Under the pieces are notes generated by a model. The model saw only the letters and a list, made by a program, of their open reading frames with translations. It did no database searches and was not told the origin of the DNA. 64,000 nt of DNA. Source: a virus. A program made the position numbers and the translations under genes. The DNA lies in IMG/VR virus record IMGVR_UViG_3300034683_000142, positions 1-64,000 of that record; one strand, written 5' to 3'. Shown piece by piece: positions 1 to 64,000 of this stretch (positions within the stretch are counted from its first letter, which is position 1; every line of letters begins with the position of its first letter).

Positions 1-476
1 CTGCATTAACTCTAAAATTTGATTCAGGAACTACAGAAGGAACTAATTTATATACTTATAATGGTAGTACAGCTAAAACAATTGATATAAAAGCTGGAAC
101 AAATGTTACTCTTACTAAAGCAGCTGGGGTTATAACAATAAATTCACAAGATACAACTTATTCATTTTATGATTTACTCTTTAAGAATGCTACTGATACT
201 ACAGTAATGACCTATAAACCAGCTACTTCTCCAAGTAAAACAATCAAACAAGGTAGTAATATTACTATGTCTGTTGTTGGAGATGTTCTTACTCTTGGAG
301 CTATAGATACTTGAAGAGATGTTAAATTAAGGACTCCTGGAGCATCTTCTGCTACTAGTATAGGTAATGAAATATTAACTTTTGGAGAAGAATTCAATTG
401 GGACGCTACAAATAAAGAAGTAAAGTTAGGATGAACTGAAGTAGCAGCTAATGGTACAGTTACCTATACTTTTTAA
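1..476 (+). CDS. Tail fibre-like protein, C-terminal part (5' truncated; TGA=Trp)
   Basis: Frame 3 is open from the window start to TAA 474-476 if two TGAs are Trp (AIDT-W-RDV, KLG-W-TEV). Thr/Gly-rich beta-type sequence. Confidence 0.7.
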
Positions 477-489
477 TAATTTATAACAT

Positions 490-2415
490 ATGGCTTATAA
501 GACAAAATTTCTTAATTATGCTACACAAACTAGATTTGACACAGACTTAGCCAATGGATTAATTGATAGTAAATCTATAGTATTTATTCAAGATACTAAA
601 AGAATCTGAACTCATAATACTTTCTTTGACACTTTATGAAATTATATAGGAGGCAAACCAGCAACTTTTGCTCCATCACCACACACGTTGGATAGTCATT
701 CTAATGTTACCATTACTTCAAATACTGCTGGAGAAATACTTAAATGAGATGGTAGTAAATGGATTAATAATACATTAGCTGAAGCTGGCATTGCAGCTAC
801 TAGTCATACTCATCCTTATTTACCATTAAGTGGTGGTACATTAACAGGTAATGTAATTATCAATACAGACTCAAAATTACATTGGGAAAGAAATACAGAT
901 TATGTATCTATCTCATTTAAAAATACATCAGATTCTGATACTGATTCTTATATGTCATTTTATGCTGGGGACAATGGAAATGAGTATTTTAAATTTAGTA
1001 GCTACAGTGGAGCAACTCCTACAACTTTATTAGATCTTAAAAGAGGTACTTCTACTTTATATACAGATTTAAATGTTACTGGTAGTGTTACAGCTCCAAC
1101 ATTTATAGGTAATTTATCTGGAAATGCTTCTACTGCTACCAAACTCCAAACAGTACGAACATTATGGGGACAGCCTTTTGATGGTACAGGTAATGTATTT
1201 GGAGATTTAGCTAATGTTAGTAATATAACGGCAAGTGGAAATATAAAACTTAATTATTCGTCATTAATACCAAAAGCTATTGAGTTTAATGCAGACTATA
1301 ATGGAACTAATTGGGGAGCAAGAATAGTCGCAGATTATTATGGCACTAGGTATCATCCGAGTGTTTATCATGGAATGTCATTTATTAGCGGCAGAAATTA
1401 TTTTGATAATTTTAGGTGGTTTAAAGCTGATTTTTCTGAAATAATGACATTGTTCAAAACAGGGAATTTAGTTTTAGGAAAAGGTACTAATCCTACTGAT
1501 GATGGGTATAAGCTTGATGTATTCGGCCCAAGCAGATTCACAGGTAATGTAGTTTTATCAGATACTCTTAATGTAACTCTCTCAAAAGAAGTTGGTGGTC
1601 AGTTAGCTAATTTCGGGGTAAATTATGCCCAAGCCGGAGGTAGAAATGCAAGTGTTGATGGCGGTTTTTTTAGGATAGACACGCGCCCTGAGCAAAATCT
1701 ATTTGATGTTATTTATCAAAAAGGCGGAGTTCCAGGAGAAATTATTTTAATGGGGGTAAGTAAAGGTGGCAACTTATATGTTTCTGGTACAGGCAGGTTT
1801 ACAGGTGAAGTAACAGCACCAACTTTTATAGGAGCTTTAAGTGGTAATGCTTCATCGGCAACAAAGTTACAAACTGCAAGAACAATAGCAGGAGTTTCAT
1901 TTGACGGTACAGCTAACATAGCTATTCCATTTGCTAATCTTTCAAGCAAACCGACCACTTTAGCAGGCTATGGCATTACGGATGCGGCAAGTTTAAATCA
2001 TACTCACGCTTATCTTCCATTATCTGGAGGAAGTTTAACTTCTACGATGAAAAATGTAACTACTGGAGTATTTGGTAGTCCACACTTGGCATTAAAAGCA
2101 TCTAATACCTTAGACAATAATGGATTTGTTGGTATGACTTTTGCAACTTCAACCAGTCCTAACTATGGATATTCTTTAGGAGCTTTAAGAAGTACAAATG
2201 GTGGTGGAGATTTAGTTATTAGAAGGCATAATAATGATATTATAGGTACTGAAGTTGCAAGATTAAGTTCTATAGGAGAATTACAACTTAGTGGACATAC
2301 TGTATATCACACAGGTAATTTTAATCCATCTAACAAAGTTGATGTATCAACTTATAATTTAGATATGGGTAATATTGCTGCTTTATTAGATGATATTAAT
2401 GGAACTATTATATAA
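490..2415 (+). CDS. Tail fibre protein, 641 aa (TGA=Trp)
   Basis: ATG 490 is in frame with ORF 952..2415 through three TGAs. N-terminal SIVFIQDTKRIWTH motif, HTHxYLPLSGG twice, GNASxATKLQTxRT twice, and C-terminal GNIAALLDDINGTII, all typical of Bacteroidota phage fibres. Confidence 0.85.
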
Positions 2416-2430
2416 GATTAAAATTAATTT

Positions 2431-3384
2431 ATGGGTACAATAATTGATAAATTACAATGATTATGAAGTGTTAAAGTAGCAATATCTGATATTCTTCATA
2501 CCAAGTTAGGTAATATTAATAAAACAACTACATATACAGAGAATAGTAATTTTCAAGACTTACTTAATCAATTTAGTAACTGAGATTTTAGGAGAAGAAG
2601 GTTAGTTCCAGTTATGACACAATATTTACAATATAGCTATGGTACTGCTAATGGGGTTACTGGTTACTATAATGACTTTTGGTTTGACTATACTGACTAT
2701 GACTGAGCTAATGATATAGTACCAATAACACATTGTGCTTTGGGTGGATTTGATGCTGAAAATATGCTTACTAGATCTGAAACAGGAGTAGTCATGGGGA
2801 AAGTGGTTTCTCCTTATGGTGGAGCCACTGTAGCTAATTTACCTTTTTGTATGGGATGTGGTAGTACTGCCAATATGAGTAATCAAAATACTTGAATGAA
2901 CTATAATCCTTTATATGCAGGTATATCTTATTACTATTCTACAACTAATATGAAAATATTATTAGCTGACGATTACACAAAAAATGATGGTGTTTTTATA
3001 TTAGGAAACATTGCATTAGTAGATCCATTGATGTTTGGTAGCAGTATAAGTGATTTAGCTTTAGTATGTATATCTTATAGATTAATAAATCCTTCTTATA
3101 CATCTAGTTCTACTAATACCACTAACTGGATAGGTATTGATGTGAGTGTGACTAGAAATAATACTGGAAATTATACTTTAACTTGAAATGTAGGGTATAA
3201 TAACTATAACTATATATGGCCATTATTTACTGGAGTCCAGACCACTAGTGGTGGACCTGCATATGTAACAGTTAAAGATATAACTATAAATGCATCTACA
3301 ACTGTAGTTAAAGTTTTAACTGGAGACGATCCAGATATTAGTGATAGAGCATTTAATGCTATTTTATTTGGGAGAAAATCATAA
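2431..3384 (+). CDS. Fibre-associated tip/adhesin protein A, 317 aa
   Basis: Open with 6 TGA=Trp. Starts MGTIIDKLQWL; C-terminal domain VTRNNTGNY...PAYVTV...TGDD. Confidence 0.7.
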
Positions 3385-3914
3385 TGGGATCTATAAGTGC
3401 AAAATTAAGCTGATTAATAGCTAGAAAGAAATGAATAGTGGACTGAATCAATTCTAAAACTAATTACAATAATACTACTGGTGCCTCTAAGCCTTTTACT
3501 GGGACTTATGCTTCAGTACCATTTTATAATATTACTAATAATTTAGTTTGTTTCTTTCCAAATGGTTATCCAGAAGTAGTTGCCTATGTTCATTATGAAA
3601 ATGGGGTTCTTAATACAAGTTATAATGTAGGACATTATATAAGACCAGGAGTAAGTGTTTCATGTAGTAGGGCAGATACTGGTAAGTACAATTTTAGTAT
3701 AACACATCCATCTGACTTAGTTGGTTATGAATACCAAATATTTGCTTATGGTGGGCATGTTGATTCAAATTTTAATAACCCTTGTTATGCTACATGTAGT
3801 CCTACTAATTATACAACATCAGGTACTCATACATTTCTTATATTTACATCAGATGATGATACTAGAAATAACGGGTCTTTTACTATTCTTGTATTAGCAT
3901 GTAAATCTATATAA
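3384..3914 (+). CDS. Fibre-associated tip/adhesin protein B, 176 aa (paralogue of A; absent from the ORF track)
   Basis: TAATG overlap with the previous gene. Starts MGSISAKLSWL with 3 early TGAs; C-terminal CSRADTGKY...PCYATC...TSDDDTRNNGSF. Confidence 0.7.
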
Positions 3915-3918
3915 TATT

Positions 3919-4479
3919 ATGAAAATGGATAAAGTAAAATTTTATAATTGTATTAGAAGTACAATATTTGGAAAATTATTACAAAATCAAGTTGATAGTA
4001 TAGAAGCTATACTTAATGAATGTAATAATATGGATGAAAGAAAAATAGCTTATATACTAGGAACTGTTTACCATGAGACTGCTAGAACTATGTTACCCAT
4101 AGAAGAGTATGGTAGAGGTAAAGGTCATTTATATGGTAAAAAAATTAAACACAATGGAGAGATATATTCTTATCCAGATAAATTATATTATGGTAGGGGT
4201 TTTGTACAGCTAACTTGATATGAAAATTATGAAAAATTTGGAGAGTTGTTAAATATACCTTTATTAGAAAACCCAGAACTAGCTTTAGATACAAATGTAT
4301 CTGCAAAAATACTTGTAATAGGTATGGAAAAAGGGTTATTTACTGGAAAAAAGTTAGATAACTACTTTAATGAGGAAAAAACAGATTGAAGAAATGCTAG
4401 AAGAATAATAAATGGACTAGACAAAGCAGATACTATAGCAAACTATGCTAAAAAATTTTATAATTGTTTAAGTGAATAA
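3919..4479 (+). CDS. Endolysin, glycoside hydrolase family 19-like, 186 aa
   Basis: AYILGTVYHET, YYGRGFVQLT-W(TGA)-YENY, LLENPELAL and D-W(TGA)-RNARRIING are GH19 phage lysin motifs. Ends at TAA 4477-4479. Confidence 0.9.
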
Positions 4480-4489
4480 TATTTTATAT

Positions 4490-4654
4490 ATGTATAATTT
4501 TGGTAAAAGATTGTTTAAGGATATTAGAAATAATAAAATAATATCCTCAAAATCTAAAATTCTGGCATTTACTGAGTTTTATGATTATTACAGAACTAGA
4601 GGAGAAGAACCTCCTACTATGGAAGAGATAGAAGAAGTAGAAGAAAATAAATAA
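4490..4654 (+). CDS. Small hypothetical protein
   Basis: Short ORF filling the gap after the endolysin; acidic C-terminus. Confidence 0.45.
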   Translation: MYNFGKRLFKDIRNNKIISSKSKILAFTEFYDYYRTRGEEPPTMEEIEEVEENK

Positions 4655-4661
4655 TGTGATT

Positions 4662-4949
4662 ATGAATATAAGAATAAATACAGAAGATAAAACTATTATA
4701 GTATATAATGGAACTATTGGAGAAATAATTAAGTTTCTAAAACATTCAGTAGATGATTGGGAAGAATATACAATTGAAGACAAAGAACCTAAACTCTATG
4801 TTTCTCCATATCCTTCAACTTATCCCTATTATACCTATGGAGGTATAAATCAATCAGATTTAAAAGTTACAAGTTCAGATAACAATTTTAAAAGTGATGG
4901 CAGCGGAGCAGCTGTTGGATCTTTAAATGGAGTCAGTCTTAAATATTAA
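4662..4949 (+). CDS. Hypothetical protein
   Basis: Uninterrupted ORF in a tightly packed operon (GTG 4656 or ATG 4662). Confidence 0.6.
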   Translation: MNIRINTEDKTIIVYNGTIGEIIKFLKHSVDDWEEYTIEDKEPKLYVSPYPSTYPYYTYGGINQSDLKVTSSDNNFKSDGSGAAVGSLNGVSLKY

Positions 4950-4954
4950 AAACT

Positions 4955-5218
4955 ATGTCATTGAGAAAATTTACAAGAGTTAATGGATCAATAGAAGTAA
5001 ATTCTATAGTACTAAATTTAGATTTTGAAGTAGTAAATAATGTTCCAGGAATTATATCATTTAATTTTAGCAATAATGGTACTTATGTTTCTGGGTCATA
5101 TTCTACAAAACTAGACTATTATTCTGTTAATGGTGAAATACTGCCATCAGAAATTATGTCAGAAGTAGTAACTGCATTAGAAAATGTAAGAACTAACTAT
5201 GAGGACTACCTTGAATAG
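4955..5218 (+). CDS. Hypothetical protein, 87 aa
   Basis: Uninterrupted ORF ending in TAG, with an A-rich leader. Confidence 0.65.
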   Translation: MSLRKFTRVNGSIEVNSIVLNLDFEVVNNVPGIISFNFSNNGTYVSGSYSTKLDYYSVNGEILPSEIMSEVVTALENVRTNYEDYLE

Positions 5219-5462
5219 AACATTTTTATACCTTAAAGCAAGATGGCAAGCAGAGACTCCAAAAATAGCAGTATATATTCAGTGATTTAGTGGATTAATA
5301 GCTGCTATAATTTATGCTTTAAGTGTGTTTTGAACATCTTTACCAGTAGAATGAAAAGAAAACGTCCCAGATACAATAACAAATAACATAGTGTATATTG
5401 GAGGTATAGCAGTTATATTACCTATTATACTACAATTCTTAGAAAAGAAAAATAAAAATTAA
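5199..5462 (+). CDS. Putative holin, 87 aa, two transmembrane segments (absent from the ORF track)
   Basis: MRTTLNRTFLYLKARWQAETPKIAVYIQWFSGLIAAIIYALSVFWTSLPVEWKE...IVYIGGIAVILPIILQFLEKKNKN with 3 TGA=Trp. Two hydrophobic helices, basic tail, close to the endolysin. Confidence 0.65.
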
Positions 5463-5911
5463 TGATTATGACTTTAAATGAAGCTTTAGTAAGACAAAAT
5501 TTCTTTAGTAAAATAGTTCTAAAGAATGGTAATGAAGAGTTACCTAAAGATTTGAAAGTAAAAGTAATGGCAATGAGAATAGAGTTGAATAAACTTAGAA
5601 ATCAATTTGAACAGGACTCTCAAGAAGCTATTAGGGAACTAAAACCAGAGGGTTTTGATGAATTGTATTTAAAACCAGATAAAACTGAAGAAGAGCAAAA
5701 ACTATTAGATGAAATGACTAAAAAACTTACAGATGAACATAATGCCTTTATTTTAGAGGAAGGTAAAAAACCTGTGTCTTTTGATAAAAAACTCACGCAA
5801 GAAGAATTTAATGAGCTTATTAACACAAATTCTAATAGTGTGGAGATAAATGGAACTCAACTGAGTGCAGAGGATTTCTTAGAAATTATATATAGTCTTT
5901 TCGTTGATTAA
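5462..5911 (+). CDS. Hypothetical acidic helical protein, 149 aa
   Basis: Intact ORF, TAATG-coupled to the holin. Confidence 0.75.
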   Translation: MIMTLNEALVRQNFFSKIVLKNGNEELPKDLKVKVMAMRIELNKLRNQFEQDSQEAIRELKPEGFDELYLKPDKTEEEQKLLDEMTKKLTDEHNAFILEEGKKPVSFDKKLTQEEFNELINTNSNSVEINGTQLSAEDFLEIIYSLFVD

Positions 5912-5923
5912 AAAATCTTTATA

Positions 5924-8900
5924 ATGGGAGAATTTATAGAATTGATTGGGCAATTAAAGCCTAAAAATAATGGTAATTTTCCTATCGCTGATACTACTGA
6001 TTTAATTGGAGGGTATATTCAATTAGACTATGTAGCACAGTTAAATGAATACCTAAATACTGGAAAAGTAAGACAAGGTATGTTAGCTTATGTTACAGAG
6101 ACTAATAGAATATACCAATATCAGCAAGGAATATGAATCCCATGATCTGGTGGATCTGGTGGAGATGGAGGATTATCCATTATTAAAGTAGATAATCTCT
6201 CAGATTTAAATAATACAGCATTAAAAGTAACTGGACAATTAGTATATGTAGAAGAAGTAAAAGATTTAAGACTATATAATGGTGTAGAATGAGTATCTTT
6301 TAGTAAAATATATATACAACCTACACCTCCAGAAGACAAGGGAGGTATTTGAATAGATACTTCTGATGAAAAAACATATACAAGCTCTAATGGAATAATT
6401 TTAAATTTATTGCAAATACTATCTATTTTAGAAGAAAGAGTTAGAAGAATAGATTGAGCATTAGGTAATCAATTAGACTTTGGAGATTTTTCAAATAATC
6501 ATTATCAAGAATATGAAGATTATGAAAATCCTATAGAACCTTCTTATGGTACAGATACAGAAGAGGATTTTTGAAGACTTTCTGATAATTTACTAAGTGT
6601 AGTAGAAGAATTAGAACCTACACAATATAAATCTATAACTCCAACAGGTAAGCATTTAAGTATAAAAGGAGGAACTTATGCTGATATGATAAAGTATAAG
6701 GATAACTTTTTACCAAATGAACTACTATGGTGTGAGGATAGAAAACAACTATGAATAAAAGATAAAAGGACAAATAATTTAGTAATAATTGGTTCTGTTG
6801 GTGGAACAACCCCAGAACCTGATGACGATACTATGGAGCAAATACTAACGCAAGTTGTAGGTACTGGAACCAATACAGAAACAAAAATTATTGGAATAGA
6901 ATTTGGAGATATGGCCAATCTAGAAAACACTTATAGATTAAGTGTAAAGAATGGTAAACTAGATTTATATGATTATAGACTAGATAAAAACACTCTTGCT
7001 GGTAATGCCCAAGTAGTATCTAGTGGTGAATACTATACTAAACCATATTTTCCAATTCTTAGTGACTTTACAGGAAATACTAATTCTCCGATGATTTATA
7101 TAAATTCTTTATATGCTGGTGGGGATAGTACTTCTAAAGATTATAACCCTTGTTCACATAACTTTATTGAGTTATGTAATTTAACAAATATTGATTTAAA
7201 TTTAAAAGGGTTATACTTACACTATACAGAAAAGAATTCAGGACAGTGGGTATCATTGCCACTAAAAGGAGTAATAAAATCTAAAAGTACTTTTTTAATT
7301 AGAGGTGCTCAATGTTCTGTTATAGATATTAACACTACTTATATAAAAGTAAATACATTTGATATAGAGTGAACAAAAGATTTAACCTATAATCCAGATG
7401 TATTAGCAACTACAAATCCAGAATATAATATCTGGGATGAAAACAATTTAATAAGATTTTCTAACAGCTGTTCATTTTATATAAGTGGAGAGCCTTCTGA
7501 AAACTATTTTGCTACTAACATACTATCTGACACAGCTCCATGAAGTACAGTAGGAGTAAAAAAATGGTATGTAGATTTAGTAGGTATAGGTTCTTATAAT
7601 GGAACAGCAATGCCTAATGAAGGAGCACCTATTCCTGCTGTAGGTAAGAATAATTTATATGTTAGATACCATACTATGGATTTTATATCTCAAGCTATAA
7701 AAGCTACAACAGCAAGAAAAAATTCTTCTGAATGAACTTATATAGACATGAGTGTAGATAATCCAAAATTAAATAAATCTGTATATATACCTAAGGCATC
7801 ATATGAATCAAAAGATGTATTTTATAACAAAACAAAATTAACTGATGGAGCACCAAATATAATAACTTGTTCTTTTGGACAAAATGCTCATACTACAAGA
7901 TGTTTTAATTGAATATCTAAAGGATATTATAATGAATATATATGGTTTGCAGATTCAGAAGGTAATTATATAGAAGAAAATAAATTTGAGTCATTTAAAG
8001 CAGGTGATAATAGACCATCTACTAAGAATTGAAATGATCCAATATATGATAGAATAAGAATTATTGCTACAGATGGTACTGCATTTACAGTACATAAATT
8101 TATAAAAGATTGAGCAGAAGTTTCTGAACCTACAGTTATTAAATACAAAGTAGGTAGAGATAATGCTTGGTCTGAAGAAAGATCATTTACATTAAGAAAT
8201 CGTAATGATGTTATTAACTCAGGATTTAATTTTCTACATGTAACAGATCAACAAGGATTTAATCCAGAAGAATTAGAAACTTGGAGAGTATGTGCAGAAT
8301 TTATTGATAATGATAGAGTTAATAATGATTATGATTGAGTAATGAATACAGGAGATGAAACTCAAAATGGTAATAGAATTGGAGAATGGATAGATTATTT
8401 TAAAGGTGGAGAAGTTATATTTAAAGATAAAGAACAAATGTATGTTGTAGGTAATAATGACCTTTCACCAGAAGATTTTACTATATTAGGAGATGGTGGT
8501 GATTTAAGTAAAATAAATCCTTATAATGTATTATTATTCTTTACATTTGAACATCCTTATGAAATACCTAGAAGCTCTACAGGAGTATATATTCCAAGTG
8601 TATATAGTTTTATATATGGAGATACTTATTTCTTAGCTATGAACTCTGAAATATCTTCATTAACTAATGATTTAGTATTTGAAGTACCTTCTAGTGAAAA
8701 TGTATATACAGATGATATTAAACCTTGAGTAGAGAGGGATATGCAGCATTTTGTAGATGATAGTATAAAATGAAGAGTAGCATTTAATCATGAATCTCCG
8801 TTTACTATTATAACAGCAGAAACTATAATGTCTTATGTACATGCTGGAGAGGGAGGAGCACTAGTAAAAGATTTAACTTCTGAAAGAGGTGGATCTAGAG

Positions 8901-9550
8901 CTAATACTGTAGGAAATTATTGATTTTCTGAATTTTTACAAAATAATGAATTTAATATGTGTTTATGTGGTCACAAACATACTTATGCTAATTCTAAATA
9001 CTTAAGAGATGATAGCACTCTTACTATGGAACCTATAGTTTATGATCCTACATATAACCCAGAAACTGGTACATATCCAGATTGGTATAATGCTTTGCCA
9101 GAAAGAGAAAAAATGTGTGTAAGATTAAGTAATGATACAACACAACATTATGTAAGATATGTAATGTGTCAAGCTACTGGTTATAAATTAACTTCAAATA
9201 AAGAGTTACCTGCTAAAAATATACCTTGATTATTAGAATATTATCCTGTTACTGCACAAGTTGAAAATCCAACAACAAATACTGCTAGTGTAACACCTAA
9301 TGCTGCACAAAAATTTCCTCATTATATAATATGGAATATAGGAAAAGGTACAGAAACAGAAACTACAACAATAGTACCAGAACGTGATAGAATAATGGGA
9401 AAACCTTATAAAATAGTTTTATCTGCTAGTCCTACTACTCTTTGAGCATATCATTATAATAATCCAATACATTATACACAATTAACTAAAGTTCCAGCAA
9501 ATGGATCAGTTAATCCTACTAGAAATATAATTATTGAAAAATTACAATAA
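5924..9550 (+). CDS. Virion-type multidomain protein: attachment region, lamin-tail domain, purple acid phosphatase-like metallophosphoesterase, 1208 aa
   Basis: ORFs 5924, 6833, 8342 and 8957 share one frame and are separated only by TGA. LTD motif SHNFIELCNLTNIDLNLKGLYLHY. Calcineurin-like motifs TDQQG, NTGDETQNG, VGNND, KWRVAFNHESP, LCGHKHTY, preceded by an FN3-like PAP N-domain (YKVGRDNAWSEERSF). Confidence 0.8.
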
Positions 9551-12500
9551 TGAAAATAAAGCATTATGATTTTGATTTACAGAAATGAGTTATTGATGGA
9601 GCATCTAATTCAAGCGATTTAGAACTTTCTAATCCAGCCTACTTAGATGACGAAGGTAACTCAATTTCTGTAGATCAGGGATTTACAAAAGTAGCAAATA
9701 AACTAAAAGAAATAGAAGATAACTTAGCCTGGATCTATATAAACGGTGCACATGGAGGTACTGGAGGCGGTGGTGGCACTGGTGAGGGTAATATAACTAT
9801 ACAAGTATTTGAAGGCACTACTATATACACATCAACTAGCACGGCTAATTTTAGTATTCTAATCAACAATGGCACCGTGTCTAGGGCATTTACAATAGTA
9901 ATTAAAGATGTAAGTACAGGAAGAGTATTAACTACTTTAAAAAAGTATTCTCTTACAAGAATTCCTATACAACTCACAGATCTAACTGGGAATGTTGATT
10001 TAGAAATATCAGCGTATGACTCTGCTTATAACTATGCAATTCCAACATATGTATCTATAGTATATGGAGCAATAAGCTTATCTTTACAAACTACTCCAGC
10101 AAAAACAATAATAAGAGGAGCAACTTCTGAAGTTCCTGCTAATTTTACAATTAGAAACAATATATTAGGTGCAACATCATCTTTTGTTTTTAAAGTAAAC
10201 AGTTTAGTAATAGATACTCAAACTAATATAAATGTATCTCCTAAATCTATATTATATAATATAAGAGATATACTATTTAATGGTGAATTATTTCCATCTG
10301 TATATGCTGGACAAAAGTTTTATTTTGAAGCTTATGCTTCAACTATACTAAATGGTGTAGAGATACAGTCTAATACTATAACATTTGATGTTACAGCAGT
10401 AGAGGCAGATAGTTTAATAATAGTAGTTAATGGTATTTCTGAAGAAGATTCTAGTTATAGTAGTATAACACAGTATAGTCAGGGATCTCAATTAAGCTTT
10501 ACTTATTATCTAAGCTATGCTCCAATAAAATATACTACTTTTAATGTAAATTATAGTATATATCTAATGTCTAATGGTGTTAAGTTATCAGATACACCAA
10601 TAGATTCTGGATTAATACCAAATGTTAATAAAGGAATAAATTCTGTATTCTCAATAAGCACTATAAATTTGCCTATAAATGCAGAGTCAGAATATTTGAT
10701 GATAGAATTATTTGCATCATCTACTTCAGATCCTGGAGATGTATCTGCACAATATACTAAAAGAGTATATGCCGTTATTTCCGAAGCTGTAAAATTAGAT
10801 ATGTATGCAAATAATGATATACATACTTTATTGGCTTATTATTCTAGAGTAACTGGTTTTCCAGCTGCAAGTGAAACTGAATGAAATTATGCTCTTAGTC
10901 ATACTGGCAGGTTTCCATATGATGATATATTTTTCAATCAATTTCCAGATGGAGTTAACTTATACCTACACAAAACTAATGGAACTTCTACAGGATTTAT
11001 AAACAATACTGATAGAATAAATAATATACCAGGAATAGTATTAAGTGGTGGTTCTTATGCTAATATAGCAGTAGCTAATCAGATGTTTCCTAATTATACT
11101 ATAGGAGAGTTTGGATTCTTTCAACCAAAAGGTTTTAACATATCTTTTACTTATAAAGCTGATTCTACCAATGGTGTAATAATGAGTATTGGTAGATATA
11201 AAAATGATTTACTAGATTCTGGTATAGAAGTTACATCAGAAGATGTAACTGTAAAAATAGGTACAGCTGATACATTAAATGTAAAATTACCTCAACAAGA
11301 ATTACTTACTATAGATATTGATGTATCCTTATTAGGAAATGTTGGTTGGTATTTCAAAATATATGTAAATGGAGTTTTATCAGCAGTTTCTAGAGTAGAT
11401 CAATCTGCAATTGACTGGACTTTTAATCAAGATTTGTATTTTGGGTGTAGAAATAATAATGGAGTATTAAGTAGGTTTTCTAATGTAACAATATACGATA
11501 TTAAACTTTATACATCTTCACAAACTGAATATGCTATTGTACAAAATTATATATCAGCTACAGAGCAGGCTTCTTTAAATCGTGGTGTTGTAGATGAATC
11601 TTTGGATGCAGAATTAAGATCAAAGAACTTATTTGATTCTGAAGGTAATTGTTTATTATGGGATAAAGCTAATAATTCATTCTATAGCGGAGACCAGTTA
11701 TATAATACATTAAGTGCACAAATGGATGTAAATACTCCATATCCTATTGTATTAATAAGAGAAACTAGTAGCTCCTATACAGAATTTAAAGCTTACTCTA
11801 CAGCTATTTTCTCAGCAGAACAGAAAGAAGAAATTATGAGTAAAACTTTTCCATGTGAAATAACTTTTAAGAATAAGTTAGGAGAAGTTTTAATAAGCAC
11901 TCCAAATGGTGTATCAGCAAATAATGGAGTAAGGATTGGATTGCAAGGTACTTCTTCATTATCTTATAATGCAAAGAACTTTGAGCTATATATGGGTAAT
12001 AAAGATGAGACTGGTAAATTACAACTATTTCAACCTATACAAGAGTGGCTTCCAGAAAATGAATTTACTCTGAAAGCTGATGTTATGGATTCAGCACATG
12101 TCAATAACGTAGTTATAGGTAAGATAATAAATGGCGAAGTTACTAATGAAGCTGGCATACCTATAAAACCATTAAGTGCTACCCCACCGATGTTACTACC
12201 AGATTCTGTTTTTGCATCAACTGAGAAGGCACAAGAAATTAAAAGCAAAATAAAGCATACTTCCGATGGTTTTCCTTGTCTAGTATTTATAAATTTTGCA
12301 CCAGACAGAATTACAGGAATGAGAGAGACCAGGTTTATGGGTATATATAACTTCAATTTAGGGAGATATGCCAATTATAATTTAGGTCTAAAAGTACTTA
12401 CTGATTACACACCTGTAACTCCTGGAGGAGCTCCAACTATTATAGAAGATTATTCTGATTTACAAACATATTGGAACACTACACCAGCTAATGGTACTTT

Positions 12501-15500
12501 CTCTATGGAAGTAAATCAAAATAATTCTGCACAAGGAGCATTTCAGCAAGATGATATGGAGATAATTAGGTTTATGGTAGATGCTATATATTCTAGTCAA
12601 GATACTAATATAGCATATGATGCATTAAAAACTTTATATACCCAGTTAGCTAATATGGCTTTGAGCCAGACTCCTAAATATACTATGGATGATGCTGGCC
12701 AAACTCCAACTAAATTAATTCCAGGAGAGTATTATAACTATAATGCTGCTTATTATAATTTTGCTGCTCTAGACCAACATTTAAATTGAAATAATGCTAC
12801 TTCTTATTTTATAATAACACTACTTTTTGGGATGGTGGATTCTATGTGTAAAAACTTAACTTTAAGAAGTTGAGGTGGTAATACATGATATACAGCATTC
12901 TATGATATGGATACAGCATTTGGTTTAAATAATGCTGGTCAAGATATAGTAGAGTATTGAGCACATTTACACAGATGGTATAATATACAAGCTGGTGACA
13001 CTGGAATAACTACATTTACTCTAGAAAAAAATTATACTAATGATAACCCAGATGGTGTGAAACAATACTTTTCTTGTAACTGAAATAGGATGTGGGAAGT
13101 ATTAGAAAACTTACCATTGAGAGACAGTGGTGGATTATCAGAAGAAAGAATGACTTTAGAAAGAGCTTATGCCAATTTAAGACTAAATCTATTTTCAGAT
13201 CCAGAAGCTTTCATAAATAAATATTATAAAAGTTATACTGACCAAACAGGTGCAATATTATTTAATTATGATTATAAAGTTAAATATTTAAAAATAGCAC
13301 AAAGTTATAACGAAATAGATGGTTTTGTTGACACTACAGATTTTTCTCAATTGAAGTTTTTACATGGTAACAGAGTTATACATGTTAAAGACTGATTTAA
13401 GAAAAGAGTTTTATTTTTAGATGGAGTTTATGGAGTTACAAATAACCAGTCTAATATAGATCCTTCTGTAAATAGTCCTGCAAATCAAATGTGGAGTAAT
13501 AATAAAGCTGCTGGTGTTGGAGAACAGATATTATTTGATATAACAATGTCATCTAATTCTAAAATCTTATATAGGTGAGCATATGACAAAACTTCTGGAA
13601 GTTTTTGGTTAGATAATAAAGATATTCCAGCAGTTGTACCTACTCCTGGTGGTGAGACTATTATCTATATGTATGCAAATAAATACATAACTAAATTTGA
13701 TAATTTTAAAGACTATCCATGAACTTTACTAGTTAATATTGATTTGCCTTTGTTAAAAGAGTTAGATTTAAGTAATTTAAGGAATATACCAGCTAATAAC
13801 TTTTTATTTCCTAAAGTATATGATCCAAATACTGATACTGGGCTTAAGAGTATAGAAAAACTAATATTATCTAATGTGACTTTAACTGACGCATCTTCTT
13901 ATACTTTAGATGTTAGAGATTGTAAAAATTTAAGTTACTTAGACATATCAAACTCAAATATAACTTCAGTTTTATTAAGTGATTCAGCATCTTTAAGATA
14001 CTATAATCTTTCTAATACAGCAATTAGAACTTTAAATATAAGTAATCAAGCATTTTTAGAGTCTCTTATATTATCAGGCTGCAATGACCTAGAGGAAATA
14101 GTTATAAATAACTGCAACTCTTTAACTAATCTAGTACTTCCTTTAAATGTTAAGAGGCTTACTATTACTAACTGTGAATTTTTAGACGAGTTAAGAGTAA
14201 CTTATACTTCTATTAATAATTCTATATCTAACCTGGAATTAATAAATGTAGATAACTGTCCTAATTTAAGATTATTTGATATAAGTGGGCAGAATAACCA
14301 AACTCTTAAAGTGAATCTAATAGGTGCATGAAATCTAGAAGACTTAAAATTAAGTGGAGTAAGAACTTTAGATATATTATTGCCATCATTGTTTATAGAT
14401 GGAGAGCCTTATTTCAATACTCTTAAATCACTAGATATTAGTAATACATCTATTTCTAACTTTATCTATAATGACAATCCAAAAGATGAGCTAGGTAACT
14501 TTATAAGAAATAGCTATTTAGATTTAAGCAATTTTCCAAATTTAGATTCTATAAAAGCTTATAATAATACTTCTATTAGAGAGATTAGATGTAAGAATGA
14601 TATAAACAATCCTATTAATTTAGAGACACAATCATTTATAAATTGCAGTTCATTAAACAGAATTAAAGGTAACTTTAATATAATAGGAATGGAAGTATTT
14701 AAGAACTGTAGTAGCTTAAAATTAAATGATGAGTCTGTTTATGCTAATACTCTTCCAGATCAGTTCTTAGAAGGAAACGATGTAACAAATATATCTATAA
14801 ATTCTAGTATATTAAGAAGTGTATTTGAAAATTGTAGCTCTTTAAGTTATAATGATTTTAAAAGGATAGCTGTTAAACTAAATAATAATGTTACATCTAC
14901 TGAATCATTGTTTAAAGGATGTTCTGGAATAACAGGAGAAATATGAAGAGATTTCTTTTCTAATTGTAGAAATATAGATAATATTAAAGATATGTTTTCT
15001 GGTTCTGGTATATCAGGAACTATAGTTTCCAGAGCTGATAATTATTCAGATAGTGATGAAAGTACTTGAGGATTGTTTGATTATCTTCCAAATTTAAGAA
15101 ATCTAGAAGGATCTTTTGAAAGTTCTTTTATAGAGTGAATAGATAATAACCTATTCAAATCAAAAAATGGAACATATTATCCTTTTGTTAATATAGATAA
15201 TATGTTTAGGTATTGTGGAAGACTAAAAACTTGTTCAGATACTAGACAAGTAACTAAAACATACGGTAGGTTAAATTCTAAAACATTCTTTACAGACTTA
15301 AGAAATTTAGTTTCTGTATATCCAAAAGATGTATTTAGAGGATGTTCTGGTGTAGATATGGATATTATAAATGATGGTAATATAACTTATTTATTCCATA
15401 TATTAACAAACTCTTCTTATAATGTATTAACCGATTCTTTATATGCTGGAATTAACTTATTTGGAGAAATTAAATCTAATGTGTTTGGTGGAATAAGTAA

Positions 15501-17346
15501 TACCTTTTCTGATGGAGATACTACTTATTATATACCTAAATTTACATCTATTCAGTATCCATTTTCGAGTTCTGGAAGTAATATATCCATAGATATTAGT
15601 CAGATGGGGCAAATATTCAGAAATATAAACACCACACTACTTCAAGCAATTGGTGTATTTTCTGGATTAAAAACAATTGGCTCTAGAAAAATACCTGATG
15701 ACATTTTTCAAGGATGTATAAATCTTAATAGTATAGAATCTTTATTTGCAAATAGTGATATAGATAATGATGGAGAAATATATGAATTTCCTAACCAAGT
15801 AATATTTAGAGATACAGTTTCTCTAAAAAGTATTAAAAACTTATTTAATAATACTAATAAAATAAGAATTAAGTTACTGGGGGAAGGATTTAAAAATTGT
15901 ATTCTAGAAGATGTTTCTGGTGCTTTTGCTTCTAGTGGAGTATTTGGAATTATTCCATATAGACTATTCTTTATGACTGATGGAACTTCTATAAGAAGAA
16001 CTATAAAACATATGGAAGGTATATTTAATAATTGTTGATTATTGGGATATACTGCTGATAGACAAATTAGTACAGATACATTATTAGAAACTATAACATA
16101 TCCAGATGGTAATACTGTATCTATTTATACAAATTGAGCTAATAATATAGTATCAGTTCCTGGAACTAAAGTAGATTATAAATTAGATGTAACTAATATG
16201 TCTAAATCTTATAATTTTGATAGAGATGAAAGACAGACTATTCCTAATCCAAATTATATAGCTGATCCAGCAAATAGACCTCCAGATTATGATCCAAGTA
16301 CTCCGGAAACTATTCCTAATCCAGAATATAATCCAGGAGAACAAGCATTCGATATTTGGTATTTAGATGGATATGGATGGGATGGAGCTACATCTACAGA
16401 ACAGTCTGAGTTGGATGCACAAAAAGCTAGATTACAGAGATACTTTATATATGATCAATATCAAGCACAGTCTATTCAAGATAATGCTATTACTGACTGA
16501 TATACAGAAAGCCATCAAAACTACATGATTCCAACAGATTTGTTTAGATATTGTCATAAAGAAGCTACACTGTCAGGAGTATTAAGTAGCTTATCTTGGT
16601 ATGAGCGTATAGTTGTTGTTGATCCAGCTACTGGTAAAGGTTCTATACGAACTACAAATAATATACAAGGATTAAGAGGTAGAATACCAGTAAGATTGTT
16701 TAAGTCTTTAGTAGATAATACAGAATTTAATTCTGTATTTAGTAATACTAAATTTGATGCATTCTATGGCTTAAGAGGTACAAATACTAATAATTTAACT
16801 AGAGGTATTGCATATCCACCTGATTTATTACAAAATAATGTAGAGCTAACAGATGTTCCTAATTTATTTAGTAATACAGTTATACCTATAGGAGTAGATA
16901 TTAATTCTGACTTATTTAAAAACAATATAAAGTTAAAGAATATAAGTTCAGTTTGGTCTAATTGTACATTTGATAAGAGGCCTTATAATGCAGAATCATT
17001 TTCTCCAGACCAAGTCTATTATCCACAGATTGATTTTGTAAATATATTCAAATATAATATTAAAATAACTAATGCTTCTAATTTATTTGCAGTAACAGAC
17101 ATAGTAAGAGATAATAAAGGATTGCTAATGATTACACCAGATTTATTAAGAACAGCATTAAATATAAATAATATTAGTGGTATGTTTTATTACAATATAA
17201 ATATGTATGGAGCAGTACCATTGTTCCAATCTACTATATATACAGCTTTAAATTCAGTGTATGGATACTTAACTGGAGTTAATAAATCTAACATAACTAA
17301 TGCTGATCAATTAGAACCTAGACTTATTCCTTCTGGATGAGATTAA
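9550..17346 (+). CDS. Giant 2598-aa protein: coiled-coil/Gly linker, beta-rich region, LamG-like domain, CotH-like kinase domain, LRR/BspA-like repeats
   Basis: Eight track ORFs lie in one frame joined by TGA; TAATG start, TAA 17344-17346. Motifs LQGTSSLSYNAKNF, LKADVMDSAHVNN, FMGIYNFN, GMVDSMCKN, FYDMDTAFG, WFKKRVLFLD. LxxLDLSN repeats from about 13750. Confidence 0.8.
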
Positions 17347-17464
17347 TTATTAGTTTATACAATAATATAACTTAAATATTACATATTTTATTTAACTATT
17401 TTTACATACTATACGTATATTAGTGTCTAGTTTTTATATATAAAATTTTTATACTTTTATACAA

Positions 17465-17494
17465 TTGTTAGTAAAAAAAAATATTAATTTTGCA
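17465..17494 (+). promoter_or_regulatory. Candidate Bacteroidota housekeeping promoter (-33 TTG, -7 TAnnTTTG)
   Basis: TAATTTTGCA at 17485-17494 with TTG 17 nt upstream, in the only large intergenic gap (17347-17556), ahead of the capsid operon. Confidence 0.45.
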
Positions 17495-17556
17495 AAAATG
17501 AATGTTAATGTAAATGGTAAAAAATTAAGATTCTTAAAACCCTAATAAACACAATA

Positions 17557-18309
17557 ATGCCATTATTAACAATTGAAATTGATCTATCTTCTTTATTTGA
17601 TATTAATATAATTGTATTTACTACTCTAGCTTTTGTATTTAGTGTTGTAGTAACAATATTTTTAGTACTTGGATTAAGACCTATAACAACTAGAGCTAGA
17701 AAGGCTAATGACTTAGAACCAGAAAAATTAAGTCTTACTTATCTTAGGCTTATTATGTATGTATTTGCTGAATCTATAGCATTTGTAGCTGATATGTTTT
17801 TGGTAATATTTTCTGGAAGCTATAAAGTACCATGATTCACAATAGTAGTATTTTTAACTATATTAGTCTATAAATTAGTATTTGTATTACTTAAAGATTA
17901 TAGAGATTTAGGATTTGATACAAAAGGAGTAACAAAATCTGTATCTACAGCTATAAAACTAATTGAAAGAAAAGATATAGATGTAATACTTGATGCAATA
18001 GATGAATATGATAAAGAGGAGTCTAAAAACAAAAAAATGACTAAATCATCAAAAACAAAAAGGAATAATACTCCAATGATATTGATATTATTATTTATAT
18101 TATCATGTATGGGACTAGCAATATATAGCCAATCGTATATGATTCATAATATAGAGTATCAATCCGAACAATATCTAGGAGATAAAATTACAGATATAAA
18201 GAGTTCCAATAAAATTGTAGGATCTGGTTTTAGTATAAATAGCCAAGATACTATAATTTTAAGGTATCCTAACACTGATAAGAAAATTATACTAGTACCA
18301 GATAAATAA
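17557..18309 (+). CDS. Membrane protein, 250 aa, about 4 TM segments (holin-like N-half)
   Basis: ORFs 17557 and 18037 are in frame and joined via TGA 17833 (KVP-W-FTIVVFL). Three hydrophobic helices, a charged linker, then a fourth helix. Confidence 0.65.
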
Positions 18310-18336
18310 TAAAATTAATAAAATAGGAGAATGTAA

Positions 18337-19305
18337 ATGGATGAGTTTGAAAATGTTATAGAGTCTGATGATTTTTTAGAAGACTCTACACAACCACAAG
18401 AAAATGTAGTAGAAGAAGATAATGGTATAGAAAGTATCTTTAATGACGATTATGAGGATAATCCTTCTTCACAGTCTATCATTGACAAATTTTTACAATC
18501 TAAAGGAATTGTAGATTCTAAAATTAAGGTCATAGATGAAGATAGTAAAGAAGTTGAAGTAAAATTCTCTGATTTGTCAGAAGAAGAACAACTGGATATA
18601 CTGAATTCTTTAACTACACAAGATAGTCCACAAGTAGATGATTCTGAATTAGCTTTTTTAAATGAACTAAAAAAGAATAATTTAACTATTCAACAGTTTT
18701 TAGATCTTTATAAAGAGTCAGTAATATCTGAAGCTGGACTTCAACCTGAGCCATCATATACAGTAGATCAATATGATGATAAGGAACTATTTTTACTAGA
18801 TCTCAAAAATAAATATGATTTAACAGATGAAGAACTCCAAATAGAACTTGAAAAGGAACTTCAAAATGAGGAACTTTTTAATAAGAAAGTTGCAAAATTA
18901 AGAAGCGAGTATAAAGAATTGGAGGAACAATACAATGCTAGTCAAAAGGCTGAATTTGAAAAACAACAGCAACAGCAGTATAATCAATTTGTGGATCAAA
19001 TGACTGATATTGCTGTAAAAACTACAGGATTTCATGGCTTGGAACTAGAAGATGAAGATAAAAATAATACACTTTCATATCTGCTTGATTTAGATGAAAA
19101 TGGAATGAGTCAATTCTATAAAGATCTAAATAACCCAGAGAAAATATACGAAGTAGCTTGGTATTTAAAATATGGTAAAGATGCCTTCAAAGCAGTTGAA
19201 GATGCATACGAAGCCGAGATAGCAAAGCTAAAATCGAAAGTAGATAAGCCACGTGTTGTTAGGCACCAGAACAACGAAAATGACGTATTTAATAATTTAT
19301 TTTAA
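18337..19305 (+). CDS. Acidic coiled-coil protein upstream of MCP (scaffold-like; crAss gene-77 position)
   Basis: Very D/E-rich helical ORF directly before the MCP. Confidence 0.7.
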   Translation: MDEFENVIESDDFLEDSTQPQENVVEEDNGIESIFNDDYEDNPSSQSIIDKFLQSKGIVDSKIKVIDEDSKEVEVKFSDLSEEEQLDILNSLTTQDSPQVDDSELAFLNELKKNNLTIQQFLDLYKESVISEAGLQPEPSYTVDQYDDKELFLLDLKNKYDLTDEELQIELEKELQNEELFNKKVAKLRSEYKELEEQYNASQKAEFEKQQQQQYNQFVDQMTDIAVKTTGFHGLELEDEDKNNTLSYLLDLDENGMSQFYKDLNNPEKIYEVAWYLKYGKDAFKAVEDAYEAEIAKLKSKVDKPRVVRHQNNENDVFNNLF

Positions 19306-19314
19306 TAAAAAACT

Positions 19315-20733
19315 ATGATAGTTGCAAGCTATGTAAATCTGAAGCCTGAATTGGCACACAGTAGAACGTATGAAGACTTCTATAAGTTACTGGGAACTAC
19401 TCCTCAAATGATGGGAGTAATGGCAAGGATGAACATGAATAACACCGCCACATTCCTTACAGAAGGCTTGATGAATGTCTATTACAATCAAAAAACAGTT
19501 AATAAATTTCAACCTATTAATTCATTGATGGTTGAATGGGAGATAGAAGTTGGTTTCTTAAAAAGAGTTGCTTTTGCTGCACCTCCTACAGGAGATGGTG
19601 CTGGCGGCTCAGATATAACAATGTACTTTACTGAAAGGTATTATGAACGATATGATACCTTTATAATTGAAAAATCAGGACAACAGTGTGTTGTTAAGAC
19701 TGTTCCCCAAAGAAAAGCAGATAATTTCTGGGAATATGTTGTACAGTTGATTGACTCGGATTACGAGGCAATTCTTGATGCAAACTCTTGTCAAGTAGGA
19801 GATACTACAAGATTCTTATCGAATGTAGTACCTGAATACCACTCTGAAGGCTACGTAAAGGCACAGAGTAATGTTGAAAAACATAGAACCTGGATTAAAG
19901 AGTCTCGTGTTGATATCAGCATGTCTTCTAGATATGATGCATTTGAAGAGCAGTTTATAAAAATCTCTAATGGTGAAACAGGCGGAGAACTTAAACAAAA
20001 ACTCTATAAACTGAATAAAGCAGAAAGAGATTTGTTAGATTCTTGGTATAATGCTAAAAATCAAGGTCTATTGTGGGATAAATCTACAATGGATGCAAAT
20101 GGTAAGTGTACAGTACATGACCATGAAGGTCGTCCACTGATACAAGGTGATGGACTTATTCCTCAATACCAAAGATTTGCTAGTAAAATGAAATACACTA
20201 GACTTGAAATCTCTGTTATTGATAAAATGATGGAACAAATGGTTGACAAATGTGAAAATCCTGTTGGAAATCACTTTATGTTTGCCGTTAATAAAGTTTT
20301 GTGGAACCAAATTAATACAGCTTTGAGAGATTGGCTGAAATTGTGGAACTCTACACCTACAATGATATACTCTAAAGCAGCAGGAATGCCTATAAAGATT
20401 GATAATCCTATAAAAGTAGGGGCTACTTTCATGTCTTATGAAGTTGCTGGTAATGTAGTTACCTTTGTAGTAGATAATGCACTTTCTAAATATTATCCTA
20501 CTAAGGGGTTTGGCTTGTGTATGGATCTTACTCCTGACATGTCAACTGGTAATCCAGCTGTTGGTGCCTTCACTCTTAAAGGTAAAGAATTTATCTCTAA
20601 CAAACTAACTGGAGTTGGTTTCCAAAATGGAGAAGTAGCTACTCCTGTAGCAGGTGGTAAATTAATAGTATCTGGTTATTATGGTATAGCAGCTTTTGCA
20701 CCATATAAATCATTTATACTTAGCCAAAATTAA
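19315..20733 (+). CDS. Major capsid protein (crAss-like), 472 aa
   Basis: RTYEDFYKLLG...TFLTEGL, ERYYERYDTF, EKHRTWI motifs, size and position match crAss-like MCPs as recalled. Followed by a terminator. Confidence 0.85.
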   Translation: MIVASYVNLKPELAHSRTYEDFYKLLGTTPQMMGVMARMNMNNTATFLTEGLMNVYYNQKTVNKFQPINSLMVEWEIEVGFLKRVAFAAPPTGDGAGGSDITMYFTERYYERYDTFIIEKSGQQCVVKTVPQRKADNFWEYVVQLIDSDYEAILDANSCQVGDTTRFLSNVVPEYHSEGYVKAQSNVEKHRTWIKESRVDISMSSRYDAFEEQFIKISNGETGGELKQKLYKLNKAERDLLDSWYNAKNQGLLWDKSTMDANGKCTVHDHEGRPLIQGDGLIPQYQRFASKMKYTRLEISVIDKMMEQMVDKCENPVGNHFMFAVNKVLWNQINTALRDWLKLWNSTPTMIYSKAAGMPIKIDNPIKVGATFMSYEVAGNVVTFVVDNALSKYYPTKGFGLCMDLTPDMSTGNPAVGAFTLKGKEFISNKLTGVGFQNGEVATPVAGGKLIVSGYYGIAAFAPYKSFILSQN

Positions 20734-20767
20734 AAGAATTGGGGAGTTTAATCTCCTCATTCTTTTA
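20731..20767 (+). terminator. Intrinsic terminator after MCP
   Basis: TAAAAGAAT-T-GGGGAG TTTAAT CTCCTC-ATTCTTTTA stem-loop. Confidence 0.7.
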
Positions 20768-20819
20768 GATACTAATAACCTATAGATAACAATAACTTAT
20801 ATATAATAAACAATGAGCA

Positions 20820-21716
20820 ATGATTAATGCTATAATATTACGTAGCGTATTCGGGAAGGTGGGCCAAAAATACTTTATCCAACCTTGTCCAAATCCTAGA
20901 ACTGGTAGGTTTGCAGAATGTGTAAAGAACATAGATGCAAATGGAGATATGATATTATCTGAAAGTGAAAAAGAAGACCAAAAGAACAAACTAATACATT
21001 ATATTCCAATTAATGAAATATTTGTAATAGAAGATGGTTTTAAATTGGATCTTACAGATGTGGTAGATAGATGTATTTGGGAAGCAATTCAATATTCCGA
21101 TATAATTGCAAAAGATAGAGACGAAAGAGACGAAAATGGTATTCTAGTAATAGATGGAGATCAACAGAAATATGGTACAGCAGAGCTGTATGTAGAAAGA
21201 CCTGGAGAAGTAACTAAAGCTAGGGTAACCAAAAAACAACTAATCTTCAAAGCAGAGCAGTATATCTATAATGATTCAGAATCCGATAGAATCAAAAAAT
21301 GTCAAGTACTTGGTAGGGATTTAAGAAATGCTTATCCAGCAGACGTTTTAGATTATATGATTAGTGTTGCAGAAAAAGATCCACAAAAAATCATAAATAT
21401 GTATGAAGATGATGGCTGGAAAATGCACTTATTTATATTGGATGCAATAGAAAAAGGTGTTATTAGAAGGTCAGATGGTATATATAGATATGATGATAAA
21501 ATGTTAGGTGGGTCTATAGAAGCAGTTATTACATTATTAAAAGATGTAAGGTATAAAGCTATTCTAGATTCTATAAAGAGAGAAACATATATAGATTACT
21601 TACCTAAATCTGAAATAGAAAATATAGAAAAACACCAAACAGATGGAATACCTCATTTTGATGAGAGTAGAGAAGAAGGTAAAGCAACTTCAACCGCTTC
21701 TAAGAAAAAGAGTTAA
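20820..21716 (+). CDS. Conserved crAss capsid-module protein (gene-75 position), 298 aa
   Basis: Intact ORF after MCP; IILRSVFGKVG and AELYVERPG motifs. Confidence 0.7.
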   Translation: MINAIILRSVFGKVGQKYFIQPCPNPRTGRFAECVKNIDANGDMILSESEKEDQKNKLIHYIPINEIFVIEDGFKLDLTDVVDRCIWEAIQYSDIIAKDRDERDENGILVIDGDQQKYGTAELYVERPGEVTKARVTKKQLIFKAEQYIYNDSESDRIKKCQVLGRDLRNAYPADVLDYMISVAEKDPQKIINMYEDDGWKMHLFILDAIEKGVIRRSDGIYRYDDKMLGGSIEAVITLLKDVRYKAILDSIKRETYIDYLPKSEIENIEKHQTDGIPHFDESREEGKATSTASKKKS

Positions 21717-21732
21717 CTAAATTGTATAACCA

Positions 21733-21755
21733 TTAATTAGGTAATACCTAATTAA
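21733..21755. repeat. Perfect 11-bp inverted repeat TTAATTAGGTA-A-TACCTAATTAA
   Basis: Directly visible intergenic palindrome 16 nt upstream of the next gene's probable start. Confidence 0.85.
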
Positions 21756-21771
21756 ATAAAAACTTAAGGAT

Positions 21772-22653
21772 ATCACATCAAAACAAGCGTTTGAGTATGC
21801 TTTAGTAGAATTGAACAAAGTCCAGGCTCCTAGCTTACTCTTAGAAGATTATAATTACTTTATTAACAAAGCTATTAATCAGTATGTAAATAAAGTATAT
21901 AACTTGTACGACATCAACCAACAAAAATCAGATGATGTAAGAGTACTTAAATCAACAGCAATACTAGTTCCTACTGTGCAAACAGTATATAGTACACTAA
22001 ATGAAGAATCTAGATTACTGTACAAAACATATGAAGTAGTTCTTCCAGATGATTATTTACACATTTTAAACTGTGTAGTTGAATATGATGTTTTAAAAGA
22101 TTATAAATGCTACAATAAGGGTAGTAAATGAGCCACAGGAGCTAAACGGCTGACAGCCGATATGTTTTCTCAGATAATAAATAATTACTACATGCGTCCA
22201 TCTTATAAGAATCCGTATTTTTATATTAATAATATAACTACGGATACAACTTATCAGACAGCAGATAACCAAACTCCTATTACTTATTCTGAAAATTTAA
22301 ATGCTGGAGTTCCAGAAAATGTAGAAAAAGTTTCTGGAGTTAGGTACGGTAATAAGAATCAAGTAAGATTGGAAATAAGATATGGCAAAGATGATGCAAT
22401 TTTTAAACTTGCATTGGTGTATGTAGATTATTTAAAAGCTCCGCAATTCGTTAGGCTTACTCAAGAACAAGTCGATCAAGTGGAGGATACCTCCCAAGTT
22501 CTTGAATTTCCAGATTATGTTTGTCAGGAAATTGTGAATGAACTAGTTATGTTATTATTAGAGAATGCCAGTGATCCCAGATTACAAACTAACATCCCTA
22601 TTAGTAAATCTATAGCTAATCCTGTACAGGAACAACAACAGAATAATAGATAA
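21772..22653 (+). CDS. Ring/head-tail connector protein (gene-74 position), about 293 aa; probable ATC start
   Basis: ORFs 21811 and 22162 join via TGA 22129. ELNKVQAPSLLLEDYNY and LEFPDYVCQEIVNELV...DPRLQT motifs. No ATG after the in-frame TAA at 21757. Confidence 0.7.
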
Positions 22654-22685
22654 ATTTTTATTTTTTGAAAATAAATAAATAAATT

Positions 22686-23606
22686 ATGTTTCAATACACA
22701 AAAACAACGATTATAAATGGGCAATACGCAGTAGATGCTCAAGGTAATCCCCTATTAGATAGTGCTGGTCTTCCAGTAAAAAAAGTACAAAAAGCTTCTG
22801 ATGATTCATCTATTACTGTAATAGGGTCGGGAACTTTTCTTAAAGATAATATAAAAAGTATTTATAAACGACCTTACGAAGCAGGTGTAAAAGAAGAAGC
22901 TACACTAACAGTTAGTTTGAGTGGTGTAACTGCTGGAGATATTTTAAGGCTTACAGTTAAAGTTAAATTGGATGGGACTACTCAGTCTGACTATGCTAAC
23001 TTTACTTATGACTTTAGACAACCAATTACAGTAGATATTGCCTCTTCTGGCACAGCTACTACTGATGCTGCTGAATTTGTTAAAGTTTTCAACAAACTTA
23101 AAGCAGAATATGGTAGGTCATTATTTACAACTTCTGCAACTGCTGAAACTATAACTTTTAAAGCTAAAACTAATGATCAAAGGTTTGAGTCTATAGTATT
23201 AGAAAAAGTTGGTGCAGTTCCTTTGAATACTTTAACTCCAGAAATTAAACAACTTGCAGTAGGTAGCGTATCAGTTCCTGGAAAGAATGGATTTGGAGAT
23301 GATGCATGGATGTTAAAATCTGTAGTTATTCCTACTCTTGAAAATACCAGAGTATTTGGAATACTTAAAGATGAAAAACCTGTTCTAGGTGGTAACTATT
23401 CTCAATATACTCTCAAATATGAAGTAATGTCTGATGAGTATGACATATGGAATGGTAACAAAGTGTCAGTTACAAACCATGTATTCTGGGTAGCAGCTGA
23501 TCAGGTAACTAATTTTGAAAATACAGTTCTTGCTGTACACTCCCCTATTAAATCAATAGGAGAAGGTGGTGTAGTAACAGATGTAGAATTGGTTGTAGGG
23601 CCCTAA
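22686..23606 (+). CDS. Probable auxiliary capsid/structural protein, 306 aa
   Basis: MFQYTKTTIIN start, beta-rich, YSQYTLKY...TNHVFWV end. Followed by a strong terminator. Confidence 0.65.
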   Translation: MFQYTKTTIINGQYAVDAQGNPLLDSAGLPVKKVQKASDDSSITVIGSGTFLKDNIKSIYKRPYEAGVKEEATLTVSLSGVTAGDILRLTVKVKLDGTTQSDYANFTYDFRQPITVDIASSGTATTDAAEFVKVFNKLKAEYGRSLFTTSATAETITFKAKTNDQRFESIVLEKVGAVPLNTLTPEIKQLAVGSVSVPGKNGFGDDAWMLKSVVIPTLENTRVFGILKDEKPVLGGNYSQYTLKYEVMSDEYDIWNGNKVSVTNHVFWVAADQVTNFENTVLAVHSPIKSIGEGGVVTDVELVVGP

Positions 23607-23632
23607 ATTATAGTTATAAATTAAAAACCTTT

Positions 23633-23666
23633 AAAAGGCGGCGGAACAAACTGCCGCCTTTTTTAT
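23633..23666 (+). terminator. Intrinsic terminator
   Basis: AAAAGGCGGCGG AACAAA CTGCCGCCTTTTTT: GC-rich stem plus U tract. Confidence 0.85.
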
Positions 23667-23675
23667 TTAAAATAT

Positions 23676-24344
23676 ATGATAACAAAACTAGCATCTGCTA
23701 TATATAATGATGTAATAGCTGGATTATCTGGATATACTTCTACTCCAACTATATCTCTTCCACAATTGGAAGATGAGATTGTGGAAGAAAGGTTACAGGT
23801 AATTAAAGAGTATATGTATAGAAATATGATACCCAGAGAAGATTTATACATGGCGATTAATTGTATAGAAGTAGATTGTAAGTCTCTGGATAGATGTCCT
23901 TGTAATAGAGCTACTTATTCAAAACCGATAGCACATTTTGAAATACCACAAATAATTAACGGAATTCCAGATGGTGCTATAGAATATATTGGATCAGTGG
24001 ACAGAATGGTACAATTTAAAGTATATACTTCTACAGCTTTCTTATATCATAAGTATTTAAGGAGAAATTCTAATAAACCATATGTTTATATAGAACCCAC
24101 CCCAAACGAAAATAATAAGTATGATGGGTGGATATTCAATGCTCCATTAATAGAAGTTATTTCAGTTGTGGGAATTTTTAAAGATCCAAGACAAGTAGCT
24201 GAGTATGATTGTTGTAAAGATGATGAAATAGAGAACTATACATTTATATCTACTGAAGTTAAGAAAAGATTAACTGAGAAGAAAATCAGATATTATAGGG
24301 CTCTTCTTCAACCACCACAACCAAATAATCAAGAACCACATTAA
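23676..24344 (+). CDS. Ring/tail protein (gene-73 position), 222 aa
   Basis: KLASAIYND, QLEDEIVEERL and IFKDPRQ motifs; position in the module. Confidence 0.65.
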   Translation: MITKLASAIYNDVIAGLSGYTSTPTISLPQLEDEIVEERLQVIKEYMYRNMIPREDLYMAINCIEVDCKSLDRCPCNRATYSKPIAHFEIPQIINGIPDGAIEYIGSVDRMVQFKVYTSTAFLYHKYLRRNSNKPYVYIEPTPNENNKYDGWIFNAPLIEVISVVGIFKDPRQVAEYDCCKDDEIENYTFISTEVKKRLTEKKIRYYRALLQPPQPNNQEPH

Positions 24345-24355
24345 TATAATAAATA

Positions 24356-25066
24356 ATGCACGAATTTAAATATCCATTTAATACTGCATATGTTCAAGCA
24401 AGAGAACTATATGGGGTAGAACTAAATCCAGATGAATTTGAAAATATAGGTATAGTTGCTTGAGATAGAATTGGAAATAAACAGACAGCTCTATATAAAA
24501 TTGTTTTAGAACCTGAAAAGGTAAATGAAGGAGTCTGGGCTGTAGATTTGCCATGTAATGCTGATATTATAGAAGCTGTTACTGCTGAGTTTGAAGATTG
24601 GGAAAAAACTTCTAACAAGGCTTTAACATATCAAAATAGTAATGGTTGGATAGAGCAATATATCGAAAGAGGTAAAGTAAATACTAATGCTCTATATCAA
24701 TCTGGAAGATTTATTAAGTATAGGAGAGAACAAAATACTTTATACTTTGATGTTCCTTATAAAAAAGTATATATCCTATATAAAGGATTTATAGCTGATG
24801 AAGAAGGATTACCATACTTAACAGGAAAAGAAGTAGATGCAATAGCTGCATTCTGTGCATATATAAATGATCTAAAAGGAGCTAGAATAAGTAGAGATGC
24901 AAACTCTATGCAGTTAGCTAGTTATATGGAGCAAGAATGGAAAAGATTGTGTACTAGAGCAAGAGTTCCAGACTATCTGAACCAGAATGAAATGGATGAA
25001 ATACTAAATGTATCTACTTCATGAGATAGAAAGAGATTTGGGAAAAGTTTTAAGCCTATACGCTAA
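24356..25066 (+). CDS. Tail tubular/ring protein, 236 aa
   Basis: Open with 2 TGA=Trp (IVA-W-DRIGNK; STS-W-DRKRFGKSFKP). DLPCNADIIEAVT and DEEGLPYL motifs. Confidence 0.7.
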
Positions 25067-25067
25067 T

Positions 25068-26147
25068 ATGAGGTGACTATTCAATCATGGAATATCTGCA
25101 TCAGAATTATATTCTGGAGACATGTCTGATATCTGTGATAAAGATTATAGATGATTTATAAATAACTTTTCATACAGGGAAGATAACCTAGAAAGTTATT
25201 TTGGAAGTATATTTATGTATTCTATAGATATAATAATATCCTATGTTATAGAAAATAAAGTAAGATTTGTTGGGCCAAAAAATCTATTCTATATAGATTT
25301 TGAGATCTTTCAGGATGAAGAATTTAAAAGACATAGGCAATTAGGTAGAATGCAAGATATAGATTTAATAGAAGCAGATTTTACAGGATATCAGTTAACA
25401 TACTTTTATAGATATTCAAATAAAGATTCAAGATATAGAAAAACTAATTTTTATATTGGATCTAAACACAGAGAGAAGTTCTTGAATAAGGTAAATTCAG
25501 GAGAAAAAATGTATTCTGTTAAGGATGTAAAACTTGAGTACTTTTTACCACAAATATATAAAAAATTTCCAAAGTTATCAAAAAAGGAAATAAAAAAGAT
25601 ATTAATGAGAGGGTATTTTAGAATGTATTATGCAATAAAACAAAGGTGTTATATTACTCTTAGGTCTAAAATGTATAATATATCATTCTTTGTTGGAACA
25701 TTCTATAAAAGTCCAGAAAGACAGATAACTGAGTACTCATTTAGAATGAGGAAGAAGCTTATCAAGATAGCTAAATGAAAAAAGACTGAATATGATAATA
25801 GTTTTTATATAGCCATATCAAAAAGCAGAATGGCAGATTGAGTAGCTTTAAATAATAAAAATGATAGGGCTGGTTGAATATGATTAGAATTTAAAGATGT
25901 TATTGCTAGCAAACAATTAGAGTCTGCTCTATATAATTCTGTTTATTCTTATATATTTAGAATAAAAGTTAAAAAGAAGTATACTAAAAGATGAGTTTTT
26001 AGAATAGAAGATAAGAAGTATAGAGATCCTGCTTTTATAGGTATAGCAATTAACTATAAATTACAACCAGCAACTATACATTGAAAAGAATTAATAAAAG
26101 GATATAATGAAGAAGGAAGCAGTGAATTTGTTCAATCAAGGTCTTAA
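25068..26147 (+). CDS. Basic, aromatic-rich conserved protein, 359 aa (possible nucleic-acid binding)
   Basis: ATG 25068, 8 in-frame TGAs, TAA 26145-26147. K/R-rich. Confidence 0.65.
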
Positions 26148-28323
26148 TATGGACCTTAATACCATAGTTGTTCCTAATAATATACTAACTGATAATCTAA
26201 ATGGCACTTTCTTAACATATAATGGAGATGAGCTCTCATTACAAAATGATGCTGGGAATACTAGAATACCAATAAAGGATACTATAGAATCTGTTAAGTT
26301 AAGTGAGGGTTTTTATCCACTAGGAATGAAAGAATATGGTGGAGTATTATATATAGTATCAGCTAAAAAAGGTGTAGATCAAGATGGATTACCAAAACCA
26401 GAACTAGATGAAATAGAGATAGGTAGTTATCCTAGCCCAGAATTAGCTAGTTATACTACTTTTCATGGGCAATTGGATACAACTTTAATTTATCCAAATC
26501 AAACAAATACAAATATATTTTATAAATCTCTGGTTATAAATAGAGACTATTTTAAAACTGGAAGATACATATCATTTATATGTAAGGATAACCCAGCTCC
26601 AGACATGAGTAATGTATGAACTTATTGAGACCATAAAGGTTTGTATATTATAAAATTATATCTACAACTTGATAATGGATTAATAGACTTAACAGATGAT
26701 ATATGAGATGCATTTATTGAATATAAACAAGAAAATCCATCTGATACTTCTTTACATTGGTTATTAAGTAAAGATTTTATATATTTCTGCCCATATAGTT
26801 ATAAAGGAAGATTAGTTGTTGAAGTAGTAATTAGTGAACCAGTTTTTGAACCAATAAAATACTATGATTTTATAGTAGGTAATGGTATATATACATTTAA
26901 GTTAGATATACGTGTAGAAAATACAGAGGCTTTACAAATTATAGGTTATAATATAGACATAAAAACTGACGTTGAGAAGTTTGATGGAGACTTGGATACT
27001 ACCGTTAAAACTTATAGACTTACAATCCCTCAGTCTGGCATAATCAGTATATCTGAAAATGTAGATTCTAAAAACAGAATGATGCATTATACTATCACAC
27101 CAATATTTAAATATATTAATACAAATGAAGAGTTGGATTGAAGTTCTTTTCCAGATGAATTTAAATCTAAATATACAATTGCGAATTATGTATTATTAAA
27201 TGAAAAATATAACAATGTAGGATTTAATGCACAAGAAAGTGAGTGTATTCCATCTGAAGGAAAAAGAGCTATAAAAGCAGTAGCTTTAATAGGAGAAAGT
27301 GGATATATAAATACTAACTTAGAACAAGAATTATTAAATAATCTTCCATATGTATTTTGTAGATGAGATTATACACCTCCTCAAGATACATACAATGTTT
27401 TGGGTACTTATGAAGTATCTGACAGAGGATTACCTATAAGTATTGACACTAATGATGAACTTTTTTCAGATACTTTCATAAGAGATAGTATAACAAATAA
27501 ATTACAAACATTTCCAGTATTGGTGTCTGATCCATTCTGTTCACAGTCTGTTATAAAACTAGAATTCAGCGCTCCACTAGAAATGGAGTCATCTAAAAAA
27601 ATTAAGAATGGTTCTTTAACTATATATCAGGATAATGCTGCAACTATGCTTCCATATGAATCTACTGATGGAAAAACTTTTAAAGTATATATAGATTCTA
27701 CAAAAAGTGTAGATATAAATTTTTCTCATCCTAGCTTTAACAATGTAAGATTTACAATACTTAAAGAAAATTTAAATTTTACAGATTCGTATAAAATAGG
27801 ATTAATTCTGGAACTTGTTCCTACATATGTAGATGAAGATGTAACAATGATTACAGAACTTATGTTTAGAACTCCTGATTTAGAGCCAGTTATAGATGAA
27901 CTTGGAGATTATATAGATAGTTTATTTGATTCTAATTTACCTAATAGAGTACAAATAGTAAAAACTGATCCACAAGCTACATTTGAAATATCTGAAAATA
28001 GAATGTATTTTGTTAAAGAATCTGGTTTTTCACATTTTGATATGATAATTACTGGAACTGATTTAGTAGTATATGGAAGAACTTCAATAAGATATGGATA
28101 TAAAATAATAAATGCACAACCAGTATTGGAAGGTGAGTATAGAAATATTAGGCCACAATCAAACATAAGCTATGTTAAATTGGGAAGTAATGATTTAGGA
28201 TATATATTATTTAGAGAATCTTCACAGTTTAATCCAATAAGACTTAGTGGTACATATATCAATTCTAGAACCTCTGATACGACATATAATGCTTCTGGTA
28301 GAAGGTCTTCTGGAACTAGGTAA
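26107..28323 (+). CDS. Tail protein with muzzle/tail-stabilisation-type N-terminus, 738 aa
   Basis: ORFs 26107 and 27400 share a frame. FNQGLNMDLN...LQNDAGN...PLGMKEYGGVLYIVS...EIGSYPSP motif. Confidence 0.7.
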
Positions 28324-28350
28324 TAGTACTTATAAAATAATGAAAAAATA

Positions 28351-31300
28351 ATGAGTTTACCAAATATAGTAATAGACTTTAGTAACCTTATTCAGGGTAA
28401 CCCTGAAGAAGGTAAACTAATATACAAGTATAATCCATTCTTTAATTTAAAAGTAAAGAATCCAACTACTTACAGGGATCTAACTAGTTTAAGAATTAAT
28501 GCTATTAAGGCTGGACTAAGTACTAAAGCTCCGATAGATATAGATATAGAAGAGTCATATGATGGTTCTGCTAACCTAATACTAAATGATAGAGTTAACC
28601 CACTTAAAATAGTTAATTCTAGATTCTATCTTATTGATTCTCTTAATTATAAAATAGGAGATAGAAAAGGTAACTTAGATACTAATATATATACTGAGGA
28701 CAACTTTAAGGTAGAAGCTAGTTTAGTAAAATCTGTAAATAGTTTAGTTAATATAGAGTTTGTAGGCATCTTTGAAGGTGGAAGAATGCCTGTTGGTAAT
28801 TATACTTTCTATATAAAATTAGCAGATTCAGATGGTAATGAATCAGATTTTATAGCAGAAAGTGGAAAAGTAGTATGTCATATAGGAAATGTTAATCAGC
28901 CTAAATATATAAGAGGTGGTCAACTAAATGAAGACAGTGGTAAGTCAATCAAACTAAATGTAAATAATGTAGATATGGCTTACACCTATGTAAATATCTA
29001 CTATACTAAAACTACTGGAACTAGTTCTGAAGATATAACTAGCGCATACAGAATAGTAGATAAATATAAAATTATGGGGTTAAATACTCCAATAACAATT
29101 ACTGGCTACGAACAGCATGAGAGTATATCTATTGATGATATTAATATAAGATATGCTGAGTTTGATTCAGCAAAAACTCTTGAGAATTGTCAAAATATCT
29201 CATTTGCTGGAAACATTACTAAAAAATATGATTTATATCAATATTTAGCAAATCTTAGTTTATTTATAACTCCAGAAATAGTTAATGAAGAAACTATAGG
29301 TAATTTAAACCATAATTATGAAGAAACAGTAAGCTATACTAAAGGATATGAATATTATAATGTAAATAATATATATTATAGATTAGGATACTGGGATCAA
29401 GAAATATATAGATTTGGTATAGTATATATATTAAATGATTATACATTATCCCCAGTCTTTAGTATTAGGGGAACTAAAGAACTAAGTACTACTTATGTAT
29501 GAAGTGATATAAAATTATCAAAAAATATAAGAGGTAATATTATAGAAACTGAAGAAGATAATATAATAGAAGGTACTAATGGTTTAGATAATAATAAAGG
29601 TATATTTAAAATAGTAAATGATGGTAATCCTGTATTTTCTAACAATGGTATTAGGCCTATAGGTATAAGATTTAAATTCCATTCTGATGTTATCACAAAT
29701 AAATTAGAAGGATTACCTGCATTTACCTTAGGATTCTTTATAGTAAGACAAAAAAGAATTCCTACTATACTAGCCCAAGCTGTTGGTATATCAACTACAA
29801 TAAACGGAAGACTGCCAGTTATTAAAGTTGATTCTGATTATATAATAGAATCATTTTTAACTAAAGATGTAAGAGGAAAACCATTTCTTGGAAGTTCTAT
29901 ATTTAAAGTGCCACAAGATAAAATAGTAAATAATGCACTATTATGTCCAGAAGCTGACTTAAGAACTGAAATATATAACACATATTTTAATTCAGCAGAA
30001 TATACTCTTATAGAAAGTAAATATCAACCTCATGAAGATCCCATAAAAGGCAGATCATTTATAAAGAGTAGCTCAGACAATTCTCATTATTACTTAGGAG
30101 AATTAGAAAGAATAAACGTAAATAATTTCATGATTAATACTGGACTCTTATTAGTGGAGCCAGAAATAGATCTAACAAGAGGAAATAAGTATAATTTCTC
30201 TAGTAAAGCAGGAGATGCTATAGCAGCATATAAAGCAGAAGATGTGTTTTATGGAGACTACTCTAATCCATTAACTCCTATAGATGACTTAAACTTCTTT
30301 AACAATTCTAATTCTAAAATTAGAGGTATATTTAATACTTATATAGGTACAGATTATAGTAATATTAAACAAGCTACATATTATAATATATATCAAAAAG
30401 GTTACAACTTTGATTTGTACTGAAAAGACTATTTTAAACTTAGAGCACATGATTCTAGTCCATTTTTTCCTGTAAGTGATAAAATATCATGAACTAGAAT
30501 AGTTAATAATAAGACTGATGTATTCTATAGAGGAGACTGTTATATAAATACTTATACTCATAGAATGAATTGAAATTTTAAAGATCCAGAATTGCCTACA
30601 AATAATAGAATTGTAGATAGATATACATGATATAAAAATTGAAGAGTGGTACAAAAAGCTTCAGTATCCGTAGATTATGAAGGTAATAGAGACCAAAAAC
30701 TAAGTTATTATAAATTATTGCCTGTATTTACTTATAAAGATGATATATCTATTGAGTCTTTAATATATAAAGATGCTGCAATTGAGCCTCTTAAAGGTAT
30801 AATAGATCCAGAAGATAAAAGCTTTAAAAAGTATTCAGAATTAAATGGAATATTTGGGTATGATAAACTAAATAGACCAGATATAAATGCTGTAGGACTA
30901 GGAAACTGGGTAACATTTAAAGTATGTAGTAATGTAAACTTGGCCATGAGAGACATTGATTCTAGCAGACCAGAAGAAGAAGCTGTATTTCATATGAAAA
31001 GGTCTTTCTTTCCATTACAAAGTATAGATAAAAACATAAAACTTCCAGAGTCTAGAGTATTAAATAGTGGTATTAGTAAAACTACTGGTGATAGATACTA
31101 TTATGAACTTGGCGACATACCCTTTATAAAAGACACATTTTCAACTAGGATATATTATTCTAATGTATTACAACAAGCTATATTTGTAAATGGTAATAGA
31201 GTATTCTTATCTAAAAATTATCAAGACTACTCTATGGAGTACGGAGCTCTAGTTAAATTAGTAGAATGGTATGGCACTTTAGTAGCTGTGATGGAACATG

Positions 31301-32124
31301 GTATATTAATGATACCAGTTAACGAAAGGGCTATGATGACTAATGAATCTGGAGAGAATGTTTATATTAATACTGATAACGTACTTCCTAAAAATCCAGT
31401 AGTAATTTCTAATACATTTGGATCTTTATGACCAGATTCAGTAGTTAAAACTTCTAGATTTATCTATGGAATAGATACAGTTGCTAAAAAAATATGAAGA
31501 ACTAATGGAGAAACTATAGAGTTAATTTCTGATTTAAAGATTCAAAAATTCTTAAATGATAATATAAACTTAAGAGAATCTGATAGAGATAATACAATCT
31601 ATGTACACTCTATAAAGACTCACTATAATGCTTTTAAACATGATGTGTTATTTGTATTTAAATATGGTACAAAGAAATGACATTTATGTTGAAATGAGAT
31701 ACTAGAAAAGTGAGTAACTAGGTACTCATGATTTCCAGAGTTTTCAGAAAATATTAACAATATTTTTTATACATTTGCAAATACAAATGTTCATACAGCA
31801 GCTGGTAATTATTTATATAAACATGGTTTTGCAGGAACTTTTAATGAAAAAGGAAATATAGAACCAACTAAGTGATATGAAGAACAGCATCCATTTGAAT
31901 TTGAATTTGTAGTTGCTGATTCTGAAGGAGTTCAAAAAATATTTGATAACCTAAAAATAATATCAAATAAGGTAGAACCAAATTCACTTATTTTTGAAGT
32001 AACTGGAGATGGATTTGAATGAAATGAACAAAAGAAAGATATAATATCACTTAATAATATGGATTCTGAAGATGAGGAAGAATTACTTACAGGTTTTGGT
32101 TCTCCATTTACAACTATATTCTAA
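28351..32124 (+). CDS. Muzzle/tail stabilisation protein, main part, 1257 aa
   Basis: Three track ORFs plus TGA gaps in one frame. GYWDQEIYRFGIVY, GFFIVRQKRIP, YRGDCYI, YGIDTVAKKIWRT and QHPFEFEFVV...KIFDNLKIISN motifs. Confidence 0.75.
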
Positions 32125-32145
32125 TAATTATAAATTATTTAACAA

Positions 32146-35100
32146 ATGCCAATAGACAATTTAACCTCTCTAACTCCGAATAAACAAAATCATCCAGAGG
32201 TAATTCCTCCTAATGATCCAGTATATTATCTTTCAGCGGCTGAATATAATAAGTTATTAAGTACTTTACAAACATTAATAGATGATTATAATCTAAATGT
32301 GTCAGCTTTAGGAGAAGGTATTTCTTTACCATTAATAACATCTGGAGACTCTTTAACTGAGCCAACTGATTCTAATATATTCTCTGCTGCTAGAGTACTA
32401 CAAGAAATAAGAGATGTATTACTAGGATATGATGACTATTATCTGTCTAAAAGAATGCCTGACACAGCTGAAGGTAAAATAAGATTTAATAAAGGAATTC
32501 AATTAGGCGATTATCAGAGTGGTTTCAGAGGAGGAATAATAAATGAGAATGCAGATGCAGAACTGCAATCTCTAACACTTAGAGACTGATTACAAGTTCC
32601 AGAACTAAGATTCAACAGAATTGAAGTTTACATGGGAGATAAGTGAAGATCACCAGGAGGTGGTATAATAGAATCTGTTGATATCCAAAATCAAATTATT
32701 ACTCTTAAACTAGAACCAGGAGAATATGGAGCAGTTGCAGTAGGAGACCTATGTATGGGTATATTTCACTCTGTAATAGACTCAAATAATGCAACTTCTG
32801 ATTTAGATGATAGTAGAAACAATAGAGCTATAAAAGGATTTGCTACTTCCTACTTTAAAGTAGAAGAGCTTCTTAATCCTTCTGAAAATAATAGTAGATT
32901 TAGATATAGTTTAAGACCTATATCTGAAAGATACTCTAGACAGATTCAACCAGAACCTTTTATGCATTTTGCTGCATTTGGTAATACTATTGATACTAGC
33001 AGACAAAGTTCTGCTTATGAAACCAGAACTTATCAAAGATTCTTAATAAATATGAATGATTGGGAATCTACACAATTTAATGTAGCAGCCCAATTTGGAG
33101 ATCTATCTAATCTTAATGCTTTAGGACTAACTGGTTTAACAGGATACTCTGTATATTTAAATAATGTATATTTTACAGGAACTATTCAGCAAATGAAAGC
33201 TCCTAAAATACAGTATGGTACTTGGTGAACTTGAAATGGTACTGAATGGGTAGATAGTGGTGTTCCAGCAGTTATTCAACCACAAGATGGTATATATGCA
33301 ATTTTAATTAATGACAGTTTAGCAATAGGTAGAACTGATACAAATTTTCTACATACTTGGGCAGAATTACATGTATATGAAGGAAATACTGAGTTAGTTT
33401 ATAATAAAGTCGGAGCTACAACAAGAGGTACTTATACAGTTTCTGTAGTTCCAACAAATGTTACAGTTGGAGACCTAGTACAAACTACCTTAAACGGAAA
33501 AACTTTCCTTAAAACTACTCCTATAACTGGAATAAATGCAGAAGTAAATTCTGGCAATATATTGTTCAATATAACAGGAATCAGGCTTGATGGTACTACT
33601 TTTAGTTTTTCTAAGAACCAAACATTTGTAAAAGTAGATTCTGGTGTAGATGGAGAAAGTAGTGAATACGTATTTACAAGAACTACTACTGATGCTGCTC
33701 CTTTAAAGCCTGATAGTCAAAATACAGATGGGTATATCCCTAATGGCTGAACAGCTGATCCAGTTGGCCCAGATTCAGAATATAAATTTGAATGAGTTTG
33801 TAAAAGACAGAAAGTAAATAGTATTTGGTCTGCCTGGTCTAACCCAGCGCATTGATCTATGTATGCAGCTGATGGCATAAATGGAAAAGATGGCAAATCT
33901 ATTGAGTACATATATACCAGAAATAATAATGACGAATTTGGAACTGATAGTAACATACCACCAACTTCTCAAACAGATGATTATGTTCCACCTGGTTGGA
34001 CTGATGAACCACAAGGGGTAAATTCTGATGCAATTTATGAATGAGTAAGTCAGAGAACAAAAAGTGGAGGTATTGGAGGAGTGGGTGGTACATGAAGTCC
34101 ATTTTCTAGACCTGCTTTATGAGCTAAATTCTCCTTCGATGGATTACCAGGAACAAAAGGTAATGATGCTATTAATGTAATATTGTCTAATGAAACCCAT
34201 ATATTTCCGGCAATAAATGGCGCTGCTATAAATGGCTCAACTTCTGCTAGTGTATTAGCTTATAAAGGAACTACACAAGTTACTCCAACATCAATAACAG
34301 TTGGAACTATGCCTACAGGAATGACTGCTTCAGTAAATAATAGTGTAATAACATTTTCTGTAACAACTAGTATGATATCTAGTAGTGGTATGGTTCCTAT
34401 AACAATTGTAGTAGAAGGTCAATCAATAATAAAACAATTTAGTTACTCTTTATCTTCAAATGGAAAAACTATTTCTCTAACAGGAAGTACTCAAGTAATA
34501 AAAGTAACTGCTTCTGGTAGAGAACCTAATACTAACTTTAATATAATAGGTACTCCAGTAAATACTACTATTACAGAATGGACTTATAGTACTAATGGAG
34601 GAAATTTTTCAACTACTGTACCAGCAGGATTAAGTAGGTCTGGTAATACAGTTACTGTAAATCCTTTAAATGTTACAGCTAGCACTATTTCTATAAAAGC
34701 TTCTGATGGAGAAATTTCGGATGTATTTACTATTGCATTAGTGTATGATGGAGCACAGGGCCCTCCTGGAACTGGAGTACCGATAGTATATAGGGGTAAC
34801 TACTCAGATAGTGCAATATATTATGGTAGTACTACTAGACTAGATATAGTTAAGTTTCAAGAAGTATATTATAGAACTACTGATACAGCAGGACAATTTA
34901 CTGGTATTCAACCAGTACCTGGACAAGATACAGATCATTGACTTAGGTTTGGAGAATCATTTGAAGCAATAGCTACAGGATTAATATTGGCAGAGAAAGC
35001 TAATATAGCTGGTTTTGCTTTTGTAGATCAAACAATGATTTCTCAAAATGGGATAGATGCTAATGGTAATGCAGTTAGTTTGGGATCTGATAACACTCCA

Positions 35101-35781
35101 CCGTCTGGATATATACCTAATTTATTAATAGATGGTGTAAATGGAGTAATATCTGCAAGTGCTAATAAAGTAAGATTTAATGCTGATGGTTCAGGTTATT
35201 TAGCTAATAATAAAATACATTGAGAAGCAGATGGTTCTGGATATATAGCAAATAATGGAATACATTGAGATACTGCTGGTAATTTAACAGTAAATGGACA
35301 ATTATTTACAGGTACTCCAGTTGGGGGTATTTATCCAAATGAAATAAGATCTGATGGTAGTGGACGTTTAGCAAATGGAAATATTTCATGGGGTACAAGT
35401 GGAGATGTAGCTATTAGGGGGTTATTTGAAAGTACGGCAAATGGAGATAGAATAATTATTTCTCCTAGTGAAAAAAAATTTAAGATGATTAACTCAAATA
35501 ATAGAGTTGTTGTCGATATGGCATTTTATAATGACCCTGATGATGGTTCATCTGCTAATTTTTTATTATATAATTATGATATAAATGGAAATAAAATTGG
35601 TCAAACTCAAATGTTTGGGGGCAGATTAATTCTTAGCGGCGTTTCATCATTTTTTGATATTGCATTTTTAGATGGACAATTGCAATGGATAATTGATGTT
35701 GGCAATTTACCTTCATCTTCAAGTGGATTATATTATGGGCAGATATATAGAAACGGAAGTACACTATGTGTAAAAATTTAA
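32146..35781 (+). CDS. Tail spike/fibre protein of Bacteroidota-phage type, 1211 aa
   Basis: Seven track ORFs in one frame. SLTLRDWLQVPELRFNR...GGGIIESVD, two EY(V/I)(F/Y)TR...GWT...EWV repeats, DGSGxLANxxIxW repeats. Confidence 0.75.
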
Positions 35782-35792
35782 ACATAAAAAAT

Positions 35793-36058
35793 ATGAAAAC
35801 AGCAGATTTATCAAAATTACAGATTGAGATGATTGATGGGTCGATTATGTAATATAACTTGTCAAAAGAATTGGTGGAAGTCATATTTAAACGATGCAAA
35901 GTTTGGCAGAACATTCGTTTTGTTTAGGCCTATACAAGAATCTGATTGTTGAGTTGACAGACGAAAACAAGGCTATTATTGAAAAATATGTCGGCCAATA
36001 TTTTAAAGCATTTATACAAATTGCGGTTAACAAATTATTGAGCAATGAAAATAATTAG
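35793..36058 (+). pseudogene. Degraded small fibre-associated gene (nonsense TAA plus frameshift)
   Basis: MKTADLSKLQIEMIDGSIM-TAA(35850)-YNLSKELVEVIF, then continues in a shifted frame TMQSLAEHSFCLGLYKNLIVELTDENKAIIEKYVGQYFKAFIQIAVNKLL to TAG 36056. Confidence 0.55.
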
Positions 36059-36362
36059 AAACAACATCATCCCATTTCAAGGATTTAAAGCAATAAATCT
36101 TTTTGGTATATTGTTTGTCAGAAAGAATGCTTATATAGATAAATATACTCTTAATCATGAAGAAATTCATACATATCAAATGAAAGAATTACTTTATATA
36201 TTCTTTTATATTTGGTATGTTATAGAATGAATAATTAAGTTATTTAAATATTCAAGCAAAGCATATAGAAATATAAGTTTTGAAAGAGAAGCTTATGATA
36301 ATGATAGAGATTTGAATTATTTAAAAACTAGAAAGAGGTTTTCTTTCATTAGATATTTATAA
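36045..36362 (+). CDS. Small HExxH membrane-associated protein, 105 aa
   Basis: LNHEEIHTYQ, hydrophobic LLYIFFYIWYVIE-W(TGA), AYRNISFEREAY. Confidence 0.75.
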
Positions 36363-36363
36363 A

Positions 36364-36843
36364 ATGACAATACAAGAAAATTACTTAGCATATTTACAAA
36401 CTGCTAATGCTCCTCTAAAAATTCCATATATAGAATGTGTTAAAGAGTTAACTGAGAAAATTCCAGTAACTTATGACACTACCTCTAGCTCTAATGTATT
36501 ATTATCAAATGTTACTCCTACTTGAGAGCTACTAAGGGATATTAATGTTAAGATGCTTAGTAAAACAAAAGAAATAGTAGTACAAATGTATCAAAGAGCA
36601 TTACCAATTAAAAAATTCGGAAGGTTAAGAGGTAATATGGAATATTTAGAGGATGCTTGGGATATACAGATACAACCTATAGTTATTAAATATGCTTATT
36701 TAAAAAACAATGCACTTACTTTATCTGAAGCTAGGCAAGCTAAAATACGTGATAAGTATCTTAAAGTAAGAGTAAGATATGATGGAACTAAGTACGTTAT
36801 AGTGAATGCAATAAAAACATATTATACTGTATCATATGCCTAA
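36364..36843 (+). CDS. Separated C-terminal piece of the muzzle/tail stabilisation protein, 159 aa
   Basis: ATG 36364 with one TGA. GRLRGNMEYLEDAWDIQIQP...KIRDKYLKVRVRY...TYYTVSYA resembles the C-terminus of crAss muzzle proteins as recalled. Confidence 0.65.
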
Positions 36844-38092
36844 TATTATAAATAACGGATATATAAATCCGTACTATCAATCTTATTTACCTCCTACTAG
36901 ATTTGATAATCCGTCTGCTTTAATAGAGGATAACAATAAAAAATGAATGTCTAATATACTAAAAATGCCAAAAGATTTATTTGGTAATACAGTATCTAAT
37001 AATTTATTTGGACAAAGTGTATCAACTGTTCCAGCTAATAATAATAATCTTACTTCTGGATTAACTTCTTATTTAGCTGGACAAGCTGCTAGCCAAGTTA
37101 CTAAAAATCCTAGTATATTATCAGATTTAGGTAAATTTCTAGGAGGTAACTTTAGTAAGTTGCTTGGACAAGGAGGAACTGATGTTGTAAAAAATTTAAC
37201 CAATTTCTCAACATTTAGTCCAAATGGGTTAATTAGTGTAGGAGGTAGTTTAGCTGGAATTGGTTTGGAAGCATTAGGAGTAAATAAAGCTAATTCAAAT
37301 AATCTTAGTGGTTTTGATAAAGTATTAGGATTTGCTTCAAAGTTACCAATACCAAATCCTGTAGTATCAGGTGTACTAACTGGAGCTAATTTAATAAATC
37401 AGTATGCTGGAAAAACTTCTAAGAAACAAGGTACTGCTGATATGGGAAGTATATTAGGATATGGACAAGCTGATGTAAATCAAAATGCAAATACTAAATA
37501 TACTTTATCTGATACTGTAAAAGGATGATTTGGAAAAAGTAAAAGAGAAAAAACTAATGATTTAACTAAGTATTATGATGCTTCTAATATATTAAAATCA
37601 ATTCCTGGATATGATTATTTACAAAATATGAGAGCTGCTAATAACTCAGTATCTCATATAAGTCAAAGGAATTTACAGCAACTTTATGGAGGAGTTTCTA
37701 CTAATATGTTAGTTGCTAGAAAAGGCACAAAGTTACATCTTAGAAGAATAATTGATAAAGCATCTCCTCATAATGTTATACCAGACGGAGCTTTTCACTC
37801 TAGAAAAAATAATTTGCCAGAAGAAATATCTGAACAAGTAACTTCTAAAGGTATCCCTGTAATAACAGAAGAAGATGGTGGTAAAATAAAGCAACATGCT
37901 GAAATAGAAAGGAATGAGATTATATTTCATAAAGGAGCTACTGATAAAATAGAACATTTTCTATCTTTATATAATAAAGCAGAAGACCAAAAAGAGAAAG
38001 ATAGAATAGCTACTGAATGTGGTAAGTATATAGCACATGAAATATTGTTAAATACTAAAGATAATACTGGTTTAATTGATAACATTAAATAA
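36836..38092 (+). CDS. Cargo/ejection-type protein, 418 aa
   Basis: ATG 36836 joins ORFs 36947 and 37628 via two TGAs. Gly-rich amphipathic N-half; NVIPDGAFHSRKN...KGIPVI...HAEIERNEIIF. Confidence 0.7.
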
Positions 38093-38093
38093 T

Positions 38094-38312
38094 ATGGATT
38101 ATTTAGCAAGTTATAAAGCAGAAGAATATAAAAGAAAATATAAAAAAGGTGGTAAAATTCACATAAAGCCAGAAAATAAAGGTAAGTTTACTGATTATTG
38201 TGGTGGGAAGGTTACTGCTGAATGTATAGCTAGAGGCAAAAGAAGTCCTGATCCTAAGATTAGAAAAAGAGCCACTTTTGCTCAAAATGCTAGAAAATGG
38301 AATCATAAATAA
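38094..38312 (+). CDS. Small basic crAss-type protein, 72 aa
   Basis: IHIKPENKGKFT...RKRATFAQNARKW motif. Confidence 0.7.
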   Translation: MDYLASYKAEEYKRKYKKGGKIHIKPENKGKFTDYCGGKVTAECIARGKRSPDPKIRKRATFAQNARKWNHK

Positions 38313-38321
38313 TAAAAAATA

Positions 38322-39491
38322 ATGGAACAAACTAATACTGTTAAAGCATCCTTATTCGACTTATTAGATAATTATAGAAAAAAGATTTTTAAAGAAAATC
38401 CTGAAGAGAGTCCTAAAGAAGAAAATACAATATTACGTAGTAATATATCTGGGCCAGAAGAATATGAGAAAGCTTGACAAGAGTATTTAAAAATTAATCC
38501 AGAAGCATCTCAGTATAAAGACATTCTTACTAGGATAGCTAAAAAAGAAAGTAGTTTTAGAAATATACAGAATACTGCTGGTGCTCCTGCATATGGGTAT
38601 TTTCAGTTATGAGAGACTAATCTTGGTGGATTAAAACCACAAGAAGTTCTAGCTAATCCAGTAAAACAAATAGATTTAGCAGTAAATTTATTACAAAACA
38701 ATAGAAAATCTCTAACTAAAGAAGATTTAGAAAAGCTATCTGAATTTGGTTATACTCCAGAAGGAGCAGATTTTGCTATGTGGCTTGGTGGTTATGGAGG
38801 ATTAAAGAAATATCTCTATAAGGGTATAGACAGTTCTGATTCTAAGTATTATGGTGGAAAAGGAGGATCTTCTGTAGGTAAATACATAAGAATGGCTAAA
38901 AAAGGAGGTCAGTTTAGAGATATTGAGCTTATTGAATTAGCAGGAAAAGAATACTATGTAGAAATAGTAGAAGATGAGGAAGATAAAGTTATTGGATTAT
39001 CAAATAGAGATTCTTTACCAGAAGATGAAGGAATGCTATTTATAATAAATGATGATGAAAAAGATAGTAATGGAAGAGTATTGTTTACTATGGAAGACAC
39101 TAAGATACCGCTAGATATTATCTTTTTAGATAATGATCTTAGAGTAACTCAAGTTTCTAAAGGAAAGCCTATGTCACCTAAACCAATATATGGAAAGGGA
39201 GACTATGTATTAGAAGTAAATAGTGGATCTGGAGCTAAAATAGGGGATGATTTAGAATTTATTTCTGATTTAGAAGTAAATAAAAAAATGATAGTTTTAG
39301 ATCCAGAGGGTAAACCACAAATGATATTAGATGGCGGTGAGAGAATAATGAGTATTGATAATACTAAGGTATTGATAAAGTTTGCTAAAAAAGCAACTTC
39401 TTCAAATAATGATAATGATTATAAGTCTCTTGGAAAAAGAGTATTTAAGTTTATAGAGATACAAGATAACACTCCAGCAGAGTATGTGTAA
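38322..39491 (+). CDS. Lytic transglycosylase-like domain fused to DUF192-like domain, 389 aa
   Basis: ATG 38322 in frame with 38778 through 2 TGAs. IAKKESSF...AYGYFQL (lysozyme-like SLT), then GLSNRDSLPEDEGMLF...MEDTKIPLDIIF...YVLEVNSG (DUF192). Confidence 0.75.
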
Positions 39492-39512
39492 ATTAATTAA
39501 TTAAAACTAAAA

Positions 39513-39752
39513 ATGAGAGTAAAATTACAACAGGGTGGCCAAATGCCACAGGATGCTCCTCAGGGTGCTCCACAGGAACAACAAGCTTCTCCAGAAGAAC
39601 AGATAGCTATGATGGCTCAGGAAATAGTAAGACAATTAGGCCCTGATGGTGCTGCATTGTTAGCTCAAGCTATTATGTCTATTTTACAACAGGCACCACA
39701 GCAAGCTCCTGCTTATGCAAGGAAGGGTGGAAAATTAGTAAGAATTGGGTAG
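39513..39752 (+). CDS. Small Gln/Ala-rich protein, 79 aa
   Basis: Intact ORF flanked by KLQQGG and ARKGGKL motifs. Confidence 0.7.
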   Translation: MRVKLQQGGQMPQDAPQGAPQEQQASPEEQIAMMAQEIVRQLGPDGAALLAQAIMSILQQAPQQAPAYARKGGKLVRIG

Positions 39753-39758
39753 CTAACT

Positions 39759-39796
39759 AATAAAGAGAAGGCTATATTAGTCTTCTCTTTATTTTT
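39759..39796 (+). terminator. Intrinsic terminator (possibly bidirectional)
   Basis: AATAAAGAGAAGGCT ATATT AGTCTTCTCTTTATT followed by T tract. Confidence 0.8.
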
Positions 39797-39810
39797 AATT
39801 TATTAATAAA

Positions 39811-42800
39811 ATGGGATTAGTAAAAAAATATGATAATGGAGGTAGTTTTGCAGATTATGTTAAAGAAAGGCTTGCTAAAGGGGACTTACCTTTAACTAAT
39901 AAATCTTATCCGATAATTAATCAGAGACTACAAAGCTTTGATGGAAGCACTGTTTCTGGTAATGTTAAAAAGAATTGGGCAGGTCAAATAGTTGCTAATA
40001 CTCCAGAAGAAGCTGATGCTTTTCTTGCGAATTTATATCAAGATTACAAAAAAATTACCTCTAACGTATCCCCAATAACTCCTAAAGAAGGATGAGGGCC
40101 AGTAGAAAGATCTATAGGTGATTTAGCTACATATGTAGCTAATAAAGACTTTGGTGGAAATACAGAATACGCAGCTCAAGAAATAGCAAAAATGAAAGAT
40201 AACAATCAAGTTAAAAGGTATGTTGCAAAACATGCTAAAGACTTGCTTAGTGATTATATAAATAAAGCTGCACAAAATCCATCTGACAATTGAAGAGACT
40301 TAGACAAAGTTAAAAATATATACTCTAATATAGCTAATATTGATTATAATAATCTAACAGACGATGATTGGGATAAATTAAAAGCATGGACTAATCAATT
40401 AGATTGGCAAACAGGTAGATTTCTTATACCAGATACAGAATTAGCTAGAAGAGAGGAAGAAACTAAAGCTAAAGAAGAAGCTGAAAAAATAAATAATATA
40501 TCTAATACTTTAAAAGATATAGGTATTACAGATGAAAATGTACAAAATTACTTGTATCAATCTGGATATACTAAACCAGCTGATAATTTAAATCCTTACC
40601 TAAGTAATTATCTTAAAAGTAAAAATTATACTGCATTAACAAATGGACAAGGATATAAGATAATAGGTAATAATAATTTAGTAACTAATGAATCTGGATT
40701 ACTTACAACTGATGTTTTATCTCCAGACTATGGAAAAACTTTTTCTATAGTAAATGGTGACCTAATAATACACGAAAAAGGTGTAAGACCAGAGAATTTT
40801 AAATTACCAGAATTTCCTGATGAAGGAGATGTATCTAAACAGCTAATATTTAAACAAGATATACCTGAGTTTAGTTCACAAGAAGGATGGATAGCTTATG
40901 GAGATTCTGGTAGTTCACTAAAAGGTGAAACTGCTAGAGATGAATTTGGTAGAAGAGATTTTCTAAAAAATATAATTTTTATCAATAAAGATAAAAAACA
41001 ACTGATTAGGGCTATTAGACAAGATGATGGTACTTATAAAACTCCAACTGGAGTTATTAAAATACCAGAAATTGAACGATTTGGTTCAACAATAAGATTT
41101 GAACCAAGATCTGAAGATGTATTATGGAATAATCCTACATTACCACTTAAAAATATACCGTTACGTGTGCTACCAAAATATAACAAACCAGGATATCTTG
41201 AAAAAGTATTAAAGGACTTATCTGAAATAGAGCAAGCTTTAGATAATAGCATTAATAAAGAAAATGATGCAGATATAAATCAAAAGAAATTAAAAGAAAT
41301 TGCTCAAGCTTTAAAGTATTATGGAGTATATGGCAATCCTGAACAAAAGAGAATTGCTGATCAAAATTCTGCAAAACTTAGTAAAATAGCTGCAATTACA
41401 AATCCAGAAGGCAAAAAATTATTTTCTTTATACAAGAAAGGTGGAATACTAAAAGCACAAAATGGAGATACTCTAGAAAATATAGTAAAAACTAATAGAC
41501 AGTATGCTATAAATACACAGCCTACTACTAATAAAGCTGCAACACAGCCACTTGTTATTAAAGGAGTAAAAGATACTTCAAGAGCAATAAAGAATGCTGA
41601 TGCTTTAGATATTGTATCATTAGCTGGATCTACAGCATCCTTTATTCCTGGACTTGGGGTAATAGGTGGACTAGTCTCAACTGGTGCTGATGCTATAAAA
41701 GGATATAAAGAAGGATGGGATAGACAAGATACTATGAATTTATTTGGTAATCTAGGATTTACTTTATTAGCTGGATTAGGCTTTGGTGCAGCAAAAGCTG
41801 GAAAAGTAGCTAAGCAAGCTAAAACTGTTTATAAAGGAGCAAAAAGTTTAGACCAAGCAGAAGACTTAGTAAAAATGGCTAAAAATCTAGGAGGTGCAGA
41901 TGAAGTTGTTAAGTCAGCTGAAAATCTTACAAAGGTTGGAAAAAATCTAGGAGAAGATGTTAAACTAAGTAAGTTTATAAACAGTAATAAAGCATTTAAA
42001 GATACAAAGAAAGTAGAAAAACTAAATGATGCTCTTAAATCTGCTGGATATTCTGAAGCTAGAAATTCAGAGGAATTGTGACAAGTATTAGGTAGAGATT
42101 TAGATAATGTAGCTGATTTAGCAAAGTTAAAACAAAGTACAATTGTTAATGAAACTAGAGAAGCTATAGAAGGTGCTAAAAAGGCAGGAAACTTTGTAAT
42201 AAACAAAAGCTCTGGTGTAGCAAAAACAATTCTTCCATTATATACAGGGTATGCTGGAATTACAGGTGCTGGAAATTTGGTATCTAATGTAAGAGAAGAT
42301 GGTTTAGCTGGTGTAGGAAATACTTCAATAGATGATATTAGAAGTATGATACAGTTAGGAGGTTTATCAAGAATAGGTTATAAAAACAGACAATATTCTA
42401 CTTCTAGAAATTTAAATACTCATGTAGTAGGTGGAACTACTCCTGAAACTACTATAAAAGTAGATGGTAAATCATTTAAAGTAGAAGGTGATGTAAGACA
42501 AAAAGGACTAAATAAAGGAATAAATGTTTTAGGCAAGAAAACTGTTTTTGCTGGTAAATCACAAGAAGCTAAAAAAGAATTTCTAGAAAAGGTAAAGAAA
42601 AATTTATCCGATAAAGATAAGGAAGCTTTAGAAAAAATACTCAATAAAGAATCTATAGGTAAGATAGAATTTGAATTTTCTCCAAGTACAGGAGGCACTG
42701 TTGTACTAAATGATGCTCCTACATCTCTTAAATATAAAGATGTTAAGTCTTATAATATAGCTAAGAAGCAATTAGAAGGAGGATATAGTCAATATGGTAC

Positions 42801-44058
42801 TATTGGAAGGCTGCTTAATAAAAAAGTTCCTAAGAAAGATATAGGCGGTTTATTGAGTATTTTAGGAGACAGTAAAAAACAATATAAATTATCTTATGAT
42901 AATCCATTATCTAATAAATCTTGGTATAAAGGGTTAAATAGTAATACAAATACATTTGAGAATATGTATTCTAGAATAAATTTACCAAAAACTTTATCAG
43001 ATACTAGGAATAATACAAGTACTAATACATTTGAACAATTTACTCCAGTTCCATATACTAAAAAACCATATAAAGATTTAGGATTGTTCTTTAACACTTT
43101 ACAATATGGGCTTACCAATTTATATAATGATAAGTCAACAAATTTACAAGTAAGAGCAGCTACTGAAATTCCTAAGTTAAGTACTATGGATTATACTTAT
43201 TTAAAAACAAGTACTCCATATAGTAATTATGCTTCTAAGCAAGCAGCAGAAATGAGGGGATATGGTAACAGGTTAGGAACTTCTATAGCTGATATAGATA
43301 AAGCAAATGCTTATAGGTTACAAGCTAATAAACAAGCATCAGATACCGAACTTCAAGGCAAGTATAGAGATATAGATATGAATACTAAAATAACTAGTCA
43401 GCAAGCTGATTTAAATAGTAGGGTAAATACTTATAATACAGATATTATGAATAAAATATCTGCGCTTGGTTCTCAGGCTAGAAGTAATGTATATAAACTA
43501 TATGCTAATAATGCTGCTGTAAAAAATGCTAATATTCAAAATTTATTAAGATATTTAACATATAGTTCAGCTGAAAGACCTTATAAAGAGGCTTCATGGA
43601 ATTATATGCAAGAAACTCTTAATCCTAATATTATGAATGCTTATAACTATGAGCAGAAGTTGAATGGAGAGATATTAGATGACTTTAAAAAGGAGTATGA
43701 TGAGTATTATGGTAAATTAGAAAAAACATCTCCAGAATATCTTAATAGACCTAAGTTTGAAGACTCTCCTGGGGGTAGAAAATATAAAGAAGTAAAAGAT
43801 GCTCATCAAAACTTAATAAATTCTTTAAATACTAATTTACTTACTTTACAAAGAGGAGTAGCAGCAGTATCTCCATATGGTATGGCAACAACTCCATACT
43901 ATGCAAGAGGTGGCACTTTAAATCTTGGTGAAAGAATTGTATTAGAGAATGTTAAAACTTCTAATAGAAAAGCTCTAAAACGTGAAGAAATGTTTTATAG
44001 GCAACTTTTAAATAATAATAAGTTAGTACAAGCAGCCTTAATAAAAGTGTTTAAATAA
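39811..44058 (+). CDS. Large cargo/ejection protein, 1415 aa, with hydrophobic Gly-rich hairpin
   Basis: ORFs 39811, 40552 and 42277 in one frame joined by TGA. IVSLAGSTASFIPGLGVIGGLV...LGFTLLAGLGFGAA segment. No Cys. Confidence 0.75.
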
Positions 44059-45956
44059 TGAAGTATAAAAAATTACAACAAGGGGGATTACTTGTGTATC
44101 AACCCACAATTGTCCCATCATCTAGTATGCCAGCAGCTCAAAGTGGAGCTGTTGGCTCTACTGGTAATAAGAGTAGTATATTAGATGATGATATAGTAAA
44201 ACAATTATCTGGGGTAGAAGGATTAACTAATGATACTAATGCCTTAATCTCCCAATTAGCACAACTAGAATCATCTTCAAATCCTTTCTTAAGTAGGCAA
44301 AATAGAACAAAAGCATTAGCTATTATAGGAAGAATTAATGAGCTTAAACAAAATAAGTTTATGTGAGAAAAATCTTATAATACGGCTAAAGAATCTAAGG
44401 GCTTAAATGAAGTTGCTGTTGGAGATCTTGGAGAAATGTATGTAAAGGATAGTGAAGGAAATATAAAAGCAATTACTCCAGAAGAATATAAGAAGAATAC
44501 AGATAGATATAGAGCTATGTCAGTAGCAGAATTGCTTGAAGAAAGAAATTCTAACCCAAATCTTACTGGAAAAAATGAAATATTTAATATAGCTAATAAT
44601 TCTATTGGTATGGAAGAAATATCTAAATATGCCAATAGCATAGTAGCTGCTTTAGGTAAAGAAACAATAAAAGCTGCAAAAATATATGATAGAGACAGTT
44701 TAGCATCTGCTTTAGATCAGTCTGGAAAAGATATTCAATTAACAGGAAGAAAAGCTACAAATGAAGAATTACAGGGATTAGCTATACTAGAGTCTATGAA
44801 AGATAGTCCCTCTAATTATAATAAAGTTATTACCGAATCTAGTACAGAAAGAAATCATGTTTTAAAAGCAGCAAAATATATATGATCTACATTAAATAAT
44901 AGTGCTCAAAAGAAATTATCTGTTCAAGCAGCTTTAAACAATACTGATCCAACTAACTTATTAGTTGATTTAATAGTATTTGGAAGTGATGTTTCTAAGG
45001 ATACTGATATTGTTCCTATAAAAGGAGGTGCTGGTTCAGGGTCTGGTTCTGGTGAAAGTTTAACTCATGCTACTCGTTTATCACCATTTGAAATGTTTAT
45101 AAGAGGTACTTTAAGTTCTGGAGCTACTATGAAATTTAACGATCCAGAATTTGCAGCTAAATATGAAGGACTGCTATTTGGACAAATGCCTTTAGTAACA
45201 CCTAAAGGTGATCCTATTGGCCCAACAATTTTAGAAAATGTTCTTAAAAATGGAGAATATGAAAAGTATGTAGATAGAAATAATATATACTTTGGTAATA
45301 ATAAAGTAAACATATGAAATACTAAAGAAATAGCTTTAGACGGTGGTTCCGAAGTAGCTCATGTTTTGTTACCAGTAGATAATAGTGGTAAACCAACCCA
45401 AGAATCACTAGAATCGTTTAGAAATGTTATGGATATCTACAACAAAAATAAAGATACTATGTCACCAGTAGAGATACAAAAACTATTCAATCAACATAGA
45501 TTTGATGTAACTGTGGATACAAATAAAAATGTAAAAGCTAGAATGATTGGAGGAAATGTGAAACCATTCTTGATAACATGAGGATATACGACTGCCGCAG
45601 TTGATGACTTAGTAACCAACAATTTAAACTATAATAATGGAGGTCTTAGAAAAATTGAAAGTTCTGAAAAAGATGGTATTTGGCCTATATTAAAACAAGC
45701 CTGGACTGTAAAAGAAGGTAATAAAGTTAAAGTTAAAGATCCAAAAAGTTTTATGAAACAAGACCATGTATATAAAGGAATAATATTTATGCCACTTGTA
45801 CAGAGTGCCGATGCAATAGCCTCAAGTTATGCTGGGCATGGGCCACTTAAACCAGCTTATACAGAAGAAGATGTTATGTATCATGTTCAAAATAAATCAG
45901 GAACAAATTTTGTTCCATCAACAATAGAAGATATGGAGGATTCGTATGAATGATAA
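44058..45956 (+). CDS. Cargo protein, 632 aa
   Basis: Five track ORFs in one frame; TAATG start; ends TGA-TAA. Confidence 0.75.
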
Positions 45957-48900
45957 TTTGCCTAAAATAGAGACTAAGTCTGGAATAGTAAATGATATGT
46001 TTTTAGCTACTATTAAAAATCCTAATGCTACTACATATGATTTTTTAAATAATAATGTAAATCCTCTAAATACAAGGTTATTAGATAGAGACGCATATAG
46101 GGATAAATCTGTAATAAAAGCACAGTTTACTAGACCAGATGGTAAATTTGATGAAGCAGCTTTTAATGCAGCTTATAATAAAGCTTTATTTAATTATAAT
46201 CAGATATCTAATGAAGAAGCTATAAAGAATCTGGACGATGTTAAATATAATCCATTTAGTGTAACTAGGCCAAAAGAAGCTAAAGTTTGGGATGTAAAAA
46301 TTGAATTTTCTGAAGACATAAATCCATTTAAACAGTTATATAGTAGAGATTGGGTAAACTCAGTTACAGACAATCCTTTAAGTCCAACAGAAATAGCTCA
46401 ATCTGGAAAGATATTAGATACCAGAACTGGTGAATGGCTAGATTCTGCTAATAAGAAAAATATATTTGATAAATTTTTTGGTGAAACTTTAGTATATGCC
46501 CAATGGGATGAAGATGGTGTACATACTGATCCTATAACTGGAAATACTGTAAATCATAAAAAAGGTGATTGAAAATTTGATCCAGATGGAAACTTATATC
46601 TAGAAACTCTTGGAGATAGAGAAGTGTATGGAAAACAAGTTGTTAGTCCTACTGATATTTTAACAACTGATGGAAGTGTATTTAATAAATTTGATTTTCT
46701 GGATTCAGATGGAAGAACTAAATCTGTAGGAAAAGTAGCTGCTAAAGCTGTTGCAGAAGTAGCTCCTTTACTTATACCAGGACTAAATACTTGGTATGCT
46801 GGGACAAGAGCAGCTGTTAGTCTAGCTTCTGTACTTCCTACCTTTTATAAATCTTTAGAAGGATTATTAATCGGTGATGAAGAAAGCATATTTACAGATC
46901 CAGTTACCAAAGCTGAAGGATGGTTGGCTAAATTTAATCAAAGTAGTAAATCTGAAGAAGCTTCTAGAAGTTTCTGAAATCTAGAGCAAATGTCTGATAT
47001 GGTAACTAGTGTATTCTCTCAGATTTATGAACAGAGAGCTATGGCTAGTCTATCTAGATTATTAATGAAGCCTGACAAACTTTTAGATAAAAGAACTGCT
47101 GAATTACAAAATCTTATGTCTAAAAAAGCTTATGAAGCATCTACAAAATATGGTATTGATGCTAAAGAAGCTATAAGAAATGCAGTACAAGATTTACCTG
47201 AATTACAGGAATTATATAGAAAGCAATCCCAGTTTGCAAAGGCTTTAAGTCTTGGATATATGGCATTAACCTCAACAGGTAATGTGTATGGGCAAGCTAT
47301 AGATTCTGGATATGATAGAAGAACTGCTGGATTTGCATCTTTATTAACAGCTGCTGGTCAATATGGTATTATGATGAATAATAGAATGGGTGATTGGTTC
47401 TTGGATAAGACTACAGGCTATTCTATTGGAGTAAATAATGCTTTAATGAATAAAGCTATAAAACCATATCTTGAACAGACAGATGATATACTTAAAAATT
47501 CAGGATTAAGTATAGCAGCAAAGAGAACTAAACTTGCAGAGCTATCTACTAAATTCAAAAGGAATTTAGACAATATGTTTACTGGCCCTTCAGTACTAGG
47601 AGAAGCAATGTTTAGAAATGCTATGATTGAAGGTGCAGAAGAGGTTACTGAGCAAATGGTTCAGGATGCTACTCAAGGTATAATAGATGTTATGGGTTAT
47701 CTAGGATTGACTAAAGAAAGAGGAAATTTAAGGATAGCTGAAAAATATACTAGTGGAGAATTCTTACAAGAATACCTAGCTAACTTCATTGGAGGTGTTT
47801 TAGGTGGAGGATTGTTTGAATTGGAGAGATTTAAAATTAATCCTTGATTATCCAATGATAATAAATCTGTAAGTAATGAAACTAAAAAAGAATTAATTGA
47901 ACTTATAGCTGGAGGTCATAAGGAAGAACTTAAAGATATGATTAGAAAAGAAAGTAAAAAACTTACTAATGATTTCTTATCATACGTTACAGAGGATGGT
48001 GAATTTAAACCAAAAGAGAGTGTATCTCAAGCTGATGCCGTAGCTAACCTAGTTATAGGTATGGTTGATCAGTTAGATACTGTTTTAAATTCTGAAGGAT
48101 TAAATCTTACCGATGAACAAATAATTGATAAAGCTATACGTACTAAAGTTATATTAGACAGATTTGAAGAGCTTAAATCAGATGATAAACCATTTGGTAT
48201 AGAAGCTTTAGTTCTTGACGATCTAAAGAATACAATGGTTAAAATAGCTCCACTAAAAGCAGAAATAATGAATCTTGAGAAAGATCCAGAAAATAATAAG
48301 GAGCAAATAAAACTTAAGAGAGAAGAACTTAAAGGATATTCTAGTAGAGTTAATGACATATTGGAAGGTAAGCTAGGCATGGAGTATTTTAACCAATTGC
48401 TTATGTTACTTGATAAACCTATAATATCTAAATATGGATCTTTCGATAGAGACACATATACAAAAGCAGTTTATAAGAAAAGTTATGATGAATTACCAGA
48501 AACTGGCATAGTAACTAAAGAATCAGTTAATAAAGAATGACAAGATTATATAGACTCAACTGATATTAAGAGTAAGTTAAAAACTGCTACAAATGCTTTC
48601 TTAAATAATGAAAAACTAATAAATCCAATAATAGCTCAATATCATGATACTGGATATTCTGTAGAAAGGAGTAAAGTATATAAAGATGTAATTGATTTAG
48701 CTAAAACAGCTTATCTATTTCATAACTCTAATCCCCAAGAAAAGCAAAAATGATTTACTCATTTTATAGATGTGATGAATAATCTAGAATCAAGAGGAAC
48801 TACTAAAGTAGGAGCATGGGATGTCTATAAAACTAGTATATTTGATGAATTTCTTAATAACTCAATGATAAAAAGAGTTGATTATGGTATAGATAATGAG

Positions 48901-51900
48901 GGTAATATAATTAAAAATACTTCTGATATAGATGATAAATACTTATCAGAAGTAGATGAAAATGGCGTATCTAATAGAGAAAATGCTGAAAATATAATAA
49001 ATGAAATTGTTGCTAGACAACCGTCTCAAGCTCTAGATACTAGATTTTTAATAGATACTTATAATAGCATAATTGATAATAGGAATGCTGATATTATAAA
49101 TACTATTAATAGATTAGAAAGCAAAGAAAATAAAACTGAAGAAGATTATCAAGTTATAGATTCATTAAAAAAATCTATATTTAGTGTAGGTTTAACTTAT
49201 GCTGAAAATCCTGCTGCTTACGAAGAGGAAAAAGAAAAAGCTAAAAATAAAATCATAACAGAAGTAGAATCCAGATTTCCAGAATTATTTACAGAAAATG
49301 AACCTAATGAATCTAAATTATCTAAAGTAGATTCTATATTAGAAAATTATACTGTATTAAAACAAAACAGTGCTTTATATGAAAAAACTGTAGATGATAT
49401 AATAAAAGATGAAGTTGGAGAAGTAAAAGAAAATTTTGATGATTATAGTAGAAGTGATTTAATAAATATCTTTAACAGATTAAAAAATATTGGTATTCTA
49501 GACCAAATAAGTCTCAAATATAGTGATATAAATGAAGAACTAGAAAAAATAGAATCTGGTGAGTATGATAAAGATACTTTAAAAAATATTTTAAGTATTA
49601 CTAATGAACATATTTTGGAATCTAAAGCTATTCTAGGTAATCCTAAATATGAAGATTTGCTTAATAAGTTATCAAATATAAATGAAGAATTATCAAAAAA
49701 TCTTAATTTATATACTCCAGATATTATGAAATTACAGAATGTAGCTTTTAGTACTATAATAAGAGCACTAGATTCTGGAATTTTAGATAGAGAGTTGTTT
49801 AATGAAGCTAAGAATATAGTGAATAATGATTTACTTGTAGCTAAAAATAAACTCTTTAAAAATGGTGATAATTTAAGTAATGAGGATTTCATAAATATTA
49901 TTAACAGCATTGATACTATAGTAGATAGAATAAGTTCTTTATCTCCAGATGTATTCTTTAGTGATGAATCTTTAGGTGATTATGAACCTTATGAGGGTTT
50001 GTATCTTATGACTTTAGCTGATTTGTTACAGACATATGATGCATTTTATTCTGGAGATTTCTCATCTATTCCTGATTTCTTCAAAGAAGAAGGTAGATAT
50101 ATGGATGAGGAAGATTTTAACTACTATTCTGAAAAGTTTAAAAATGAATTCGGAGAAGATTGGCCATTATTAAGAAAAGTATTAGAGAATTTTGATGACC
50201 CAGATGCGTATGCTTCTTCTGTTATTTTAAACATTAGTTCAGGTTTAAATAAGAATTCTGTAGGTAATGCTATAAATAACTATGAAATACTGTCCAAATA
50301 CGAAAAGAATACTAATAATTTTATTTCTAATCCTTTATATGATTTTTTAAGAAAATATTTTATATCTTTGGATTCTGGTAAAAAACCATTAACTATTTTA
50401 GATATACTTCAAAGAGAAGAAACTTCTTATAATGCAGCTTCTGGTGCTTCTAATTTTATATCTGATGATATAAGAGAACAAGATGTTAGACAAGCTATAC
50501 AGATGCTTGAGTTATTAAAAGTAAATATAATGGCTGCTAGCCAATCAGATGTTAATGGAGAGTTGCTAGGATTTATAACTTTAAGAAAAAAATATGCCGA
50601 AAAATCTGGAATAAAAGATGATGTTCTTGATTTAAGAACTATATCATCTGATGAAGGACAGTCTATGATTAATGATATAGATCGTCTTATAATAAGATTA
50701 GATTTTATATCTGGATTAGCCACTTTTAATAGGAAGAGAACTGCTGTAGAACAGGAAGAAATAGGTAGAAAAATGGATAATGTTCTACTAAGTACTTGGG
50801 ATACTATTATAAAAAGTGAGATAGGTAATGAATTCATACCTTTAGAAGCTATACAAAATGCTTTAAGTTCAAATAAAAAATCAAGTGCTAAGTTATTAGA
50901 TATAGAAGATGCTGTATATGAGCATAATAAAAATAGAAAAATAGATGCTTTTAGAGTTTTAATAAGAAATTTTGAAGGAGCTGTAGTTGGAGAAAGGTCT
51001 AATATAACCAAAGATATGACTTCAGCAGATGTAGTTCAAATGGATTTAATAAACTATTTAGCTACTACTTTAGCAGTTAAATCTTCTAGCTATTGAACAA
51101 GAAGAAGGAAGAATCTTGAAAGAGAGGGTAAAGCACCGTTTTATATGCAGGAGTTAGTTGCAAAAGAAACTTATGCTTCTATAGTTAATCCAGATCTATT
51201 TGCAGAAACCTTTAATGTAAAGAAAAATGCTTTAAAAGATGATACTAGTTCAATTACTATAGTATTAGGGTCTGCTGGTTCTGGAAAAACTACAGCTATT
51301 ATGGGTTCTGTTATAAATGATATAAAAGATTCTAATCCAAAATCAACAATATGGTTAAGTGCTCCCAGTCAACTACAAACTGATAATCTTACTAAAGCAA
51401 TAATTGATGTAACAGGCAACGAAGGATTGTATTATACTAGCTTTAATAAGAAACAATTATTTTCACAGTTTGGAAGTGAGGTAGAAAAGTTATATGATAG
51501 AATTCAAGATAGTATAAGAAATCTTGACAGTGTTAAGACTTATACTTGGGAACAACATCAAAAAGGTGAAGATAGGTCTGAACTATTTAGCATAGTAAAT
51601 GATGCTTTATTTTTTAATATCCCAGAAGATATATATGATAAAATAGACTTAAGTAAAGCTCCAAATTTATTAATAATAGATGAGGTAACTCACTTTTCTA
51701 ATCCAGAATTACAACTGTTACATGCTATATCTCAAGTTTCTAAAAAGAGTAATAGCAATTTTATGAAAGTTGTTGGTCTTGGAGATCAAAATCAGCTAGG
51801 TTATAAAGTTAAACATTTAAATCAATATATAAATTTCAATATAGAAGGAATAAATGCAATATTTACTCCTGTACTATTAACATCTGTAAGAGCTAGTAAT

Positions 51901-54900
51901 GATCAACAAAGAGTAAATAATGATTTACTTCTTAATTTGGCATCTAAAGCAGACAATATAACTTCTGATATTGCAGATGTAGCAACTGCTAATGCTATGG
52001 TTAGGTCTATGCTTAGTGATGTAAATGTAGTAACTGGACTTAAATACTATTTAGATAATAATTCTTTTAAAGGTACTTATATAGCTCATTCTTATAGAGA
52101 TTTAAATCCTCTTTCTGTTATTGCAAGAGAGTATAAGAATGGCAAAAAGAATAATAAAACTGTTACAATTGGAGTTATAACTTCTACTGGGGATATTGAT
52201 GAAGAGTTATTAAGTAGTTTGGATAAAGTCGGGCTTTCTAAGGATGACATTACAATATTTAGTGCTAATAATGTTCAAGGTAGTGAAGTTGACTACATGA
52301 TTTTTGGTACAGAAGATATATTGAAATATGATAAGCTTAAAGAAAATCTAAGAGCATTATATACTTTTGCATCTAGAAGTAGGTCTGCTAGTATTATAAT
52401 AGATCCAGATAATAAATTAAATGATGTATTAAGTATTACGAATGCAGATAAATCTTTATATTATATAGATTATGATCCATTAACCCCTACTTTAATAGAA
52501 GATCTTAAAAAGAAAAGATTGCAGGATTTAGATGAGTTGTTAAAAAATATTGATAGTCAGTTAGAAGATTTTAAATGGATATCAGGAATTACTACAACAA
52601 CCCCTAGTACAGATATTGATTTTGGTGCAGTTGCTAATCCAAATTTATATTTAGATACTCCAGAGGATAACAAAAGTCTTAAAATAATGAGTGGGAAAAT
52701 TAAAGCTAATGACTTTAAAATAATGCTTCATTCATTTTATAATAGTCCTGGAGCTAAATTATCTATAGAAGATGGGAAACCCTCAAAAATAACTGTAGAT
52801 AAAGAAATGCCTAATTTTGACTTAAATGGATTAAAGAATGTAACTTCTAAAGATAAAGCAAAAAATATAGTAAATCAATGAGTATCTCTTAAGTATAATA
52901 TATTAAATAAAAGACCAATAAAATCTACCGACTATAAGGATTACTTAAGTCATATATTTGCGGGAAACTTTAATAACCCTACTAATATAAATGTAGAATA
53001 TATGACTGTAGTCCAAAGATATAATGAAGAATATCATGACCCTTATGCTAAATATGAAGGAGATTCTAGTTTATATTTAAAGAACACTGATTTATTCATA
53101 AATTTAGTAGCAAAAATATCTATAGGTGATAAGAGCCATTTTATAACTTTGGCAAATTTTCCTACTAAAGATACTTTACTTTCAGAAGGTTTAAAACAAG
53201 TCGATGGGGATGTTTCTACATTAGAATCTAAAATAAATGATTTTTATGATAAGCTAGAACATGACATACCATTAGATTTTAAAGGATTTAAAAAACTTAA
53301 TAATATAGATATTAGCAGTTTTCAACCAATTACTAGTACTAGATTAGTAACCAAAGATTTAGATAATAAATCTATCTACACATTAGATACTTTATCTGAT
53401 AAAATACCAGGATTAAAATATAGTACTATAAAAATATTTCCTGGAAATATAGATGATTTCAAAAATTATGTAAATAAGTACACCTTTGGAGAAAAAAGAT
53501 CTGATGAAGAATTAGGAAAACTATTTAATATATTAAAAAACAAGCCACATATAATAATATCCTTTGATTCTGATTTAAATGGTTCTAATGAAAATAGTCA
53601 GGCTAAGTTAATGCCGATAGGATCCAAATCAAGAAAGTTAAATGAGCTTATTGATGAAATACTTAATCTAAAGAAAGATGCTAATATAGAATTAACTCAA
53701 TTTTATAAAAATACTAGTAATGGTGTTTATACTCCAAGTAAGGAATTAAATGCTAAATTTGAGACAGTTTTAAATCCTTCTCAAATACTAGATATGTTAA
53801 TAAAGTGAGTGCAAACTGATATTGATATAAATGGGGATAATATTAAATTAATAGACTTATTATCTAGAGAGATTAATTTTGAGAATACTAATGATATTTA
53901 TCAAGGTAATAAATCTATATTAGATCTTATAAATAATTTCAAAGAATCTACTGTTACTGGAGAAAAACTAAAAGATGTTATAAAAATAGTAAAAGATACC
54001 ATAAATAATAATCCAAAAGCTGAAGCTAAAGAAATAAAGGATTCTGTTATCAAACAGATTAGAAAAGGTTATACTGGGTGACATTGGAACTTCTATAATT
54101 TATTTGCTTATGCTGATATAATAGATCAATCTTTTAAAAAGAAGATTTTTGAAATGGTAAAATCTGGCTATCTTATAGATAGAGATATAGATTTTGAGTC
54201 TGAAGGATTAAAAGAACTTAAGGGTAATATTGAAAAACTATTTTATCCTATAAAAAATTGAGGATTTTACTATAATGTTCCTATAAGTTTAGATAAAAAT
54301 TCTAATATTGTAGCTAATGAATATATAAGTGGAGAACATGGGTTTAGTCCTAAATATTTTTCTGATAAATTCTTTATAACATCTACTCCAGAAGGGCCAA
54401 GACTTTTATTAGATTTTAATTCTGTAATAAATAGTAATCCTACTATTGTGGATGAAAATAAAGCTGAACCAGTGCCAGATATAGTAAAAGAAGTTACAAG
54501 AAACACAGAAAAAGAACCTATTTTGGATTTAATTAAAGAACAAACTCTAAATACACCGAGAAATCCTATTTCAAGTACTAACAGTGATTCTACAGTATAT
54601 AATAATACTATAGATATATCTAGTATAGAAATCAAAGATGTTAATGGAAATATTATAAAACCATTTACTGACTTTAATGTAGATATATTACCAGGTCTCT
54701 TAGATGGTGCTAATATGTTAAATAGAAAGGATGAAGCTATTAGTAAAATTAATGATGCTATAAATACTTTAGTTACTACTATATCAACAGGTTCAAATAT
54801 ACTTGGGGTTCCTAAAACTGGGTATGAAGCTATTAGAGACTTTTTAATATCATTAGCAGAGTTTGGAGATGGTTATGTAGAAGACGGTGATTTACCAACT

Positions 54901-55032
54901 TCAATAGATATTATTAAAGCTTTTTATGGAGAAATTTCTAAATTACCTAAAGAAGTTAAAGAAAAAATAAAGAATTCTAATTTTAGAAATTCTTTAAATA
55001 AATTAATAAAAAATATTAATCAATGTAAATAA
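45946..55032 (+). CDS. Giant cargo protein, 3028 aa, containing an SF1 helicase-like P-loop domain
   Basis: Nine track ORFs in one frame joined by TGA. GSAGSGKT, LIIDE, GDQNQ, VQGSEVD and LYTFASRSR at about 51260-52390. Confidence 0.8.
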
Positions 55033-58000
55033 TGCATACTTGTAGTAATAAAATTCAGAAACGCATTATCGAGGCTATGGATAACTACCTCCTTGATGCT
55101 GATAATCCTACATTTTTAGATTTAGAAGAGTATATAGCAGAAGAACTTGGAAGAGATACTTTTAGTTTTAAGGAAGTATCCGATAATGCTCCAATAATTA
55201 CAAAATTAAAGGACATATTTGGTGAAGATATAGACTTGTCATCTGACGAGTCTATATCTCACTATTCTAATATATTAAAGGATGTAAAATCGTACTCTAT
55301 AGATGATTTGTTTCATGGTATTCCAGCTGCTAAAGTAGAGTTTGATAGCTATGTTAAAAGAGTTGTAATAGGAGAAGGTGTATTAGGTAAAAACAATGAT
55401 GATACCTATGCAGTAAATGATGAACAGTTAAATAATAATTTTACTAGAATAAAAAGTGATTTATTTAACAAAATTCAAGATTTTCTAATCAGTAAAAATT
55501 TATATCATGGGGATATTCTGCCTTTATATAATGAAGAAGGAGTAGCAAATTATGATAGTTATGTAAATATAATGACTATTATTAATGATTATTTTTTCAA
55601 TAATCCAGAAATACCTATTATAAAATCATATACTAATAAGAAAATACCTAATCTATCAGTAAGTGATGCTAATAAGCCTATATTAGAAGCATACTATAAC
55701 ATGATTTTACTTTCTAATTTTGATACTGTTATAAGTACAAAATTTAAGAATTTCTTTAAAGTAAATTTAAATAAATTTAATCTATTAGATTCTGGGTTTG
55801 GAGAAAATTTGAAATACTATTTAAAATTTGATCCAATAACTACTCCATATTGAAGAAACGATAATCACCAATCTGATAGCTCTGAAGAAAGAACTGATGA
55901 ATTTACAAGAAATATTGTAAGTATCATACCTTTGTATAATAAGTATGGTGTTAAAACTGACGAGTATCTTGAGGTAAATGATCTTTATTTAATAGCTGCT
56001 AAAGTATCTGAATTTGAATTACGAGAAGGCAATAGGCTAAAGAATCAAAATACCAGCTTTGACTATTTTAATAGTAATCCTATAGAAAAACTCAAATGGT
56101 ACATAGAAAATATTAACAAAGCTATAAGTAGGGAATCAGATTCAATACAAGAATTAAATAGATATTTTGATTCTATATATGATAAGATATTATCTATTGA
56201 TAAATTTATAAATGAATCTGAATATAATATAGCTAAAAAAGAGGTTAATTCTGGAAATTCTATATTAGGTTATATAGCACAAGTAATTAATAACAATTAT
56301 GGAACTTCATATGCATCTTATGATATTAAAGGAAAATATAATGTACAAGAAATGTATAACCAAGATTTTAACTCAACTAGGGTTCAAAGTACTGTATTTT
56401 CTACGTTAAAGATGCACTATGCAGATAAGGATTTTTATAATATATCGGATGACTTTGAAGAACTTTTTCCTAATAGAATAGATACAGTTGATAACATATT
56501 ACATGCTGTAGAATCTGGTGAAATAGACTACAATAAATTAAATAAATATATAACTTCTAAAACAGGTATAGCAATGTCTAAACAATCTTTAATTAATACT
56601 ATTAAAGATGTTTCAGTACATAATAAAAATGGCAATCCTGTTAACGGTATAGAATTTAAAAGTATGCTTAAAGAATTAATGTTAAATCTTAAAGCTGATT
56701 TTAGTTCTGATACATTTAGAGAAGCTGTAGCATTATCTAACGATAAATCTGTTAGGTTAGATTCAACTGTTGGTAAGTATTTATCAAATACAGTAAAAAA
56801 TCCATTATTTATAGCTCTAAAAAATTCTTTCATAGATAAGTTTACTGTAAAAGTAGTAATGAATGCTAATACAGCAAATGGTGATACAATACCTTCTTTT
56901 AAAATAGGAAATCTTACATACAAGGACACACAGTTATTTGACTTAAGAAGACAATATGAAAGAGAAAATCCAAATGGATTTTTTAAAAGTTTGTTATTGA
57001 AAGACAGTCCAGCTATTCTTGGAACTTTGACTAAACTAGAAGTAGTTAGAAAAGGAAGAGCCAAAGACTATTCTAAACTTACTCCAGAAGAACAATTTAT
57101 ATCCGATTTTAATTATGACTTTTTAAAGAGTTTAAATTATTTTGGAAGATTTTCTGTAATATTAGGAAACTATTCTGATAAACCAACAATACTAGCCAAA
57201 ATTATAAATGGAGATTTTAAGTTAACAGAAAATGGCAAGCCAATTGTCAGGGAGTCTATTGATACTATATTAGAAACTGTAAGAGTACAGTCTTTTTCTT
57301 ATTATTCTGATTTATTAGATAGTATATTTTTAGATTATAAAAATATATTTGATATATTAGGTATTAAAAATAATATAGATTTAAATTGGAAAAATAATAA
57401 TAAATTAGAAGACAATGTAAAAAACATAAATGATATTCTTAAAGTTAATAGTATATCAAGTATAAATGATAGGCTCGCTGATATATCCCCAGATAAGAGA
57501 CCAAATTTGTTAATGCAAGAACTTCACTATTCTAAATATTCTAATGGAACTTTTTTAAATAATCTTATCTTAGATAATTACCTAATATTTTCAGATAGTT
57601 CTAAAGATGGGTTGTTTTATAATATGTTTGTTCCTAGAACTGAAAGTTCTTTCATAACTAAATTTTCTAAGTTTTCTAATCCAGATTCTTTACATATAGA
57701 CAAGAATGAAATTGATAGTTATTTAAATTTATTAAGTATAAATAGAGAAGACTTTAAGTCAAAGAACGGTAGTAAATCTACTTATGAATATGATTCTTTA
57801 CTTATAAATAATAAATTAAATCCATTTGTAAAGAAATGGCTTTGATTAAATTCTTTATTTAGAAATGAGTATTTATATATAGGAGTAAAAGGAGAGTATA
57901 TGCATCCTCATAAGAGCAATATACTTTTTAGATTTGGAAGTGATGATAAAAACTATTGGGATAATTACTTTTTAGAAATGTCTAAAAGGATGATTCCATT

Positions 58001-61000
58001 AGGTAAAAGAAATGTTACTTATACTGCTTCTATAGAATCACCTATTAGAAATTCTAAAAGAGGTGTTCCAGATAAGATTAATGTTGCTGCAATAGAGGAT
58101 TATAAATCTAATATATATACAACTTCTGGGTATAAAAAAATTGGAGCAGATTCACATGATGGCTCTTCTTTCTTAGATTATGTATATAGTAAAATGGTTG
58201 ATGAATCTTTTCCTGGAAAAGGTTATTCTGGAACTAAAAAACAGTTTGCTACCTTTGTAACCCCATATGGTGTCACAATTAAAAAAGATGCAGAATCAGT
58301 TATAACTAATGCTAAAATACTAGCATCTGGAGATTCTGACATTAATCTTCTTCATATTAAATATAAGATGCTAAACATTCCTATAGGAGATGCTGTAAGA
58401 TTAACATATAATTCTGGGAGTTTAGCTAATTATTATATAATAAGAAATGGTGTTAGACTTAGAGTAAATTCTATAAAGATAAACAATGATGATGGTGGTA
58501 ATTATATAAGTATAAACTATTCTAAAGGAATAGAAAAGGATGGCCAAATTATATATACTGGCTCTATAGACACTAAAGAATATATAGATACTTTATATGA
58601 TATATGAAATCATATAGGTGCACAATACTCAATAGATGTAAATGGAAACTTTAACGAAGAATCTAATGAAAGGTTATATGATATAGTTATAAATACTAAC
58701 AATGGTATTTTAAAAACTAAAATGATTCATATACTTTCTAATGTATCTGCATTAAAAGCAGGAGCTGCTGGAGTTAATAGTGTTTCTAGATGAAAGAGTT
58801 GGGATTCGTTATTATATTCTACTTATAATAGTAGATTTATGGGGCCTCAGTTGGATGCTTCTCATGAAGCTGATCAATCTGAAATTAGGGAAGTATCTCA
58901 AGTTATTTCAGCTTTATCACAAGGAGGTTTTACAGCTGATATAGCTGATGAAGCCTATAGAGATATAGCTAATGTCATAGCTAAGTCTATGGATAAGTAC
59001 TTAAAACATATGAAAGTAGATAATGTTGATAAGAATGCATTATATAATATGTTAAGTGCAAAATTCATTAGAAGCATACAAAAATCTGATAGAGAGGAAA
59101 TAACTAAAGACCTTATAAATATTTTATTAGATAATGGAGTACCTGTACCATTTAGTAATCAAAATTTTTATAATTTATATGTAAGAGAAATAATAACAAC
59201 TCTAAATAATGACTTTATATCTAGAAATTATCCTGGAATAGGTGGAGTGTTGATACCATCTCATGGTATGATACAACTCTACGATGTATTAGATGGAAAC
59301 AAATGGATAACTGTTACTCAAGAAGATATTGTTAAAGAAGCTTTATCAGTTCTTAGAAATAATGAAAAAGTACCTGTAAACAGTATTAAATTATATGACA
59401 CAGTAGTAATAGGTGGAATAGAGTTATCAATTGATACAGAGCAAAGATTAAGATGGTTGAAAGATAACTATAGTGATAGACTTGTTGAAAAAGTACCTGA
59501 ATGAAATAATGAAGATTTTGTAAACGAATATATAGTTAATAAATTAAAAGATATTTTAGTAAATTCTGAAGACATAGAATTAGGTGATACTATAAGAATA
59601 GATGGAGAAGCTATTACATTAGATACTCCAGCTAAATATTATTCTTTTAAAGAAAGTGGGCCATCTACTGTATATAGAGTTTTATCTAAACCTAGAGACT
59701 TAAAACCAACTTTACATACTTTTAAAGAAATAGTATATGATCCACAAACTAATTCAGAAATTACTATACACAAAAATACTTTTGATATTCAACCTTTAGC
59801 TTTATTATATAAATATACAGAAAATATATTAAATGATAAGGACAAAATTATTATCAATAATATAAAAAATTATATTGGCAATGAGAATATAGTTAAGTTT
59901 TTAAGAGCTTGGTATCAGAGAGATCTTCAATTATTAGATCACGGTTTAATAATGAAAGAACTTAAAGAAACAGATAATGTATCAGAATATTTTAAGAATG
60001 ACAATGTATTAGAGGATATATTACAAGATGTATTATCTTATTATCAAAATAATGCAAATAAAATAGTTGATTTAAGATTTAAGCCTGCTGAAATAATGAT
60101 GCCAGACATCTATAAATCTACTTTTAATAGAGACGATAATGATAGTTTGTATAGGATAAAAAAAGAGGGGCCTAAATACTTTAAAAATAAATTTGATATA
60201 TTATATGACTATGATAATACAGAAGCTGATATAAAAATTGTAACTAGTGATGTTAGTAATCCTGTTTATATAAGACTTGTAACTAAATTAACTGGTGTAA
60301 ATAATGTAAATATAAAAAGAAATCCAGATGTTGATTATGAGTTATACTCTAGATATAATGAGGTTGGTGATAGGTTATACGATTTAGTAGATTATAAAAA
60401 CATTAGAGCATTCTCTGAGGGAGGAAAAGAAATAATAGAAATTAAAGTTGGATATACTGATAAGAATGGTAAAAATATTCTTAAGAGAAATGCATTTGCT
60501 AATGTAGAAAGACTGATAAAATCTTTTACAGATATAAGAGCTATTGTCCCACTAAATAATGGAAATATTAGTTCAGCTTATTATAGTAATATAGTAAGTA
60601 AAGAGGAAATGTTAGATATATCTGAACAAGAAATAAAAAATGTAAAAAATGATGATTCTTTAGATCCTGTAAATGTATATTCTAATATATCAAACATATT
60701 TTCTAAATATAACGATATTAATCTAGTTGGAATAGATACCTCAAATAAAAATTGATTTTCTAGTAATAAAGAATTAATTTTAAATAGATTAGCTAATTCT
60801 ATATATGCTTCTTGGGAAAAATCTCATGATGTAGTAGCTTCTCGTATTCCTTCTCAATCTATGCAATCATTTATGCCTATGCGTAATGTTGGATATATAA
60901 AAGGTAATACAAATGATGTATATGTGAGTGTACACCAGATATTTCTACAAGGTTCTGACTTTGATGTGGATAAGGCTTATATATTAGGACATGGATTCTT

Positions 61001-64000
61001 GAATAATGGTAGAACTGATTTATGAACTAATCTAAGTTCATATTCTACAGTAGATCAGTTAAATGCATTAATGCAACTTCCTATGCCTAGTGGAAAGATT
61101 ATAAATATTATTGAAGGTAATGGAGACCCAAATTTAGAAATTCTATATAATCAAATAGCAAATAGTTTAGCTAATGTATCATATGAATATGAATTACCAA
61201 CTGAAACTATTCTATTATTTAATAAATTTATAAGAGCTTTACCAACTACTAATCTAGATGTATTACCTATAAATATAAGTCAAGAAAATCCTAATTTATC
61301 TTTTAATGAGTTTGAGAGATTGTTAAATAAGCATACTACATATACTGATTATAGTACAAGTCCATATAGTGTTAAGAATTCTATTGTTCAAAAAATAAAT
61401 AAAGTTATTTCTTCTGCTAGTAATCAAATTAATGCTAATACACCTGTTGATGTACAACCATTACATGATGCTATCAGAAATGTTCAAAATAAAAGAAATG
61501 GACAAACTCAACCTAAAAACGTAAGTAGTTCTAATAATATAAATAGTTCTAATAATAATGAAATAGGTAATCCTAATATAGTTTTTCGCACGTCTTCATT
61601 CAGTGATTATAAAGACAGAACTTATGAAAATGCTTCAGCAGATGCAACTATAGCATTAGCTACAGATTTTAATAGTTTTGGTGAATTAGCTACTAAAGTA
61701 GCTGTTTTAGGACAAAATAAAAAATATATACCTATTGATGCTAACAACTTAAATGTAACGCCAGAAAGAGTTGATAAGATAGTTAATGAACTAAATAACC
61801 TATCTAATCCTACTCCTATTTTAAATTATTCTAAATTAGAAGAAAAGTTACAACTATCTACAAAAGAAAAACCAATTATTGTTTATGTTGATGGTAGTGA
61901 TATTAAAGGAACTGGTGCTATTGGATTTGGAGTAAATACCACTTATGATAATAAAGAGTATTCTATATCTGGCTCATTTGATACAAATAACTTATCAAGT
62001 TTAGAAAAAGATTTAGGTATTAAATTAAAAAATAAGCCTTCCAATGCTGTAATGGAGTTTTATGGATCTTTAGTAGCATTGAGAAATACTCCAGAAAATG
62101 AATATATTGTTATTAGACAAGATTTAGAAGGTGTACAGCTTTGAATTTTATCAGGATTAATGGAGAGATTTTCTAATCAAAATCTAGATACAAAAAGCAA
62201 GTATGATTCTTGGTATAAATCTTTAACTGAAGAACAAAAGCAAGATTACTATAATAAAGTACAAAATATAATAGGTCTAGATAAAAATTTAATTTCTAAA
62301 TTTGATTGGGACGGTAGAAAAGGATTTTATGCTGAAGATATGACTGTTAGAGCAATTCAGCAAAAGATAATAGATATTATATTAAACAGAAAAGGAAAAG
62401 TAAAATATCAATGAGTTAGGGGACATTCTGGTGAAGCTGGTAATGAAAAAGTAGATGCTATTGCAAAAGAAAGACGTAACTATAATACATATAAAGATTT
62501 ATTTAATAAATCCGCAGGTAAAGAAAAAAATACTGAAAATAATTTTAATTCTGATTTATCTAGTTTAGAGAAGAATGCTAAAAAAGAGATATCTCTTAAT
62601 ATAGCAGGCAATGGTATTTATACTATGAAAGGTAAATATACTCAAGACCAAGTTGATGAATTTACCTATAAATTATTAAAAGCTATTATTGAGTCTCCTA
62701 ATCTTAAATTAAAAATTAATTCTATTAGATCTGGTGGTCAAACTGGATTTGATGAAGCTGGTGCTAAAGCTGGTATAAAATTAGGAATACCTGTTACTGT
62801 CTTAGCTCCCAAAGGTTGGAAATTTAGAGATATAAATGGAAAAGATATTTCTGATGAAAAGAAGTTTAAAGAAAGGTTTAATAATGTATTAAACAAAAAT
62901 AAACAGATAAGTAATCCTATTCTAAGTAAAGAACAAAAAGAAACAGTAAAGACTCCAACTATACAACATATTGCTGATCATGATAGTGACTTAGGAAAAG
63001 ATAAAAAAGGGTATGAGCAATTTAGAATATATGAAAGGATTGATAATCAGGATGGATATAGTTTAGCTTATGGTAAACCTATTAAAATTAAAGGATTTGA
63101 AGAATTTGATTTTTATTTAGCAGAAAATCAAGAAGGAAGACCATGAACTACATATGAAAAAAGAACAGGTAGAATTACAAGTCGTGGAAATACTCAAAAA
63201 GAAGCAATTGAGAGTCTTCAAACTGGATTAAACTCTGTTGGATTGGATAATATGAGGAATATTATATCAAGTCAAAGGTCAGTTTATGAAGAAAATCAGG
63301 TAGAAGAATTTAATACAGAAGAAGTAGAAAATATATCAGATGAAGATAATTTAAATTCTCATGATATGTTATCTTATTATCAACAACAGTATGATGCTTC
63401 CGTAGGTAAAGATAACACTGGTATAGCTGCTAATGGAGTAAAAGGATTGTTTGCTTTAACTGCTTATTATAATAATTTCTTTTTAAATACTTGGGGAAAT
63501 AAAGATCTTACTGATACAGAACTTAGACGTAGTAGTAAACTATTTAAGAAGGATATTAAATTCAAGGATGATTTTGGAAATGATGTAAGGATATTTATAG
63601 GAAGCTTGCCTGATGTACTTATAAATAGAAAACAAGAAGAATCTTTAAAAAGAGTTTTAGGAGATAATTATAGTAGATTATTTCCAAATAGTGCTGTATA
63701 TATGAGTGCATTTGTATCAGCTGCAACAGACAATGCAAAAGAGCTTATTATGGCAAAGGTTAATGCTTCACCAAAATTAGCAGGAATGCACGCTTATATG
63801 ATAGCATTAGGATTTACTCCAGATCAAATTACTGAGTTTATGACTTCTAAAACAGCTTCAAAAATTGTTTTGAGATCTACAGATAATATATATGATGATG
63901 GTATTAGTAATTCTGTTACTAGGGTTATAAAGGAACTAAAAGCTGATCCTACCGTAAATAAAAGTCAGTTATTAGCGTTTGAACAATTATACCTAGATTC
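55032..64000 (+). CDS. Virion-packaged RNA polymerase (two-barrel, crAss type), more than 2989 aa, 3' truncated, with inserted SLOG and RNase H domains
   Basis: Single frame open to the window end. SRIPSQSMQSFM then catalytic GSDFDVDK (60951-60974), later GIAANGVK and SAATDNAKEL. Confidence 0.88.

Follow-up and report, generated by a model that had tools for sequence, protein, structure and literature searches.

The stretch analysed here, referred to as the window, comprises the 64,000 nucleotides at positions 1 to 64,000 of IMG/VR record IMGVR_UViG_3300034683_000142, and its gene content marks it as the late block, with virion and lysis genes, of a large gut crAss-like phage, probably of the Zeta type. 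The contig to which it belongs is 98.9 kb long with a GC content of 28.5%, and is a genome fragment that CheckV rates as 53% complete; from the way contigs G000, G001 and G006 overlap, the full genome would be a circle of ~153 kb, and the genomes of relatives range from 160 to 178 kb. Zeta-like genomes span 145-192 kb and are rich in introns or inteins. Signature virion genes of Crassvirales and Zeta-like phages are present, namely a muzzle protein matching Pfam crAss_MUZ above its cut-off, a member of the PHROGs major head protein family, and proteins of 3,028 and 3,492 aa, while the matches to CrAss_Ring_1 and CrAss_Ring_2 are weak and lie under their cut-offs. No TerL was detected by Pfam. 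The features are as follows:

1..64000, continuing to 73576 in the contig, plus strand: late (virion and lysis) block of 30 tightly packed genes, TGA read as tryptophan
3919..4479, plus strand: GH19-type endolysin (Pfam Glyco_hydro_19, PHROG endolysin family), sense TGA at 4216 and 4387
5924..17346, plus strand: two giant translationally coupled proteins of 1,208 and 2,598 aa with 19 and 18 sense TGA; a Metallophos domain in the first
18337..24344, plus strand: capsid-proximal cluster, nearly TGA-free (1 TGA, 15 TGG)
19315-20733, plus strand: major capsid protein (0 TGA, 8 TGG)
24356..28323, plus strand: ring-protein-like gene and two neighbours
28351..32124, plus strand: crAss muzzle protein (crAss_MUZ, E = 1e-24), 14 sense TGA
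32146..35781, plus strand: repeat-bearing tail or virion protein, repeat copies pairing TGA with TGG
39811..55032, plus strand: three large virion (cargo-like) proteins of 1,415, 632 and 3,028 aa with 3, 5 and 10 sense TGA; orthologues in MT835470 and G004
55032..64000, ending at 65510, plus strand: giant 3,492-aa protein with an RNase HI-like domain

In-frame TGA codons in the late genes

A sequence-only reading of the window had described consecutive ORFs that share a frame and are split only by TGA, with gene ends at TAA or TAG, and the full count bears this out. Across 20,677 codons, the 30 plus-strand genes of the window contain 136 TGA and 108 TGG codons in frame and not a single TAA or TAG; in the two other frames of the same genes TAA occurs 1,087 and 1,659 times, and TAG 915 and 568 times. 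All gene ends in the window are TAA, with the exception of a single TAG at 5218. The comparison of coding density under alternative codes, which had been proposed as a check, points the same way: table 11 yields ORFs no longer than 780 aa, and those of at least 100 aa cover 81% of the window, as against 3,034 aa and 98% cover when TGA is sense, and no comparable gain in ORFs across the window was seen when TAG was treated as sense. The coupled TAATG overlaps that had been noted are found at 3384, 5462, 9550 (between the two giant proteins of 5924..17346), 44058 and 55032.

In the late genes TGA accounts for over half of the Trp codons (152 of 275; in the early block described below, 12 of 70), and their Trp content is 1.18% with TGA counted versus 0.52% from TGG alone. 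The claim that recoding runs across the whole late block stands for most genes, but not for 7 of the 30 genes in the window, which lack TGA altogether, nor in practice for 18337-24344. The capsid cluster there differs from the remaining late block, with its 151 TGA and 108 TGG (Fisher p = 3e-5), although this avoidance is weaker in G004, a complete 178-kb relative. In the gene at 25008-26147 all eight Trp codons are TGA, and the orthologous codons in G004 are TGA as well; among muzzle homologues from five other genomes, in-frame stops are exclusively TGA.

Meaning of TGA and extent of the recoding

Several alignments place tryptophan at these codons. Two copies of the internal repeat pair GGC-TGA-ACA at 33748 with GGT-TGG-ACT at 33997, and the motif DGSGxxANxxIxW occurs three times, closing with TGA at 35221, TGA at 35266 and TGG at 35389, in agreement with the sequence-only reading. 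TGA also falls on the family-conserved Trp positions that it had named, in the endolysin ('QLT-TGA-YENY' at 4216, 'TD-TGA-RNARR' at 4387) and in the RNase H domain ('KYQ-TGA-VRGH' at 62412). When X was placed at each TGA, position 4216 aligned to the tryptophan within GRGPIQLSWNYNY of solved GH19 chitinases, and 62412 to the Trp of the W-V-K/R-G-H motif in E. coli RNase HI structures; both residues are invariant. We also examined homologous columns in MT835470, which uses the standard code, and MT835492, which is TAG-recoded; neither reads TGA as sense. Opposite the TGA codons of the window these relatives carry W at 22 of 79 positions, over a background of 1.0% (p = 1e-25), rather than the glycine or random residues that had been named as the contrary outcome.

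Outside the window, at 74-99 kb of the contig, lies a minus-strand block of replication and nucleotide metabolism genes (ThyX, ligase, ribonucleotide reductase, primase), with LAGLIDADG ORFs within and around the ribonucleotide reductase gene. Sense TGA is nearly absent from this early block, and TGA terminates several genes there (stops: TAA 30, TAG 2, TGA 4). The gene at 85792-87135 terminates with TGA where G004 has TAA, and TGA closes another 11 early ORFs in the 98% identical contig G006, where in 9 cases a TAA or TAG lies 1-4 codons further on. Exceptions that contain TGA are a resolvase-like nuclease, whose TGA aligns to W in relatives, and the LAGLIDADG ORFs. Most of the 12 TGA counted in the early block are stops or artefacts. 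Recoding is confined to the late genes, and TGA is a true stop in the minus-strand replication block; in the complete genome of G004, too, in-frame TGA occurs only within the late block. The expectation of a host with the standard code agrees with a replication block that avoids sense TGA and ends genes with it, and the host code is most likely standard.

Three other accounts of the in-frame TGA codons were weighed against this one. A host whose own code assigns TGA to Trp in all genes (table 4, e.g. Mycoplasma or Spiroplasma) would leave no switch under phage control, and such a host would suit both the AT-richness of the genome (28.5% GC) and the fact that all late frames are open under table 4; we consider it very unlikely given the unequal TGA share of Trp codons in late and early genes, the early genes that terminate in TGA, and close relatives that use the standard code or TAG recoding. 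Published hosts of Zeta crAss-like phages are, moreover, gut Bacteroidales and some Firmicutes genera, with no table 4 lineage among them (PMC12386605). Open reading frames are identical under tables 4 and 25, which would be compatible with TGA encoding glycine, as in Gracilibacteria and Absconditabacteria, or another residue. Such an assignment has perhaps one chance in a hundred's worth of weight with us: Gly stands at 0 of 79 positions opposite TGA in MT835470 and MT835492, where ~5 would be expected (p = 0.008); a BLOSUM-based likelihood ranks W first (-224), with the aromatic residues Y (-253) and F (-254) next and G far behind (-343); and TGA lies on invariant Trp of GH19 and RNase HI and pairs with TGG in internal repeats. 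That the TGA codons are sequencing or assembly errors, or the marks of pseudogenes, has a negligible probability, with nothing in its favour except the fragmented table 11 ORFs; errors in such AT-rich DNA would not yield 136 TGA over 20,677 codons without producing a single TAA or TAG, and the TGA positions recur in independent assemblies, including G004 and related IMG/VR loci.

The tRNA(UCA) gene and its intron

No canonical tRNA was found in the 98.9-kb fragmentary contig of the window. Its only tRNA-like gene, at 73722-73947 on the minus strand, was considered and set aside, as it is not readable as a UCA tRNA. The decoding machinery had been predicted to lie outside the window, and a sister contig supports this: G001, which is 97% identical to window positions 2315-35596 and reaches 22.8 kb further upstream, carries a tRNA(UCA) with G73 located 16.7-17.4 kb before window position 1 and adjoining an orthologue of the gene that flanks the suppressor of G004. 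The genes of G001 upstream of this tRNA contain 0 TGA, and TGA use starts downstream. A tRNA(UCA) occupies the syntenic site in the 97-98% identical contigs G001, L039 and L041, and the strain of the window probably carries it too. The gene is known from these sister strains; the window's own contig stops short of that region. The search beyond the window for a suppressor or a release factor, proposed earlier, was successful for the former in sister strains and negative for the latter, with no RF-1/RF-2 domain in G000, G001 or G004.

The anticodon arm of the tRNA(UCA) in G004 equals that of its own tRNA-Trp(CCA) save for C34 to U, the spliced tRNA(UCA) is nearest to tRNA-Trp among the 27 tRNAs of that genome, and the 3' exon has a match in a gene annotated as tRNA-Trp in Gordonia phage OneUp. 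Charging of tRNA(UCA) with Trp is suggested by G73, by the likeness of the anticodon arms, and by the Trp columns of the protein alignments.

In G001 a candidate group I intron of 620 nt separates U34 from C35 of the tRNA(UCA) gene. A group I intron also resides in the anticodon loop of tRNA-Leu(UAA) in cyanobacteria and plastids, and the U34/N35 insertion matches its position. In the intronless sister alleles L039 and L041, whose anticodon stems carry two compensatory changes, the break coincides with the borders predicted for the intron (BLAST break at 2105/2726 in L038 versus 152/153 in L039). The borders GGTCTT/...G/CAAAACC are found in 22 of 22 related loci, all split at the same site, which leaves U as the last base of the 5' exon and G as that of the intron. 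RNAalifold predicted 23 pairs from 11 introns, 10 of them with compensatory changes, and we read the covarying helices as a putative P7, P8 and P9 hairpin with a GAAA loop. The intron core motif AAGAUAUAGUCC is present. Rfam returned no intron match above threshold, with one homologue reaching E = 1.3e-4 and 30.5 bits against RF00028 (Intron_gpI) under a threshold of 50 bits, and a search for a P1 helix or internal guide sequence found no consistent guide of at least 5 bp. The precise insertion and the covarying core point to a group I intron, predicted to be self-splicing. The ORF within it matches PDDEXK_5 and, as its only PDB match, entry 2OST, which we take to be I-Ssp6803I; on these matches, the intron encodes a PD-(D/E)XK homing endonuclease. 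Codon 4 of the endonuclease ORF is an in-frame TGA at 14 of the 22 loci. In G013 and G014, which are complete TGA-recoded genomes and belong to the set of 22, the suppressor occurs only as a split tRNA(UCA) and default tRNA detection finds none: the intron inside the tRNA gene conceals the suppressor from standard tRNA finders.

These observations bear on the remaining alternative, in which the strain has no suppressor of its own and relies on a host tRNA, or on near-cognate tRNA-Trp(CCA) after phage inhibition of release factor 2. Many recoded phages in the literature likewise have no detected suppressor (PMC7886860; Borges preprint 10.1101/2021.08.26.457843), and the 98.9-kb contig is devoid of canonical tRNAs; yet it is a fragment, its 97-98% identical sisters have tRNA(UCA) at the syntenic site, and the 'missing' suppressor turns up in complete relatives once introns are allowed. 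Leaky read-through, for its part, could not make genes with 10-19 TGA. We regard this alternative as improbable, albeit less so than the three above, and favour, with a probability of roughly 0.88, the late block of a Zeta-type crAss-like phage that has two codes in one genome and a phage Trp-type tRNA(UCA) suppressor.

Proposed timing of late translation and known systems

Under the two-code reading with a phage suppressor, the early replication genes, on the opposite strand and outside the window, follow the standard code, some even ending in TGA, and translation of the late genes would become possible only after the phage-encoded Trp-type opal suppressor tRNA (anticodon UCA) accumulates. 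Its gene would head a rightward transcription unit, ~17 kb upstream of the first base of the window and within a short module that lacks TGA. This arrangement may time late-protein synthesis, a model that we borrow from the literature. In some strains and many relatives a mobile group I intron with a PD-(D/E)XK homing endonuclease gene interrupts U34/C35, and in these intron-bearing strains splicing would be needed before the suppressor functions. As the intron lies in the anticodon of the suppressor, splicing would therefore gate the change of genetic code. That the switch depends on a ribozyme in this manner, with the sole opal suppressor gene split by an intron and late translation requiring splicing, is a proposal we favour only slightly. 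If true, in 14 of the 22 loci the homing endonuclease would need the spliced suppressor to pass its own codon 4.

Late-gene TGA recoding has already been described (Yutin 2021, Borges 2021). The phage resembles published Zeta crAss-like phages (Yutin et al. 2021, PMC7886860; 'Lera', PMC12386605) in its large AT-rich genome with introns and homing endonucleases, in the use of TGA for Trp chiefly by structural and lysis genes, with replication genes standard, and in sister lineages with TAG recoding or the standard code; the 27 tRNAs of G004, including UCA and CUA suppressors, come close to the 26 of Lera (PMC12386605). It differs from them in having very few tRNA genes, with the suppressor and two odd tRNA-like genes across the overlapping 97-98% identical contigs, in a capsid cluster that is nearly TGA-free, and in the intron-split suppressor of some strains, which we did not find described in those papers. 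The timer model of Borges et al. (10.1101/2021.08.26.457843) shares with our phage a code 4 limited to structural and lysis genes, a suppressor in a standard-code module upstream of recoded genes, homing endonuclease genes that favour TGA, and a strong preference for TAA stops at low GC; neither a phage RF1 nor a TrpRS was found here.

Regarding the intron, a close parallel is found among group I introns in the anticodon loops of bacterial tRNAs, including the Synechocystis tRNA-fMet intron that encodes I-Ssp6803I (PMC1995217). Shared with these are the anticodon-loop insertion, the 5' exon U and intron-final G, a length of ~600 nt, and an ORF of ~150-160 aa that belongs to the PD-(D/E)XK family of homing endonucleases. 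The differences are that the host gene here is a phage opal suppressor tRNA, that endonuclease codon 4 is TGA in 14 of 22 loci, and that splicing is predicted, with no P1 found. Lak megaphages (Devoto et al. 2019, PMC6784885) likewise have intron-bearing and intronless tRNA alleles across populations, and their tRNA introns escape bacterial-mode tRNA prediction; the introns described there are 'enigmatic' ones in Tyr, Thr and other tRNAs, with none reported in the suppressor and no group I or endonuclease assignment in the text consulted. An intron-split opal suppressor was not found in the literature. In the Borges survey a suppressor was detected for just 35% of the TGA-recoded genomes, and tRNAs of non-canonical form were suspected (10.1101/2021.08.26.457843), whereas in the present group the cause is an intron in the anticodon; dependence of the code switch on a ribozyme, if true, would explain why surveys miss suppressors in many TGA-recoded genomes, at least among Zeta-type crAss-like phages.

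Coding capacity and the residue read at TGA

The record is a single viral contig of 98,884 bp with a GC content of 28.5%, of which the window comprises the first 64 kb. It is classed as linear in IMG/VR and is estimated by CheckV to be 53% complete. Every real gene of the window is on the plus strand, in a block that ends at 73,576; an ORF called on the minus strand at 4484-4783 seems to be spurious.

Gene content of the contig
Window, plus strand: crAss-type muzzle protein (Pfam crAss_MUZ, E = 1e-24)
Window, plus strand: crAss ring proteins 1 and 2 (weak Pfam matches, under cut-offs)
Window, plus strand: major head protein family, tail-fibre families and a GH19 endolysin (Pfam/PHROGs)
Window, plus strand: giant proteins of 2,598, 3,028 and 3,492 aa (ORF calls)
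74,257 to contig end, minus strand: genes of replication and nucleotide metabolism, namely ThyX, an ATP-dependent ligase, ribonucleotide reductase with LAGLIDADG ORFs, an AAA ATPase and a Toprim primase

This gene content identifies the window as the late-gene block of a crAss-like phage. The terminase models PF03237 and PF17289 gave no match, and Pfam recognises neither of two proteins, of 706 aa and 724 aa, encoded upstream on the sister-strain contig G001, so that no gene could be assigned to TerL or portal. The late block is tightly packed, and its only sizeable non-coding gaps (4480-4954, 17347-17556, 38093-38321 and 39492-39810) could be sites of promoters or terminators.

With table 11, no ORF is longer than 780 aa, and 81% of the window is covered by ORFs of 100 aa or more. 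Treating TGA as a sense codon raises these figures to 3,034 aa and 98%; no comparable gain is obtained with TAG as sense. Across the 30 plus-strand genes (20,677 codons), we counted no in-frame TAA or TAG, 136 TGA and 108 TGG codons, and the other two frames of the same genes contain 1,087 and 1,659 TAA and 915 and 568 TAG. In DNA so AT-rich, the complete absence of in-frame TAA and TAG rules out chance, pseudogenes or sequencing error as the source of the TGAs. The sense TGAs are distributed evenly along genes, without a strong bias in the base immediately 3' of the codon (chi-square p = 0.07). The sequence-only reading, which proposed that TGA encodes tryptophan here, is borne out in its details: every gene ends in TAA, bar a single TAG; an internal repeat pairs TGA (33748) with TGG (33997); DGSGxxANxxIxW occurs three times, with TGA, TGA and TGG; TGA occupies GH19 positions 4216 and 4387 and RNase H position 62412; and five TAATG overlaps are present. 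As a practical consequence, annotation with table 11 breaks the giant virion proteins into dozens of false ORFs.

To identify the residue read at TGA, we drew on phages that use different codes. MT835470 (117 kb) has an ORF cover of 0.94 under table 11 and uses the standard code; MT835492 (121 kb) rises from 0.51 to 0.91 under table 15 and is TAG-recoded; and by the same measure the IMG/VR genome G004 (178 kb, CheckV 100%) is TGA-recoded, like the window's phage. The capsid proteins of these three phages are 45-65% identical to those of the window. Window proteins with X at each TGA were compared by tblastn with MT835470 and MT835492, neither of which has sense TGA. Tryptophan stands opposite the window's TGA at 22 of the 79 positions (background 1.0%; binomial p = 1e-25), and glycine, checked in these alignments as the contrary outcome, at none of them. 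The remaining residues (Y, F, L and I) form the same spectrum as those opposite window TGG, and a BLOSUM62-based likelihood ranks W first (-224), with Y at -253, F at -254 and Gly at -343. Searches of solved structures with X at TGA agreed with the proposal that TGA falls at family-conserved tryptophans: TGA 4216 aligns to the W of GRGPIQLSWNYNY in GH19 chitinases, and TGA 62412 to the second W of KIKWEWVKGH in E. coli RNase HI. Counting TGA brings the tryptophan content of the late genes to 1.18%, compared with 0.52% from TGG alone and 0.79% in the early block.

Extent of recoding in late and early genes

Recoding had been claimed for the whole late-gene block, which holds for most genes; 7 of the 30 lack TGA altogether, and the capsid cluster very nearly does. 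This cluster of six genes (18337-24344), which includes the major capsid protein, contains 1 TGA and 15 TGG codons, compared with 151 and 108 in the rest of the late block (Fisher p = 3e-5); in the adjoining late genes TGA accounts for over half of all Trp codons. The bias is weaker in G004, and TGA avoidance may therefore be particular to the window's lineage. Such avoidance might spare the most abundant virion proteins from depending on suppression.

In the minus-strand early block, 12 apparent sense TGAs were found, most of which vanish on inspection. Some reflect N-terminal over-extension of the ORF call, and others are true stops, in the following genes.

85792-87135, minus strand: terminates at TGA, with TAA at this place in G004
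89256-90266, minus strand: terminates TGA-TGA
92798-93280, minus strand: terminates at TGA, with TAA a few codons on

Genuine early sense TGAs are left in a resolvase-like PD-(D/E)XK nuclease, opposite W in both relatives, and probably in two LAGLIDADG ORFs. A like preference of homing endonucleases for TGA is reported by Borges et al. (10.1101/2021.08.26.457843). For the rest of the early block we used G006, a sister-strain contig of 98% identity, in which 11 of 54 ORFs terminate at TGA; in 9 of these 11, TAA or TAG follows within 1-4 codons of the stop. Taking contig and G006 together (L002, L103-L105), an in-frame TAA or TAG lies 1-5 codons beyond the TGA of 11 of the 13 early genes that end in this way. 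This second stop resembles a safeguard that would end read-through after the suppressor has appeared.

Thus, within a single genome, TGA is a stop in early genes and tryptophan in late genes, which argues for a standard-code host, as had been proposed, and for a phage-driven switch. Correct annotation requires TGA to be read as Trp in the late block and the standard code to be kept for the early block.

A putative suppressor tRNA, interrupted by an intron in a sister strain

The sequence-only reading placed the decoder outside the window, as a suppressor tRNA or a release-factor system. A candidate for the first was located upstream, in sister contigs; the second was not found, and the release-factor domain PF00472 is absent from the contig itself, G001 and G004. 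With default settings ARAGORN reports no canonical tRNA in the window or the whole contig, Rfam at gathering thresholds gives no match across the contig, and a genome-wide scan for a UCA hairpin followed by a T-arm finds none in it.

One tRNA-like gene does lie on the contig, outside the window (73722-73947, minus strand; L001:9722-9947), with a perfect acceptor stem, a class-II-like D arm and a T arm, and about 170 nt in place of the anticodon and variable arms. It is unreadable as a UCA tRNA and was rejected as an opal suppressor: no stem closes its TTTCAAA stretch, and G006 keeps its first 28 and last 30 nt around a wholly different middle. No homologue was found beside thyX in 61 other loci, and a permissive Rfam search around 73.5-74.3 kb returned only chance-level terminator-like matches.

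The contig G001 (59.6 kb) is 97% identical to window positions 2315-35596 and extends 22.8 kb upstream of position 1, and G006 (59.2 kb) supplies the remaining minus-strand block. The far ends of G006 and G001 overlap, which implies, from contig overlaps rather than an assembly, that the genome is a circle of roughly 153 kb. On G001, intron-aware ARAGORN detects a tRNA(UCA) with a 620-nt interruption, located 16.7-17.4 kb ahead of window position 1. It lies about 1.1 kb into a rightward unit; the eight genes that flank it are TGA-free, and TGA use begins ~4 kb downstream. Exact-pattern scans of viral and metagenome contigs for the tRNA exons returned G001 only.

The spliced tRNA has 72 nt, G73 and the anticodon arm GTGGT-CTTCAAA-ACCAC. 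This arm is identical to that of the uninterrupted tRNA(UCA) of G004, where an orthologue of the same flanking gene adjoins the suppressor, and differs from that of G004's tRNA-Trp(CCA) solely by the change of C34 to U. Among the 27 tRNAs of G004, the nearest to the spliced tRNA is tRNA-Trp, and a homologue's 3' exon likewise matches an annotated tRNA-Trp of a Gordonia phage. We also observed a Dam-type N6-adenine methyltransferase (L038:3130-3990 of G001; Pfam MethyltransfD12, E = 6e-62) in the TGA-free head module, between the tRNA(UCA) and the orthologue of the gene directly after the G004 suppressor.

Two further contigs, L039 and L041, encode a neighbouring protein 100% identical to that of G001 and have an uninterrupted 72-nt tRNA(UCA) at the same place. 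The BLAST break between split and intact alleles coincides exactly with the predicted intron borders, and two compensatory pairs in the anticodon stem distinguish the alleles. The intron is inserted between U34 and C35, with U as the last base of the 5' exon and G as its own last base. Within the intron is an ORF of 160 aa that matches Pfam PDDEXK_5 (E = 7e-11) and has 2OST as its sole PDB match. 2OST is I-Ssp6803I, a homing endonuclease of the PD-(D/E)XK type. PMC1995217 describes this enzyme and its 655-nt group I intron, which lies in the tRNA-fMet of Synechocystis.

The protein collection contains 77 homologues of the intron endonuclease, some on contigs of up to 204 kb, and a profile built from them led to 22 IMG/VR loci, all of which read GGTCTT, then an intron of 527-707 nt ending in G, then CAAAACC. 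When the non-coding 3' parts of 11 of the introns were aligned, 23 pairs were predicted, 10 with compensatory changes; we assign these putative helices to P7, P8 and a GAAA-capped P9 hairpin. AAGAUAUAGUCC, a group I motif, is present in this alignment, and one member matches an Rfam group I model with E = 1.3e-4, under the curated threshold; the G001 intron itself has no Rfam match, and neither a P1 helix nor an internal guide sequence was found in the intron. Among GenBank phages, tblastn with the endonuclease gave no match and blastn with the intron core only short matches, so that the result could not be tied to the published Zeta genomes listed as opal-recoded without a suppressor.

In 14 of the 22 loci (L109-L120, L126, L128), codon 4 of the endonuclease ORF is TGA, so its translation would need the very tRNA that the intron interrupts. 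In two further ORFs codon 23 is TGA, and a third member has TGG at that codon. Several copies are shortened to 18-76 codons, as expected of decaying homing endonuclease genes.

Published recoded phages and other split tRNAs

Recoding in this phage is a known phenomenon that was correctly recognised in a new genome. The Zeta crAss-like group of Yutin et al. 2021 (PMC7886860) has intron- and intein-rich genomes of 145-192 kb, and its branches use TGA, TAG or standard codes, with reassignment mostly in late genes and suppressor tRNAs often undetected. Borges et al. (10.1101/2021.08.26.457843) proposed recoding as a timer of late and lytic genes; just 35% of their TGA-recoded genomes had a suppressor that they could find. 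In a 2025 Zeta phage paper (PMC12386605), several opal-suppressing genomes are listed as having no suppressor tRNA. In Lak megaphages (PMC6784885) tRNA genes contain introns, none reported in suppressors. In a literature search of limited reach we found no paper describing an intron-split suppressor tRNA, which is probably new.

The split tRNA bears on the puzzle that the first three of these papers share, namely recoded phages in which no suppressor is detectable. Because the suppressor is split by what appears to be a group I intron, bacterial-mode tRNA finders miss it in this group, and intron-aware tRNA detection is a simple fix for suppressor surveys. If splicing is required or regulated, it would add a new layer to late-protein timing in abundant gut phages.

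Five carrier genomes of 160-178 kb (91-100% complete) encode muzzle homologues whose only in-frame stop codon is TGA. Two of these genomes, G013 (171 kb, with direct terminal repeats) and G014 (168 kb), were analysed over their full length, and in both table 4 raises ORF cover from about 0.68 to about 0.87. Default ARAGORN reports 17 and 9 tRNAs, respectively, with no suppressor in either, and its intron-aware mode recovers the split tRNA(UCA) in both.

Other tRNAs in these genomes also appear to be split. In G013, a class II tRNA (57008-57312, minus strand; L131:17008-17312) has a 216-nt ORF-less intron after ...CTT, with the same core motifs; ARAGORN calls it Ser(tga), and read by hand its anticodon is UAA (Leu), with the intron between U34 and A35. 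The cyanobacterial tRNA-Leu intron likewise lies between U34 and A35. A candidate Arg(tct) tRNA with a 359-nt insert is present in G014. Finally, G004 encodes both UCA and CUA suppressor tRNAs, yet only its TGA is recoded, a combination also reported for phage Lera.

What the first reader, a model, noticed from the sequence alone, without database searches (positions are those of the whole stretch)
61500..63350. Nested insert in the virion RNAP: RNase H inside a permuted SLOG domain inside the polymerase
Seen: about 180 aa after the DFDVD catalytic loop, an insert of roughly 600 aa flanked by low-complexity linkers separates NQINANTPVD from QYDASVGKDNTGIAANG. It holds YKDRTYENASADATIAL...GELATK (about 61605-61800), then an RNase HI-like domain with all four acidic residues (YVDGS, NAVME, RQDLEG, WVRGHSGEAGNEKVDAIA; about 61875-62470), then LNIAGN...IRSGGQTGFDEAG...APKGW (about 62590-62850). 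Known: the outer motifs match the MoCo-carrier/YpsA-like SLOG family, where SGGQTG normally comes first, so the order here is permuted. Inference: the injected RNAP carries its own R-loop-resolving nuclease and a nucleotide-binding or processing module, possibly for anti-defence.
Basis: partly seen in the sequence, partly recalled or inferred. Interest (0 to 1): 0.75.

Follow-up and report, generated by a model that had tools for sequence, protein, structure and literature searches.

The report
RNase H–SLOG cassette in phage polymerase
A crAss-like phage has spliced a removable two-enzyme block into the giant RNA polymerase that such phages inject with their DNA: an RNA/DNA-hybrid nuclease sitting inside a nucleotide-binding domain, probably a first-minute helper or counter-defence kit.

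Summary

- **The gene.** ORF 55032-65510 (3,492 codons) is a crAss-like virion RNA polymerase homolog. DFDVD lies at 60957-60971, and a profile matches the catalytic barrel of phi14:2 gp66.
- **The insert.** About 170 aa after the catalytic loop, most of 62 orthologs have a ~30-aa linker. This phage has ~625 extra residues: a 467-aa cassette (61500-62900) plus a ~130-aa domain of unknown fold.
- **The cassette.** It is a YpsA-clade SLOG domain whose halves (61575-61826, 62583-62885) are split by an RNase HI domain (61869-62471). All five catalytic residues are present.
- **The permuted order.** It is not special to this protein. It is the native order of a large family (phrog_10774; 105 proteins with both halves, up to ~60/80% identical), a second circular permutation relative to PF12694/3IMK. 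The RNase H sits in that family's insertion hot-spot loop, and models put the halves together.
- **Population evidence.** Metagenome contigs show cassette-bearing and cassette-free forms side by side, so the cassette is real and dispensable.
- **Recurrence.** RNase H recurs in 20 other polymerase-like giants, and lies beside SLOG in four other arrangements.

Function remains inferred. This scan has already reported swappable cassettes on crAss-type polymerases in other genomes. New here are the nesting, the RNase H theme and the polymorphism.

The parts
55032..64000 (+). Giant virion RNA polymerase homolog. It runs on to 65510 beyond the window (3,492 aa) and has 10 in-frame TGA=Trp codons inside the window.
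   Evidence: It is the last of a run of giant + strand genes downstream of the major head protein gene, the same position as g066 in phi14:2.
60840..60974 (+). Catalytic double-psi barrel signature: R-I-P...S-x-Q-S-F-x-P, then GSDFDVDK. The three Asp lie at 60957-60971.
   Evidence: Invariant in 11 orthologs. hhalign to gp66 residues 1314-1375, including its DFDID: probability 85.5%, E 5.6e-6.
61479..61499 (+). Left border: a 7-aa repeat (N-V-Q-N-K-R-N) that recurs at the right border.
   Evidence: The cassette-free relative P0123 reads straight across this point.
61500..62900 (+). Exchangeable 467-aa cassette (aa 2157-2623): N/S-rich linker, SLOG C-terminal piece, RNase H, linker, SLOG N-terminal piece.
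   Evidence: Absent from P0123 and from a co-occurring contig in run X2. Present in contigs of four studies.
61575..61826 (+). SLOG piece 1 (aa 2182-2265). It equals family HMM positions 5-88, PF12694 positions 49-113 and 3IMK residues ~52-125.
   Evidence: pLDDT 90-98.
61869..62471 (+). RNase HI domain (aa 2280-2480) with D2287, E2342, D2364, H2465 and D2475. It carries a ~40-aa clade-specific expansion between the third Asp and the His.
   Evidence: - Pfam: E 1.9e-8.
- Alignment to E. coli RNase HI.
- Foldseek: E 1.3e-5.
- VIA: Z 9-10.7.
- Catalytic residues invariant in 76/76 relatives.
62583..62885 (+). SLOG piece 2 (aa 2518-2618): strand 1 with its Gly-rich loop, helix 1, then the SGGQTG strand-loop-helix and the strand ending PKGW. 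It equals family HMM positions ~82-183.
   Evidence: pLDDT 96-98.
62883..62903 (+). Right border repeat (N-V-L-N-K-N-K).
62949..63350 (+). Domain of ~130 aa of unknown fold (aa ~2640-2773). It is present in the cassette-free relative too, but absent from all 62 fetched orthologs.
   Evidence: No Pfam, PHROG or PDB match.
63351..63473 (+). Polymerase resumes with a conserved G-K...helix element. By its spacing from the catalytic loop it is probably the bridge helix.
   Evidence: Conserved in 12 orthologs. In gp66 the bridge helix is at 1529-1559 and DFDID at 1361. This is inference.
63705..63743 (+). Conserved S-A-F...D-N-A-K motif that aligns with the start of the gp66 trigger loop.
   Evidence: hhalign: E 1.6e-3, probability only 16%. 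gp66 trigger loop is at 1598-1636.

Best explanation
**What it is.** The window ends in the virion RNA polymerase gene of a distant crAss-like phage that reads TGA as Trp. A loop follows the catalytic barrel, just before the element that probably forms the bridge helix. In that loop this lineage has taken up accessory modules in steps.
1. A ~130-aa domain of unknown fold.
2. A 467-aa cassette made of a YpsA-clade SLOG domain.
3. An RNase HI domain placed in that SLOG domain's own permissive loop. This is the loop that joins the ancestral C- and N-termini of the fold, just before strand 1 and its ligand-binding Gly-rich loop.

**What is shown.** Both enzymes look intact. The two SLOG pieces are predicted to close into one Rossmann-like domain with the RNase H hanging off it.

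**What is inferred.** The polymerase is packaged and ejected with the DNA, so the cassette reaches the host cell at time zero.
- The RNase H most likely cuts the RNA strand of RNA:DNA hybrids at or near the incoming genome. These may be R-loops left by a polymerase that prefers single-stranded or melted templates, or hybrids made by host RNA-guided defences.
- The SLOG domain most likely binds or hydrolyses an NAD/ADP-ribose-type nucleotide.
- The block is an optional, exchangeable payload, not part of the transcription mechanism.
For: **Polymerase identity**
- The DFDxD context is invariant in 11 orthologs.
- Profile match to the gp66 catalytic barrel: probability 85.5%, E 5.6e-6.
- Same gene order as phi14:2.
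- Orthologs of 3,091-3,462 aa use standard, TGA or TAG codes, as described for crAss-like phages (PMC7886860).

**The insert is lineage-specific**
- In about 33 of 62 orthologous loci the flanking motifs are only 31-34 codons apart.
- None of the 62 has SLOG, RNase H or the third domain.

**Domain identities**
-.
- The five RNase H catalytic residues are invariant in 76/76 relatives.
- Every near-invariant SLOG family residue is kept.

**The halves form one domain**
- 86 of 105 family members have them contiguous.
- AF2 pLDDT is 90-98 for both halves.
- 3IMK superposes across the insertion: Z 8.0, rmsd 2.4 A, 102 residues, model range 1-370.
- Two-chain test: ipSAE 0.79 against a best control of 0.00; partner pLDDT at least 83; runs agree in at least 90% of contacts. 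The mark was reached by 58 of 80 solved complexes and 2 of 110 mismatched pairs. The alignment was my own. The pass may reflect likeness to the solved single-chain 3IMK.

**Hot spot**
- 18 of 19 other insert-bearing members break at HMM positions 80-89, as here.

**Real and optional**
- An identical contig spans both borders in a second sample.
- A cassette-free form co-occurs there at depth 42.7 against 25.3.
- Contigs from three other studies carry SLOG piece 1 plus RNase H joined to the polymerase.
- P0123 is the cassette-free protein.

**A specialised role**
- Three complete relatives (178-182 kb) have a separate canonical RNase H gene.

**Recurrence**
- 39 of 123 RNase H relatives are proteins of at least 1,000 aa. 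Twenty of them carry the gp66-type R-I/V-P...GSDFD[IV]D context.
- RNase H lies next to SLOG in four other orders.
- The same SLOG family sits at the N-terminus of the Kehishuvirus polymerase and at the C-terminus of the cr10_1 giant protein.

**Literature**
- gp66 is packaged, transcribes early genes and works on single-stranded or denatured DNA (bioRxiv 10.1101/2020.03.07.982082).
- Viral YpsA-clade SLOG domains are predicted ADP-ribose-derivative processors or sensors (PMC9503650).
Against: - No activity, ligand or packaging was measured.
- The fold search of the modelled catalytic region did not recover any RNA polymerase, so polymerase identity rests on sequence profile, motif and synteny.
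- The mapping to the bridge helix rests on spacing and a weak profile match (probability 16%).
- An RNase H acting on the polymerase's own hybrids would also destroy transcripts.
- Cassette-free phages coexist at higher depth, so any benefit is conditional.
- The record is only about 53% complete.
Confidence: 0.6

Rival explanations
1. Pure counter-defence payload, unrelated to the phage's own transcription. The RNase H destroys guide or crRNA paired with incoming phage DNA, or the RNA:DNA products of defence reverse transcriptases and retrons. The SLOG domain degrades or soaks up NAD-derived immune signals.
For: - The cassette is optional and varies between co-occurring strains, as expected for arms-race genes.
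- The SLOG family is fused to NADAR, DUF4326, ART-type and AlkB-like domains.
- A published prediction gives viral SLOG domains a role against ADP-ribose signals (PMC9503650).
- The domains sit at different places in different polymerases, so exact geometry relative to the active site seems unimportant.
Against: - No match to any PADLOC defence model that would point to a target.
- R-loops inside Cas effectors are largely protein-shielded (general knowledge).
- Nothing was tested.
Confidence: 0.25
2. Ligand-gated nuclease. The SLOG domain senses a nucleotide and switches the inserted RNase H on or off through the shared loop next to its ligand-binding strand-1 loop.
For: - Domain-in-domain topology, with the insertion directly before strand 1.
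- RNase H and SLOG are adjacent in five different architectures.
- Phage SLOG fusions to nucleases and helicases were proposed to be sensor-activated (PMC9503650).
Against: - The same loop accepts unrelated domains in other members: NADAR-like ones, and several with no Pfam match. It may simply be permissive.
- In four of the five architectures the two domains are only neighbours, not nested.
Confidence: 0.15
3. Replication-primer processing. Transcripts made by the injected polymerase are trimmed by the tethered RNase H to prime phage DNA synthesis, as in ColE1 or mitochondria.
For: - A polymerase and an RNase H are in one chain.
- An analogous idea was raised for jumbo phages that lack primases (PMC7824862).
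Against: - crAss-like phages conserve a DnaG-type primase (PMC7886860).
- Relatives have a separate RNase H.
- Cassette-free strains thrive.
Confidence: 0.07
4. Neutral or selfish passenger: a domain block that spreads by illegitimate recombination and gives the phage nothing.
For: - Short repeats at both borders.
- Presence/absence polymorphism.
Against: - All catalytic and family-invariant residues are kept.
- The frame is open over 467 codons.
- Variants from other studies differ at only 33 of about 1,765 bases (table 8), and most of the differences listed are transitions.
- The same two families were acquired repeatedly and independently by polymerases.
Confidence: 0.08
5. Artefact: an assembly chimera, or separate genes wrongly read as one because TGA was read through.
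For: Under table 11 the region is split into pieces.
Against: - Contigs from several studies bridge the borders.
- The table-11 fragment that joins polymerase, SLOG piece 1 and RNase H is on three contigs.
- TGA=W holds over the whole window and falls on a conserved Trp.
- There is no TAA or TAG in 3,492 codons.
Confidence: 0.02

Closest known systems
Virion RNA polymerase gp66 of Cellulophaga phage phi14:2 (crAss-like; PDB 6VR4, from my own knowledge; the preprint read gives the structure)
   Same: A giant single-chain protein at the end of the virion gene block. It has the same catalytic barrel signature with DFDxD, confirmed by a profile match.
   Different: - 3,492 aa against 2,180 aa.
- No RNase H or SLOG is reported in gp66.
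- Here a ~625-aa block follows the catalytic barrel.
- Similarity outside the barrel is barely detectable.
Pfam PF12694 cpYpsA ('putative molybdenum carrier'), structure 3IMK
   Same: Same SLOG fold and motifs: Z 8.0, rmsd 2.4 A. The sequence matches in two pieces.
   Different: The chain order differs. The segment that opens 3IMK (SGGQTG...PKG) closes the domain here. So this is a second circular permutation, with the cut after the PKGW strand.
phrog_10774 and the metagenomic family behind it (fusions to NADAR, deoxyribonucleotidase, AlkB-like, DUF7831)
   Same: Same permuted order, up to about 60% (first piece) and 80% (second piece) identity, and the same loop used for inserted domains.
   Different: None of the members examined has an RNase H in the loop. 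Here the whole domain is itself inside a polymerase.
E. coli-type RNase HI (PF00075)
   Same: Same fold, and the D10/E48/D70/H124/D134 equivalents are present.
   Different: - About 40 extra residues lie between the third Asp and the His, shared only with relatives from giant proteins.
- The Pfam score is weak, 35 bits.
- It is embedded, not free-standing.
Polyvalent proteins of phages and conjugative elements (Iyer et al. 2017, PMC5512222), and SLOG sensor-effector fusions in phages (Iyer et al. 2022, PMC9503650)
   Same: Many enzymatic modules in one protein that enters the host with the DNA, and cassette-like exchange of modules.
   Different: Neither paper mentions crAss-type polymerases, RNase H partners, or this permutation.
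Polymerases of cultured Kehishuvirus phages (PhiCrAssBcn1) and the cr10_1 giant protein
   Same: The same SLOG family is fused to a gp66-type polymerase.
   Different: There the SLOG is contiguous and terminal (aa 86-258 of 2,608; about 4241-4424 of 4,460), and no RNase H was detected.

Membership tests
crAss-like virion RNA polymerase (gp66 family) | DFDxD metal-binding motif inside a conserved beta-prime-like barrel segment | tested here: met
   DFDVD at aa 1976-1980. Its context is invariant in 11 orthologs. hhalign to gp66 1314-1375: probability 85.5%, E 5.6e-6.
crAss-like virion RNA polymerase (gp66 family) | Two double-psi barrels, bridge helix and trigger loop seen as a fold | tested here: inconclusive
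   The AF2 model of aa 1450-2140 (pLDDT 73.9) gave no polymerase match in Foldseek or VIA. The catalytic loop itself is modelled at pLDDT below 50. The trigger-loop match is weak.
crAss-like virion RNA polymerase (gp66 family) | Giant gene at the end of the virion module of a crAss-like genome | tested here: met
   Gene order against phi14:2. The major head protein is distantly similar to Crassvirales references.
crAss-like virion RNA polymerase (gp66 family) | Packaged in the virion and ejected; transcribes early genes | not testable with these tools
   Known only for gp66.
RNase HI (PF00075) | Profile match above the curated cut-off | tested here: met
   35.0 bits against a cut-off of 25.8, E 1.9e-8.
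RNase HI (PF00075) | Catalytic D-E-D-D plus His | tested here: met
   D2287, E2342, D2364, H2465 and D2475 align to D10, E48, D70, H124 and D134. They are invariant in 76/76 relatives.
RNase HI (PF00075) | RNase H fold | tested here: met
   Foldseek: E 1.3e-5, probability 1.0. VIA: Z 9.2-10.7, rmsd 3.1-3.9 A over 120-142 residues.
RNase HI (PF00075) | Cleaves RNA in RNA:DNA hybrids | not testable with these tools
   Needs an assay.
cpYpsA SLOG (PF12694) | Profile match above the curated cut-off | tested here: inconclusive
   21.9 bits on the whole protein and 26.3 on a 767-aa piece, against a cut-off of 26.2. The score is split because the order differs. Close homologs carry PF12694.
cpYpsA SLOG (PF12694) | Chain order of the model: SGGQTG segment first, strand 1 last | tested here: not met
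   Profile positions 49-113 precede positions 1-32. The same holds against 3IMK.
cpYpsA SLOG (PF12694) | SLOG Rossmann-like fold | tested here: met
   3IMK: Z 8.0, rmsd 2.4 A, 102 residues spanning both pieces.
phrog_10774-type permuted SLOG family | Both pieces in this order, with the family's near-invariant residues | tested here: met
   E 1.8e-22; profile positions 5-59 and 78-164. All near-invariant columns are kept. Family HMM positions 5-88 and ~82-183.
Polyvalent proteins | Several unrelated enzymatic domains in one protein delivered with the DNA, with domains varying between relatives | tested here: met
   Domain content. Variation. Delivery itself is inferred from gp66.

The most novel reading that the evidence does not exclude
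The permuted SLOG domain is a natural domain-insertion platform. A nucleotide signal bound at its strand-1 loop would gate whatever enzyme is inserted in the adjoining loop. Here that makes the injected polymerase carry a ligand-switched RNase H, which acts on RNA:DNA hybrids only when the host (or the phage) produces that signal.
Probability: 0.15. Interest if true: 0.8.

Novelty: new variant of a known kind. Interest (0 to 1): 0.55.

Why it matters
- crAss-like phages are among the most abundant viruses known, and about 1,600 residues of their injected polymerase have no assigned function.
- This locus shows that a loop next to the catalytic core is used as a slot for exchangeable enzymes.
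- RNase H and one SLOG family have been recruited to these polymerases again and again.
- Strains with and without the cassette coexist in one sample, which amounts to a natural knock-out.
- The same SLOG family sits in the polymerase of cultured Kehishuvirus phages, so its role can be tested at the bench.
- It also documents a second circular permutation of the YpsA fold, with a loop that tolerates whole inserted domains. That is of interest for protein engineering.

Tried and rejected
- **PDB by sequence.** The whole protein and a profile of the catalytic region found nothing useful.
- **Fold searches of the catalytic-region model.** Foldseek and VIA found no polymerase.
- **RNase H relatives.** The word-indexed protein search found only the window's own fragment. 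The search for related loci found none in IMG/VR.
- **Catalytic-region HMM against RNase H-bearing giants.** It hit none. Their polymerase nature rests on the motif context.
- **Third domain.** No Pfam, PHROG, NCBIfam or PDB match.
- **Defence models.** No PADLOC match for the insert or for a contiguous SLOG domain.
- **Expression.** No RNA holder was listed among public runs.
- **MAFFT.** Mixing small RNase H proteins with SLOG proteins misaligned them, so they were left out of the folding alignment.
- **Intein or homing element.** Rejected: Pfam finds only RNase_H and cpYpsA in the insert.
- **Assembly chimera and separate-gene readings.** Rejected.
- **Literature.** Searches linking crAss polymerases with RNase H or SLOG found nothing.
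Full report
**Reading frame and host gene**

Under table 11 the region 55.9-64 kb is a string of same-strand ORFs. With TGA read as Trp they fuse into one frame from 55032 to the window's end. In the 98,884-nt contig the frame runs to 65510, giving 3,492 aa with no TAA or TAG. The whole window behaves the same way. One of the TGA codons, W2461, falls on a Trp shared by 64 of 76 RNase H relatives.

**It is a crAss-type virion RNA polymerase homolog**

- Sixty-two IMG/VR loci encode orthologs at about 30-52% identity.
- The 12 orthologs whose frames I traced are single frames, most of them 3,091-3,462 aa, and read in the standard code, with TGA reassigned or with TAG reassigned. Yutin et al. describe exactly this pattern for crAss-like phages (PMC7886860).
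- An 11-sequence alignment (A1) shows an invariant R-I-P...S-x-Q-S-F-x-P...G-S-D-x-D-x-D block.
- A profile of A1 aligns with residues 1314-1375 of phi14:2 gp66, including its catalytic DFDID (probability 85.5%, E 5.6e-6).
- gp66 is the experimentally shown packaged polymerase of a crAss-like phage.
- Gene order also agrees: head protein, a run of giant genes, then the polymerase last.
- Structure-based confirmation failed. The AF2 model of aa 1450-2140 (pLDDT 73.9) has a poorly modelled catalytic loop and matched no polymerase.

**Where the insert sits and what relatives have there**

- In about 33 of the 62 loci, the motif before the insert and the motif after it are only 31-34 codons apart.
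- In L002 and L003 there are about 100-112 residues between them.
- In the closest ortholog, L001, there are about 30 residues.
- None of the 62 has the SLOG, RNase H or third domain within 10 kb.
- In gp66 the bridge helix starts about 165 residues after DFDID, and the trigger loop about 235 residues after.
- Here the insert starts about 170 residues after DFDVD. The polymerase resumes with a conserved G-K...helix element (A3).
- About 105 residues later there is an S-A-F...D-N-A-K motif that aligns weakly with the start of the gp66 trigger loop (E 1.6e-3, probability 16%).

So the slot lies just upstream of the probable bridge helix. This placement is inference.

**The insert is composite**

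P0123, a protein fragment from another assembly, is nearly identical to the polymerase up to aa ~2148. It then continues, after a short linker, directly into the third domain, with no SLOG and no RNase H.

Comparing the two forms puts the cassette at aa 2157-2623 (nt 61500-62900). It is bounded by a 7-aa repeat, N-V-Q-N-K-R-N on the left and N-V-L-N-K-N-K on the right.

Public metagenome contigs confirm this:
- In a second sample of the probable source study, one contig spans 61394-63344 without a difference.
- Another contig in that sample jumps from 61474 to 63056 with 159 other letters between. This is the cassette-free form. Its depth is 42.7, against 25.3 for the cassette-bearing contig.
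- Contigs from wastewater, bioreactor and sludge studies run from the catalytic region through SLOG piece 1 and the RNase H. They then carry about 400 extra bases before SLOG piece 2.
- Loose ends after the SLOG domain match a further 225-aa domain, seen in P0058 and in the giant protein of L063.

The slot is therefore a hypervariable payload site, and the arrangement is not an assembly artefact.

**The SLOG domain**

- Pfam PF12694 matches the later piece with profile positions 1-32 and the earlier piece with positions 49-113.
- phrog_10774 matches both pieces in the order found here, with the RNase H between its positions 59 and 78.
- A database search found 184 relatives, with best local matches up to about 80% identical. 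In blastp the first piece reaches about 60% identity and the second about 80%.
- Of the 105 relatives in which both pieces were located, 86 have them contiguous. The other 19 have 45-478 extra residues between them.
- In 18 of those 19 the break is at family-HMM positions 80-89, the same loop as here.
- Against the solved cpYpsA structure 3IMK, residues 3-41 align with the end of this family's domain, and residues 52-136 with its beginning.

The family is thus a second circular permutation of the YpsA fold, cut after the strand that ends PKGW. The hot-spot loop joins the last helix to strand 1. It is contiguous in 3IMK too. From my own knowledge of YpsA topology, it is where the ancestral C- and N-termini were fused.

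Fusion partners in the family (NADAR, deoxyribonucleotidase, AlkB-like, DUF4326, DUF7831) place it in the ADP-ribose/nucleotide-processing network described by Iyer et al. (PMC9503650).

**The RNase H**

- Pfam RNase_H scores above its cut-off.
- The alignment to E. coli RNase HI pairs D2287, E2342, D2364, H2465 and D2475 with D10, E48, D70, H124 and D134.
- A full HMMER search of 1.84 billion representatives gave 124 relatives. All five residues are invariant in the 75 that could be aligned over the full domain.
- This protein and its eight closest relatives share about 40 extra residues between the third Asp and the His.
- Thirty-nine of the 123 relatives are proteins of at least 1,000 aa. 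Twenty of them have a DFDxD motif inside the gp66-type context R-I/V-P...G-S-D-F-D-I/V-D-K.

So RNase H is a recurrent passenger of crAss-type polymerases, placed before or after the catalytic site. Three complete relatives of this phage (178-182 kb) have a separate, canonical 137-148-aa RNase H gene elsewhere. This argues that the tethered copy has a specialised job. The present record is only about 53% complete, and within it the polymerase holds the only RNase H and the only SLOG.

**Do the halves fold together?**

- AF2 on aa 2185-2640 with a 44-row alignment gave pLDDT 90-98 for both SLOG pieces and about 50-90 for the RNase H.
- 3IMK superposes on model residues 1-370, across the insertion, with Z 8.0 and rmsd 2.4 A over 102 residues. 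RNase H structures match residues 93-297 with Z up to 10.7. Foldseek agrees for RNase HI.
- Given as two chains, the pieces scored ipSAE 0.79 (0.81, 0.79, 0.76) against 0.00 for the best of three controls. Partner pLDDT was at least 83, and the runs agreed in at least 90% of contacts.
- In the tool's calibration this mark was reached by 58 of 80 solved complexes and 2 of 110 mismatched pairs. Those counts hold only roughly, because my own alignment was used.
- The strand at aa ~2203-2209 pairs with strand 1 at aa ~2520-2524.
- The pass may reflect likeness to the solved single-chain 3IMK.

**RNase H and SLOG as a pair**

Four other proteins among the RNase H relatives, three of them giants, hold the two domains side by side:
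- P0125: RNase H, then this family's contiguous SLOG.
- P0186: the reverse order.
- P0177 and P0220: RNase H beside a SLOG in the PF12694 order.

Nesting was seen only in this phage lineage.

The same SLOG family, without RNase H, sits at aa 86-258 of the 2,608-aa 'putative RNA polymerase' of cultured Bacteroides phage PhiCrAssBcn1 (Kehishuvirus). It also sits near the C-terminus of the 4,460-aa cr10_1 protein. Both proteins carry the catalytic signature.

**Mechanism**

Shown:
- domain identities;
- intact catalytic and family residues;
- one-domain models for the SLOG;
- optional presence of the cassette;
- recurrence of both domains on these polymerases.

Inferred: the polymerase is ejected with the DNA, as gp66 is, so the cassette acts in the first minutes.
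- The RNase H removes the RNA strand of hybrids at the incoming genome. gp66 prefers single-stranded or denatured templates, which favours persistent hybrids.
- The SLOG domain binds or cleaves an NAD/ADP-ribose-type nucleotide (PMC9503650).

Whether the two are coupled, and whether the target hybrids are the phage's own or the host's, is open.

**Novelty**

I found no paper that links crAss-type polymerases with RNase H or SLOG. Earlier notes of this scan report swappable enzyme cassettes, including cpYpsA-type SLOG, on crAss-type polymerases in other genomes. The general theme is therefore not new to the scan.

New here are:
- the RNase H nested in the SLOG hot-spot loop;
- the recognition of the second permutation as a family trait;
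- the RNase H recurrence;
- the co-occurring cassette-plus and cassette-minus alleles.

Noticed in passing
L001:11342-12118: The closest fetched ortholog has no insert at this slot. About 60 aa further on it carries a ~220-aa zincin-like block (H-E-L-M-H). The block ends in a Q-Q-K...Y-S-E-Y...T-G-K-x-D-I-E-G-F motif, which also closes the extra 225-aa domain of P0058 and L063. This may be a shared joint used in cassette exchange.
   Followed up: partly
L075:5793-13619 (Bacteroides phage PhiCrAssBcn1): The annotated 'putative RNA polymerase' of this cultured Kehishuvirus phage has a contiguous copy of the same permuted SLOG family at aa 86-258 (E 1e-46). This is a bench-testable case.
   Followed up: partly
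L072, L073, L074 (records of L002, L004, L047): Complete 178-182-kb relatives each have a standalone canonical RNase H gene (137-148 aa, 74-104 bits), far from the polymerase.
   Followed up: partly
window 62564-62578: Contigs from three wastewater, bioreactor and sludge studies replace these 13 bases with about 400 other bases. That is a further ~130-aa module between the RNase H and SLOG piece 2. Its sequence was not retrievable.
   Followed up: no
window 62949-63350: The ~130-aa third domain has no match in Pfam, PHROGs or the PDB. Short stretches of it (41% identity over 46-49 aa) recur in two other RNase H-bearing giants: about 70 aa after the RNase H in P0126, and about 400 aa before it in P0170.
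   Followed up: partly
window 1-64000 and the rest of the contig: Every long gene of the window needs TGA=Trp, yet ARAGORN finds no tRNA in the window or in the 98.9-kb record. CheckV rates the record about 53% complete.
   Followed up: partly
window 61300-63500: The stretch is held by subsurface/soil, wastewater, bioreactor, sludge and digester metagenomes of about ten studies. So this crAss-like lineage is environmental rather than gut-associated.
   Followed up: partly
L063:2-11149: A standard-code giant protein of at least 3,715 aa ends in NADAR-like, SLOG and the 225-aa extra domain. It shows the block from which the polymerase cassette could have been drawn.
   Followed up: partly
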